The notes below the pieces were generated by a model. It did not search any database. It was not told where the DNA came from and was given only the letters and a program-made list of their open reading frames with translations. The translations under genes and the position numbers were made by a program. Below are positions 1 through 64,000 of a stretch of DNA of 64,000 bases, piece by piece. The stretch's first letter is position 1, and each line of letters begins with the position of its first letter. Location: positions 128,898,001 through 128,962,000 of the forward strand of contig OZ024744.1 of the NCBI GenBank assembly GCA_964016885.1. The letters run 5' to 3'. The DNA comes from Eledone cirrhosa. Its lineage: Eukaryota.

Positions 1-1130
1 TTGCAAATTAAATTTTTTTCGAAAAACCTAAAAAAATCAGTTTTCGAAATCAGAAGTTAATATTTCGAAAAACGCAATTTGAAAAACTCATATTAATTTT
101 TTTTCGAATGAAGTTTTTTTATGCTTTTAGAAATATTTATATCTGATTTCAAATATTGATTTTTTTTAGGTTTTTCGAAAAAGAATGAATTTGAGTTCAT
201 AGTCGAAATACATATTTCTGCATTGATCTTTGATCTTTTGTATGTTTTGAAATTTAAAAAAAACGTAAAAAATTAATGCTTTTACAAATATTTTGAAATA
301 TTTACTTTCTGGTTTCAAAGTTTGCAAATTAAATTTTTTTCGAAAAACCTAAAAAAATCAGTTTTCGAAATCAGAAGTTAATATTTCGAAAAACGCAATT
401 TGAAAAACTCATATTAATTTTTTTTCGAATGAAGTTTTTTTATGCTTTTAGAAATATTTATATCTGATTTCAAATATTGATTTTTTTAGGTTTTTCGAAA
501 AATCTTATATAATCAATTTTTTTTAGGTTTTTCGAAAAAGAATGAATTTGAGTTCATAGTCGAAATATATACTTCTGCATTAATCTTTGATTTTTTGCAT
601 GTTTTGAAATTTAAAAAAAACGTAAAAAATTAATATTTCGAAAAACGCAATTTGAAAAACTCATATTAATTTTTTTTCGAATGAATTCTTTTATACTTTT
701 AGAAATATTTATATCTGATTTTAAATATTGATTTTTTTAGGTTTACCTTATATAATCAAATTTTTTTAGGTTGTTCGAAAAATCTTATATAATCAAATCT
801 TTTTAGGTTTTTCGAAAAAGAATTTGAGTTCATAGTCGAAATATATACTTCTGCATTAATCTTTTTACGTTTTTCTGATTTTTTGCATGTTTTGAAATTT
901 AAAAAAAACGTAAAAAATTAATGCTTTTACAAATATTTTGAAATATTTACTTTCTGGTTTCAAATTTTGCAAATTAAATTTTTTTCGAAAAACCTAAAAA
1001 AATCAGTTTTCGAAATCAGAAGTTAATATTTCGAAAAACGCAATTTAAAAAACTCATATTAATTTTTTTTCGAATGAATTCTTTTAGAAATATTTATATC
1101 TGATTTCAAATATTGATTTTTTTAGGTTTA
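1..1130. repeat. AT-rich satellite, ~321-bp unit, partly rearranged (putative subtelomeric or telomere-associated sequence); open at the left edge
   Basis: TTGCAAATTAAATTTTTTTCGAAAAACCTAAAAAAATCAG... starts at 1, 322 and 967. Bases 1-180 and 322-500 are nearly identical. Bases ~500-960 consist of shuffled pieces of the same unit (GAATTTGAGTTCATAGTCGAAAT at ~187, ~545, ~820) plus the first copies of the 37-mer. Confidence 0.85.
13..182. repeat. Long imperfect inverted repeat (foldback) within the 321-bp unit; repeated at ~334-502 and partly at ~979-1128
   Basis: TTTTTCGAAAAACCTAAAAAAATCA (15-39) is the reverse complement of TGATTTTTTTTAGGTTTTTCGAAAAA (157-182) apart from one extra T. GAAATCAGA (46-54) pairs with TCTGATTTC (142-150). 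AATATTTCGAAAA (59-71) pairs with TTTTAGAAATATT (125-137) with one mismatch. Confidence 0.85.
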
Positions 1131-1713
1131 CCTTATATAATCAAATTTTTTTAGGTTTTTCAAAAACCTTATATAATCAATTTTTTTTAGGTTTTTCGAA
1201 AAACCTTACATAATCAATTTTTTTTAGGTTTTTTCGAAAATCCTTATATAATCAATTTTTTACGTTTTTAGAAAAACCTTATATAATCAATTTTTTTTAT
1301 ACTTTTAGAAATATTTATATCTAATTTCAAATATTGATTTTTTTTAGATTTTTCGAAATACCTTATATAATCAATTTTTCTAGGTGTTTCGAAAAACATT
1401 ATATAATCAATTTTTTTTAGGTTTTTCGAAAGACCTTATATAATCAATTTTTTTTAGGTTTTTCGGAAAACCTTATATAATCAATTTTTTTTATACTTTT
1501 AGAAATATTTATATCTAATTTCAAATATTGATTTTTTTTAGATTTTTCGAAATACCTTATATAATCAATTTTTCTAGGTGTTTCGAAAAACCTTATATAA
1601 TCAATTTTTTTTAGGTTTTTCGAAAGACCTTATATAATCAATTTTTTTTAGGTTTTTCGAAAAACCTTATATAATCAATTTTTTTAGGTTTTTCGACAAC
1701 CTTATATAATCAA
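1131..1713 (+). repeat. ~37-bp AT-rich minisatellite, consensus CCTTATATAATCAATTTTTTTTAGGTTTTTCGAAAAA
   Basis: Unit starts at about 1131, 1167, 1204, 1242, 1277, 1361, 1397, 1434, 1471, 1555, 1591, 1628, 1665 and 1700. Spacing is 35-38 bp, except for two 84-bp intervals that carry a fragment of the 321-bp satellite. Confidence 0.92.
1277..1664 (+). repeat. 194-bp tandem duplication (higher-order repeat) within the 37-bp minisatellite
   Basis: Diagnostic variants (TACTTTTAGAAATATTTATATCTAATTTC insert, TAGATTTTTCGAAATACC, TTCTAGGTGTTTCG, GAAAGACC) each recur 194 bp apart: 1277/1471, 1361/1555, 1397/1591, 1434/1628. Confidence 0.9.
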
Positions 1714-4700
1714 GTTGAGTTTAAGTTAAGTTGGGATTAAGTTAAGTTGGGGTTAAGTTAAGATGGGGTTAAGTTATGTTGTGGTTAAGTTAAGTTGGGG
1801 TTAAATTAAGTTGGGGTTAAGTTAAGTTGGGGTTAAGTTAAGTTGGGGTTAAGTTAAGTTGGGGCTAAGTTAAGTTGGGGCTAAGTTAAGTTGGGGCTAA
1901 GTTAAGTTGGGGTTAAGTTAACTTTGGGTTAAGTTAAGTTGGGTTTGAGTTAAGTTGGGGTTAATTAAGTTGGGGTTAAGTTAAGTTGGGGTTAAGTTAA
2001 GTTGGGGTTAAGTTAAGTTGGGGTTAAGTTAAGTTGATGTTAAGTTAAGTTGGGGTTAATTTAAGTTGGGGTTAAGTTAAGTTGGGGCTAAGTTAAGTTG
2101 GAGCTAAGTTAAGTTGGGGCTAAGTTAAGTTGGGGTTAAGTTAAGTTGGGGTTAAGTTAAGTTGGGGTTAATTTAAATTGGGGTTAATTTAAATTTGTTG
2201 TTAAGTTAAGTTGGGGTTAATTTAAGTTGGGGTTAAGTTAAGTTGGGGTTGAGTTAAGTTGGGGTTGAGTGAAGTTGGGGTTAAGTTAAGTTGGGGTTAA
2301 GTTAAGTTGGGGTTGAGTTAAGTTGGGGTTAATTTAAGTTGGGGCTAAGTTCATTTGGGGTTCAGTTAAGTTGGGGTTAAATTAAGTTGGGGTTAAGTTA
2401 AGTTGGGGTTAAATTAAGTTGGGGTTAAGTTAAGTTGGGGTTAAGTTAAGTTGGGGTTAAGTTAATTTGGGGTTAAGTGAAGTTAGGGTTAAGTTAAGTT
2501 GGGGTTGAGTTAAGTTGGGGGTAAGTTAAGTTGGGGTTATGTTAAGTTGGGGTTACGTTAAGTTGGGTTTAAGTTAAGTTGGGGTTAAGTTAAGTTGGGG
2601 TTAAGTTAAGTTGGGGTTAATTTAAGTTGGGGTTAAGTTAAGTTGGGATTAATTTAAGTTGGGGTTAAGTTAAGTTGGGGTTAAGTTAAGTTGGGGTTAA
2701 GTTAATTTGGGGTTAAGTTAAGTTAGGGTAAAGTTAAGTTGGGGTTGAGTTAAGTTGGGGTAAGTTAAGTTGGGGTTAAGTTAAGTTGGGGTTAAGTTAA
2801 GTTGGGGTTAAGTTAAGTTAGGCTTAACTTAAGTTGGGGTTAAGTTAAGTTGGGGGTGAGTTAAGTTGGGGGTAAGTTAAGTTGGGGTTAAGTTAAGTTG
2901 GGGTTAAGTTGGGGTTAAGTTAAGTTAGGGTTAAGTTAATTTGGGGTTGAGTTAAGTTGGGGTTAAGTTAAGTGGTGGTTATGTTAAGTTGGGGTTAAGT
3001 TAAGTTGGGGTTAATTTAAATTGGGGTTAATTTAAATTTGTTGTTAAGTTAAGTTGGGGTTAATTTAAGTTGGGGTTAAGTTAAGTTGGGGTTGAGTTAA
3101 GTTGGGGTTAATTTAAGTTGGGGCTAAGTTAATTTGGGGTTAAGTTAAGTTGGGGTTAAATTAAGTTGGGGTTAAGTTAAGTTGGGGTTGAGTTAAGTTG
3201 GGGTTAATTTAAGTTGGGGCTAAGTTAATTTGGGGTTAAGTTAAGTTGGGGTTAAATTAAGTTGGGGTTAAGTTAAGTTGGGGTTAAGTTAAGTTGGGGT
3301 TAAGTTAATTTGGGGTTAAGTGAAGTTAGGGTTAAGTTAAGTTGGGGCTGAGTTAAGTTGGGGGTAAGTTAAGTTGGGGTTGAGTTAAGTTGGGGTTAAT
3401 TTAAGTTGGGGCTAAGTTAATTTGGGGTTAAGTTAAGTTGGGGTTAAATTAAGTTGGGGTTAAGTTAAGTTGGGGTTAAGTTAAGTTGGGGTTAAGTTAA
3501 TTTGGGGTTAAGTGAAGTTGGGGTTAAGTTAAGTTGGGGTTAAGTTAAGTTGTGGTTGAGTGAAGTTGGGGTTAAGTTAAGTTGGGGTTAAATTAAGTTG
3601 GTGTTAAGTTAAGTTGGGGTTGAGTTAAGTTGGGGTTAATTTAAGTTGGGGCTAAGTTAATTTGGGGTTAAGTTAAGTTGGGGTTAAATTAAGTTGGGGT
3701 TAAGTTAAGTTGGGGTTAAGTTAAGTTGGGGTTAAGTTAATTTGGGGTTAAGTGAAGTTAGGGTTAAGTTAAGTTGGGGCTGAGTTAAGTTGGGGGTAAG
3801 TTAAGTTGGGGTTATGTTAAGTTGGGGTTAAGTTAAGTTGGGGTTAAGTTAAGTTGGGGTTCAGTTAAGTTGCGGTTAAGTTAAGTTGGGGTTAAGTTAA
3901 GTTGGGGTTAAGTTAAGTTGGGGTTAATTTAAGTTGGGGTTAAGTTAAGTTGGGGTTAAGTTAATTTGTGGTTAAGTTAAGTTGGGGTTAAGTTAAGTTG
4001 GGGTTAAATTCAGTCGGGGTTAAGTTAAGTCGGGGTTAAGTTACGTTGGGGTTAAGTTAAGTTGGGGTTAAGTTAAGTTGGGGTTGAGTTAAGTTGGGGT
4101 TAAGTTAAGTTGGGGTTAAGTTAAGTTGGGGTTAAGTTAAGTTGGGGTTAAGTTAAGTTGGGGTTAATTTAAGTTGGGGTTAAGTTAAGTTGGGGTTAAT
4201 TTAAGTTGGGGTTAATTTAAGTTGGGGTTAAGTTAAGTTGGGGTTAAGTTAAGTTGGGGTAACGTTAAGTTGGGGGTAAGTTAAGTTGGGGTTAAGTTAA
4301 GTTGGGGTTAAGTTGGGGTTAAGTTAAGTTAGGGTTAACTTAAGTTGGGGTTGTGTTAAGTGGTGGTTATGTTAAGTGGTGGTTATGTTAAGTTGGGGTT
4401 AAGTTAAGTTGGGGTTAAGTTAAGTTGGGGTTAAGTTAAGTTGGGGTTAAGTTAATTAGGGTTAAGTTAAGTTGGGTTTAAGTTAAGTTGGGGTTAAGTT
4501 AATTTGTGGTTAAGTTAAGTTGGGGTTAAGTTAAGTTGGGGTTAAGTTAAGTTGGGGATAAGTTAAGTTGGGGATAAGTTAAGTTGGGGTTAATTAAGTT
4601 GGGTTTAAGTTAAGTTGGGGTTAAGTTAAGTCGGGGTTAAGTTAAGTTGGGGTTAAGTTAAGTTGGGGGTAAGATAAGTTGGGGTTAGTTAAGTTGGGGT

Positions 4701-7700
4701 TAAGTAAAGTTGGGGTTCAGTTAAGTTGGGGTTAAGTTAAGTTAGGCTTAACTTAAGTTGGGGTTAAGTTAAGTTGGGGGTGAGTTAAGTTGGGGGTAAG
4801 TTAAGTTGGGGTTAAGTTAAGTTGGGGTTAAGTTGGGGTTAAGTTAATTTAGGGTTAAGTTAAGTTGGGGTTGAGTTAAGTTGGGGTTAAGTTAAGTGGT
4901 GGTTATGTTAAGTTGGGGTTAAGTTAAGTTGGGGTTAATTTAAATTGGGGTTAATTTAACTTTGTGGTTAAGTTAATTTGGGGTTAATTTAAGTTGGGGT
5001 TAAGTTAAGTTGGGGTTAATTTAATTTGTGGTTAAGTTAAGTTGGGGTTAAGTTAAGTTGGCGTTGAGTTAAGCTGGGGTTAAGTTAAGTTGGGGTTAAA
5101 ATAAGTTGGGGTTAAGTTAAGTTGGGGTTGGGTTAAGTTGGGTTTGAGTTAATTTGGGGTTAAGTTAAGTTGGGGTTAACTTAAGTTGGTTTTAATTTAA
5201 GTTGGGGTTAAGTTAAGTTGGGGTTATAATTAAGTTGGGGTTAAGTTAAGTTGGGGGTAAGATAAGTTGGGGTTAGTTAAGTTGCGGTTAAGTTAAGTTG
5301 GGGTTAAGTTAAGTTGGGGTTAAGTTAAGTTGGGGTTAAGTTAAGTTGGGGTTAATTTAAGTTGGGGTTAATTTAAGTTGGGGTAAAGTTAAGTTGGGGG
5401 TAAGTTAAGTTGGGGTTAAGTTAAGTTGGGGTTAAGTTAAATTGGGGTTAAGTTAAGTTGCGGTTAAGTTAAGTTGGGGTTAAGTTAAGTTGGGGTTAAG
5501 TTAATTAGGGTTAAGTTAAGTTGGGGTTAAGTTAAGTTGGGGTTAAGTTAAGTTGGGGTTAAGTTAATTTGTGGTTAAGTTAAGTTGGGGTTAAGTTAAG
5601 TTGGGGTTAAGTTAAGTTGGGGATAAGTTAAGTTGAGGATAAGTTAAGTTGGGGTTAATTAAGTTGGGTTTAAGTTAAGTTGGGGTTAAGTTAAGTTGGG
5701 GTTAAGTTAAGTTGGGGTTAAGTTAAGTTGGTTAGTTAAGTTGAGTTTAAGTTAAGTTGGGGTTAATTTAAGTTGGGGTTAAGTTAAGTTGGGGTTAAGT
5801 TAATTTGGGGTTAAGTTAAGTTGGGGTTCAGTTAAGTTGGGGTTCAGTTAAGTTGGGGTTAAGTTGGGGTAAAATTAAGTTGGGGTTAAGTTAAGTTGCG
5901 GTTAAGTTAAAATGAGGTTAAGTTAAGTTGGGGTTAAGTTAAGTTGGGGTTAAGTTAAGTTGGGGCTAAGTTAAGTTGGGGCTAAGTTAAGTTGGGGCTA
6001 AGTTAAGTTGGGATTAAGTTAACTTTGGGTTAAGTTAAGTTGGGTTTGAGTTAAGTTGGGGTTAATTAAGTTGGGGTTAAGTTAAGTTGGGGTTAAGTTA
6101 AGTTGGGGTTAAGTTAAGTTGGGGTTAAGTTAAGTTGATGTTAAGTTAAGTTGGGGTTAATTTAAGTTGGGTTTAAGTTAAGTTGGGGCTAAGTTAAGTT
6201 GGGGTTAAGTTAATTAGGGTTAAGTTAAGTTGGGGTTAAGTTAATTTGGGGTTAAGTTAAGTTGGGGTTAAGTTAATTTGTGGTTAAGTTAAGTTGGGGT
6301 TAAGTTAAGTTGGGGTTAAGTTAAGTTGGGGATAAGTTAAGTTGAGGATAAGTTAAGTTGGGGTTAATTAAGTTGGGTTTAAGTTAAGTTGGGGTTAAGT
6401 TAAGTTAGGGTTAAGTTAAGTTGGGGTTAAGTTAAGTTGGTTAGTTAAGTTGAGTTTAAGTTAAGTTGGGGTTAATTTAAGTTGGGGTTAAGTTAAGTTG
6501 GGGTTAAGTTAATTTGGGGTTAAGTTAAGTTGGGGTTCAGTTAAGTTGGGGTTAAGTTAAGTTGGGGTTAAGTTGGGGTAAAATTAAGTTGGGGTTAAGT
6601 TAAGTTGCGGTTAAGTTAAAATGAGGTTAAGTTAAGTTGGGGTTAAGTTAAGTTGGGGTTAAGTTAAGTTGGGGCTAAGTTAAGTTGGGGCTAAGTTAAG
6701 TTGGGGCTAAGTTAAGTTGGGGTTAAGTTAACTTTGGGTTAAGTTAGGTTGGGTTTGAGTTAAGTTGGTGTTAATTAAGTTGGGGTTAAGTTAAGTTGGG
6801 GTTAAGTTAAGTTGGGGTTAAGTTAAGTTGGGGTTAAGTTAAGTTGATGTTAAGTTAAGTTGGGGTTAATTTAAGTTGGGGTTAAGTTAAGTTGGGGCTA
6901 AGTTAAGTTGGAGCTAAGTTAAGTTGGGGCTAAGTTAAGTTGGGGTTAAGTTAAGTTGGGGTTAAGTTAAGGTGGGGTTAAGTTAAGTTGGGGTCAACTT
7001 AAGTTGGGGTTAAGTTAAGTTGGGGTTAACTTAAGTTGGGGTTAAGTTAAGTTGGGGTTAAGTTAAGTTGGGGTTAAGTTAAGTTGGGGTTACGTTAAGT
7101 TGGGGGTAAGTTAAGTTGGTGGTAAGTTAAGTTGGGGGTAAGTTAAGATGGGGTTAAGTTAGGGTTAAGTTAAGTTAGGGTTAAGTTAATTTGGGGTTGA
7201 GTTAAGTTGGCGTTAAGTTAAGTGGTGGTTATGTTAAGTTGGGGTTAAGTTAAGTTGGGGTTAATTTAAATTGGGGTTAATTTAAATTTGTTGTTAAGTT
7301 AAGTTGGGGTTAATTTAAGTTGGGGTTAAGTTAAGTTGGGGTTGAGTTAAGTTGGGGTTGAGTGAAGTTGGGGTTAAGTTAAGTTGGGGTTAAGTTAAGT
7401 TGGGGTTGAGTTAAGTTGGGGTTAATTTAAGTTGGGGCTAAGTTCATTTGGGGTTCAGTTAAGTTGGGGTTAAATTAAGTTGGGGTTAAGTTAAGTTGGG
7501 GTTAAATTAAGTTGGGGTTAAGTTAAGTTGGGGTTAAGTTAAGTTGGGGTTAAGTTAATTTGGGGTTAAGTGAAGTTAGGGTTAAGTTAAGTTGGGGTTG
7601 AGTTAAGTTGGGGGTAAGTTAAGTTGGGGTTATGTTAAGTTGGGGTTACGTTAAGTTGGGTTTAAGTTAAGTTGGGGTTAAGTTAAGTTGGGGTTAAGTT

Positions 7701-8340
7701 AAGTTGGGGTTAATTTAAGTTGGGGTTAAGTTAAGTTGGGATTAATTTAAGTTGGGGTTAAGTTAAGTTGGGGTTAAGTTAAGTTGGGGTTAAATTAAGT
7801 TGGGGTTAAGTTAAGTTGGGGTTAAGTTAAGTTGGGGTTAAGTTAATTTGGGGTTAAGTTAAGTTAGGGTAAAGTTAAGTTGGGGTTGAGTTAAGTTGGG
7901 GTAAGTTAAGTTGGGGTTAAGTTAAGTTGGGGTTAAGTTAAGTTGGGGTTAAGTTAAGTTAGGCTTAACTTAAGTTGGGGTTAAGTTAAGTTGGGGGTGA
8001 GTTAAGTTGGGGGTAAGTTAAGTTGGGGTTAAGTTAAGTTGGGGTTAAGTTGGGGTTAAGTTAAGTTAGGGTTAAGTTAATTTGGGGTTGAGTTAAGTTG
8101 GGGTTAAGTTAAGTGGTGGTTATGTTAAGTTGGGGTTAAGTTAAGTTGGGGTTAATTTAAATTGGGGTTAATTTAAATTTGTTGTTAAGTTAAGTTGGGG
8201 TTAATTTAAGTTGGGGTTAAGTTAAGTTGGGGTTGAGTTAAGTTGTGGTTGAGTGAAGTTGGGGTTAAGTTAAGTTGGGGTTAAATTAAGTTGGGGTTAA
8301 GTTAAGTTTGGGTTGAGTTAAGTTGGGGTTAATTTAAGTT

Positions 8341-10690
8341 GGGGCTAAGTTAATTTGGGGTTAAGTTAAGTTGGGGTTAAATTAAGTTGGGGTTAAGTTA
8401 AGTTGGGGTTAAGTTAAGTTGGGGTTAAGTTAATTTGGGGTTAAGTGAAGTTAGGGTTAAGTTAAGTTGGGGCTGAGTTAAGTTGGGGGTAAGTTAAGTT
8501 GGGGTTATGTTAAGTTGGGGTTAAGTTAAGTTGGGGTTAAGTTAAGTTGGGGTTCAGTTAAGTTGCGGTTAAGTTAAGTTGGGGTTAAGTTAAGTTGGGG
8601 TTAAGTTAAGTTGGGGTTAATTTAAGTTGGGGTTAAGTTAAGTTGGGGTTAAGTTAATTTGTGGTTAAGTTAAGTTGGGGTTAAGTTAAGTTGGGGTTAA
8701 ATTCAGTCGGGGTTAAGTTAAGTCGGGGTTAAGTTACGTTGGGGTTAAGTTAAGTTGGGGTTAAGTTAAGTTGGGGTTGAGTTAAGTTGGGGTTAAGTTA
8801 AGTTGGGGTTAAGTTAAGTTGGGGTTAAGTTAAGTTGGGGTTAAGTTAAGTTGGGGTTAATTTAAGTTGGGGTTAAGTTAAGTTGGGGTTAATTTAAGTT
8901 GGGGTTAAGTTAAGTTGGGGTTAAGTTAAGTTGGGGTAACGTTAAGTTGGGGGTAAGTTAAGTTGGGGTTAAGTTAAGTTGGGGTTAAGTTGGGGTTAAG
9001 TTAAGTTAGGGTTAACTTAAGTTGGGGTTGTGTTAAGTGGTGGTTATGTTAAGTGGTGGTTATGTTAAGTTGGGGTTAAGTTAAGTTGGGGTTAAGTTAA
9101 GTTGGGGTTAAGTTAAGTTGGGGTTAAGTTAATTAGGGTTAAGTTAAGTTGGGTTTAAGTTAAGTTGGGGTTAAGTTAATTTGTGGTTAAGTTAAGTTGG
9201 GGTTAAGTTAAGTTGGGGTTAAGTTAAGTTGGGGATAAGTTAAGTTGGGGATAAGTTAAGTTGGGGTTAATTAAGTTGGGTTTAAGTTAAGTTGGGGTTA
9301 AGTTAAGTCGGGGTTAAGTTAAGTTGGGGTTAAGTTAAGTTGGGGGTAAGATAAGTTGGGGTTAGTTAAGTTGCGGTTAAGTTAAGTTGGGGGTAAGTTA
9401 AGTTGGGGTTAAGTTAAGTTGGGGTTAAGTTGGGGTTAAGTTAAGTTAGGTTTAACTTAAGTTGGGGTTGTGTTAAGTGGTGGTTATGTTAAGTGGTGGT
9501 TATGTTAAGTTGGGGTTAAGTTAAGTTGGGGTTAAGTTAAATTGGGGTTAAGTTAAGTTGCGGTTAAGTTAAGTTGGGGTTAAGTTAAGTTGGGGTTAAG
9601 TTAATTAGGGTTAAGTTAAGTTGGGGTTAAGTTAAGTTGGGGTTAATTTAAGTTGGGGCTAAGTTAATTTGGGGTTAAGTTAAGTTGGGGTTAAATTAAG
9701 TTGGGGTTAAGTTAAGTTGGGGTTAAGTTAAGTTGGGGTTAAGTTAATTTGGGGTTAAGTGAAGTTAGGGTTAAGTTAAGTTGGGGCTGAGTTAAGTTGG
9801 GGGTAAGTTAAGTTGGGGTTATGTTAAGTTGGGGTTAAGTTAAGTTGGGGTTAAGTTAAGTTGGGGTTCAGTTAAGTTGCGGTTAAGTTAAGTTGGGGTT
9901 AAGTTAAGTTGGGGTTAAGTTAAGTTGGGGTTAATTTAAGTTGGGGTTAAGTTAAGTTGGGGTTAAGTTAATTTGTGGTTAAGTTAAGTTGGGGTTAAGT
10001 TAAGTTGGGGTTAAATTCAGTCGGGGTTAAGTTAAGTCGGGGTTAAGTTACGTTGGGGTTAAGTTAAGTTGGGGTTAAGTTAAGTTGGGGTTGAGTTAAG
10101 TTGGGGTTAAGTTAAGTTGGGGTTAAGTTAAGTTGGGGTTAAGTTAAGTTGGGGTTAAGTTAAGTTGGGGTTAATTTAAGTTGGGGTTAAGTTAAGTTGG
10201 GGTTAATTTAAGTTGGGGTTAAGTTAAGTTGGGGTTAAGTTAAGTTGGGGTAACGTTAAGTTGGGGGTAAGTTAAGTTGGGGTTAAGTTAAGTTGGGGTT
10301 AAGTTGGGGTTAAGTTAAGTTAGGGTTAACTTAAGTTGGGGTTGTGTTAAGTGGTGGTTATGTTAAGTGGTGGTTATGTTAAGTTGGGGTTAAGTTAAGT
10401 TGGGGTTAAGTTAAGTTGGGGTTAAGTTAAGTTGGGGTTAAGTTAATTAGGGTTAAGTTAAGTTGGGTTTAAGTTAAGTTGGGGTTAAGTTAATTTGTGG
10501 TTAAGTTAAGTTGGGGTTAAGTTAAGTTGGGGTTAAGTTAAGTTGGGGATAAGTTAAGTTGGGGATAAGTTAAGTTGGGGTTAATTAAGTTGGGTTTAAG
10601 TTAAGTTGGGGTTAAGTTAAGTCGGGGTTAAGTTAAGTTGGGGTTAAGTTAAGTTGGGGGTAAGATAAGTTGGGGTTAGTTAAGTTGCGG
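8341..10690 (+). repeat. ~1,314-bp tandem duplication within the 16-mer array
   Basis: GGGGCTAAGTTAATTTGGGG occurs at 8341 and 9655, and AAATTCAGTCGGGG at 8699 and 10013, both with offset 1,314. Downstream variants follow in the same order. Confidence 0.8.
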
Positions 10691-13600
10691 TTAAGTTAAG
10701 TTGGGGCTAAGTTAAGTTGGGGTTAAGTTAAGTTGGGGTTAAGTTAAGTTGGGGTTAATTTAAGTTGGGGTTAATTTAAGTTGGGGTAAAGTTAAGTTGG
10801 GGGTAAGTTAAGTTGGGGTTAAGTTAAGTTGGGGTTAAGTTGGGGTTAAGTTAAGTTAGGTTTAACTTAAGTTGGGGTTGTGTTAAGTGGTGGTTATGTT
10901 AAGTGGTGGTTATGTTAAGTTGGGGTTAAGTTAAGTTGGGGTTAAGTTAAATTGGGGTTAAGTTAAGTTGCGGTTAAGTTAAGTTGGGGTTAAGTTAAGT
11001 TGGGGTTAAGTTAATTAGGGTTAAGTTAAGTTGGGGTTAAGTTAAGTTGGGGTTAAGTTAAGTTGGGGTTAAGTTAATTTGTGGTTAAGTTAAGTTGGGG
11101 TTAAGTTAAGTTGGGGTTAAGTTAAGTTGGGGATAAGTTAAGTTGAGGATAAGTTAAGTTGGGGTTAATTAAGTTGGGTTTAAGTTAAGTTGGGGTTAAG
11201 TTAAGTTGGGGTTAAGTTAAGTTGGGGTTAAGTTAAGTTGGTTAGTTAAGTTGAGTTTAAGTTAAGTTGGGGTTAATTTAAGTTGGGGTTAAGTTAAGTT
11301 GGGGTTAAGTTAATTTGGGGTTAAGTTAAGTTGGGGTTCAGTTAAGTTGGGGTTCAGTTAAGTTGGGGTTAAGTTGGGGTAAAATTAAGTTGGGGTTAAG
11401 TTAAGTTGCGGTTAAGTTAAAATGAGGTTAAGTTAAGTTGGGGTTAAGTTAAGTTGGGGTTAAGTTAAGTTGGGGCTAAGTTAAGTTGGGGCTAAGTTAA
11501 GTTGGGGCTAAGTTAAGTTGGGATTAAGTTAACTTTGGGTTAAGTTAAGTTGGGTTTGAGTTAAGTTGGGGTTAATTAAGTTGGGGTTAAGTTAAGTTGG
11601 GGTTAAGTTAAGTTGGGGTTAAGTTAAGTTGGGGTTAAGTTAAGTTGATGTTAAGTTAAGTTGGGGTTAATTTAAGTTGGGGTTAAGTTAAGTTGGGGCT
11701 AAGTTAAGTTGGGGTTAAGTTAATTAGGGTTAAGTTAAGTTGGGGTTAAGTTAAGTTGGGGTTAAGTTAAGTTGGGGTTAAGTTAATTTGTGGTTAAGTT
11801 AAGTTGGGGTTAAGTTAAGTTGGGGTTAAGTTAAGTTGGGGATAAGTTAAGTTGAGGATAAGTTAAGTTGGGGTTAATTAAGTTGGGTTTAAGTTAAGTT
11901 GGGGTTAAGTTAAGTTGGGGTTAAGTTAAGTTGGGGTTAAGTTAAGTTGGTTAGTTAAGTTGAGTTTAAGTTAAGTTGGGGTTAATTTAAGTTGGGGTTA
12001 AGTTAAGTTGGGGTTAAGTTAATTTGGGGTTAAGTTAAGTTGGGGTTCAGTTAAGTTGGGGTTAAGTTAAGTTGGGGTTAAGTTGGGGTAAAATTAAGTT
12101 GGGGTTAAGTTAAGTTGCGGTTAAGTTAAAATGAGGTTAAGTTAAGTTGGGGTTAAGTTAAGTTGGGGTTAAGTTAAGTTGGGGCTAAGTTAAGTTGGGG
12201 CTAAGTTAAGTTGGGGCTAAGTTAAGTTGGGGTTAAGTTAACTTTGGGTTAAGTTAAGTTGGGTTTGAGTTAAGTTGGGGTTAATTAAGTTGGGGTTAAG
12301 TTAAGTTGGGGTTAAGTTAAGTTGGGGTTAAGTTAAGTTGATGTTAAGTTAAGTTGGGGTTAATTTAAGTTGGGGTTAAGTTAAGTTGGGGCTAAGTTAA
12401 GTTGGAGCTAAGTTAAGTTGGGGCTAAGTTAAGTTGGGGTTAAGTTAAGTTGGGGTTAAGTTAAGGTGGGGTTAAGTTAAGTTGGGGTCAACTTAAGTTG
12501 GGGTTAAGTTAAGTTGGGGTTAACTTAAGTTGGGGTTAAGTTAAGTTGGGGTTAAGTTAAGTTGGGGTTACGTTAAGTTGGGGGTAAGTTAAGTTGGTGG
12601 TAAGTTAAGTTGGGGGTAAGTTAAGATGGGGTTAAGTTAGGGTTAAGTTAAGTTAGGGTTAAGTTAATTTGGGGTTGAGTTAAGTTGGGGTTAAGTTAAG
12701 TGGTGGTTATGTTAAGTTGGGGTTAAGTTAAGTTGGGGTTAATTTAAATTGGGGTTAATTTAAATTTGTTGTTAAGTTAAGTTGGGGTTAATTTAAGTTG
12801 GGGTTAAGTTAAGTTGGGGTTGAGTTAAGTTGGGGTTGAGTGAAGTTGGGGTTAAGTTAAGTTGGGGTTAAGTTAAGTTGGGGTTGAGTTAAGTTGGGGT
12901 TAATTTAAGTTGGGGCTAAGTTCATTTGGGGTTCAGTTAAGTTGGGGTTAAATTAAGTTGGGGTTAAGTTAAGTTGGGGTTAAATTAAGTTGGGGTTAAG
13001 TTAAGTTGGGGTTAAGTTAAGTTGGGGTTAAGTTAATTTGGGGTTAAGTGAAGTTAGGGTTAAGTTAAGTTGGGGTTGAGTTAAGTTGGGGGTAAGTTAA
13101 GTTGGGGTTATGTTAAGTTGGGGTTACGTTAAGTTGGGTTTAAGTTAAGTTGGGGTTAAGTTAAGTTGGGGTTAAGTTAAGTTGGGGTTAATTTAAGTTG
13201 GGGTTAAGTTAAGTTGGGATTAATTTAAGTTGGGGTTAAGTTAAGTTGGGGTTAAGTTAAGTTGGGGTTAAATTAAGTTGGGGTTAAGTTAAGTTGGGGT
13301 TAAGTTAAGTTGGGGTTAAGTTAATTTGGGGTTAAGTTAAGTTAGGGTAAAGTTAAGTTGGGGTTGAGTTAAGTTGGGGTAAGTTAAGTTGGGGTTAAGT
13401 TAAGTTGGGGTTAAGTTAAGTTGGGGTTAAGTTAAGTTAGGCTTAACTTAAGTTGGGGTTAAGTTAAGTTGGGGGTGAGTTAAGTTGGGGGTAAGTTAAG
13501 TTGGGGTTAAGTTAAGTTGGGGTTAAGTTGGGGTTAAGTTAAGTTAGGGTTAAGTTAATTTGGGGTTGAGTTAAGTTGGGGTTAAGTTAAGTGGTGGTTA

Positions 13601-13749
13601 TGTTAAGTTGGGGTTAAGTTAAGTTGGGGTTAATTTAAATTGGGGTTAATTTAAATTTGTTGTTAAGTTAAGTTGGGGTTAATTTAAGTTGGGGTTAAGT
13701 TAAGTTGGGGTTGAGTTAAGTTGGGGTTAATTTAAGTTGGGGCTAAGTT

Positions 13750-16700
13750 AATTTGGGGTTAAGTTAAGTTGGGGTTAAATTAAGTTGGGGTTAAGTTAAG
13801 TTGGGGTTAAGTTAAGTTGGGGTTAAGTTAATTTGGGGTTAAGTGAAGTTAGGGTTAAGTTAAGTTGGGGCTGAGTTAAGTTGGGGGTAAGTTAAGTTGG
13901 GGTTATGTTAAGTTGGGGTTAAGTTAAGTTGGGGTTAAGTTAAGTTGGGGTTCAGTTAAGTTGCCGTTAAGTTAAGTTGGGGTTAAGTTAAGTTGGGGTT
14001 AAGTTAAGTTGGGGTTAATTTAAGTTGGGGTTAAGTTAAGTTGGGGTTAAGTTAATTTGTGGTTAAGTTAAGTTGGGGTTAAGTTAAGTTGGGGTTAAAT
14101 TCAGTCGGGGTTAAGTTAAGTCGGGGTTAAGTTACGTTGGGGTTAAGTTAAGTTGGGGTTAAGTTAAGTTGGGGTTGAGTTAAGTTGGGGTTAAGTTAAG
14201 TTGGGGTTAAGTTAAGTTGGGGTTAAGTTAAGTTGGGGTTAAGTTAAGTTGGGGTTAAGTTAAGTTGGGGTTAATTTAAGTTGGGGTTAAGTTAAGTTGG
14301 GGTTAAGTTAAGTTGGGGTAACGTTAAGTTGGGGGTAAGTTAAGTTGGGGTTAAGTTAAGTTGGGGTTAAGTTGGGGTTAAGTTAAGTTAGGGTTAACTT
14401 AAGTTGGGGTTGTGTTAAGTGGTGGTTATGTTAAGTGGTGGTTATGTTAAGTTGGGGTTAAGTTAAGTTGGGGTTAAGTTAAGTTGGGGTTAAGTTAAGT
14501 TGGGGTTAAGTTAATTAGGGTTAAGTTAAGTTGGGTTTAAGTTAAGTTGGGGTTAAGTTAATTTGTGGTTAAGTTAAGTTGGGGTTAAGTTAAGTTGGGG
14601 TTAAGTTAAGTTGGGGATAAGTTAAGTTGGGGATAAGTTAAGTTGGGGTTAATTAAGTTGGGTTTAAGTTAAGTTGGGGTTAAGTTAAGTCGGGGTTAAG
14701 TTAAGTTGGGGTTAAGTTAAGTTGGGGGTAAGATAAGTTGGGGTTAGTTAAGTTGCGGTTAAGTTAAGTTGGGGTTAAGTTAAGTTGGGGTTAAGTTAAG
14801 TTGGGGTTAAGTTAAGTTGGGGTTAATTTAAGTTGGGGTTAATTTAAGTTGGGGTAAAGTTAAGTTGGGGGTAAGTTAAGTTGGGGTTAAGTTAAGTTGG
14901 GGTTAAGTTGGGGTTAAGTTAAGTTAGGGTTAACTTAAGTTGGGGTTGTGTTAAGTGGTGGTTATGTTAAGTGGTGGTTATGTTAAGTTGGGGTTAAGTT
15001 AAGTTGGGGTTAAGTTAAATTGGGGTTAAGTTAAGTTGCGGTTAAGTTAAGTTGGGGTTAAGTTAAGTTGGGGTTAAGTTAATTAGGGTTAAGTTAAATT
15101 GGGGTTAAGTTAAGTTGGGGTTAAGTTAAGTTGGGGTTAAGTTAATTTGTGGTTAAGTTAAGTTGGGGTTAAGTTAAGTTGGGGTTAAGTTAAGTTGGGG
15201 ATAAGTTAAGTTGAGGATAAGTTAAGTTGGGGTTAATTAAGTTGGGTTTAAGTTAAGTTGGGGTTAAGTTAAGTTGGGGTTAAGTTAAGTTGGGGTTAAG
15301 TTAAGTTGGTTAGTTAAGTTGAGTTTAAGTTAAGTTGGGGTTAATTTAAGTTGGGGTTAAGTTAAGTTGGGGTTAAGTTAATTTGGGGTTAAGTTAAGTT
15401 GGGGTTCAGTTAAGTTGGGGTTAAGTTAAGTTGGGGTTAAGTTGGGGTAAAATAAAGTTGGGGTTAAGTTAAGTTGCGGTTAAGTTAAAATGAGGTTAAG
15501 TTAAGTTGGGGTTAAGTTAAGTTGGGGTTAAGTTAAGTTGGGGCTAAGTTAAGTTGGGGCTAAGTTAAGTTGGGGCTAAGTTAAGTTGGGGTTAAGTTAA
15601 CTTTGGGTTAAGTTAAGTTGGGTTTGAGTTAAGTTGGGGTTAATTAAGTTGGGGTTAAGTTAAGTTGGGGTTAAGTTAAGTTGGGGTTAAGTTAAGTTGG
15701 GGTTAAGTTAAGTTGATGTTAAGTTAAGTTGGGGTTAATTTAAGTTGGGGTTAAGTTAAGTTGGGGCTAAGTTAAGTTGGAGCTAAGTTAAGTTGGGGCT
15801 AAGTTAAGTTGGGGTTAAGTTAAGTTGGGGTTAAGTTAAGGTGGGGTTAAGTTAAGTTGGGGTCAACTTAAGTTGGGGTTAAGTTAAGTTGGGGTTAACT
15901 TAAGTTGGGGTTAAGTTAAGTTGGGGTTAAGTTAAGTTGGGGTTAAGTTAAGTTGGGGTTACGTTAAGTTGGGGGTAAGTTAAGTTGGTGGTAAGTTAAG
16001 TTGGGGGTAAGTTAAGATGGGGTTAAGTTAGGGTTAAGTTAAGTTAGGGTTAAGTTAAGTTGGGGGTAAGATAAGTTGGGGTTAGTTAAGTTGGGGTTAA
16101 GTAAAGTTGGGGTTCAGTTAAGTTGGGGTTAAGTTAAGTTAGGCTTAACTTAAGTTGGGGTTAAGTTAAGTTGGGGGTGAGTTAAGTTGGGGGTAAGTTA
16201 AGTTGGGGTTAAGTTAAGTTGGGGTTAAGTTGGGGTTAAGTTAATTTAGGGTTAAGTTAAGTTGGGGTTGAGTTAAGTTGGGGTTAAGTTAAGTGGTGGT
16301 TATGTTAAGTTGGGGTTAAGTTAAGTTGGGGTTAATTTAAATTGGGGTTAATTTAACTTTGTGGTTAAGTTAATTTGGGGTTAATTTAAGTTGGGGTTAA
16401 GTTAAGTTGGGGTTAATTTAATTTGTGGTTAAGTTAAGTTGGGGTTAAGTTAAGTTGGCGTTGAGTTAAGCTGGGGTTAAGTTAAGTTGGGGTTAAAATA
16501 AGTTGGGGTTAAGTTAAGTTGGGGTTGGGTTAAGTTGGGGTTGAGTTAATTTGGGGTTAAGTTAAGTTGGGGTTAACTTAAGTTGGTTTTAATTTAAGTT
16601 GGGGTTAAGTTAAGTTGGGGTTATAATTAAGTTGGGGTTAAGTTAAGTTGGGGGTAAGATAAGTTGGGGTTAGTTAAGTTGCGGTTAAGTTAAGTTGGGG

Positions 16701-19700
16701 TTAAGTTAAGTTGGGGTTAAGTTAAGTTGGGGTTAAGTTAAGTTGGGGTTAATTTAAGTTGGGGTTAATTTAAGTTGGGGTAAAGTTAAGTTGGGGGTAA
16801 GTTAAGTTGGGGTTAAGTTAAGTTGGGGTTAAGTTGGGGTTAAGTTAAGTTAGGGTTAACTTAAGTTGGGGTTGTGTTAAGTGGTGGTTATGTTAAGTGG
16901 TGGTTATGTTAAGTTGGGGTTAAGTTAAGTTGGGGTTAAGTTAAATTGGGGTTAAGTTAAGTTGCGGTTAAGTTAAGTTGGGGTTAAGTTAAGTTGGGGT
17001 TAAGTTAATTAGGGTTAAGTTAAGTTGGGGTTAAGTTAAGTTGGGGTTAAGTTAAGTTGGGGTTAAGTTAATTTGTGGTTAAGTTAAGTTGGGGTTAAGT
17101 TAAGTTGGGGATAAGTTAAGTTGAGGATAAGTTAAGTTGGGGTTAATTAAGTTGGGTTTAAGTTAAGTTGGGGTTAAGTTAAGTTGGGGTTAAGTTAAGT
17201 TGGGGTTAAGTTAAGTTGGTTAGTTAAGTTGAGTTTAAGTTAAGTTGGGGTTAATTTAAGTTGGGGTTAAGTTAAGTTGGGGTTAAGTTAATTTGGGGTT
17301 AAGTTAAGTTGGGGTTCAGTTAAGTTGGGGTTCAGTTAAGTTGGGGTTAAGTTGGGGTAAAATTAAGTTGGGGTTAAGTTAAGTTGCGGTTAAGTTAAAA
17401 TGAGGTTAAGTTAAGTTGGGGTTAAGTTAAGTTGGGGATAAGTTAAGTTGGGGCTAAGTTAAGTTGGGGCTAAGTTAAGTTGGGGCTAAGTTAAGTTGGG
17501 ATTAAGTTAACTTTGGGTTAAGTTAAGTTGGGTTTGAGTTAAGTTGGGGTTAATTAAGTTGGGGTTAAGTTAAGTTGGGGTTAAGTTAAGTTGGGGTTAA
17601 GTTAAGTTGGGGTTAAGTTAAGTTGATGTTAAGTTAAGTTGGGGTTAATTTAAGTTGGGGTTAAGTTAAGTTGGGGCTAAGTTAAGTTGGGGTTAAGTTA
17701 ATTAGGGTTAAGTTAAGTTGGGGTTAAGTTAATTTGGGGTTAAGTTAAGTTGGGGTTAAGTTAATTTGTGGTTAAGTTAAGTTGGGGTTAAGTTAAGTTG
17801 GGGTTAAGTTAAGTTGGGGATAAGTTAAGTTGAGGATAAGTTAAGTTGATGTTAAGTTAAGTTGGGGTTAATTTAAGTTGGGGTTAAGTTAAGTTGGGGC
17901 TAAGTTAAGTTGGAGCTAAGTTAAGTTGGGGCTAAGTTAAGTTGGGGTTAAGTTAAGTTGGGGTTAAGTTAAGGTGGGGTTAAGTTAAGTTGGGGTCAAC
18001 TTAAGTTGGGGTTAAGTTAAGTTGGGGTTAACTTAAGTTGGGGTTAAGTTAAGTTGGGGTTAAGTTAAGTTGGGGTTAAGTTAAGTTGGGGTTACGTTAA
18101 GTTGGGGGTAAGTTAAGTTGGTGGTAAGTTAAGTTGGGGGTAAGTTAAGATGGGGTTAAGTTAGGGTTAAGTTAAGTTAGGGTTAAGTTAATTTGGGGTT
18201 GAGTTAAGTTGGGGTTAAGTTAAGTGGTGGTTATGTTAAGTTGGGGTTAAGTTAAGTTGGGGTTAATTTAAATTGGGGTTAATTTAAATTTGTTGTTAAG
18301 TTAAGTTGGGGTTAATTTAAGTTGGGGTTAAGTTAAGTTGGGGTTGAGTTAAGTTGGGGTTGAGTGAAGTTGGGGTTAAGTTAAGTTGGGGTTAAGTTAA
18401 GTTGGGGTTGAGTTAAGTTGGGGTTAATTTAAGTTGGGGCTAAGTTCATTTGGGGTTCAGTTAAGTTGGGGTTAAATTAAGTTGGGGTTAAGTTAAGTTG
18501 GGGTTAAATTAAGTTGGGGTTAAGTTAAGTTGGGGTTAAGTTAAGTTGGGGTTAAGTTAATTTGGGGTTAAGTGAAGTTAGGGTTAAGTTAAGTTGGGGT
18601 TGAGTTAAGTTGGGGGTAAGTTAAGTTGGGGTTATGTTAAGTTGGGGTTACGTTAAGTTGGGTTTAAGTTAAGTTGGGGTTAAGTTAAGTTGGGGTTAAG
18701 TTAAGTTGGGGTTAATTTAAGTTGGGGTTAAGTTAAGTTGGGATTAATATAAGTTGGGGTTAAGTTAAGTTGGGGTTAAGTTAAGTTGGGGTTAAATTAA
18801 GTTGGGGTTAAGTTAAGTTGGGGTTAAGTTAAGTTGGGGTTAAGTTAATTTGGGGTTAAGTTAAGTTAGGGTAAAGTTAAGTTGGGGTTGAGTTAAGTTG
18901 GGGTAAGTTAAGTTGGGGTTAAGTTAAGTTGGGGTTAAGTTAAGTTGGGGTTAAGTTAAGTTAGGCTTAACTTAAGTTGGGGTTAAGTTAAGTTGGGGGT
19001 GAGTTAAGTTGGGGGTAAGTTAAGTTGGGGTTAAGTTAAGTTGGGGTTAAGTTGGGGTTAAGTTAAGTTAGGGTTAAGTTAATTTGGGGTTGAGTTAAGT
19101 TGGGGTTAAGTTAAGTGGTGGTTATGTTAAGTTGGGGTTAAGTTAAGTTGGGGTTAATTTAAATTGGGGTTAATTTAAATTTGTTGTTAAGTTAAGTTGG
19201 GGTTAATTTAAGTTGGGGTTAAGTTAAGTTGGGGTTGAGTTAAGTTGTGGTTGAGTGAAGTTGGGGTTAAGTTAAGTTGGGGTTAAATTAAGTTGGGGTT
19301 AAGTTAAGTTTGGGTTGAGTTAAGTTGGGGTTAATTTAAGTTGGGGCTAAGTTAATTTGGGGTTAAGTTAAGTTGGGGTTAAATTAAGTTGGGGTTAAGT
19401 TAAGTTGGGGTTAAGTTAAGTTGGGGTTAAGTTAATTTGGGGTTAAGTGAAGTTAGGGTTAAGTTAAGTTGGGGCTGAGTTAAGTTGGGGGTAAGTTAAG
19501 TTGGGGTTATGTTAAGTTGGGGTTAAGTTAAGTTGGGGTTAAGTTAAGTTGGGGTTCAGTTAAGTTGCCGTTAAGTTAAGTTGGGGTTAAGTTAAGTTGG
19601 GGTTAAGTTAAGTTGGGGTTAATTTAAGTTGGGGTTAAGTTAAGTTGGGGTTAAGTTAATTTGTGGTTAAGTTAAGTTGGGGTTAAGTTAAGTTGGGGTT

Positions 19701-22700
19701 AAATTCAGTCGGGGTTAAGTTAAGTCGGGGTTAAGTTACGTTGGGGTTAAGTTAAGTTGGGGTTAAGTTAAGTTGGGGTTGAGTTAAGTTGGGGTTAAGT
19801 TAAGTTGGGGTTAAGTTAAGTTGGGGTTAAGTTAAGTTGGGGTTAAGTTAAGTTGGGGTTAAGTTAAGTTGGGGTTAATTTAAGTTGGGGTTAATTTAAG
19901 TTGGGGTTAAGTTAAGTTGGGGTTAAGTTAAGTTGGGGTAACGTTAAGTTGGGGGTAAGTTAAGTTGGGGTTAAGTTAAGTTGGGGTTAAGTTGGGGTTA
20001 AGTTAAGTTAGGGTTAACTTAAGTTGGGGTTGTGTTAAGTGGTGGTTATGTTAAGTGGTGGTTATGTTAAGTTGGGGTTAAGTTAAGTTGGGGTTAAGTT
20101 AAGTTGGGGTTAAGTTAAGTTGGGGTTAAGTTAATTAGGGTTAAGTTAAGTTGGGTTTAAGTTAAGTTGGGGTTAAGTTAATTTGTGGTTAAGTTAAGTT
20201 GGGGTTAAGTTAAGTTGGGGTTAAGTTAAGTTGGGGATAAGTTAAGTTGGGGATAAGTTAAGTTGGGGTTAATTAAGTTGGGTTTAAGTTAAGTTGGGGT
20301 TAAGTTAAGTCGTGGTTAAGTTAAGTTGGGGTTAAGTTAAGTTGGGGGTAAGATAAGTTGGAGTTAGTTAAGTTGCGGTTAAGTTAAGTTGGGGTTAAGT
20401 TAAGTTGGGGTTAAGTTAAGTTGGGGTTAAGTTAAGTTGGGGTTAATTTAAGTTGGGGTTAATTTAAGTTGGGGTAAAGTTAAGTTGGGGGTAAGTTAAG
20501 TTGGGGTTAAGTTAAGTTGGGGTTAAGTTGGGGTTAAGTTAAGTTAGGGTTAACTTAAGTTGGGGTTGTGTTAAGTGGTGGTTATGTTAAGTGGTGGTTA
20601 TGTTAAGTTGGGGTTAAGTTAAGTTGGGGTTAAGTTAAATTGGGGTTAAGTTAAGTTGCGGTTAAGTTAAGTTGGGGTTAAGTTAAGTTGGGGTTAAGTT
20701 AATTAGGGTTAAGTTAAATTGGGGTTAAGTTAAGTTGGGGTTAAGTTAAGTTGGGGTTAAGTTAATTTGTGGTTAAGTTAAGTTGGGGTTAAGTTAAGTT
20801 GGGGTTAAGTTAAGTTGGGGATAAGTTAAGTTGAGGATAAGTTAAGTTGGGGTTAATTAAGTTGGGTTTAAGTTAAGTTGGGGTTAAGTTAAGTTGGGGT
20901 TAAGTTAAGTTGGGGTTAAGTTAAGTTGGTTAGTTAAGTTGAGTTTAAGTTAAGTTGGGGTTAATTTAAGTTGGGGTTAAGTTAAGTTGGGGTTAAGTTA
21001 ATTTGGGGTTAAGTTAAGTTGGGGTTCAGTTAAGTTGGGGTTAAGTTAAGTTGGGGTTAAGTTGGGGTAAAATAAAGTTGGGGTTAAGTTAAGTTGCGGT
21101 TAAGTTAAAATGAGGTTAAGTTAAGTTGGGGTTAAGTTAAGTTGGGGTTAAGTTAAGTTGGGGCTAAGTTAAGTTGGGGCTAAGTTAAGTTGGGGCTAAG
21201 TTAAGTTGGGGTTAAGTTAACTTTGGGTTAAGTTAAGTTGGGTTTGAGTTAAGTTGGGGTTAATTAAGTTGGGGTTAAGTTAAGTTGGGGTTAAGTTAAG
21301 TTGGGGTTAAGTTAAGTTGGGGTTAAGTTAAGTTGATGTTAAGTTAAGTTGGGGTTAATTTAAGTTGGGGTTAAGTTAAGTTGGGGCTAAGTTAAGTTGG
21401 AGCTAAGTTAAGTTGGGGCTAAGTTAAGTTGGGGTTAAGTTAAGTTGGGGTTAAGTTAAGGTGGGGTTAAGTTAAGTTGGGGTCAACTTAAGTTGGGGTT
21501 AAGTTAAGTTGGGGTTAACTTAAGTTGGGGTTAAGTTAAGTTGGGGTTAAGTTAAGTTGGGGTTAAGTTAAGTTGGGGTTACGTTAAGTTGGGGGTAAGT
21601 TAAGTTGGTGGTAAGTTAAGTTGGGGGTAAGTTAAGATGGGGTTAAGTTAGGGTTAAGTTAAGTTAGGGTTAAGTTAAGTTGGGGGTAAGATAAGTTGGG
21701 GTTAGTTAAGTTGGGGTTAAGTAAAGTTGGGGTTCAGTTAAGTTGGGGTTAAGTTAAGTTAGGCTTAACTTAAGTTGGGGTTAAGTTAAGTTGGGGGTGA
21801 GTTAAGTTGGGGGTAAGTTAAGTTGGGGTTAAGTTAAGTTGGGGTTAAGTTGGGGTTAAGTTAATTTAGGGTTAAGTTAAGTTGGGGTTGAGTTAAGTTG
21901 GGGTTAAGTTAAGTGGTGGTTATGTTAAGTTGGGGTTAAGTTAAGTTGGGGTTAATTTAAATTGGGGTTAATTTAACTTTGTGGTTAAGTTAATTTGGGG
22001 TTAATTTAAGTTGGGGTTAAGTTAAGTTGGGGTTAATTTAATTTGTGGTTAAGTTAAGTTGGGGTTAAGTTAAGTTGGCGTTGAGTTAAGCTGGGGTTAA
22101 TTTAAGTTGGGGTTAAAATAAGTTGGGGTTAAGTTAAGTTGGGGTTGGGTTAAGTTGGGGTTGAGTTAATTTGGGGTTAAGTTAAGTTGGGGTTAACTTA
22201 AGTTGGTTTTAATTTAAGTTGGGGTTAAGTTAAGTTGGGGTTATAATTAAGTTGGGGTTAAGTTAAGTTGGGGGTAAGATAAGTTGGGGTTAGTTAAGTT
22301 GCGGTTAAGTTAAGTTGGGGTTAAGTTAAGTTGGGGTTAAGTTAAGTTGGGGTTAAGTTAAGTTGGGGTTAATTTAAGTTGGGGTTAATTTAAGTTGGGG
22401 TAAAGTTAAGTTGGGGGTAAGTTAAGTTGGGGTTAAGTTAAGTTGGGGTTAAGTTGGGGTTAAGTTAAGTTAGGGTTAACTTAAGTTGGGGTTGTGTTAA
22501 GTGGTGGTTATGTTAAGTGGTGGTTATGTTAAGTTGGGGTTAAGTTAAGTTGGGGTTAAGTTAAATTGGGGTTAAGTTAAGTTGCGGTTAAGTTAAGTTG
22601 GGGTTAAGTTAAGTTGGGGTTAAGTTAATTAGGGTTAAGTTAAGTTGGGGTTAAGTTAAGTTGGGGTTAAGTTAAGTTGGGGTTAAGTTAATTTGTGGTT

Positions 22701-24200
22701 AAGTTAAGTTGGGGTTAAGTTAAGTTGGGGTTAAGTTAAGTTGGGGATAAGTTAAGTTGAGGATAAGTTAAGTTGGGGTTAATTAAGTTGGGTTTAAGTT
22801 AAGTTGGGGTTAAGTTAAGTTGGGGTTAAGTTAAGTTGGGGTTAAGTTAAGTTGGTTAGTTAAGTTGAGTTTAAGTTAAGTTGGGGTTAATTTAAGTTGG
22901 GGTTAAGTTAAGTTGGGGTTAAGTTAATTTGGGGTTAAGTTAAGTTGGGGTTCAGTTAAGTTGGGGTTCAGTTAAGTTGGGGTTAAGTTGGGGTAAAATT
23001 AAGTTGGGGTTAAGTTAAGTTGCGGTTAAGTTAAAATGAGGTTAAGTTAAGTTGGGGTTAAGTTAAGTTGGGGATAAGTTAAGTTGGGGCTAAGTTAAGT
23101 TGGGGCTAAGTTAAGTTGGGGCTAAGTTAAGTTGGGATTAAGTTAACTTTGGGTTAAGTTAAGTTGGGTTTGAGTTAAGTTGGGGTTAATTAAGTTGGGG
23201 TTAAGTTAAGTTGGGGTTAAGTTAAGTTGGGGTTAAGTTAAGTTGGGGTTAAGTTAAGTTGATGTTAAGTTAAGTTGGGGTTAATTTAAGTTGGGGTTAA
23301 GTTAAGTTGGGGCTAAGTTAAGTTGGGGTTAAGTTAATTAGGGTTAAGTTAAGTTGGGGTTAAGTTAATTTGGGGTTAAGTTAAGTTGGGGTTAAGTTAA
23401 TTTGTGGTTAAGTTAAGTTGGGGTTAAGTTAAGTTGGGGTTAAGTTAAGTTGGGGATAAGTTAAGTTGAGGATAAGTTAAGTTGATGTTAAGTTAAGTTG
23501 GGGTTAATTTAAGTTGGGGTTAAGTTAAGTTGGGGCTAAGTTAAGTTGGAGCTAAGTTAAGTTGGGGCTAAGTTAAGTTGGGGTTAAGTTAAGTTGGGGT
23601 TAAGTTAAGGTGGGGTTAAGTTAAGTTGGGGTCAACTTAAGTTGGGGTTAAGTTAAGTTGGGGTTAACTTAAGTTGGGGTTAAGTTAAGTTGGGGTTAAG
23701 TTAAGTTGGGGTTAAGTTAAGTTGGGGTTACGTTAAGTTGGGGGTAAGTTAAGTTGGTGGTAAGTTAAGTTGGGGGTAAGTTAAGATGGGGTTAAGTTAG
23801 GGTTAAGTTAAGTTAGGGTTAAGTTAATTTGGGGTTGAGTTAAGTTGGGGTTAAGTTAAGTGGTGGTTATGTTAAGTTGGGGTTAAGTTAAGTTGGGGTT
23901 AATTTAAATTGGGGTTAATTTAAATTTGTTGTTAAGTTAAGTTGGGGTTAATTTAAGTTGGGGTTAAGTTAAGTTGGGGTTGAGTTAAGTTGGGGTTGAG
24001 TGAAGTTGGGGTTAAGTTAAGTTGGGGTTAAGTTAAGTTGGGGTTGAGTTAAGTTGGGGTTAATTTAAGTTGGGGCTAAGTTCATTTGGGGTTCAGTTAA
24101 GTTGGGGTTAAATTAAGTTGGGGTTAAGTTAAGTTGGGGTTAAATTAAGTTGGGGTTAAGTTAAGTTGGGGTTAAGTTAAGTTGGGGTTAAGTTAATTTG
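13750..24200 (+). repeat. ~5.6-kb tandem duplication within the 16-mer array (boundaries approximate)
   Basis: The private variant GGGGTAAAATAAAG occurs at ~15444 and ~21064. Other pairs: GGCGTTGAG ~16457/~22077, CAACTT 15864/21484 and 17997/23633, AAATTCAGTC 14097/19701. Offsets are 5,604-5,636. Confidence 0.8.
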
Positions 24201-24389
24201 GGGTTAAGTGAAGTTAGGGTTAAGTTAAGTTGGGGCTGAGTTAAGTTGGGGGTAAGTTAAGTTGGGGTTATGTTAAGTTGGGGTTAAGTTAAGTTGGGGT
24301 TAAGTTAAGTTGGGGTTCAGTTAAGTTGCGGTTAAGTTAAGTTGGGGTTAAGTTAAGTTGGGGTTAAGTTAAGTTGGGGTTAAGTTAAG

Positions 24390-27300
24390 TTTGGGTTGAG
24401 TTAAGTTGGGGTTAATTTAAGTTGGGGCTAAGTTAATTTGGGGTTAAGTTAAGTTGGGGTTAAATTAAGTTGGGGTTAAGTTAAGTTGGGGTTAAGTTAA
24501 GTTGGGGTTAAGTTAATTTGGGGTTAAGTGAAGTTAGGGTTAAGTTAAGTTGGGGCTGAGTTAAGTTGGGGGTAAGTTAAGTTGGGGTTATGTTAAGTTG
24601 GGGTTAAGTTAAGTTGGGGTTAAGTTAAGTTGGGGTTCAGTTAAGTTGCGGTTAAGTTAAGTTGGGGTTAAGTTAAGTTGGGGTTAAGTTAAGTTGGGGT
24701 TAATTTAAGTTGGGGTTAAGTTAAGTTGGGGTTAAGTTAATTTGTGGTTAAGTTAAGTTGGGGTTAAGTTAAGTTGGGGTTAAATTCAGTCGGGGTTAAG
24801 TTAAGTCGGGGTTAAGTTACGTTGGGGTTAAGTTAAGTTGGGGTTAAGTTAAGTTGGGGTTGAGTTAAGTTGGGGTTAAGTTAAGTTGGGGTTAAGTTAA
24901 GTTGGGGTTAAGTTAAGTTGGGGTTAAGTTAAGTTGGGGTTAATTTAAGTTGGGGTTAAGTTAAGTTGGGGTTAATTTAAGTTGGGGTTAAGTTAAGTTG
25001 GGGTTAAGTTAAGTTGGGGTAACGTTAAGTTGGGGGTAAGTTAAGTTGGGGTTAAGTTAAGTTGGGGTTAAGTTGGGGTTAAGTTAAGTTAGGGTTAACT
25101 TAAGTTGGGGTTGTGTTAAGTGGTGGTTATGTTAAGTGGTGGTTATGTTAAGTTGGGGTTAAGTTAAGTTGGGGTTAAGTTAAGTTGGGGTTAAGTTAAG
25201 TTGGGGTTAAGTTAATTAGGGTTAAGTTAAGTTGGGTTTAAGTTAAGTTGGGGTTAAGTTAATTTGTGGTTAAGTTAAGTTGGGGTTAAGTTAAGTTGGG
25301 GTTAAGTTAAGTTGGGGATAAGTTAAGTTGGGGATAAGTTAAGTTGGGGTTAATTAAGTTGGGTTTAAGTTAAGTTGGGGTTAAGTTAAGTCGGGGTTAA
25401 GTTAAGTTGGGGTTAAGTTAAGTTGGGGGCAAGATAAGTTGGGGTTAGTTAAGTTGCGGTTAAGTTAAGTTGGGGCTAAGTTAAGTTGGGGTTAAGTTAA
25501 GTTGGGGTTAAGTTAAGTTGGGGTTAATTTAAGTTGGGGTTAATTTAAGTTGGGGTAAAGTTAAGTTGGGGGTAAGTTAAGTTGGGGTTAAGTTAAGTTG
25601 GGGTTAAGTTGGGGTTAAGTTAAGTTAGGTTTAACTTAAGTTGGGGTTGTGTTAAGTGGTGGTTATGTTAAGTGGTGGTTATGTTAAGTTGGGGTTAAGT
25701 TAAGTTGGGGTTAAGTTAAATTGGGGTTAAGTTAAGTTGCGGTTAAGTTAAGTTGGGGTTAAGTTAAGTTGGGGTTAAGTTAATTAGGGTTAAGTTAATT
25801 TGGGGTTAAGTTAAGTTGGGGTTAAGTTAAGTTGGGGTTAAGTTAATTTGTGGTTAAGTTAAGTTGGGGTTAAGTTAAGTTGGGGTTAAGTTAAGTTGGG
25901 GATAAGTTAAGTTGAGGATAAGTTAAGTTGGGGTTAATTAAGTTGGGTTTAAGTTAAGTTGGGGTTAAGTTAAGTTGGGGTTAAGTTAAGTTGGGGTTAA
26001 GTTAAGTTGGTTAGTTAAGTTGAGTTTAAGTTAAGTTGGGGTTAATTTAAGTTGGGGTTAAGTTAAGTTGGGGTTAAGTTAATTTGGGGTTAAGTTAAGT
26101 TGGGGTTCAGTTAAGTTGGGGTTCAGTTAAGTTGGGGTTAAGTTGGGGTAAAATTAAGTTGGGGTTAAGTTAAGTTGCGGTTAAGTTAAAATGAGGTTAA
26201 GTTAAGTTGGGGTTAAGTTAAGTTGGGGCTAAGTTAAGTTGGGATTAAGTTAACTTTGGGTTAAGTTAAGTTGGGTTTGAGTTAAGTTGGGGTTAATTAA
26301 GTTGGGGTTAAGTTAAGTTGGGGTTAAGTTAAGTTGGGGTTAAGTTAAGTTGGGGTTAAGTTAAGTTGATGTTAAGTTAAGTTGGGGTTAATTTAAGTTG
26401 GGGTTAAGTTAAGTTGGGGCTAAGTTAAGTTGGGGTTAAGTTAATTAGGGTTAAGTTAAGTTGGGGTTAAGTTAAGTTGGGGTTAAGTTAAGTTGGGGTT
26501 AAGTTAATTTGTGGTTAAGTTAAGTTGGGGTTAAGTTAAGTTGGGGTTAAGTTAAGTTGGGGATAAGTTAAGTTGAGGATAAGTTAAGTTGGGGTTAATT
26601 AAGTTGGGTTTAAGTTAAGTTGGGGTTAAGTTAAGTTGGGGTTAAGTTAAGTTGGGGTTAAGTTAAGTTGGTTAGTTAAGTTGAGTTTAAGTTAAGTTGG
26701 GGTTAATTTAAGTTGGGGTTAAGTTAAGTTGGGGTTAAGTTAATTTGGGGTTAAGTTAAGTTGGGGTTCAGTTAAGTTGGGGTTAAGTTAAGTTGGGGTT
26801 AAGTTGGGGTAAAATTAAGTTGGGGTTAAGTTAAGTTGCGGTTAAGTTAAAATGAGGTTAAGTTAAGTTGGGGTTAAGTTAAGTTGGGGTTAAGTTAAGT
26901 TGGGGCTAAGTTAAGTTGGGGCTAAGTTAAGTTGGGGCTAAGTTAAGTTGGGGTTAAGTTAACTTTGGGTTAAGTTAAGTTGGGTTTGAGTTAAGTTGGG
27001 GTTAATTAAGTTGGGGTTAAGTTAAGTTGGGGTTAAGTTAAGTTGGGGTTAAGTTAAGTTGATGTTAAGTTAAGTTGGGGTTAATTTAAGTTGGGGTTAA
27101 GTTAAGTTGGGGCTAAGTTAAGTTGGAGCTAAGTTAAGTTGGGGCTAAGTTAAGTTGGGGTTAAGTTAAGTTGGGGTTAAGTTAAGGTGGGGTTAAGTTA
27201 AGTTGGGGTCAACTTAAGTTGGGGTTAAGTTAAGTTGGGGTTAACTTAAGTTGGGGTTAAGTTAAGTTGGGGTTAAGTTAAGTTGGGGTTACGTTAAGTT

Positions 27301-30300
27301 GGGGGTAAGTTAAGTTGGTGGTAAGTTAAGTTGGGGGTAAGTTAAGATGGGGTTAAGTTAGGGTTAAGTTAAGTTAGGGTTAAGTTAATTTGGGGTTGAG
27401 TTAAGTTGGGGTTAAGTTAAGTGGTGGTTATGTTAAGTTGGGGTTAAGTTAAGTTGGGGTTAATTTAAATTGGGGTTAATTTAAATTTGTTGTTAAGTTA
27501 AGTTGGGGTTAATTTAAGTTGGGGTTAAGTTAAGTTGGGGTTGAGTTAAGTTGGGGTTGAGTGAAGTTGGGGTTAAGTTAAGTTGGGGTTAAGTTAAGTT
27601 GGGGTTGAGTTAAGTTGGGGTTAATTTAAGTTGGGGCTAAGTTCATTTGGGGTTCAGTTAAGTTGGGGTTAAATTAAGTTGGGGTTAAGTTAAGTTGGGG
27701 TTAAATTAAGTTGGGGTTAAGTTAATTTGGGGTTAAGTGAAGTTAGGGTTAAGTTAAGTTGGGGTTGAGTTAAGTTGGGGGTAAGTTAAGTTGGGGTTAT
27801 GTTAAGTTGGGGTTACGTTAAGTTGGGTTTAAGTTAAGTTGGGGTTAAGTTAAGTTGGGGTTAAGTTAAGTTGGGGTTAATTTAAGTTGGGGTTAAGTTA
27901 AGTTGGGATTAATTTAAGTTGGGGTTAAGTTAAGTTGGGGTTAAGTTAAGTTGGGGTTAAATTAAGTTGGGGTTAAGTTAAGTTGGGGTTAAGTTAAGTT
28001 GGGGTTAAGTTAATTTGGGGTTAAGTTAAGTTAGGGTAAAGTTAAGTTGGGGTTGAGTTAAGTTGGGGTAAGTTAAGTTGGGGTTAAGTTAAGTTGGGGT
28101 TAAGTTAAGTTGGGGTTAAGTTAAGTTAGGCTTAACTTAAGTTGGGGTTAAGTTAAGTTGGGGGTGAGTTAAGTTGGGGGTAAGTTAAGTTGGGGTTAAG
28201 TTAAGTTGGGGTTAAGTTGGGGTTAAGTTAAGTTAGGGTTAAGTTAATTTGGGGTTGAGTTAAGTTGGGGTTAAGTTAAGTGGTGGTTATGTTAAGTTGG
28301 GGTTAAGTTAAGTCGGGGTTAATTTAAATTGGGGTTAATTTAAATTTGTTGTTAAGTTAAGTTGGGGTTAATTTAAGTTGGGGTTAAGTTAAGTTGGGGT
28401 TGAGTTAAGTTGTGGTTGAGTGAAGTTGGGGTTAAGTTAAGTTGGGGTTAAATTAAGTTGGGGTTAAGTTAAGTTGGGGTTGAGTTAAGTTGGGGTTAAT
28501 TTAAGTTGGGGCTAAGTTAATTTGGGGTTAAGTTAAGTTGGGGTTAAATTAAGTTGGGGTTAAGTTAAGTTGGGGTTAAGTTAAGTTGGGGTTAAGTTAA
28601 TTTGGGGTTAAGTGAAGTTAGGGTTAAGTTAAGTTGGGGCTGAGTTAAGTTGGGGGTAAGTTAAGTTGGGGTTATGTTAAGTTGGGGTTAAGTTAAGTTG
28701 GGGTTAAGTTAAGTTGGGGTTCAGTTAAGTTGCCGTTAAGTTAAGTTGGGGTTAAGTTAAGTTGGGGTTAAGTTAAGTTGGGGTTAATTTAAGTTGGGGT
28801 TAATTTAAGTTGGGGTTAATTTAAGTTGGGGTTAAGTTAAGTTGGGGTAACGTTAAGTTGGGGGTAAGTTAAGTTGGGGTTAAGTTAAGTTGGGGTTAAG
28901 TTAAGTTAGAGTTAACTTAAGTTGGGGTTGTGTTAAGTGGTGGTTATGTTAAGTGGTGGTTATGTTAAGTTGGGGTTAAGTTAAGTTGGGGTTAAGTTAA
29001 GTTGGGGTTAAGTTAAGTTGGGGTTAAGTTAATTAGGGTTAAGTTAAGTTGGGTTTAAGTTAAGTTGGGGTTAAGTTAATTTGTGGTTAAGTTAAGTTGG
29101 GGTTAAGTTAAGTTGGGGTTAAGTTAAGTTGGGGATAAGTTAAGTTGGGGATAAGTTAAGTTGGGGTTAATTAAGTTGGGTTTAAGTTAAGTTGGGGTTA
29201 AGTTAAGTCGGGGTTAAGTTAAGTTGGGGTTAAGTTAAGTTGGGGGTAAGATAAGTTGGGGTTAGTTAAGTTGCGGTTAAGTTAAGTTGGGGTTAAGTTA
29301 AGTTGGGGTTAAGTTAAGTTGGGGTTAAGTTAAGTTGGGGTTAATTTAAGTTGGGGTTAATTTAAGTTGGGGTAAAGTTAAGTTGGGGGTAAGTTAAGTT
29401 GGGGTTAAGTTAAGTTGGGGTTAAGTTGGGGTTAAGTTAAGTTAGGGTTAACTTAAGTTGGGGTTGTGTTAAGTGGTGGTTATGTTAAGTGGTGGTTATG
29501 TTAAGTTGGGGTTAAGTTAAGTTGGGGTTAAGTTAAATTGGGGTTAAGTTAAGTTGCGGTTAAGTTAAGTTGGGGTTAAGTTAAGTTGGGGTTAAGTTAA
29601 TTAGGGTTAAGTTAAATTGGGGTTAAGTTAAGTTGGGGTTAAGTTAAGTTGGGGTTAAGTTAATTTGTGGTTAAGTTAAGTTGGGGTTAAGTTAAGTTGG
29701 GGTTAAGTTAAGTTGGGGATAAGTTAAGTTGAGGATAAGTTAAGTTGGGGTTAATTAAGTTGGGTTTAAGTTAAGTTGGGGTTAAGTTAAGTTGGGGTTA
29801 AGTTAAGTTGGGGTTAAGTTAAGTTGGTTAGTTAAGTTGAGTTTAAGTTAAGTTGGGGTTAATTTAAGTTGGGGTTAAGTTAAGTTGGGGTTAAGTTAAT
29901 TTGGGGTTAAGTTAAGTTGGGGTTCAGTTAAGTTGGGGTTAAGTTAAGTTGGGGTTAAGTTGGGGTAAAATTAAGTTGGGGTTAAGTTAAGTTGCGGTTA
30001 AGTTAAAATGAGGTTAAGTTAAGTTGGGGTTAAGTTAAGTTGGGGTTAAGTTAAGTTGGGGCTAAGTTAAGTTGGGGCTAAGTTAAGTTGGGGCTAAGTT
30101 AAGTTGGGATTAAGTTAACTTTGGGTTAAGTTAAGTTGGGTTTGAGTTAAGTTGGGGTTAATTAAGTTGGGGTTAAGTTAAGTTGGGGTTAAGTTAAGTT
30201 GGGGTTAAGTTAAGTTGGGGTTAAGTTAAGTTGATGTTAAGTTAAGTTGGGGTTAATTTAAGTTGGGGTTAAGTTAAGTTGGGGCTAAGTTAAGTTGGGG

Positions 30301-33300
30301 TTAAGTTAATTAGGGTTAAGTTAAGTTGGGGTTAAGTTAAGTTGGGGTTAAGTTAAGTTGGGGTTAAGTTAATTTGTGGTTAAGTTAAGTTGGGGTTAAG
30401 TTAAGTTGGGGTTAAGTTAAGTTGGGGATAAGTTAAGTTTAGGATAAGTTAAGTTGGGGTTAATTAAGTTGGGTTTAAGTTAAGTTGGGGTTAAGTTAAG
30501 TTGGGGTTAAGTTAAGTTGGGGTTAAGTTAAGTTGGTTAGTTAAGTTGAGTTTAAGTTAAGTTGGGGTTAATTTAAGTTGGGGTTAAGTTAAGTTGGGGT
30601 TAAGTTAATTTGGGGTTAAGTTAAGTTGGGGTTCAGTTAAGTTGGGGTTAAGTTAAGTTGGGGTTAAGTTGGGGTAAAATTAAGTTGGGGTTAAGTTAAG
30701 TTGCGGTTAAGTTAAAATGAGGTTAAGTTAAGTTGGGGTTAAGTTAAGTTGGGGTTAAGTTAAGTTGGGGCTAAGTTAAGTTGGGGCTAAGTTAAGTTGG
30801 GGCTAAGTTAAGTTGGGGTTAAGTTAACTTTGGGTTAAGTTAAGTTGGGTTTGAGTTAAGTTGGGGTTAATTAAGTTGGGGTTAAGTTAAGTTGGGGTTA
30901 AGTTAAGTTGGGGTTAAGTTAAGTTGGGGTTAAGTTAAGTTGATGTTAAGTTAAGTTGGGGTTAATTTAAGTTGGGGTTAAGTTAAGTTGGGGCTAAGTT
31001 AAGTTGGAGCTAAGTTAAGTTGGGGCTAAGTTAAGTTGGGGTTAAGTTAAGTTGGGGTTAAGTTAAGGTGGGGTTAAGTTAAGTTGGGGTCAACTTAAGT
31101 TGGGGTTAAGTTAAGTTGGGGTTAACTTAAGTTGGGGTTAAGTTAAGTTGGGGTTAAGTTAAGTTGGGGTTAAGTTAAGTTGGGGTTACGTTAAGTTGGG
31201 GGTAAGTTAAGTTGGTGGTAAGTTAAGTTGGGGGTAAGTTAAGATGGGGTTAAGTTAGGGTTAAGTTAAGTTAGGGTTAAGTTAAGTTGGGGGTAAGATA
31301 AGTTGGGGTTAGTTAAGTTGGGGTTAAGTAAAGTTGGGGTTCAGTTAAGTTGGGGTTAAGTTAAGTTAGGCTTAACTTAAGTTGGGGTTAAGTTAAGTTG
31401 GGGGTGAGTTAAGTTGGGGGTAAGTTAAGTTGGGGTTAAGTTAAGTTGGGGTTAAGTTGGGGTTAAGTTAATTTAGGGTTAAGTTAAGTTGGGGTTGAGT
31501 TAAGTTGGGGTTAAGTTAAGTGGTGGTTATGTTAAGTTGGGGTTAAGTTAAGTTGGGGTTAATTTAAATTGGGGTTAATTTAACTTTGTGGTTAAGTTAA
31601 TTTGGGGTTAATTTAAGTTGGGGTTAAGTTAAGTTGGGGTTAATTTAATTTGTGGTTAAGTTAAGTTGGGGTTAAGTTAAGTTGGCGTTGAGTTAATTGG
31701 GGTTAAGTTAAGTTGGGGTTAAAATAAGTTGGGGTTAAGTTAAGTTGGGGTTGGGTTAAGTTGGGGTTGAGTTAATTTGGGGTTAAGTTAAGTTGGGGTT
31801 AACTTAAGTTGGTTTTAATTTAAGTTGGGATTAAGTTAAGTTGGGGTTATAATTAAGTTGGGGTTAAGTTAAGTTGGGGGTAAGATAAGTTGGGGTTAGT
31901 TAAGTTGCGGTTAAGTTAAGTTGGGGTTAAGTTAAGTTGGGGTTAAGTTAAGTTGGGGTTAAGTTAAGTTGGGGTTAATTTAAGTTGGGGTTAATTTAAG
32001 TTGGGGTAAAGTTAAGTTGGGGGTAAGTTAAGTTGGGGTTAAGTTAAGTTGGGGTTAAGTTGGGGTTAAGTTAAGTTAGGGTTAACTTAAGTTGGGGTTG
32101 TGTTAAGTGGTAGTTATGTTAAGTGGTGGTTATGTTAAGTTGGGGTTAAGTTAAGTTGGGGTTAAGTTAAATTGGGGTTAAGTTAAGTTGCGTTTAAGTT
32201 AAGTTGGGGTTAAGTTAAGTTGGGGTTAAGTTAATTAGGGTTAAGTTAAGTTGGGGTTAAGTTAAGTTGGGGTTAAGTTAAGTTGGGGTTAAGTTAATTT
32301 GTGGTTAAGTTAAGTTGGGGTTAAGTTAAGTTGGGGTTAAGTTAAGTTGGGGATAAGTTAAGTTGAGGATAAGTTAAGTTGGGGTTAATTAAGTTGGGTT
32401 TAAGTTAAGTTGGGGTTAAGTTAAGTTGGGGTTAAGTTAAGTTGGGGTTAAGTTAAGTTGGTTAGTTAAGTTGAGTTTAAGTTAAGTTGGGGTTAATTTA
32501 AGTTGGGGTTAAGTTAAGTTGGGGTTAAGTTAATTTGGGGTTAAGTTAAGTTGGGGTTCAGTTAAGTTGGGGTTCAGTTAAGTTGGGGTTAAGTTGGGGT
32601 AAAATTAAGTTGGGGTTAAGTTAAGTTGCGGTTAAGTTAAAATGAGGTTAAGTTAAGTTGGGGTTAAGTTAAGTTGGGGTTAAGTTAAGTTCGGGCTAAG
32701 TTAAGTTGGGGCTAAGTTAAGTTGGGGCTAAGTTAAGTTGGGATTAAGTTAACTTTGGGTTAAGTTAAGTTGGGTTTGAGTTAAGTTGGGGTTAATTAAG
32801 TTGGGGTTAAGTTAAGTTGGGGTTAAGTTAAGTTGGGGTTAAGTTAAGTTGATGTTAAGTTAAGTTGGGGTTAATTTAAGTTGGGGTTAAGTTAAGTTGG
32901 GGCTAAGTTAAGTTGGGGTTAAGTTAATTAGGGTTAAGTTAAGTTGGGGTTAAGTTAATTTGGGGTTAAGTTAAGTTGGGGTTAAGTTAAGTTGGGGATA
33001 AGTTAAGTTGAGGATAAGTTAAGTTGGGGTTAATTAAGTTGGGTTTAAGTTAAGTTGGGGTTAAGTTAAGTTGGGGTTAAGTTAAGTTGGGGTTAAGTTA
33101 AGTTGGTTAGTTAAGTTGAGTTTAAGTTAAGTTGGGGTTAATTTAAGTTGGGGTTAAGTTAAGTTGGGGTTAAGTTAATTTGGGGTTAAGTTAAGTTGGG
33201 GTTCAGTTAAGTTGGGGTTAAGTTAAGTTGGGGTTAAGTTGGGGTAAAATTAAGTTGGGGTTAAGTTAAGTTGCGGTTAAGTTAAAATGAGGTTAAGTTA

Positions 33301-36300
33301 AGTTGGGGTTAAGTTAAGTTCGGGTTAAGTTAAGTTGGGGCTAAGTTAAGTTGGGGCTAAGTTAAGTTGGGGCTAAGTTAAGTTGGGGTTAAGTTAACTT
33401 TGGGTTAAGTTAGGTTGGGTTTGAGTTAAGTTGGGGTTAATTAAGTTGGGGTTAAGTTAAGTTGGGGTTAAGTTAAGTTGGGGTTAAGTTAAGTTGGGGT
33501 TAAGTTAAGTTGATGTTAAGTTAAGTTGGGGTTAATTTAAGTTGGGGTTAAGTTAAGTTGGGGCTAAGTTAAGTTGGAGCTAAGTTAAGTTGGGGCTAAG
33601 TTAAGTTGGGGTTAAGTTAAGTTGGGGTTAAGTTAAGGTGGGGTTAAGTTAAGTTGGGGTCAACTTAAGTTGGGGTTAAGTTAAGTTGGGGTTAACTTAA
33701 GTTGGGGTTAAGTTAAGTTGGGGTTAAGTTAAGTTGGGGTTAAGTTAAGTTGGGGTTACGTTAAGTTGGGGGTAAGTTAAGTTGGTGGTAAGTTAAGTTG
33801 GGGGTAAGTTAAGATGGGGTTAAGTTAGGGTTAAGTTAAGTTAGGGTTAAGTTAATTTGGGGTTGAGTTAAGTTGGGGTTAAGTTAAGTGGTGGTTATGT
33901 TAAGTTGGGGTTAAGTTAAGTTGGGGTTAATTTAAATTGGGGTTAATTTAAATTTGTTGTTAAGTTAAGTTGGGGTTAATTTAAGTTGGGGTTAAGTTAA
34001 GTTGGGGTTGAGTTAAGTTGGGGTTGAGTGAAGTTGGGGTTAAGTTAAGTTGGGGTTAAGTTAAGTTGGGGTTGAGTTAAGTTGGGGTTAATTTAAGTTG
34101 GGGCTAAGTTCATTTGGGGTTCAGTTAAGTTGGGGTTAAATTAAGTTGGGGTTAAGTTAAGTTGGGGTTAAATTAAGTTGGGGTTAAGTTAAGTTGGGGT
34201 TAAGTTAAGTTGGGGTTAAGTTAATTTGGGGTTAAGTGAAGTTAGGGTTAAGTTAAGTTGGGGTTGAGTTAAGTTGGGGTTAAGTTAAGTTAGGGTTAAT
34301 TTAAGTTGGGGTTAAGTTAAGTTGGGATTAATATAAGTTGGGGTTAAGTTAAGTTGGGGTTAAGTTAAGTTGGGGTTAAATTAAGTTGGGGTTAAGTTAA
34401 GTTGGGGTTAAGTTAAGTTGGGGTTAAGTTAATTTGGGGTTAAGTTAAGTTAGGGTAAATTTAAGTTGGGGTTGAGTTAAGTTGGGGTAAGTTAAGTTGG
34501 GGTTAAGTTAAGTTGGGGTTAAGTTAAGTTGGGGTTAAGTTAAGTTAGGCTTAACTTAAGTTGGGGTTAAGTTAAGTTGGGGGTGAGTTAAGTTGGGGGT
34601 AAGTTAAGTTGGGGTTAAGTTAAGTTGGGGTTAAGTTGGGGTTAAGTTAAGTTAGGGTTAAGTTAATTTGGGGTTGAGTTAAGTTGGGGTTAAGTTAAGT
34701 GGTGGTTATGTTAAGTTGGGGTTAAGTTAAGTTGGGGTTAATTTAAATTGGGGTTAATTTAAATTTGTTGTTAAGTTAAGTTGGGGTTAATTTAAGTTGG
34801 GGTTAAGTTAAGTTGGGGTTGAGTTAAGTTGTGGTTGAGTGAAGTTGGGGTTAAGTTAAGTTGGGGTTAAATTAAGTTGGGGTTAAGTTAAGTTTGGGTT
34901 GAGTTAAGTTGGGGTTAATTTAAGTTGGGGCTAAGTTAATTTGGGGTTAAGTTAAGTTGGGGTTAAATTAAGTTGGGGTTAAGTTAAGTTGGGGTTAAGT
35001 TAAGTTGGGGTTAAGTTAATTTGGGGTTAAGTGAAGTTAGGGTTAAGTTAAGTTGGGGCTGAGTTAAGTTGGGGGTAAGTTAAGTTGGGGTTATGTTAAG
35101 TTGGGGTTAAGTTAAGTTGGGGTTAAGTTAAGTTGGGGTTCAGTTAAGTTGCGGTTAAGTTAAGTTGGGGTTAAGTTAAGTTGGGGTTAAGTTAAGTTGG
35201 GGTTAATTTAAGTTGGGGTTAAGTTAAGTTGGGGTTAAGTTAATTTGTGGTTAAGTTAAGTTGGGGTTAAGTTAAGTTGGGGTTAAATTCAGTCGGGGTT
35301 AAGTTAAGTCGGGGTTAAGTTACGTTGGGGTTAAGTTAAGTTGGGGTTAAGTTAAGTTGGGGTTGAGTTAAGTTGGGGTTAAGTTAAGTTGGGGTTAAGT
35401 TAAGTTGGGGTTAAGTTAAGTTGGGGTTAAGTTAAGTTGGGGTTAATTTAAGTTGGGGTTAAGTTAAGTTGGGGTTAATTTAAGTTGGGGTTAAGTTAAG
35501 TTGGGGTTAAGTTAAGTTGGGGTAACGTTAAGTTGGGGGTAAGTTAAGTTGGGGTTAAGTTAAGTTGGGGTTAAGTTGGGGTTAAGTTAAGTTAGGGTTA
35601 ACTTAAGTTGGGGTTGTGTTAAGTGGTGGTTATGTTAAGTGGTGGTTATGTTAAGTTGGGGTTAAGTTAAGTTGGGGTTAAGTTAAGTTGGGGTTAAGTT
35701 AAGTTGGGGTTAAGTTAATTAGGGTTAAGTTAAGTTGGGTTTAAGTTAAGTTGGGGTTAAGTTAATTTGTGGTTAAGTTAAGTTGGGGTTAAGTTAAGTT
35801 GGGGTTAAGTTAAGTTGGGGATAATTTAAGTTGGGGATAAGTTAAGTTGGGGTTAATTAAGTTGGGTTTAAGTTAAGTTGGGGTTAAGTTAAGTCGGGGT
35901 TAAGTTAAGTTGGGGTTAAGTTAAGTTGGGGGTAAGATAAGTTGGGGTTAGTTAAGTTGCGGTTAAGTTAAGTTGGGGCTAAGTTAAGTTGGGGTTAAGT
36001 TAAGTTGGGGTTAAGTTAAGTTGGGGTTAATTTAAGTTGGGGTTAATTTAAGTTGGGGTAAAGTTAAGTTGGGGGTAAGTTAAGTTGGGGTTAAGTTAAG
36101 TTGCGGTTAAGTTGGGGTTAAGTTAAGTTAGGTTTAACTTAAGTTGGGGTTGTGTTAAGTGGTGGTTATGTTAAGTGGTGGTTATGTTAAGTTGGGGTTA
36201 AGTTAAGTTGGGGTTAAGTTAAATTGGGGTTAAGTTAAGTTGCGGTTAAGTTAAGTTGGGGTTAAGTTAAGTTGGGGTTAAGTTAATTAGGGTTAAGTTA

Positions 36301-39300
36301 AGTTGGGGTTAAGTTAAGTTGGGGTTAAGTTAAGTTGGGGTTAAGTTAATTTGTGGTTAAGTTAAGTTGGGGTTAAGTTAAGTTGGGGTTAAGTTAAGTT
36401 GGGGATAAGTTAAGTTGAGGATAAGTTAAGTTGGGGTTAATTAAGTTGGGTTTAAGTTAAGTTGGGGTTAAGTTAAGTTGGGGTTAAGTTAAGTTGGGGT
36501 TAAGTTAAGTTGGTTAGTTAAGTTGAGTTTAAGTTAAGTTGGGGTTAATTTAAGTTGGGGTTAAGTTAAGTTGGGGTTAAGTTAATTTGGGGTTAAGTTA
36601 AGTTGGGGTTCAGTTAAGTTGGGGTTCAGTTAAGTTGGGGTTAAGTTGGGGTAAAATTAAGTTGGGGTTAAGTTAAGTTGCGGTTAAGTTAAAATGAGGT
36701 TAAGTTAAGTTGGGGTTAAGTTAAGTTGGGGTTAAGTTAAGTTGGGGCTAAGTTAAGTTGGGGCTAAGTTAAGTTGGGGCTAAGTTAAGTTGGGATTAAG
36801 TTAACTTTGGGTTAAGTTAAGTTGGGTTTGAGTTAAGTTGGGGTTAATTAAGTTGGGGTTAAGTTAAGTTGGGGTTAAGTTAAGTTGGGGTTAAGTTAAG
36901 TTGGGGTTAAGTTAAGTTGATGTTAAGTTAAGTTGGGGTTAATTTAAGTTGGGGTTAAGTTAAGTTGGGGCTAAGTTAAGTTGGGGTTAAGTTAATTAGG
37001 GTTAAGTTAAGTTGGGGTTAAGTTAAGTTGGGGTTAAGTTAAGTTGGGGTTAAGTTAATTTGTGGTTAAGTTAAGTTGGGGTTAAGTTAAGTTGGGGTTA
37101 AGTTAAGTTGGGGATAAGTTAAGTTGAGGATAAGTTAAGTTGGGGTTAATTAAGTTGGGTTTAAGTTAAGTTGGGGTTAAGTTAAGTTGGGGTTAAGTTA
37201 AGTTGGGGTTAAGTTAAGTTGGTTAGTTAAGTTGAGTTTAAGTTAAGTTGGGGTTAATTTAAGTTGGGGTTAAGTTAAGTTGGGGTTAAGTTAATTTGGG
37301 GTTAAGTTAAGTTGGGGTTCAGTTAAGTTGGGGTTAAGTTAAGTTGGGGTTAAGTTGGGGTAAAATTAAGTTGGGGTTAAGTTAAGTTGCGGTTAAGTTA
37401 AAATGAGGTTAAGTTAAGTTGGGGTTAAGTTAAGTTGGGGTTAAGTTAAGTTGGGGCTAAGTTAAGTTGGGGCTAAGTTAAGTTGGGGCTAAGTTAAGTT
37501 GGGGTTAAGTTAACTTTGGGTTAAGTTAAGTTGGGTTTGAGTTAAGTTGGGGTTAATTAAGTTGGGGTTAAGTTAAGTTGGGGTTAAGTTAAGTTGGGGT
37601 TAAGTTAAGTTGATGTTACGTTAAGTTGGGGTTAATTTAAGTTGGGGTTAAGTTAAGTTGGGGCTAAGTTAAGTTGGAGCTAAGTTAAGTTGGGGCTAAG
37701 TTAAGTTGGGGTTAAGTTAAGTTGGGGTTAAGTTAAGGTGGGGTTAAGTTAAGTTGGGGTCAACTTAAGTTGGGGTTAAGTTAAGTTGGGGTTAACTTAA
37801 GTTGGGGTTAAGTTAAGTTGGGGTTAAGTTAAGTTGGGGTTACGTTAAGTTGGGGGTAAGTTAAGTTGGTGGTAAGTTAAGTTGGGGGTAAGTTAAGATG
37901 GGGTTAAGTTAGGGTTAAGTTAAGTTAGGGTTAAGTTAATTTGGGGTTGAGTTAAGTTGGGGTTAAGTTAAGTGGTGGTTATGTTAAGTTGGGGTTAAGT
38001 TAAGTTGGGGTTAATTTAAATTGGGGTTAATTTAAATTTGTTGTTAAGTTAAGTTGGGGTTAATTTAAGTTGGGGTTAAGTTAAGTTGGGGTTGAGTTAA
38101 GTTGGGGTTGAGTGAAGTTGGGGTTAAGTTAAGTTGGGGTTAAGTTAAGTTGGGGTTGAGTTAAGTTGGGGTTAATTTAAGTTGGGGCTAAGTTCATTTG
38201 GGGTTCAGTTAAGTTGGGGTTAAATTAAGTTGGGGTTAAGTTAAGTTGGGGTTAAATTAAGTTGGGGTTAAGTTAAGTTGGGGTTAAGTTAAGTTGGGGT
38301 TAAGTTAATTTGGGGTTAAGTGAAGTTAGGGTTAAGTTAAGTTGGGGTTGAGTTAAGTTGGGGGTAAGTTAAGTTGGGGTTATGTTAAGTTGGGGTTACG
38401 TTAAGTTGGGTTTAAGTTAAGTTGGGGTTAAGTTAAGTTGGGGTTAAGTTAAGTTGGGGTTAATTTAAGTTGGGGTTAAGTTAAGTTGGGATTAATTTAA
38501 GTTGGGGTTAAGTTAAGTTGGGGTTAAGTTAAGTTGGGGTTAAATTAAGTTGGGGTTAAGTTAAGTTGGGGTTAAGTTAAGTTGGGGTTAAGTTAATTTG
38601 GGGTTAAGTTAAGTTAGGGTAAAGTTAAGTTGGGGTTGAGTTAAGTTGGGGTAAGTTAAGTTGGGGTTAAGTTAAGTTGGGGTTAAGTTAAGTTGGGGTT
38701 AAGTTAAGTTAGGCTTAACTTAAGTTGGGGTTAAGTTAAGTTGGGGGTGAGTTAAGTTGGGGGTAAGTTAAGTTGGGGTTAAGTTAAGTTGGGGTTAAGT
38801 TGGGGTTAAGTTAAGTTAGGGTTAAGTTAATTTGGGGTTGAGTTAAGTTGGGGTTAAGTTAAGTGGTGGTTATGTTAAGTTGGGGTTAAGTTAAGTTGGG
38901 GTTAATTTAAATTGGGGTTAATTTAAATTTGTTGTTAAGTTAAGTTGGGGTTAATTTAAGTTGGGGTTAAGTTAAGTTGGGGTTGAGTTAAGTTGTGGTT
39001 GAGTGAAGTTGGGGTTAAGTTAAGTTGGGGTTAAATTAAGTTGGGGTTAAGTTAAGTTGGGGTTGAGTTAAGTTGGGGTTAATTTAAGTTGGGGCTAAGT
39101 TAATTTGGGGTTAAGTTAAGTTGGGGTTAAATTAAGTTGGGGTTAAGTTAAGTTGGGGTTAAGTTAAGTTGGGGTTAAGTTAATTTGGGGTTAAGTGAAG
39201 TTAGGGTTAAGTTAAGTTGGGGCTGAGTTAAGTTGGGGGTAAGTTAAGTTGGGGTTATGTTAAGTTGGGGTTAAGTTAAGTTGGGGTTAAGTTAAGTTGG

Positions 39301-42300
39301 GGTTCAGTTAAGTTGCCGTTAAGTTAAGTTGGGGTTAAGTTAAGTTGGGGTTAAGTTAAGTTGGGGTTAATTTAAGTTGGGGTTAAGTTAAGTTGGGGTT
39401 AAGTTAATTTGTGGTTAAGTTAAGTTGGGGTTAAGTTAAGTTGGGGTTAAATTCAGTCGGGGTTAAGTTAAGTCGGGGTTAAGTTACGTTGGGGTTAAGT
39501 TAAGTTGGGGTTAAGTTAAGTTGGGGTTGAGTTAAGTTGGGGTTAAGTTAAGTTGGGGTTAAGTTAAGTTGGGGTTAAGTTAAGTTGGGGTTAAGTTAAG
39601 TTGGGGTTAAGTTAAGTTGGGGTTAATTTAAGTTGGGGTTAATTTAAGTTGGGGTTAAGTTAAGTTGGGGTAACGTTAAGTTGGGGGTAAGTTAAGTTGG
39701 GGTTAAGTTAAGTTGGGGTTAAGTTGGGGTTAAGTTAAGTTAGGGTTAACTTAAGTTGGGGTTGTGTTAAGTGGTGGTTATGTTAAGTGGTGATTATGTT
39801 AAGTTGGGGTTAAGTTAAGTTGGGGTTAAGTTAAGTTGGGGTTAAGTTAAGTTGGGGTTAAGTTAATTAGGGTTAAGTTAAGTTGGGTTTAAGTTAAGTT
39901 GGGGTTAAGTTAATTTGTGGTTAAGTTAAGTTGGGGTTAAGTTAAGTTGGGGTTAAGTTAAGTTGGGGATAAGTTAAGTTGGGGATAAGTTAAGTTGGGG
40001 TTAATTAAGTTGGGTTTAAGTTAAGTTGGGGTTAAGTTAAGTCGGGGTTAAGTTAAGTTGGGGTTAAGTTAAGTTGGGGGTAAGATAAGTTGGGGTTAGT
40101 TAAGTTGCGGTTAAGTTAAGTTGGGGTTAAGTTAAGTTGGGGTTAAGTTAAGTTGGGGTTAAGTTAAGTTGGGGTTAATTTAAGTTGGGGTTAATTTAAG
40201 TTGGGGTAAAGTTAAGTTGGGGGTAAGTTAAGTTGGGGTTAAGTTAAGTTGGGGTTAAGTTGGGGTTAAGTTAAGTTAGGGTTAACTTAAGTTGGGGTTG
40301 TGTTAAGTGGTGGTTATGTTAAGTGGTGGTTATGTTAAGTTGGGGTTAAGTTAAGTTGGGGTTAAGTTAAATTGGGGTTAAGTTAAGTTGCGGTTAAGTT
40401 AAGTTGGGGTTAAGTTAAGTTGGGGTTAAGTTAATTAGGGTTAAGTTAAATTGGGGTTAAGTTAAGTTGGGGTTAAGTTAAGTTGGGGTTAAGTTAATTT
40501 GTGGTTAAGTTAAGTTGGGGTTAAGTTAAGTTGGGGTTAAGTTAAGTTGGGGATAAGTTAAGTTGAGGATAAGTTAAGTTGGGGTTAATTAAGTTGGGTT
40601 TAAGTTAAGTTGGGGTTAAGTTAAGTTGGGGTTAAGTTAAGTTGGGGTTAAGTTAAGTTGGTTAGTTAAGTTGAGTTTAAGTTAAGTTGGGGTTAATTTA
40701 AGTTGGGGTTAAGTTAAGTTGGGGTTAAGTTAATTTGGGGTTAAGTTAAGTTGGGGTTCAGTTAAGTTGGGGTTAAGTTAAGTTGGGGTTAAGTTGGGGT
40801 AAAATTAAGTTGGGGTTAAGTTAAGTTGCGGTTAAGTTAAAATGAGGTTAAGTTAAGTTGGGGTTAAGTTAAGTTGGGGTTAAGTTAAGTTGGGGCTAAG
40901 TTAAGTTGGGGCTAATTTAAGTTGGGGCTAAGTTAAGTTGGGATTAAGTTAACTTTGGGTTAAGTTAAGTTGGGTTTGAGTTAAGTTGGGGTTAATTAAG
41001 TTGGGGTTAAGTTAAGTTGGGGTTAAGTTAAGTTGGGGTTAAGTTAAGTTGGGGTTAAGTTAAGTTGATGTTAAGTTAAGTTGGGGTTAATTTAAGTTGG
41101 GGTTAAGTTAAGTTGGGGCTAAGTTAAGTTGGGGTTAAGTTAATTAGGGTTAAGTTAAGTTGGGGTTAAGTTAAGTTGGGGTTAAGTTAAGTTGGGGTTA
41201 AGTTAATTTGTGGTTAAGTTAAGTTGGGGTTAAGTTAAGTTGGGGTTAAGTTAAGTTGGGGATAAGTTAAGTTTAGGATAAGTTAAGTTGGGGTTAATTA
41301 AGTTGGGTTTAAGTTAAGTTGGGGTTAAGTTAAGTTGGGGTTAAGTTAAGTTGGGGTTAAGTTAAGTTGGTTAGTTAAGTTGAGTTTAAGTTAAGTTGGG
41401 GTTAATTTAAGTTGGGGTTAAGTTAAGTTGGGGTTAAGTTAATTTGGGGTTAAGTTAAGTTGGGGTTCAGTTAAGTTGGGGTTAAGTTAAGTTGGGGTTA
41501 AGTTGGGGTAAAATTAAGTTGGGGTTAAGTTAAGTTGCGGTTAAGTTAAAATGAGGTTAAGTTAAGTTGGGGTTAAGTTAAGTTGGGGTTAAGTTAAGTT
41601 GGGGCTAAGTTAAGTTGGGGCTAAGTTAAGTTGGGGCTAAGTTAAGTTGGGGTTAAGTTAACTTTGGGTTAAGTTAAGTTGGGTTTGAGTTAAGTTGGGG
41701 TTAATTAAGTTGGGGTTAAGTTAAGTTGGGGTTAAGTTAAGTTGGGGTTAAGTTAAGTTGATGTTAAGTTAAGTTGGGGTTAATTTAAGTTGGGGTTAAG
41801 TTAAGTTGGGGCTAAGTTAAGTTGGAGCTAAGTTAAGTTGGGGCTAAGTTAAGTTGGGGTTAAGTTAAGTTGGGGTTAAGTTAAGGTGGGGTTAAGTTAA
41901 GTTGGGGTCAACTTAAGTTGGGGTTAAGTTAAGTTGGGGTTAACTTAAGTTGGGGTTAAGTTAAGTTGGGGTTAAGTTAAGTTGGGGTTAAGTTAAGTTG
42001 GGGTTACGTTAAGTTGGGGGTAAGTTAAGTTGGTGGTAAGTTAAGTTGGGGGTAAGTTAAGATGGGGTTAAGTTAGGGTTAAGTTAAGTTAGGGTTAAGT
42101 TAATTTGGGGTTGAGTTAAGTTGGGGTTAAGTTAAGTGGTGGTTATGTTAAGTTGGGGTTAAGTTAAGTTGGGGTTAATTTAAATTGGGGTTAATTTAAA
42201 TTTGTTGTTAAGTTAAGTTGGGGTTAATTTAAGTTGGGGTTAAGTTAAGTTGGGGTTGAGTTAAGTTGGGGTTGAGTGAAGTTGGGGTTAATTTAAGTTG

Positions 42301-45300
42301 GGGTTGAGTTAAGTTGGGGGTTAATTTAAGTTGGGGCTAAGTTCATTTGGGGTTCAGTTAAGTTGGGGTTAAATTAAGTTGGGGTTAAGTTAAGTTGGGG
42401 TTAAATTAAGTTGGGGTTAAGTTAAGTTGGGGTTAAGTTAAGTTGGGGTTAAGTTAATTTGGGGTTAAGTGAAGTTAGGGTTAAGTTAAGTTGGGGTTGA
42501 GTTAAGTTGGGGGTAAGTTAAGTTGGGGTTATGTTAAGTTGGGGTTACGTTAAGTTGGGTTTAAGTTAAGTTGGGGTTAAGTTAAGTTGGGGTTAAGTTA
42601 AGTTGGGGTTAATTTAAGTTGGGGTTAAGTTAAGTTGGGATTAATTTAAGTTGGGGTTAAGTTAAGTTGGGGTTAAGTTAAGTTGGGGTTAAATTAAGTT
42701 GGGGTTAAGTTAAGTTGGGGTTAAGTTAAGTTGGGGTTAAGTTAATTTGGGGTTAAGTTAAGTTAGGGTAAAGTTAAGTTGGGGTTGAGTTAAGTTGGGG
42801 TAAGTTAAGTTGGGGTTAAGTTAAGTTGGGGTTAAGTTAAGTTGGGGTTAAGTTAAGTTAGGCTTAACTTAAGTTGGGGTTAAGTTAAGTTGGGGGTGAG
42901 TTAAGTTGGGGGTAAGTTAAGTTGGGGTTAAGTTAAGTTGGGGTTAAGTTGGGGTTAAGTTAAGTTAGGGTTAAGTTAATTTGGGGTTGAGTTAAGTTGG
43001 GGTTAAGTTAAGTGGTGGTTATGTTAAGTTGGGGTTAAGTTAAGTTGGGGTTAATTTAAATTGGGGTTAATTTAAATTTGTTGTTAAGTTAAGTTGGGGT
43101 TAATTTAAGTTGGGGTTAAGTTAAGTTGGGGTTGAGTTAAGTTGTGGTTGAGTGAAGTTGGGGTTAAGTTAAGTTGGGGTTAAATTAAGTTGGGGTTAAG
43201 TTAAGTTGGGGTTGAGTTAAGTTGGGGTTAATTTAAGTTGGGGCTAAGTTAATTTGGGGTTAAGTTAAGTTGGGGTTAAATTAAGTTGGGGTTAAGTTAA
43301 GTTGGGATTAAGTTAAGTTGGGGTTAAGTTAATTTGGGTTAAGTGAAGTTAGGGTTAAGTTAAGTTGGGGCTGAGTTAAGTTGGGGGTAAGTTAAGTTGG
43401 GGTTATGTTAAGTTGGGGTTAAGTTAAGTTGGGGTTCAGTTAAGTTGCGGTTAAGTTAAGTTGGGGTTAAGTTAAGTTGGGGTTAAGTTAAGTTGGGGTT
43501 AATTTAAGTTGGGGTTAAGTTAAGTTGGGGTTAAGTTAAGTTGGGGTTAAATTCAGTCGGGGTTAAGTTAAGTCGGGGTTAAGTTACGTTGGGGTTAAGT
43601 TAAGTTGGGGTTAAGTTAAGTTGGGGTTGAGTTAAGTTGGGGTTAAGTTAAGTTGGGGTTAAGTTAAGTTGGGGTTAAGTTAAGTTGGGGTTAATTTAAG
43701 TTGGGGTTAAGTTAAGTTGGGGTTAATTTAAGTTGGGGTTAATTTAAGTTGGGGTTAAGTTAAGTTGGGGTTAAGTTAAGTTGGGGTAACGTTAAGTTGG
43801 GGGTAAGTTAAGTTGGGGTTAAGTTAAGTTGGGGTTAAGTTGGGGTTAAGTTAAGTTAGGGTTAACTTAAGTTGGGGTTGTGTTAAGTGGTGGTTATGTT
43901 AAGTGGTGGTTATGTTAAGTTGGGGTTAAGTTAAGTTGGGGTTAAGTTAAGTTGGGGTTAAGTTAAGTTGGGGTTAAGTTAATTAGGGTTAAGTTAAGTT
44001 GGGTTTAAGTTAAGTTGGGGTTAAGTTAATTTGTGGTTAAGTTAAGTTGGGGTTAAGTTAAGTTGGGGTTAAGTTAAGTTGGGGATAAGTTAAGTTGGGG
44101 ATAAGTTAAGTTGGGGTTAATTAAGTTGGGTTTAAGTTAAGTTGGGGTTAAGTTAAGTCGGGGTTAAGTTAAGTTGGGGTTAAGTTAAGTTGGTTAGTTA
44201 AGTTGAGTTTAAGTTAAGTTGGGGTTAATTTAAGTTGGGGTTAAGTTAAGTTGGGGTTAAGTTAAGTTGGGGTTAAGTTAAGTTGGGGTTCAGTTAAGTT
44301 GGGGTTAAGTTAAGTTGGGGTTAAGTTGGGGTAAAATTAAGTTGGGGTTAAGTTAAGTTGGGGTTAAGTTAAGTTGCGGTTAAGTTAAGTTGCCGTTAAG
44401 TTAAGTTGAGGTTAAGTTAAGTTGGGGTTAAGTTAAGTTGGGGTTAAGTTAAGTTGGGATTAATTTAAGTTGGGGTTAAGTTAAGTTGGGGTTAAGTTAA
44501 GTTGGGGTTAAATTAAGTTGGGGTTAAGTTAAGTTGGGGTTAAGTTAAGTTGGGGTTAAGTTAATTTGGGGTTAAGTTAAGTTAGGGTAAAGTTAAGTTG
44601 GGGTTGAGTTAAGTTGGGGTAAGTTAAGTTGGGGTTAAGTTAAGTTGGGGTTAAGTTAAGTTGGGGTTAAGTTAAGTTAGGCTTAACTTAAGTTGGGGTT
44701 AAGTTAAGTTGGGGGTGAGTTAAGTTGGGGGTAAGTTAAGTTGGGGTTAAGTTAAGTTGGGGTTAAGTTGGGGTTAAGTTAAGTTAGGGTTAAGTTAATT
44801 TGGGGTTGAGTTAAGTTGGGGTTAAGTTAAGTGGTGGTTATGTTAAGTTGGGGTTAAGTTAAGTTGGGGTTAATTTAAATTGGGGTTAATTTAAATTTGT
44901 TGTTAAGTTAAGTTGGGGTTAATTTAAGTTGGGGTTAAGTTAAGTTGGGGTTGAGTTAAGTTGTGGTTGAGTGAAGTTGGGGTTAAGTTAAGTTGGGGTT
45001 AAATTAAGTTGGGGTTAAGTTAAGTTTGGGTTGAGTTAAGTTGGGGTTAATTTAAGTTGGGGCTAAGTTAATTTGGGGTTAAGTTAAGTTGGGGTTAAAT
45101 TAAGTTGGGGTTAAGTTAAGTTGGGGTTAAGTTAAGTTGGGGTTAAGTTAATTTGGGGTTAAGTGAAGTTAGGGTTAAGTTAAGTTGGGGCTGAGTTAAG
45201 TTGGGGGTAAGTTAAGTTGGGGTTATGTTAAGTTGGGGTTAAGTTAAGTTGGGGTTAAGTTAAGTTGGGGTTCAGTTAAGTTGCGGTTAAGTTAAGTTGG

Positions 45301-48300
45301 GGTTAAGTTAAGTTGGGGTTAAGTTAAGTTGGGGTTAATTTAAGTTGGGGTTAAGTTAAGTTGGGGTTAAGTTAATTTGTGGTTAAGTTAAGTTGGGGTT
45401 AAGTTAAGTTGGGGTTAAATTCAGTCGGGGTTAAGTTAAGTCGGGGTTAAGTTACGTTGGGGTTAAGTTAAGTTGGGGTTAAGTTAAGTTGGGGTTAAGT
45501 TAAGTTGGGGTTAAGTTAAGTTGGGGTTAAGTTAAGTTGGGGTTAAGTTAAGTTGGGGTTAAGTTAAGTTGGGGTTAATTTAAGTTGGGGTTAAGTTAAG
45601 TTGGGGTTAAGTTAAGTTGGGGTAACGTTAAGTTGGGGGTAAGTTAAGTTGGGGTTAAGTTAAGTTGGGGTTAAGTTGGGGTTAAGTTAAGTTAGGGTTA
45701 ACTTAAGTTGGGGTTGTGTTAAGTGGTGGTTATGTTAAGTGGTGGTTATGTTAAGTTGGGGTTAAGTTAAGTTGGGGTTAAGTTAAGTTGGGGTTAAGTT
45801 AAGTTGGGGTTAAGTTAATTAGGGTTAAGTTAAGTTGGGTTTAAGTTAAGTTGGGGTTAAGTTAATTTGTGGTTAAGTTAAGTTGGGGTTAAGTTAAGTT
45901 GGGGTTAAGTTAAGTTGGGGATAAGTTAAGTTGGGGATAAGTTAAGTTGGGGTTAATTAAGTTGGGTTTAAGTTAAGTTGGGGTTAAGTTAAGTCGGGGT
46001 TAAGTTAAGTTGGGGTTAAGTTAAGTTGGGGGTAAGATAAGTTGGGGTTAGTTAAGTTGCGGTTAAGTTAAGTTGGGGCTAAGTTAAGTTGGGGTTAAGT
46101 TAAGTTGGGGTTAAGTTAAGTTGGGGTTAATTTAAGTTGGGGTTAATTTAAGTTGGGGTAAAGTTAAGTTGGGGGTAAGTTAAGTTGGGGTTAAGTTAAG
46201 TTGGGGTTAAGTTGGGGTTAAGTTAAGTTAGGTTTAACTTAAGTTGGGGTTGTGTTAAGTGGTGGTTATGTTAAGTGGTGGTTATGTTAAGTTGGGGTTA
46301 AGTTAAGTTGGGGTTAAGTTAAATTGGGGTTAAGTTAAGTTGCGGTTAAGTTAAGTTGGGGTTAAGTTAAGTTGGGGTTAAGTTAATTAGGGTTAAGTTA
46401 AGTTGGGGTTAAGTTAAGTTGGGGTTAAGTTAAGTTGGGGTTAAGTTAATTTGTGGTTAAGTTAAGTTGGGGTTAAGTTAAGTTGGGGTTAAGTTAAGTT
46501 GGGGATAAGTTAAGTTGAGGATAAGTTAAGTTGGGGTTAATTAAGTTGGGTTTAAGTTAAGTTGGGGTTAAGTTAAGTTGGGGTTAAGTTAAGTTGGGGT
46601 TAAGTTAAGTTGGTTAGTTAAGTTGAGTTTAAGTTAAGTTGGGGTTAATTTAAGTTGGGGTTAAGTTAAGTTGGGGTTAAGTTAATTTGGGGTTAAGTTA
46701 AGTTGGGGTTCAGTTAAGTTGGGGTTCAGTTAAGTTGGGGTTAAGTTGGGGTAAAATTAAGTTGGGGTTAAGTTAAGTTGCGGTTAAGTTAAAATGAGGT
46801 TAAGTTAAGTTGGGGTTAAGTTAAGTTGGGGTTAAGTTAAGTTGGGGCTAAGTTAAGTTGGGGCTAAGTTAAGTTGGGGCTAAGTTAAGTTGGGATTAAG
46901 TTAACTTTGGGTTAAGTTAAGTTGGGTTTGAGTTAAGTTGGGGTTAATTAAGTTGGGGTTAAGTTAAGTTGGGGTTAAGTTAAGTTGGGGTTAAGTTAAG
47001 TTGGGGTTAAGTTAAGTTGATGTTAAGTTAAGTTGGGGTTAATTTAAGTTGGGGTTAAGTTAAGTTGGGGCTAAGTTAAGTTGGGGTTAAGTTAATTAGG
47101 GTTAAGTTAAGTTGGGGTTAAGTTAAGTTGGGGTTAAGTTAAGTTGGGGTTAAGTTAATTTGTGGTTAAGTTAAGTTGGGGTTAAGTTAAGTTGGGGTTA
47201 AGTTAAGTTGGGGATAAGTTAAGTTGAGGATAAGTTAAGTTGGGGTTAATTAAGTTGGGTTTAAGTTAAGTTGGGGTTAAGTTAAGTTGGGGTTAAGTTA
47301 AGTTGGGGTTAAGTTAAGTTGGTTAGTTAAGTTGAGTTTAAGTTAAGTTGGGGTGAATTTAAGTTGGGGTTAAGTTAAGTTGGGGTTAAGTTAATTTGGG
47401 GTTAAGTTAAGTTGGGGTTCAGTTAAGTTGGGGTTAAGTTAAGTTGGGGTTAAGTTGGGGTAAAATTAAGTTGGGGTTAAGTTAAGTTGCGGTTAAGTTA
47501 AAATGAGGTTAAGTTAAGTTGGGGTTAAGTTAAGTTGGGGTTAAGTTAAGTTGGGGCTAAGTTAAGTTGGGGCTAAGTTAAGTTGGGGCTAAGTTAAGTT
47601 GGGGTTAAGTTAACTTTGGGTTAAGTTAAGTTGGGTTTGAGTTAAGTTGGGGTTAATTAAGTTGGGGTTAAGTTAAGTTGGGGTTAAGTTAAGTTGGGGT
47701 TAAGTTAAGTTGATGTTAAGTTAAGTTGGGGTTAATTTAAGTTGGGGTTAAGTTAAGTTGGGGCTAAGTTAAGTTGGAGCTAAGTTAAGTTGGGGCTAAG
47801 TTAAGTTGGGGTTAAGTTAAGTTGGGGTTAAGTTAAGGTGGGGTTAAGTTAAGTTGGGGTCAACTTAAGTTGGGGTTAAGTTAAGTTGGGGTTAACTTAA
47901 GTTGGGGTTAAGTTAAGTTGGGGTTAAGTTAAGTTGGGGTTACGTTAAGTTGGGGGTAAGTTAAGTTGGTGGTAAGTTAAGTTGGGGGTAAGTTAAGATG
48001 GGGTTAAGTTAGGGTTAAGTTAAGTTAGGGTTAAGTTAATTTGGGGTTGAGTTAAGTTGGGGTTAAGTTAAGTGGTGGTTATGTTAAGTTGGGGTTAAGT
48101 TAAGTTGGGGTTAATTTAAATTGGGGTTAATTTAAATTTGTTGTTAAGTTAAGTTGGGGTTAATTTAAGTTGGGGTTAAGTTAAGTTGGGGTTGAGTTAA
48201 GTTGGGGTTGAGTGAAGTTGGGGTTAAGTTAAGTTGGGGTTAAGTTAAGTTGGGGTTGAGTTAAGTTGGGGTTAATTTAAGTTGGGGCTAAGTTCATTTG

Positions 48301-51300
48301 GGGTTCAGTTAAGTTGGGGTTAAATTAAGTTGGGGTTAAGTTAAGTTGGGGTTAAATTAAGTTGGGGTTAAGTTAAGTTGGGGTTAAGTTAAGTTGGGGT
48401 TAAGTTAATTTGGGGTTAAGTGAAGTTAGGGTTAAGTTAAGTTGGGGTTGAGTTAAGTTGGGGGTAACTTAAGTTGGGGTTATGTTAAGTTGGGGTTACG
48501 TTAAGTTGGGTTTAAGTTAAGTTGGGGTTAAGTTAAGTTGGGGTTAAGTTAAGTTGGGGTTAATTTAAGTTGGGGTTAAGTTAAGTTGGGATTAATTTAA
48601 GTTGGGGTTAAGTTAAGTTGGGGTTAAGTTAAGTTGGGGTTAAATTAAGTTGGGGTTAAGTTAAGTTGGGGTTAAGTTAAGTTGGGGTTAAGTTAATTTG
48701 GGGTTAAGTTAAGTTAGGGTAAAGTTAAGTTGGGGTTGAGTTAAGTTGGGGTAAGTTAAGTTGGGGTTAAGTTAAGTTGGGGTTAAGTTAAGTTGGGGTT
48801 AAGTTAAGTTAGGCTTAACTTAAGTTGGGGTTAAGTTAAGTTGGGGGTGAGTTAAGTTGGGGGTAAGTTAAGTTGGGGTTAAGTTAAGTTGGGGTTAAGT
48901 TGGGGTTAAGTTAAGTTAGGGTTAAGTTAATTTGGGGTTGAGTTAAGTTGGGGTTAAGTTAAGTGGTGGTTATGTTAAGTTGGGGTTAAGTTAAGTTGGG
49001 GTTAATTTAAATTGGGGTTAATTTAAATTTGTTGTTAAGTTAAGTTGGGGTTAATTTAAGTTGGGGTTAAGTTAAGTTGGGGTTGAGTTAAGTTGGGGTT
49101 AATTTAAGTTGGGGCTAAGTTAATTTGGGGTTAAGTTAAGTTGGGGTTAAATTAAGTTGGGGTTAAGTTAATTGGGGTTAAGTTAAGTTGGGGTTAAGTT
49201 AATTTGGGGTTAAGTGAAGTTAGGGTTAAGTTAAGTTGGGGCTGAGTTAAGTTGGGGGTAAGTTAAGTTGGGGTTATGTTAAGTTGGGGTTAAGTTAAGT
49301 TGGGGTTAAGTTAAGTTGGGGTTCAGTTAAGTTGCCGTTAAGTTAAGTTGGGGTTAAGTTAAGTTGGGGTTAAGTTAAGTTGGGGTTAATTTAAGTTGGG
49401 GTTAAGTTAAGTTGGGGTTAAGTTAATTTGTGGTTAAGTTAAGTTGGGGTTAAGTTAAGTTGGGGTTAAATTCAGTCGGGGTTAAGTTAAGTCGGGGTTA
49501 AGTTACGTTGGGGTTAAGTTAAGTTGGGGTTAAGTTAAGTTGGGGTTGAGTTAAGTTGGGGTTAAGTTAAGTTGGGGTTAAGTTAAGTTGGGGTTAAGTT
49601 AAGTTGGGGTTAAGTTAAGTTGGGGTCAAGTTAAGTTGGGGTTAATTTAAGTTGGGGTTAATTTAAGTTGGGGTTAAGTTAAGTTGGGGTTAAGTTAAGT
49701 TGGGGTAACGTTAAGTTGGGGGTAAGTTAAGTTGGGGTTAAGTTAAGTTGGGGTTAAGTTGGGGTTAAGTTAAGTTAGGGTTAACTTAAGTTGGGGTTGT
49801 GTTAAGTGGTGGTTATGTTAAGTGGTGGTTATGTTAAGTTGGGGTTAAGTTAAGTTGGGGTTAAGTTAAGTTGGGGTTAAGTTAAGTTGGGGTTAAGTTA
49901 ATTAGGGTTAAGTTAAGTTGGGTTTAAGTTAAGTTGGGGTTAAGTTAATTTGTGGTTAAGTTAAGTTGGGGTTAAGTTAAGTTGGGGTTAAGTTAAGTTG
50001 GGGATAAGTTAAGTTGGGGATAAGTTAAGTTGGGGTTAATTAAGTTGGGTTTAAGTTAAGTTGGGGTTAAGTTAAGTCGGGGTTAAGTTAAGTTGGGGTT
50101 AAGTTAAGTTGGGGGTAAGATAAGTTGGGGTTAGTTAAGTTGCGGTTAAGTTAAGTTGGGGTTAAGTTAAGTTGGGGTTAAGTTAAGTTGGGGTTAAGTT
50201 AAGTTGGGGTTAATTTAAGTTGGGGTTAATTTAAGTTGGGGTAAAGTTAAGTTGGGGGTAAGTTAAGTTGGGGTTAAGTTAAGTTGGGGTTAAGTTGGGG
50301 TTAAGTTAAGTTAGGGTTAACTTAAGTTGGGGTTGTGTTAAGTGGTGGTTATGTTAAGTGGTGGTTATGTTAAGTTGGGGTTAAGTTAAGTTGGGGTTAA
50401 GTTAAATTGGGGTTAAGTTAAGTTGCGGTTAAGTTAAGTTGGGGTTAAGTTAAGTTGGGGTTAAGTTAATTAGGGTTAAGTTAAATTGGGGTTAAGTTAA
50501 GTTGGGGTTAAGTTAAGTTGGGGTTAAGTTAATTTGTGGTTAAGTTAAGTTGGGGTTAAGTTAAGTTGGGGTTAAGTTAAGTTGGGGTTAAGTTAAGTTG
50601 GTTAGTTAAGTTGAGTTTAAGTTAAGTTGGGGTTAATTTAAGTTGGGGTTAAGTTAAGTTGGGGTTAAGTTAATTTGGGGTTAAGTTAAGTTGGGGTTCA
50701 GTTAAGTTGGGGTTAAGTTAAGTTGGGGTTAAGTTGGGGTAAAATTAAGTTGGGGTTAAGTTAAGTTGCGGTTAAGTTAAAATGAGGTTAAGTTAAGTTG
50801 GGGTTAAGTTAAGTTGGGGTTAAGTTAAGTTGGGGCTAAGTTAAGTTGGGGCTAAGTTAAGTTGGGGCTAAGTTAAGTTGGGATTAAGTTAACTTTGGGT
50901 TAAGTTAAGTTGGGTTTGAGTTAAGTTGGGGTTAATTAAGTTGGGGTTAAGTTAAGTTGGGGTTAAGTTAAGTTGGGGTTAAGTTAAGTTGGGGTTAAGT
51001 TAAGTTGATGTTAAGTTAAGTTGGGGTTAATTTAAGTTGGGGTTAAGTTAAGTTGGGGCTAAGTTAAGTTGGGGTTAAGTTAATTAGGGTTAAGTTAAGT
51101 TGGGGTTAAGTTAAGTTGGGGTTAAGTTAAGTTGGGGTTAAGTTAATTTGTGGTTAAGTTAAGTTGGGGTTAAGTTAAGTTGGGGTTAAGTTAAGTTGGG
51201 GATAAGTTAAGTTTAGGATAAGTTAAGTTGGGGTTAATTAAGTTGGGTTTAAGTTAAGTTGGGGTTAAGTTAAGTTGGGGTTAAGTTAAGTTGGGGTTAA

Positions 51301-54300
51301 GTTAAGTTGGTTAGTTAAGTTGAGTTTAAGTTAAGTTGGGGTTAATTTAAGTTGGGGTTAAGTTAAGTTGGGGTTAAGTTAATTTGGGGTTAAGTTAAGT
51401 TGGGGTTCAGTTAAGTTGGGGTTAAGTTAAGTTGGGGTTAAGTTGGGGTAAAATTAAGTTGGGGTTAAGTTAAGTTGCGGTTAAGTTAAAATGAGGTTAA
51501 GTTAAGTTGGGGTTGAGTTAAGTTGGGGTTAAGTTAAGTTGGGGCTAAGTTAAGTTGGGGCTAAGTTAAGTTGGGGCTAAGTTAAGTTGGGGTTAAGTTA
51601 ACTTTGGGTTAAGTTAAGTTGGGTTTGAGTTAAGTTGGGGTTAATTAAGTTGGGGTTAAGTTAAGTTGGGGTTAAGTTAAGTTGGGGTTAAGTTAAGTTG
51701 GGGTTAAGTTAAGTTGATGTTAAGTTAAGTTGGGGTTAATTTAAGTTGGGGTTAAGTTAAGTTGGGGCTAAGTTAAGTTGGAGCTAAGTTAAGTTGGGTT
51801 TGAGTTAAGTTGGGGTTAATTAAGTTGGGGTTAAGTTAAGTTGGGGTTAAGTTAAGTTGGGGTTAAGTTAAGTTGGGGTTAAGTTAAGTTGATGTTAAGT
51901 TAAGTTGGGGTTAATTTAAGTTGGGGTTAAGTTAAGTTGGGGCTAAGTTAAGTTGGAGCTAAGTTAAGTTGGGGCTAAGTTAAGTTGGGGTTAAGTTAAG
52001 TTGGGGTTAAGTTAAGGTGGGGTTAAGTTAAGTTGGGGTCAACTTAAGTTGGGGTTAAGTTAAGTTGGGGTTAACTTAAGTTGGGGTTAAGTTAAGTTGG
52101 GGTTAAGTTAAGTTGGGGTTAAGTTGGGGTTACGTTAAGTTGGGGGTAAGTTAAGTTGGTGGTAAGTTAAGTTGGGGGTAAGTTAAGATGGGGTTAAGTT
52201 AGGGTTAAGTTAAGTTAGGGTTAAGTTAAGTTGGGGGTAAGATAAGTTGGGGTTAGTTAAGTTGGGGTTAAGTAAAGTTGGGGTTCAGTTAAGTTGGGGT
52301 TAAGTTAAGTTAGGCTTAACTTAAGTTGGGGTTAAGTTAAGTTGGGGGTGAGTTAAGTTGGGGGTAAGTTAAGTTGGGGTTAAGTTAAGTTGGGGTTAAG
52401 TTGGGGTTAAGTTAATTTAGGGTTAAGTTAAGTTGGGGTTGAGTTAAGTTGGGGTTAAGTTAAGTGGTGGTTATGTTAAGTTGGGGTTAAGTTAAGTTGG
52501 GGTTAATTTAAATTGGGGTTAATTTAACTTTGTGGTTAAGTTAATTTGTGGTTAATTTAAGTTGGGGTTAAGTTAAGTTGGGGTTAATTTAATTTGTGGT
52601 TAAGTTAAGTTGGGGTTAAGTTAAGTTGGCGTTGAGTTAAGCTGGGGTTAAGTTAAGTTGGGGTTAAAATAAGTTGGGGTTAAGTTAAGTTGGGGTTGGG
52701 TTAAGTTGGGGTTGAGTTAATTTGGGGTTAAGTTAAGTTGGGGTTAACTTAAGTTGGTTTTAATTTAAGTTGGGGTTAAGTTAAGTTGGGGTTATAATTA
52801 AGTTGGGGTTAAGTTAAGTTGGGGGTAAGATAAGTTGGGGTTAGTTAAGTTGCGGTTAAGTTAAGTTGGGGTTAAGTTAAGTTGGGGTTAAGTTAAGTTG
52901 GGGTTAAGTTAAGTTGGGGTTAATTTAAGTTGGGGTTAATTTAAGTTGGGGTAAAGTTAAGTTGGGGGTAAGTTAAGTTGGGGTTAAGTTAAGTTGGGGT
53001 TAAGTTGGGGTTAAGTTAAGTTAGGGTTAACTTAAGTTGGGGTTGTGTTAAGTGGTGGTTATGTTAAGTGGTGGTTATGTTAAGTTGGGGTTAAGTTAAG
53101 TTGGGGTTAAGTTAAATTGGGGTTAAGTTAAGTTGCGGTTAAGTTAAGTTGGGGTTAAGTTAAGTTGGGGTTAAGTTAATTAGGGTTAAGTTAAGTTGGG
53201 GTTAAGTTAAGTTGGGGTTAAGTTAAGTTGGGGTTAAGTTAATTTGTGGTTAAGTTAAGTTGGGGTTAAGTTAAGTTGGGGTTAAGTTAAGTTGGGGATA
53301 AGTTAAGTTGAGGATAAGTTAAGTTGGGGTTAATTAAGTTGGGTTTAAGTTAAGTTGGGGTTAAGTTAAGTTGGAGTTAAGTTAAGTTGGGGTTAAGTTA
53401 AGTTGGTTAGTTAAGTTGAGTTTAAGTTAAGTTGGGGTTAATTTAAGTTGGGGTTAAGTTAAGTTGGGGTTAAGTTAATTTGGGGTTAAGTTAAGTTGGG
53501 GTTCAGTTAAGTTGGGGTTCAGTTAAGTTGGGGTTAAGTTGGGGTAAAATTAAGTTGGGGTTAAGTTAAGTTGCGGTTAAGTTAAAATGAGGTTAAGTTA
53601 AGTTGGGGTTAAGTTAAGTTGGGGTTAAGTTAAGTTGGGGCTAAGTTAAGTTGGGGCTAAGTTAAGTTGGGGCTAAGTTAAGTTGGGATTAAGTTAACTT
53701 TGGGTTAAGTTAAGTTGGGTTTGAGTTAAGTTGGGGTTAATTAAGTTGGGGTTAAGTTAAGTTGGGGTTAAGTTAAGTTGGGGTTAAGTTAAGTTGGGGT
53801 TAAGTTAAGTTGATGTTAAGTTAAGTTGGGGTTAATTTAAGTTGGGGTTAAGTTAAGTTGGGGCTAAGTTAAGTTGGGGTTAAGTTAATTAGGGTTAAGT
53901 TAAGTTGGGGTTAAGTTAATTTGTGGTTAAGTTAAGTTGGGGTTAAGTTAAGTTGGGGTTAAGTTAAGTTGGGGATAAGTTAAGTTGAGGATAAGTTAAG
54001 TTGATGTTAAGTTAAGTTGGGGTTAATTTAAGTTGGGGTTAAGTTAAGTTGGGGCTAAGTTAAGTTGGAGCTAAGTTAAGTTGGGGCTAAGTTAAGTTGG
54101 GGTTAAGTTAAGTTGGGGTTAAGTTAAGGTGGGGTTAAGTTAAGTTGGGGTCAACTTAAGTTGGGGTTAAGTTAAGTTGGGGTTAACTTAAGTTGGGGTT
54201 ACGTTAAGTTGGGGGTAAGTTAAGTTGGTGGTAAGTTAAGTTGGGGGTAAGTTAAGATGGGGTTAAGTTAGGGTTAAGTTAAGTTAGGGTTAAGTTAATT

Positions 54301-57300
54301 TGGGGTTGAGTTAAGTTGGGGTTAAGTTAAGTGGTGGTTATGTTAAGTTGGGGTTAAGTTAAGTTGGGGTTAATTTAAATTGGGGTTAATTTAAATTTGT
54401 TGTTAAGTTAAGTTGGGGTTAATTTAAGTTGGGGTTAAGTTAAGTTGGGGTTGAGTTAAGTTGGGGTTGAGTGAAGTTGGGGTTAAGTTAAGTTGGGGTT
54501 AAGTTAAGTTGGGGTTGAGTTAAGTTGGGGTTAATTTAAGTTGGGGCTAAGTTCATTTGGGGTTCAGTTAAGTTGGGGTTAAATTAAGTTGGGGTTAAGT
54601 TAAGTTGGGGTTAAATTAAGTTGGGGTTAAGTTAAGTTGGGGTTAAGTTAAGTTGGGGTTAAGTTAATTTGGGGTTAAGTGAAGTTAGGGTTAAGTTAAG
54701 TTGGGGTTGAGTTAAGTTGGGGGTAAGTTAAGTTGGGGTTATGTTAAGTTGGGGTTACGTTAAGTTGGGTTTAAGTTAAGTTGGGGTTAAGTTAAGTTGG
54801 GGTTAAGTTAAGTTGGGGTTAATTTAAGTTGGGGTTAAGTTAAGTTGGGATTAATATAAGTTGGGGTTAAGTTAAGTTGGGGTTAAGTTAAGTTGGGGTT
54901 AAATTAAGTTGGGGTTAAGTTAAGTTGGGGTTAAGTTAAGTTGGGGTTAAGTTAATTTGGGGTTAAGTTAAGTTAGGGTAAAGTTAAGTTGGGGTTGAGT
55001 TAAGTTGGGGTAAGTTAAGTTGGGGTTAAGTTAAGTTGGGGTTAAGTTAAGTTGGGGTTAAGTTAAGTTAGGCTTAACTTAAGTTGGGGTTAAGTTAAGT
55101 TGGGGGTGAGTTAAGTTGGGGGTAAGTTAAGTTGGGGTTAAGTTAAGTTGGGGTTAAGTTGGGGTTAAGTTAAGTTAGGGTTAAGTTAATTTGGGGTTGA
55201 GTTAAGTTGGGGTTAAGTTAAGTGGTGGTTATGTTAAGTTGGGGTTAAGTTAAGTTGGGGTTAATTTAAATTGGGGTTAATTTAAATTTGTTGTTAAGTT
55301 AAGTTGGGGTTAATTTAAGTTGGGGTTAAGTTAAGTTGGGGTTGAGTTAAGTTGTGGTTGAGTGAAGTTGGGGTTAAGTTAAGTTGGGGTTAAATTAAGT
55401 TGGGGTTAAGTTAAGTTTGGGTTGAGTTAAGTTGGGGTTAATTTAAGTTGGGGCTAAGTTAATTTGGGGTTAAGTTAAGTTGGGGTTAAATTAAGTTGGG
55501 GTTAAGTTAAGTTGGGGTTAAGTTAAGTTGGGGTTAAGTTAATTTGGGGTTAAGTGAAGTTAGGGTTAAGTTAAGTTGGGGCTGAGTTAAGTTGGGGGTA
55601 AGTTAAGTTGGGGTTATGTTAAGTTGGGGTTAAGTTAAGTTGGGGTTAAGTTAAGTTGGGGTTCAGTTAAGTTGCGGTTAAGTTAAGTTGGGGTTAAGTT
55701 AAGTTGGGGTTAAGTTAAGTTGGGGTTAATTTAAGTTGGGGTTAAGTTAAGTTGGGGTTAAGTTAATTTGTGGTTAAGTTAAGTTGGGGTTAAGTTAAGT
55801 TGGGGTTAAATTCAGTCGGGGTTAAGTTAAGTCGGGGTTAAGTTACGTTGGGGTTAAGTTAAGTTGGGGTTAAGTTAAGTTGGGGTTGAGTTAAGTTGGG
55901 GTTAAGTTAAGTTGGGGTTAAGTTAAGTTGGGGTTAAGTTAAGTTGGGGTTAAGTTAAGTTGGGGTTAATTTAAGTTGGGGTTAAGTTAAGTTGGGGTTA
56001 ATTTAAGTTGGGGTTAAGTTAAGTTGGGGTTAAGTTAAGTTGGGGTAACGTTAAGTTGGGGGTAAGTTAAGTTGGGGTTAAGTTAAGTTGGGGTTAAGTT
56101 GGGGTTAAGTTAAGTTAGGGTTAACTTAAGTTGGGGTTGTGTTAAGTGGTGGTTATGTTAAGTGGTGGTTATGTTAAGTTGGGGTTAAGTTAAGTTGGGG
56201 TTAAGTTAAGTTGGGGTTAAGTTAAGTTGGGGTTAAGTTAATTTGGGTTAAGTTAAGTTGGGTTTAAGTTAAGTTGGGGTTAAGTTAATTTGTGGTTAAG
56301 TTAAGTTGGGGTTAAGTTAAGTTGGGGTTAAGTTAAGTTGGGGATAAGTTAAGTTGGGGATAAGTTAAGTTGGGGTTAATTAAGTTGGGTTTAAGTTAAG
56401 TTGGGGTTAAGTTAAGTCGGGGTTAAGTTAAGTTGGGGTTAAGTTAAGTTGGGGGTAAGATAAGTTGGGGTTAGTTAAGTTGCGGTTAAGTTAAGTTGGG
56501 GCTAAGTTAAGTTGGGGTTAAGTTAAGTTGGGGTTAAGTTAAGTTGGGGTTAATTTAAGTTGGGGTTAATTTAAGTTGGGGTAAAGTTAAGTTGGGGGTA
56601 AGTTAAGTTGGGGTTAAGTTAAGTTGGGGTTAAGTTGGGGTTAAGTTAAGTTAGGTTTAACTTAAGTTGGGGTTGTGTTAAGTGGTGGTTATGTTAAGTG
56701 GTGGTTATGTTAAGTTGGGGTTAAGTTAAGTTGGGGTTAAGTTAAATTGGGGTTAAGTTAAGTTGCGGTTAAGTTAAGTTGGGGTTAAGTTAAGTTGGGG
56801 TTAAGTTAATTAGGGTTAAGTTAAGTTGGGGTTAAGTTAAGTTGGGGTTAAGTTAAGTTGGGGTTAAGTTAATTTGTGGTTAAGTTAAGTTGGGGTTAAG
56901 TTAAGTTGGGGTTAAGTTAAGTTGGGGATAAGTTAAGTTGAGGATAAGTTAAGTTGGGGTTAATTAAGTTGGGTTTAAGTTAAGTTGGGGTTAAGTTAAG
57001 TTGGGGTTAAGTTAAGTTGGGGTTAAGTTAAGTTGGTTAGTTAAGTTGAGTTTAAGTTAAGTTGGGGTTAATTTAAGTTGGGGTTAAGTTAAGTTGGGGT
57101 TAAGTTAATTTGGGGTTAAGTTAAGTTGGGGTTCAGTTAAGTTGGGGTTCAGTTAAGTTGGGGTTAAGTTGGGGTAAAATTAAGTTGGGGTTAAGTTAAG
57201 TTGCGGTTAAGTTAAAATGAGGTTAAGTTAAGTTGGGGTTAAGTTAAGTTGGGGTTAAGTTAAGTTGGGGCTAAGTTAAGTTGGGGCTAAGTTAAGTTGG

Positions 57301-60300
57301 GGCTAAGTTAAGTTGGGATTAAGTTAACTTTGGGTTAAGTTAAGTTGGGTTTGAGTTAAGTTGGGGTTAAATAAGTTGGGGTTAAGTTAAGTTAGGGTTA
57401 AGTTAAGTTGGGGTTAAGTTAAGTTGGGGTTAAGTTAAGTTGATGTTAAGTTAAGTTGGGGTTAATTTAAGTTGGGGTTAAGTTAAGTTGGGGCTAAGTT
57501 AAGTTGGGGTTAAGTTAATTAGGGTTAAGTTAAGTTGGGGTTAAGTTAAGTTGGGGTTAAGTTAAGTTGGGGTTAAGTTAATTTGTGGTTAAGTTAAGTT
57601 GGGGTTAAGTTAAGTTGGGGTTAAGTTAAGTTGGGGATAAGTTAAGTTGAGGATAAGTTAAGTTGGGGTTAATTAAGTTGGGTTTAAGTTAAGTTGGGGT
57701 TAAGTTAAGTTGGGGTTAAGTTAAGTTGGGGTTAAGTTAAGTTGGTTAGTTAAGTTGAGTTTAAGTTAAGTTGGGGTTAATTTAAGTTGGGGTTAAGTTA
57801 AGTTGGGGTTAAGTTAATTTGGGGTTAAGTTAAGTTGGGGTTCAGTTAAGTTGGGGTTAAGTTAAGTTGGGGTTAAGTTGGGGTAAAATTAAGTTGGGGT
57901 TAAGTTAAGTTGCGGTTAAGTTAAAATGAGGTTAAGTTAAGTTGGGGTTAAGTTAAGTTGGGGTTAAGTTAAGTTGGGGCTAAGTTAAGTTGGGGCTAAG
58001 TTAAGTTGGGGCTAAGTTAAGTTGGGGTTAAGTTAACTTTGGGTTAAGTTAAGTTGGGTTTGAGTTAAGTTGGGGTTAATTAAGTTGGGGTTAAGTTAAG
58101 TTGGGGTTAAGTTAAGTTGGGGTTAAGTTAAGTTGATGTTAAGTTAAGTTGGGGTTAATTTAAGTTGGGGTTAAGTTAAGTTGGGGCTAAGTTAAGTTGG
58201 AGCTAAGTTAAGTTGGGGCTAAGTTAAGTTGGGGTTAAGTTAAGTTGGGGTTAAGTTAAGGTGGGGTTAAGTTAAGTTGGGGTCAACTTAAGTTGGGGTT
58301 AAGTTAAGTTGGGGTTAACTTAAGTTGGGGTTAAGTTAAGTTGGGGTTAAGTTAAGTTGGGGTTACGTTAAGTTGGGGGTAAGTTAAGTTGGTGGTAAGT
58401 TAAGTTGGGGGTAAGTTAAGATGGGGTTAAGTTAGGGTTAAGTTAAGTTAGGGTTAAGTTAATTTGGGGTTGAGTTAAGTTGGGGTTAAGTTAAGTGGTG
58501 GTTATGTTAAGTTGGGGTTAAGTTAAGTTGGGGTTAATTTAAATTGGGGTTAATTTAAATTTGTTGTTAAGTTAAGTTGGGGTTAATTTAAGTTGGGGTT
58601 AAGTTAAGTTGGGGTTGAGTTAAGTTGGGGTTGAGTGAAGTTGGGGTTAAGTTAAGTTGGGGTTAAGTTAAGTTGGGGTTGAGTTAAGTTGGGGTTAATT
58701 TAAGTTGGGGCTAAGTTCATTTGGGGTTCAGTTAAGTTGGGGTTAAATTAAGTTGGGGTTAAGTTAAGTTGGGGTTAAATTAAGTTGGGGTTAAGTTAAG
58801 TTGGGGTTAAGTTAAGTTGGGGTTAAGTTAATTTGGGGTTAAGTGAAGTTAGGGTTAAGTTAAGTTGGGGTTGAGTTAAGTTGGGGGTAAGTTAAGTTGG
58901 GGTTATGTTAAGTTGGGGTTACGTTAAGTTGGGTTTAAGTTAAGTTGGGGTTAAGTTAAGTTGGGGTTAAGTTAAGTTGGGGTTAATTTAAGTTGGGGTT
59001 AAGTTAAGTTGGGATTAATTTAAGTTGGGGTTAAGTTAAGTTGGGGTTAAGTTAAGTTGGGGTTAAATTAAGTTGGGGTTAAGTTAAGTTGGGGTTAAGT
59101 TAAGTTGGGGTTAAGTTAATTTGGGGTTAAGTTAAGTTAGGGTAAAGTTAAGTTGGGGTTGAGTTAAGTTGGGGTAAGTTAAGTTGGGGTTAAGTTAAGT
59201 TGGGGTTAAGTTAAGTTGGGGTTAAGTTAAGTTAGGCTTAACTTAAGTTGGGGTTAAGTTAAGTTGGGGGTGAGTTAAGTTGGGGGTAAGTTAAGTTGGG
59301 GTTAAGTTAAGTTGGGGTTAAGTTGGGGTTAAGTTAAGTTAGGGTTAAGTTAATTTGGGGTTGAGTTAAGTTGGGGTTAAGTTAAGTGGTGGTTATGTTA
59401 AGTTGGGGTTAAGTTAAGTTGGGGTTAATTTAAATTGGGGTTAATTTAAATTTGTTGTTAAGTTAAGTTGGGGTTAATTTAAGTTGGGGTTAAGTTAAGT
59501 TGGGGTTGAGTTAAGTTGTGGTTGAGTGAAGTTGGGGTTAAGTTAAGTTGGGGTTAAATTAAGTTGGGGTTAAGTTAAGTTGGGGTTGAGTTAAGTTGGG
59601 GTTAATTTAAGTTGGGGCTAAGTTAATTTGGGGTTAAGTTAAGTTGGGGTTAAATTAAGTTGGGGTTAAGTTAAGTTGGGGTTAAGTTAAGTTGGGGTTA
59701 AGTTAATTTGGGGTTAAGTGAAGTTAGGGTTAAGTTAAGTTGGGGCTGAGTTAAGTTGGGGGTAAGTTAAGTTGGGGTTATGTTAAGTTGGGGTTAAGTT
59801 AAGTTGGGGTTAAGTTAAGTTGGGGTTCAGTTAAGTTGCCGTTAAGTTAAGTTGGGGTTAAGTTAAGTTGGGGTTAAGTTAAGTTGGGGTTAATTTAAGT
59901 TGGGGTTAAGTTAAGTTGGGGTTAAGTTAATTTGTGGTTAAGTTAAGTTGGGGTTAAGTTAAGTTGGGGTTAAATTCAGTCGGGGTTAAGTTAAGTCGGG
60001 GTTAAGTTAAGTTGGGGTTAAGTTAAGTTGGGGTTAAGTTAAGTTGGGGTTGAGTTAAGTTGGGGTTAAGTTAAGTTGGGGTTAAGTTAAGTTGGGGTTA
60101 AGTTAAGTTGGGGTTAAGTTAAGTTGGGGTTAAGTTAAGTTGGGGTTAATTTAAGTTGGGGTTAATTTAAGTTGGGGTTAAGTTAAGTTGGGGTAACGTT
60201 AAGTTGGGGTTAAGTTAAGTTGGGGTTAAGTTAAGTTGGGGTTAAGTTGGGGTTAAGTTAAGTTAGGGTTAACTTAAGTTGGGGTTGTGTTAAGTGGTGG

Positions 60301-63300
60301 TTATGTTAAGTGGTGGTTATGTTAAGTTGGGGTTAAGTTAAGTTGGGGTTAAGTTAAGTTGGGGTTAAGTTAAGTTGGGGTTAAGTTAATTAGGGTTAAG
60401 TTAAGTTGGGTTTAAGTTAAGTTGGGGTTAAGTTAATTTGTGGTTAAGTTAAGTTGGGGTTAAGTTAAGTTGGGGTTAAGTTAAGTTGGGGATAAGTTAA
60501 GTTGGGGATAAGTTAAGTTGGGGTTAATTAAGTTGGGTTTAAGTTAAGTTGGGGTTAAGTTAAGTCGGGGTTAAGTTAAGTTGGGGTTAAGTTAAGTTGG
60601 GGGTAAGATAAGTTGGGGTTAGTTAAGTTGCGGTTAAGTTAAGTTGGGGTTAAGTTAAGTTGGGGTTAAGTTAAGTTGGGGTTAAGTTAAGTTGGGGTTA
60701 ATTTAAGTTGGGGTTAATTTAAGTTGGGGTTAAGTTAAGTTTTGGGGGTAAGTTAAGTTGGGGTTAAGTTAAGTTGGGGTTAAGTTGGGGTTAAGTTAAG
60801 TTAGGGTTAACTTAAGTTGGGGTTGTGTTAAGTGGTGGTTATGTTAAGTGGTGGTTATGTTAAGTTGGGGTTAAGTTAAGTTGGGTTAAGTTAAATTGGG
60901 TTAAGTTAAGTTGCGGTTAAGTTAAGTTGGGGGTTAAGTTAAGTTGGGGTTAAGTTAATTAGGGTTAAGTTAAATTGGGGTTAAGTTAAGTTGGGGTTTA
61001 AGTTAAGTTGGGGTTAAGTTAATTTGTGGTTAAGTTAAGTTGGGGTTAAGTTAAGTTGGGGTTAAGTTAAGTTGGGGATAAGTTAAGTTGAGGATAAGTT
61101 AAGTTGGGGTTAATTAAGTTGGGTTTAAGTTAAGTTGGGGTTAAGTTAAGTTGGGGTTAAGTTAAGTTGGGTTAAGTTAAGTTGGTTAGTTAAGTTGAGT
61201 TTAGTTAAGTTGGGGTTAATTTAAGTTGGGGTTAAGTTAAGTTGGGGTTAAGTTAATTTGGGGTTAAGTTAAGTTGGGTTCAGTTAAGTTGGGGTTAAGT
61301 TAAGTTGGGGTTAAGTTGGGGTAAAATTAAGTTGGGGTTAAGCTAAGTTGCGGTTAAGTTAAAATGAGGTTAAGTTAAGTTGGGGTTAAGTTAAGTTGGG
61401 GTTAAGTAAGTTGGGGCTAAAGTTAAGTTGGGGCTAAGTTAAGTTGGGGCTAAGTTAAGTTGGATTAAGTTAACTTTGGGTTAAGTTAAGTTGGGTTTGA
61501 GTTAAGTTGGGGTTATTTAGTTGGGGTTAAGTTAAGTTGGGGTTAAGTTAAGTTGGGGTTAAGTTAAGTTGGGGTTAAGTTAAGTTGATGTTAAGTTAAG
61601 TTGGGTTAATTTAAGTTGGGGTTAAGTTAAGTTGGGGCTAAGTTAAGTTGGGGTTAAGTTAATTAGGGTTAAGTTAAGTTGGGGTTAAGTTAAGTTGGGG
61701 TTAAGTTAAGTTGGGGTTAAGTTAATTTGTGGTTAAGTTAAGTTGGGTTAAGTTAAGTTGGGGTTAAGTTAAGTTGGGGATAAGTTAAGTTTAGGATAAG
61801 TTAAGTTGGGGTTAATTAAGTTGGGTTTAAGTTAAGTTGGGGTTAAGTTAAGTTGGGGTTAAGTTAAGTTGGGGTTAAGTTAAGTTGGTTAGTTAAGTTG
61901 AGTTTAAGTTAAGTTGGGGTTAAGTTAAGTTGGGGCTAAGTTAAGTTGGGGCTAAGTTAAGTTGGGGCTAAGTTAAGTTGGGGTTAAGTTAACTTTGGGT
62001 TAAGTTAAGTTGGGTTTGAGTTAAGTTGGGGTTAATTAAGTTGGGGTTAAGTTAAGTTGGGGTTAAGTTAAGTTGGGTTAAGTTAAGTTGATGTTAAGTT
62101 AAGTTGGGGTTAATTTAAGTTGGGGTTAAGTTAAGTTGGGGCTAAGTTAAGTTGGAGCTAAGTTAAGTTGGGGCTAAGTTAAGTTGGGGTTAAGTTAAGT
62201 TGGGGTTAAGTTAAGGTGGGGTTAAGTTAAGTTGGGGTCAACTTAAGTTGGGGTTAAGTTAAGTTGGGGTTAACTTAAGTTGGGGTTAAGTTAAGTTGGG
62301 GTTAAGTTAAGTTGGGGTTACGTTAAGTTGGGGGTAAGTTAAGTTGGTGGTAAGTTAAGTTGGGGGTAAGTTAAGATGGGGTTAAGTTAGGGTTAAGTTA
62401 AGTTAGGGTTAAGTTAATTTGGGGTTGAGTTAAGTTGGGGTTAAGTTAAGTGGTGGTTATGTTAAGTTGGGGTTAAGTTAAGTTGGGGTTAATTTAAATT
62501 GGGGTTAATTTAAATTTGTTGTTAAGTTAAGTTGGGGTTAATTTAAGTTGGGGTTAAGTTAAGTTGGGGTTGAGTTAAGTTGGGGTTGAGTGAAGTTGGG
62601 GTTAAGTTAAGTTGGGGTTAAGTTAAGTTGGGGTTGAGTTAAGTTGGGGTTAATTTAAGTTGGGGCTAAGTTCATTTGGGGTTCAGTTAAGTTGGGGTTA
62701 AATTAAGTTGGGGTTAAGTTAAGTTGGGGTTAAATTAAGTTGGGGTTAAGTTAAGTTGGGGTTAAGTTAAGTTGGGGTTAAGTTAATTTGGGGTTAAGTG
62801 AAGTTAGGGTTAAGTTAAGTTGGGGTTGAGTTAAGTTGGGGGTAAGTTAAGTTGGGGTTATGTTAAGTTGGGGTTACGTTAAGTTGGGTTTAAGTTAAGT
62901 TGGGGTTAAGTTAAGTTGGGGTTAAGTTAAGTTGGGGTTAATTTAAGTTGGGGTTAAGTTAAGTTGGGATTAATTTAAGTTGGGGTTAAGTTAAGTTGGG
63001 GTTAAGTTAAGTTGGGGTTAAATTAAGTTGGGGTTAAGTTAAGTTGGGGTTAAGTTAAGTTGGGGTTAAGTTAATTTGGGGTTAAGTTAAGTTAGGGTAA
63101 AGTTAAGTTGGGGTTGAGTTAAGTTGGGGTAAGTTAAGTTGGGGTTAAGTTAAGTTGGGGTTAAGTTAAGTTGGGGTTAAGTTAAGTTAGGCTTAACTTA
63201 AGTTGGGGTTAAGTTAAGTTGGGGGTGAGTTAAGTTGGGGGTAAGTTAAGTTGGGGTTAAGTTAAGTTGGGGTTAAGTTGGGGTTAAGTTAAGTTAGGGT

Positions 63301-64000
63301 TAAGTTAATTTGGGGTTGAGTTAAGTTGGGGTTAAGTTAAGTGGTGGTTATGTTAAGTTGGGGTTAAGTTAAGTTGGGGTTAATTTAAATTGGGGTTAAT
63401 TTAAATTTGTTGTTAAGTTAAGTTGGGGTTAATTTAAGTTGGGGTTAAGTTAAGTTGGGGTTGAGTTAAGTTGTGGTTGAGTGAAGTTGGGGTTAAGTTA
63501 AGTTGGGGTTAAATTAAGTTGGGGTTAAGTTAAGTTGGGGTTGAGTTAAGTTGGGGTTAATTTAAGTTGGGGCTAAGTTAATTTGGGGTTAAGTTAAGTT
63601 GGGGTTAAATTAAGTTGGGGTTAAGTTAAGTTGGGGTTAAGTTAAGTTGGGGTTAAGTTAATTTGGGGTTAAGTGAAGTTAGGGTTAAGTTAAGTTGGGG
63701 CTGAGTTAAGTTGGGGGTAAGTTAAGTTGGGGTTATGTTAAGTTGGGGTTAAGTTAAGTTGGGGTTAAGTTAAGTTGGGGTTCAGTTAAGTTGCCGTTAA
63801 GTTAAGTTGGGGTTAAGTTAAGTTGGGGTTAAGTTAAGTTGGGGTTAATTTAAGTTGGGGTTAAGTTAAGTTGGGGTTAAGTTAATTTGTGGTTAAGTTA
63901 AGTTGGGGTTAAGTTAAGTTTGGGTTAAATTCAGTCGGGGTTAAGTTAAGTCGGGGTTAAGTTACGTTGGGGTTAAGTTAAGTTGGGGTTAAGTTAAGTT
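24390..64000 (+). repeat. ~10.0-10.8-kb super-repeat (about 4 copies) built from ~4.1-kb higher-order units
   Basis: TTAGGTTTAACTT occurs at 25625, 36128, 46228, 56651. GTTTAGGATA occurs at 30437, 41271, 51211, 61789. AGTTTGGGTTGAG occurs at ~24388, ~34891, ~45023, ~55414. Confidence 0.75.

What the first reader, a model, noticed from the sequence alone, without database searches (positions are those of the whole stretch)
1712..64000. Kilobase-scale ordered variants imply recombination-based (telomerase-independent) expansion of a telomere-like array
Seen: rare variant units recur in the same order across the whole array. CAACTT occurs at 6995, 12489, 15864, 17997, 21484, 23633, 27210, 31091, 33661, 37761, 41909, 47861, 52040, 54152, 58284, 62239. 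AAATTCAGTC occurs at 4006, 8699, 10013, 14097, 19701, 24782, 35285, 39449, 43549, 45417, 49468, 55808, 59972, 63927. The commonest spacing is ~4.1 kb (about 256-260 monomers). Known: telomerase copies a short RNA template and gives homogeneous or randomly variant repeats, while telomerase-free ends exist (Drosophila HeT-A/TART/TAHRE, Chironomus complex repeats, yeast survivors and ALT). Inference: this DNA was copied from DNA in multi-kb blocks by unequal exchange, break-induced replication or rolling circle. If it is terminal, it would be a natural ALT-like system acting on a short, telomerase-style repeat, which is the most promising novel system in this window.
Basis: partly seen in the sequence, partly recalled or inferred. 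Interest (0 to 1): 0.85.

Follow-up and report, generated by a model that had tools for sequence, protein, structure and literature searches.

The report
Internal 8-megabase satellite, not a telomere
This is part of a roughly 8.4-million-base block of a 16-letter repeat that lies inside a chromosome of a likely octopus relative, whose assembled chromosome tips carry ordinary TTAGGG telomeres; its recurring kilobase patterns are real and were likely made by recombination-driven copying, as in other ordinary satellite DNA.

Summary
In detail: both markers sit at the stated positions, and 3,057 of 3,906 variant-rich 12-monomer words recur (none in 100 shuffles). The telomere/ALT reading fails. 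The window lies 7.5 Mb from the end of a 136.5-Mb contig. The array spans about 126.97-135.35 Mb and joins other DNA directly at both ends, with 1.15 Mb beyond it. It holds inverted blocks and AT-rich spacers and gets no purer toward the tip. Ten pure units in a row occur once in the genome. Of 37 contig ends sampled, 7 carry correctly oriented TTAGGG telomeres and none the 16-mer. The variant string is local: shared 64-mers fall from 91% next door to 6% or less at 1 Mb and 0-1% on two other chromosomes. The 4.1-kb unit is the commonest period, not a regular one (11 of 28 spacings). TERT 3' exons are present; its catalytic exons were not found, so TERT integrity is open. Verdict: an ordinary G-rich heterochromatic satellite with higher-order repeats, likely built by local homology-directed duplication. 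Whether it is centromeric is untested.

The parts
1..1711 (.). Distal half of a 3.4-kb AT-rich spacer (includes a 37-bp tandem repeat at 1130-1713). It interrupts the array; it is not the array's flank.
   Evidence: TRF; 16-mer array lies upstream as well; spacer start at C28:128,896,288
1697..1730 (+). Spacer-to-array junction, found 34 times (33 plus, 1 minus), all on C28 between 128.56 and 129.60 Mb
1712..64000 (+). 16-bp G-rich satellite, consensus TTAAGTTAAGTTGGGG, 3,933 monomers, 123 types; part of an array of about 8.38 Mb (C28:126.967-135.348 Mb)
33661..41908 (+). Two adjacent full-length higher-order units (4,100 and 4,148 bp), 99.6% identical at aligned positions
54152..62238 (+). 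Two further adjacent higher-order units (4,132 and 3,955 bp), 99.6% identical at aligned positions
15864..17996 (+). Short 2.1-kb variant unit with an alternative module; also at 21484-23632, 52040-54151 and, lengthened to 2.57 kb, 31091-33660
11600..13723 (+). Longest exact repeat in the window (2,124 bp), identical to 57395-59518, 45.8 kb away
60730..61513 (+). Cluster of 10 of the window's 41 singleton monomers; local mutation or lower consensus quality

Best explanation
The window is part of an internal 16-bp satellite array of about 8.4 Mb with higher-order repeats, likely non-coding heterochromatin that grew by homology-directed copying between nearby repeats and likely plays no part in telomere maintenance. 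Shown: the internal position; blocks 99.5-99.9% identical; nested periods (about 0.7 and 0.9 kb inside 4.1 kb, with 6-7 kb tandem duplications and 10-45 kb repeats); length differences mostly in whole monomers; similarity that fades with distance; a different period in each region sampled; inverted patches; co-amplified AT-rich spacers; an old, diverged 32-bp relative at the distal edge. Inferred: point mutations arise in single monomers; a break or stalled fork (the G-rich strand is predicted to form G-quadruplexes) is repaired on an out-of-register neighbour by unequal sister exchange or break-induced replication with template switching; this duplicates or deletes kilobase blocks in register and fixes the ordered variant strings locally. 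Inferred with less confidence: the block is pericentromeric or subterminal heterochromatin, and the monomer descends from degenerate TTAGGG.
For: Position: the window is C28:128,898,001-128,962,000 of 136,499,333. Both array ends are gap-free junctions. 15 of 15 spot probes distal to 135.40 Mb lack the 16-mer. Same monomer at mid-C2, mid-C3 and C18 4.8 and 10.15 Mb. Mechanism: 90 of 104 non-zero offsets between collinear exact matches are multiples of 16. An exact 6,957-bp tandem duplication lies at 129.069 Mb and four alternating 6,130/6,132-bp units at 129.43-129.46 Mb differ by 0-6 substitutions. Shared informative 64-mers: 0.91 adjacent, 0.54 at 150 kb, 0.24 at 470 kb, 0.056 or less at 1 Mb and beyond, 0.01 on C3, 0 on C2. 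Each other sample has its own dominant period. The same signature (monomer-preserving kilobase indels, homogenised blocks, consistent with BIR) is reported for Arabidopsis centromeres (10.1101/2025.06.02.657473, abstract and Discussion read).
Against: The 8.38 Mb were sampled, not read whole, so internal scaffold gaps or misjoins are possible. Neither end of C28 has an assembled telomere, so the true tip is unseen. The G-rich strand mostly points toward the near end, as a telomere would. The whole-monomer offsets are partly forced by the 16-bp periodicity, and the pairs counted are not independent. Sequence alone cannot separate unequal exchange from BIR. The monomer was seen on only four contigs among the listed hits (first 100 of 20,878; first 100 of 141), so it is not shown to be a genome-wide centromere repeat. 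TTAGGG ancestry is weak: edit distance 5, reached by 8 of 1,500 random 16-mers but 178 of 1,500 shuffles of the same letters; one junction pattern gave 0 matches.
Confidence: 0.9

Rival explanations
1. Compatible refinement: the array is the functional centromere of C28, with the kinetochore on its youngest higher-order repeats.
For: Multi-megabase, locally homogenised array with an old diverged relative at one edge. 172- and 196-bp satellites lie 0.6-1.0 Mb proximal. Related arrays sit near the middle of two of the four giant chromosomes.
Against: Seen on four contigs only. The 196-bp satellite is listed only on C2 and C18 in the first 100 of 929 hits, besides C28. Telomere-like mosaic arrays in Arabidopsis exclude CENH3 (10.64898/2026.05.10.723265, parts 1-2 of 4 read). 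Three karyotyped octopods are mostly metacentric (PMC5646656, abstract).
Confidence: 0.22
2. Compatible refinement: the array is a subterminal heterochromatic cap like the ape pCht caps, and the mid-chromosome copies on C2 and C3 are relics of end-to-end fusions.
For: Short monomer, megabase size, repeated spacers (34 junctions), 1.15 Mb from a contig end. The same zinc-finger-repeat junction occurs on C18 at 4.80 Mb. A degenerate TTAGGG array lies at mid-C1.
Against: 0 of 37 sampled contig ends carry the 16-mer. No near-identical array blocks between chromosomes: the C18 and C28 junction copies differ at 117 positions in the first 1.5 kb of array. Fusion points were not mapped by synteny.
Confidence: 0.3
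3. One reading: a terminal array that maintains the chromosome end by recombination in place of telomerase.
For: G-rich strand mostly oriented toward the near end; block copying is real; C28's tip is unassembled; TERT catalytic exons were not found.
Against: Direct junction to 1.15 Mb of other DNA; inverted blocks; 7 of 37 ends are 85-100% pure, correctly oriented TTAGGG and 0 of 37 are 16-mer; 28,472 matches to 15 pure TTAGGG units against 1 match to 10 pure 16-mers; TERT 3' exons without stops on C27.
Confidence: 0.02
4. The higher-order pattern is an assembly artefact (false duplication in a repeat).
For: Some tandem copies are exact over 6-7 kb; 10 singletons cluster at 60.7-61.5 kb; reads were not examined.
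Against: Copies differ by 5-19 substitutions and many whole-monomer indels per 4 kb, and lineage-specific variants recur at distant places. An assembler could misorder or duplicate units but not invent this graded divergence.
Confidence: 0.05

Closest known systems
Short-monomer megabase satellites such as human HSATII/HSATIII, and alpha-satellite higher-order arrays (PMC9859433, passages read)
   Same: Megabase arrays on a subset of chromosomes; higher-order units; diverged layers at the edge; turnover ascribed to unequal crossover and gene conversion.
   Different: 16-bp monomer; irregular mosaic of 2-7 kb units instead of one fixed unit; several inversions, which that review calls rare in alpha HORs; kinetochore link untested.
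African ape subterminal caps, 32-bp pCht/StSat with spacers (PMC12758386, abstract and passages read)
   Same: Short monomer, multi-megabase block near a chromosome end, higher-order blocks, repeated spacers, some interstitial copies.
   Different: Spacers are 1.4-3.4 kb AT-rich repeats, not 30-kb segmental duplications; at least 1.15 Mb from the tip; not found at 37 sampled ends; no near-identical blocks between the chromosomes sampled.
Arabidopsis interstitial telomeric repeat domains, CenTel mosaics (10.64898/2026.05.10.723265, parts 1-2 of 4 read)
   Same: Telomere-like internal arrays with HOR blocks and G-quadruplex potential. The C2 copy is a 520-bp mosaic of 16-mer islands and a non-telomeric satellite, close to CenTel's 530-bp design.
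   Different: The monomer is not the species' telomere repeat (5 edits from TTAGGG runs); the array is about 17 times longer than ITR-1R; origin from a centromere repeat not shown.
Telomerase-independent ends: ALT, yeast survivors, Chironomus complex repeats, Drosophila HeT-A/TART (recalled, no call)
   Same: DNA-templated copying, probably BIR-type chemistry.
   Different: Those are terminal and replace telomerase; this array is internal and the genome has TTAGGG tips.

Membership tests
Satellite DNA with higher-order repeats | Long head-to-tail array of a short monomer | tested here: met
   3,934 copies in the window; array limits about 8.38 Mb apart, interior sampled only
Satellite DNA with higher-order repeats | Multi-monomer units far more alike than monomers are | tested here: met
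   Five 4-kb units 99.5-99.9% identical against 89% between neighbouring monomers
Satellite DNA with higher-order repeats | Local, array-specific homogenisation | tested here: met
   64-mer sharing decays with distance; region-specific periods
Satellite DNA with higher-order repeats | Heterochromatic state | not testable with these tools
   No chromatin or banding data
Telomere or ALT-maintained end | Array reaches the chromosome end | tested here: not met
   Gap-free junction at 135.348 Mb, 1.15 Mb of other DNA beyond
Telomere or ALT-maintained end | Same repeat at other chromosome ends | tested here: not met
   0 of 37 contig ends; 7 of 37 are TTAGGG
Telomere or ALT-maintained end | Uniform G-strand polarity toward the tip | tested here: not met
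   Minus-strand blocks at 132.0, 133.0, 135.0 and 135.348 Mb
Telomerase-made tract | Homogeneous distal repeats | tested here: not met
   Consensus fraction 0.38-0.41 in the last 45 kb against 0.39-0.44 in the window; one 10-unit pure run in the genome
Telomere or ALT-maintained end | Telomerase absent or inactive | tested here: inconclusive
   TERT 3' exons found; RNA-binding and RT exons not found with these queries, searches of low power on split exons
Telomere or ALT-maintained end | C-circles or t-circles | not testable with these tools
   Bench assay
Functional centromere | CENP-A binding or primary constriction | not testable with these tools
   No ChIP or cytology
Functional centromere | One array per chromosome | tested here: inconclusive
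   Seen on C2, C3, C18, C28; listings are cut at 100 hits; 0 of 6 spot probes at mid-C4
Interstitial telomeric sequence | Made of, or derived from, the species' telomere repeat | tested here: inconclusive
   Edit distance 5; 8 of 1,500 random, 178 of 1,500 same-letter shuffles; no direct junction for one pattern
Ape-type subterminal cap | Present at many chromosome ends with recent exchange between them | tested here: not met
   0 of 37 ends; 64-mer sharing with C2 and C3 is 0-1%. Only the last 0.6-3 kb of each end were read, so caps further in could be missed.

The most novel reading that the evidence does not exclude
The 8.4-Mb array is the working centromere of C28 (perhaps the octopod Z chromosome), built from a telomere-derived 16-mer, and the same family marks the fusion points of the giant chromosomes C2 and C3. 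That would give a sequence-defined cephalopod centromere and a case of telomere repeats turned centromere.
Probability: 0.15. Interest if true: 0.55.

Novelty: new member of a known kind. Interest (0 to 1): 0.2.

Why it matters
As a mechanism it is ordinary: satellites with higher-order repeats are known in primates and plants. Its modest value is as a resource. No description of this repeat turned up in the literature searches (motif search; cephalopod satellite and centromere searches; listings only), and supplements were not read. A chromosome-restricted 8-Mb array is a ready FISH and CENP-A target for locating octopod centromeres and fusion points. It does not offer a natural ALT system.

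Tried and rejected
The 16-mer as the species' telomere motif: rejected. Window 1-1711 as a subtelomere: rejected, it is a recurring spacer. A single rolling-circle event for the window: disfavoured, since at most 2 successive units share a length in 30 intervals; short circles cannot be excluded for the four 6.13-kb units. Variant string shared between chromosomes: rejected for the C2 and C3 samples; C18 was compared only at the junction. Full TERT: PF12009 gave nothing and rang in none of the 14 control genomes; a word-seeded homologue search found no candidate; searches with relatives found only 3' exons or nothing; local tblastn of 40 kb upstream of one copy and 50 kb upstream of the other two found no TERT catalytic exon, only weak LINE-type RT matches. 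Direct 16-mer-to-TTAGGG junction: 0 matches for one pattern. Universal centromere repeat: not shown. Earlier scan findings: none returned.
Full report
Observation. The array splits into 3,933 monomers of 123 types, 40.3% of them the consensus TTAAGTTAAGTTGGGG. Of 3,906 12-monomer words with at least four variants, 3,057 recur; none recur in 100 order shuffles and at most 0.4% in 100 Markov simulations. Exact repeats of at least 500 bp cover 82% of the array; the longest is 2,124 bp. Five units of about 4 kb are 99.5-99.9% identical at aligned positions. The period is irregular: 11 of 28 marker spacings are 3.95-4.2 kb, a 2.1-kb variant unit with an alternative module recurs, and the 4.1-kb unit itself holds older duplications about 0.7 and 0.9 kb apart.

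Position. The window is G000:C28:128,898,001-128,962,000 and C28 is 136,499,333 bases long, so the window is 7.5 Mb from the contig end. The array continues on both sides. It starts at about 126,967,450, joined directly to a decayed zinc-finger-type repeat, and ends at about 135,348,075 after a 300-bp inverted patch; neither junction has an N gap. That is about 8.38 Mb, of which I read samples, not the whole. Beyond it come 23.6 kb of an old 32-bp relative (73% matches), then other DNA; 15 of 15 probes from 135.40 Mb to the contig end lack the 16-mer. Minus-strand blocks occur at 132.0, 133.0 and 135.0 Mb. Window 1-1711 is not a subtelomere but half of a 3.4-kb AT-rich spacer whose junction recurs 34 times between 128.56 and 129.60 Mb. 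The same monomer lies at mid-C2 (209.2-209.76 of 416 Mb), mid-C3 (184.7-185.4 of 379 Mb) and C18 (4.8 and 10.15 of 44 Mb).

The real telomeres. Of 37 contig ends sampled (21 starts, two of them small contigs, and 16 ends), 7 are 85-100% pure TTAGGG in the correct orientation and none holds the 16-mer. Fifteen pure TTAGGG units match 28,472 times; ten pure 16-mers match once, inside the array. The consensus fraction in the last 45 kb of the array is 0.38-0.41, the same as in the window. TTAGGG is the only experimentally determined cephalopod telomere motif according to a passage in PMC13218726. C28's own ends show no telomere, so its tip is unassembled and 1.15 Mb is a minimum distance.

Telomerase and organism. 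A TERT C-terminal exon passes the PF21399 cut-off at three places on C27, matches human TERT (5ugw, E 0.0056), and has its best relatives in Octopus vulgaris (66%) and Argonauta (56%). The genome is therefore likely an octopod's. Downstream exons follow in order. The RNA-binding and catalytic exons were not found; these searches are weak on short exons, and the two octopod proteins retrieved are fragments too. An intact TERT is thus unproven, but pure TTAGGG tips argue that telomerase works.

How it works. Shown: offsets between collinear exact matches are whole monomers in 90 of 104 non-zero cases (pairs not independent, and periodicity favours this). Recent tandem duplications exist: 6,957 bp exact at 129.069 Mb and four alternating 6,130/6,132-bp spacer-plus-array units that differ by 0-6 substitutions. 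Shared informative 64-mers fall from 0.91 next to the window to 0.54 at 150 kb, 0.24 at 470 kb, 0.056 or less at 1 Mb and beyond, 0.01 on C3 and 0 on C2. Each other region has its own period, as does the interstitial TTAGGG array on C1. Inferred: mutations mark single monomers, and out-of-register homology-directed repair (unequal sister exchange, or break-induced replication with template switching) duplicates and deletes kilobase blocks locally. The 536 four-G-tract motifs in the window could promote fork stalling; that is untested. A single rolling circle is disfavoured because at most two successive units share a length in 30 intervals. Mutation-accumulation work on Arabidopsis centromeres reports the same signature (10.1101/2025.06.02.657473; abstract and Discussion).

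Comparison. It works like a short-monomer heterochromatic satellite with higher-order repeats (PMC9859433, passages) and meets the three sequence features I could test. It resembles ape subterminal caps in monomer size, spacers and position (PMC12758386, abstract and passages) but was not found at the sampled ends. The C2 copy, a 520-bp mosaic of 16-mer islands and a satellite also present at C28 126.1-126.4 Mb, resembles Arabidopsis CenTel arrays, which exclude CENH3 (10.64898/2026.05.10.723265, parts 1-2 of 4). It fails the telomere and ALT tests of position, polarity, distal purity and sharing between ends. Descent from TTAGGG is plausible but weak: edit distance 5, reached by 8 of 1,500 random 16-mers and 178 of 1,500 shuffles of its own letters, with no direct junction for the one pattern tried. 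Centromere identity is open: the repeat was seen on four contigs only, with listings cut at 100 hits, and three karyotyped octopods with 2n=60 are mostly metacentric (PMC5646656, abstract), which weakens a simple centric-fusion story.

Verdict. Real higher-order structure, correct inference of DNA-templated block copying, wrong setting. This is a new member of a known kind; interest 0.2. No description of the repeat appeared in the search listings; no supplements were read, and genome notes outside the library may mention it. The earlier-findings look-ups returned nothing. ALT, yeast survivors, Chironomus and Drosophila systems are cited from recall.

Noticed in passing
G000:C27:13,140,648; 14,254,631; 14,728,979 (L060-L062); C10:54,765,041 (L130): TERT 3' exons occur in three near-identical copies on C27 and a last-exon copy on C10, while no catalytic exon was found within 40-50 kb upstream or by genome search. 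Partial duplicates, very long introns or an assembly gap.
   Followed up: partly
G000:C1:217.89-218.09 Mb (L099): Degenerate interstitial TTAGGG array (56% pure in a 10-kb sample, with kilobase internal repeats) at the middle of the largest chromosome; possible fusion relic.
   Followed up: partly
G000:C1-C4 and C28: Four giant contigs (379-443 Mb) against 135 Mb or less for the other numbered contigs before C28; C28 (136 Mb) is listed after the 22-Mb C27, as sex chromosomes often are. Neither fusion nor Z identity was tested.
   Followed up: no
G000:C2:209.2-209.76 Mb (L097, L015): 520-bp mosaic satellite: about 200 bp of 16-mer variants plus about 290 bp of a satellite related to one at C28 126.1-126.4 Mb; CenTel-like design.
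   Followed up: partly
G000:C28:126,967,445 and C18:4,801,883 (L118, L123): The same zinc-finger-repeat-to-array junction on two chromosomes; flanks differ at 16 aligned positions in 3 kb (plus gaps), the first 1.5 kb of array at 117. An old interchromosomal duplication whose arrays have since diverged.
   Followed up: partly
G000:C28:135,348,076-135,371,669: 23.6-kb diverged 32-bp satellite built from similar G-run and TAAG-type elements, in opposite orientation, at the distal edge; possible older layer.
   Followed up: partly
G000:C28:126.1-126.4 Mb (L084, L086, L087); C18:6.73-6.82 Mb; C2:243.8-244.7 Mb: 196-bp satellite family arranged in long inverted (palindromic) units; 929 exact matches to one 50-mer.
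   Followed up: partly
G000:C28:131,995,001-132,005,000 (L102): Short inverted patches of 200-350 bp recur inside the plus-strand array, so an inversion was itself amplified.
   Followed up: no
window 60730-61513: 10 of 41 singleton monomers cluster here; possible low-quality consensus or a mutation shower.
   Followed up: no
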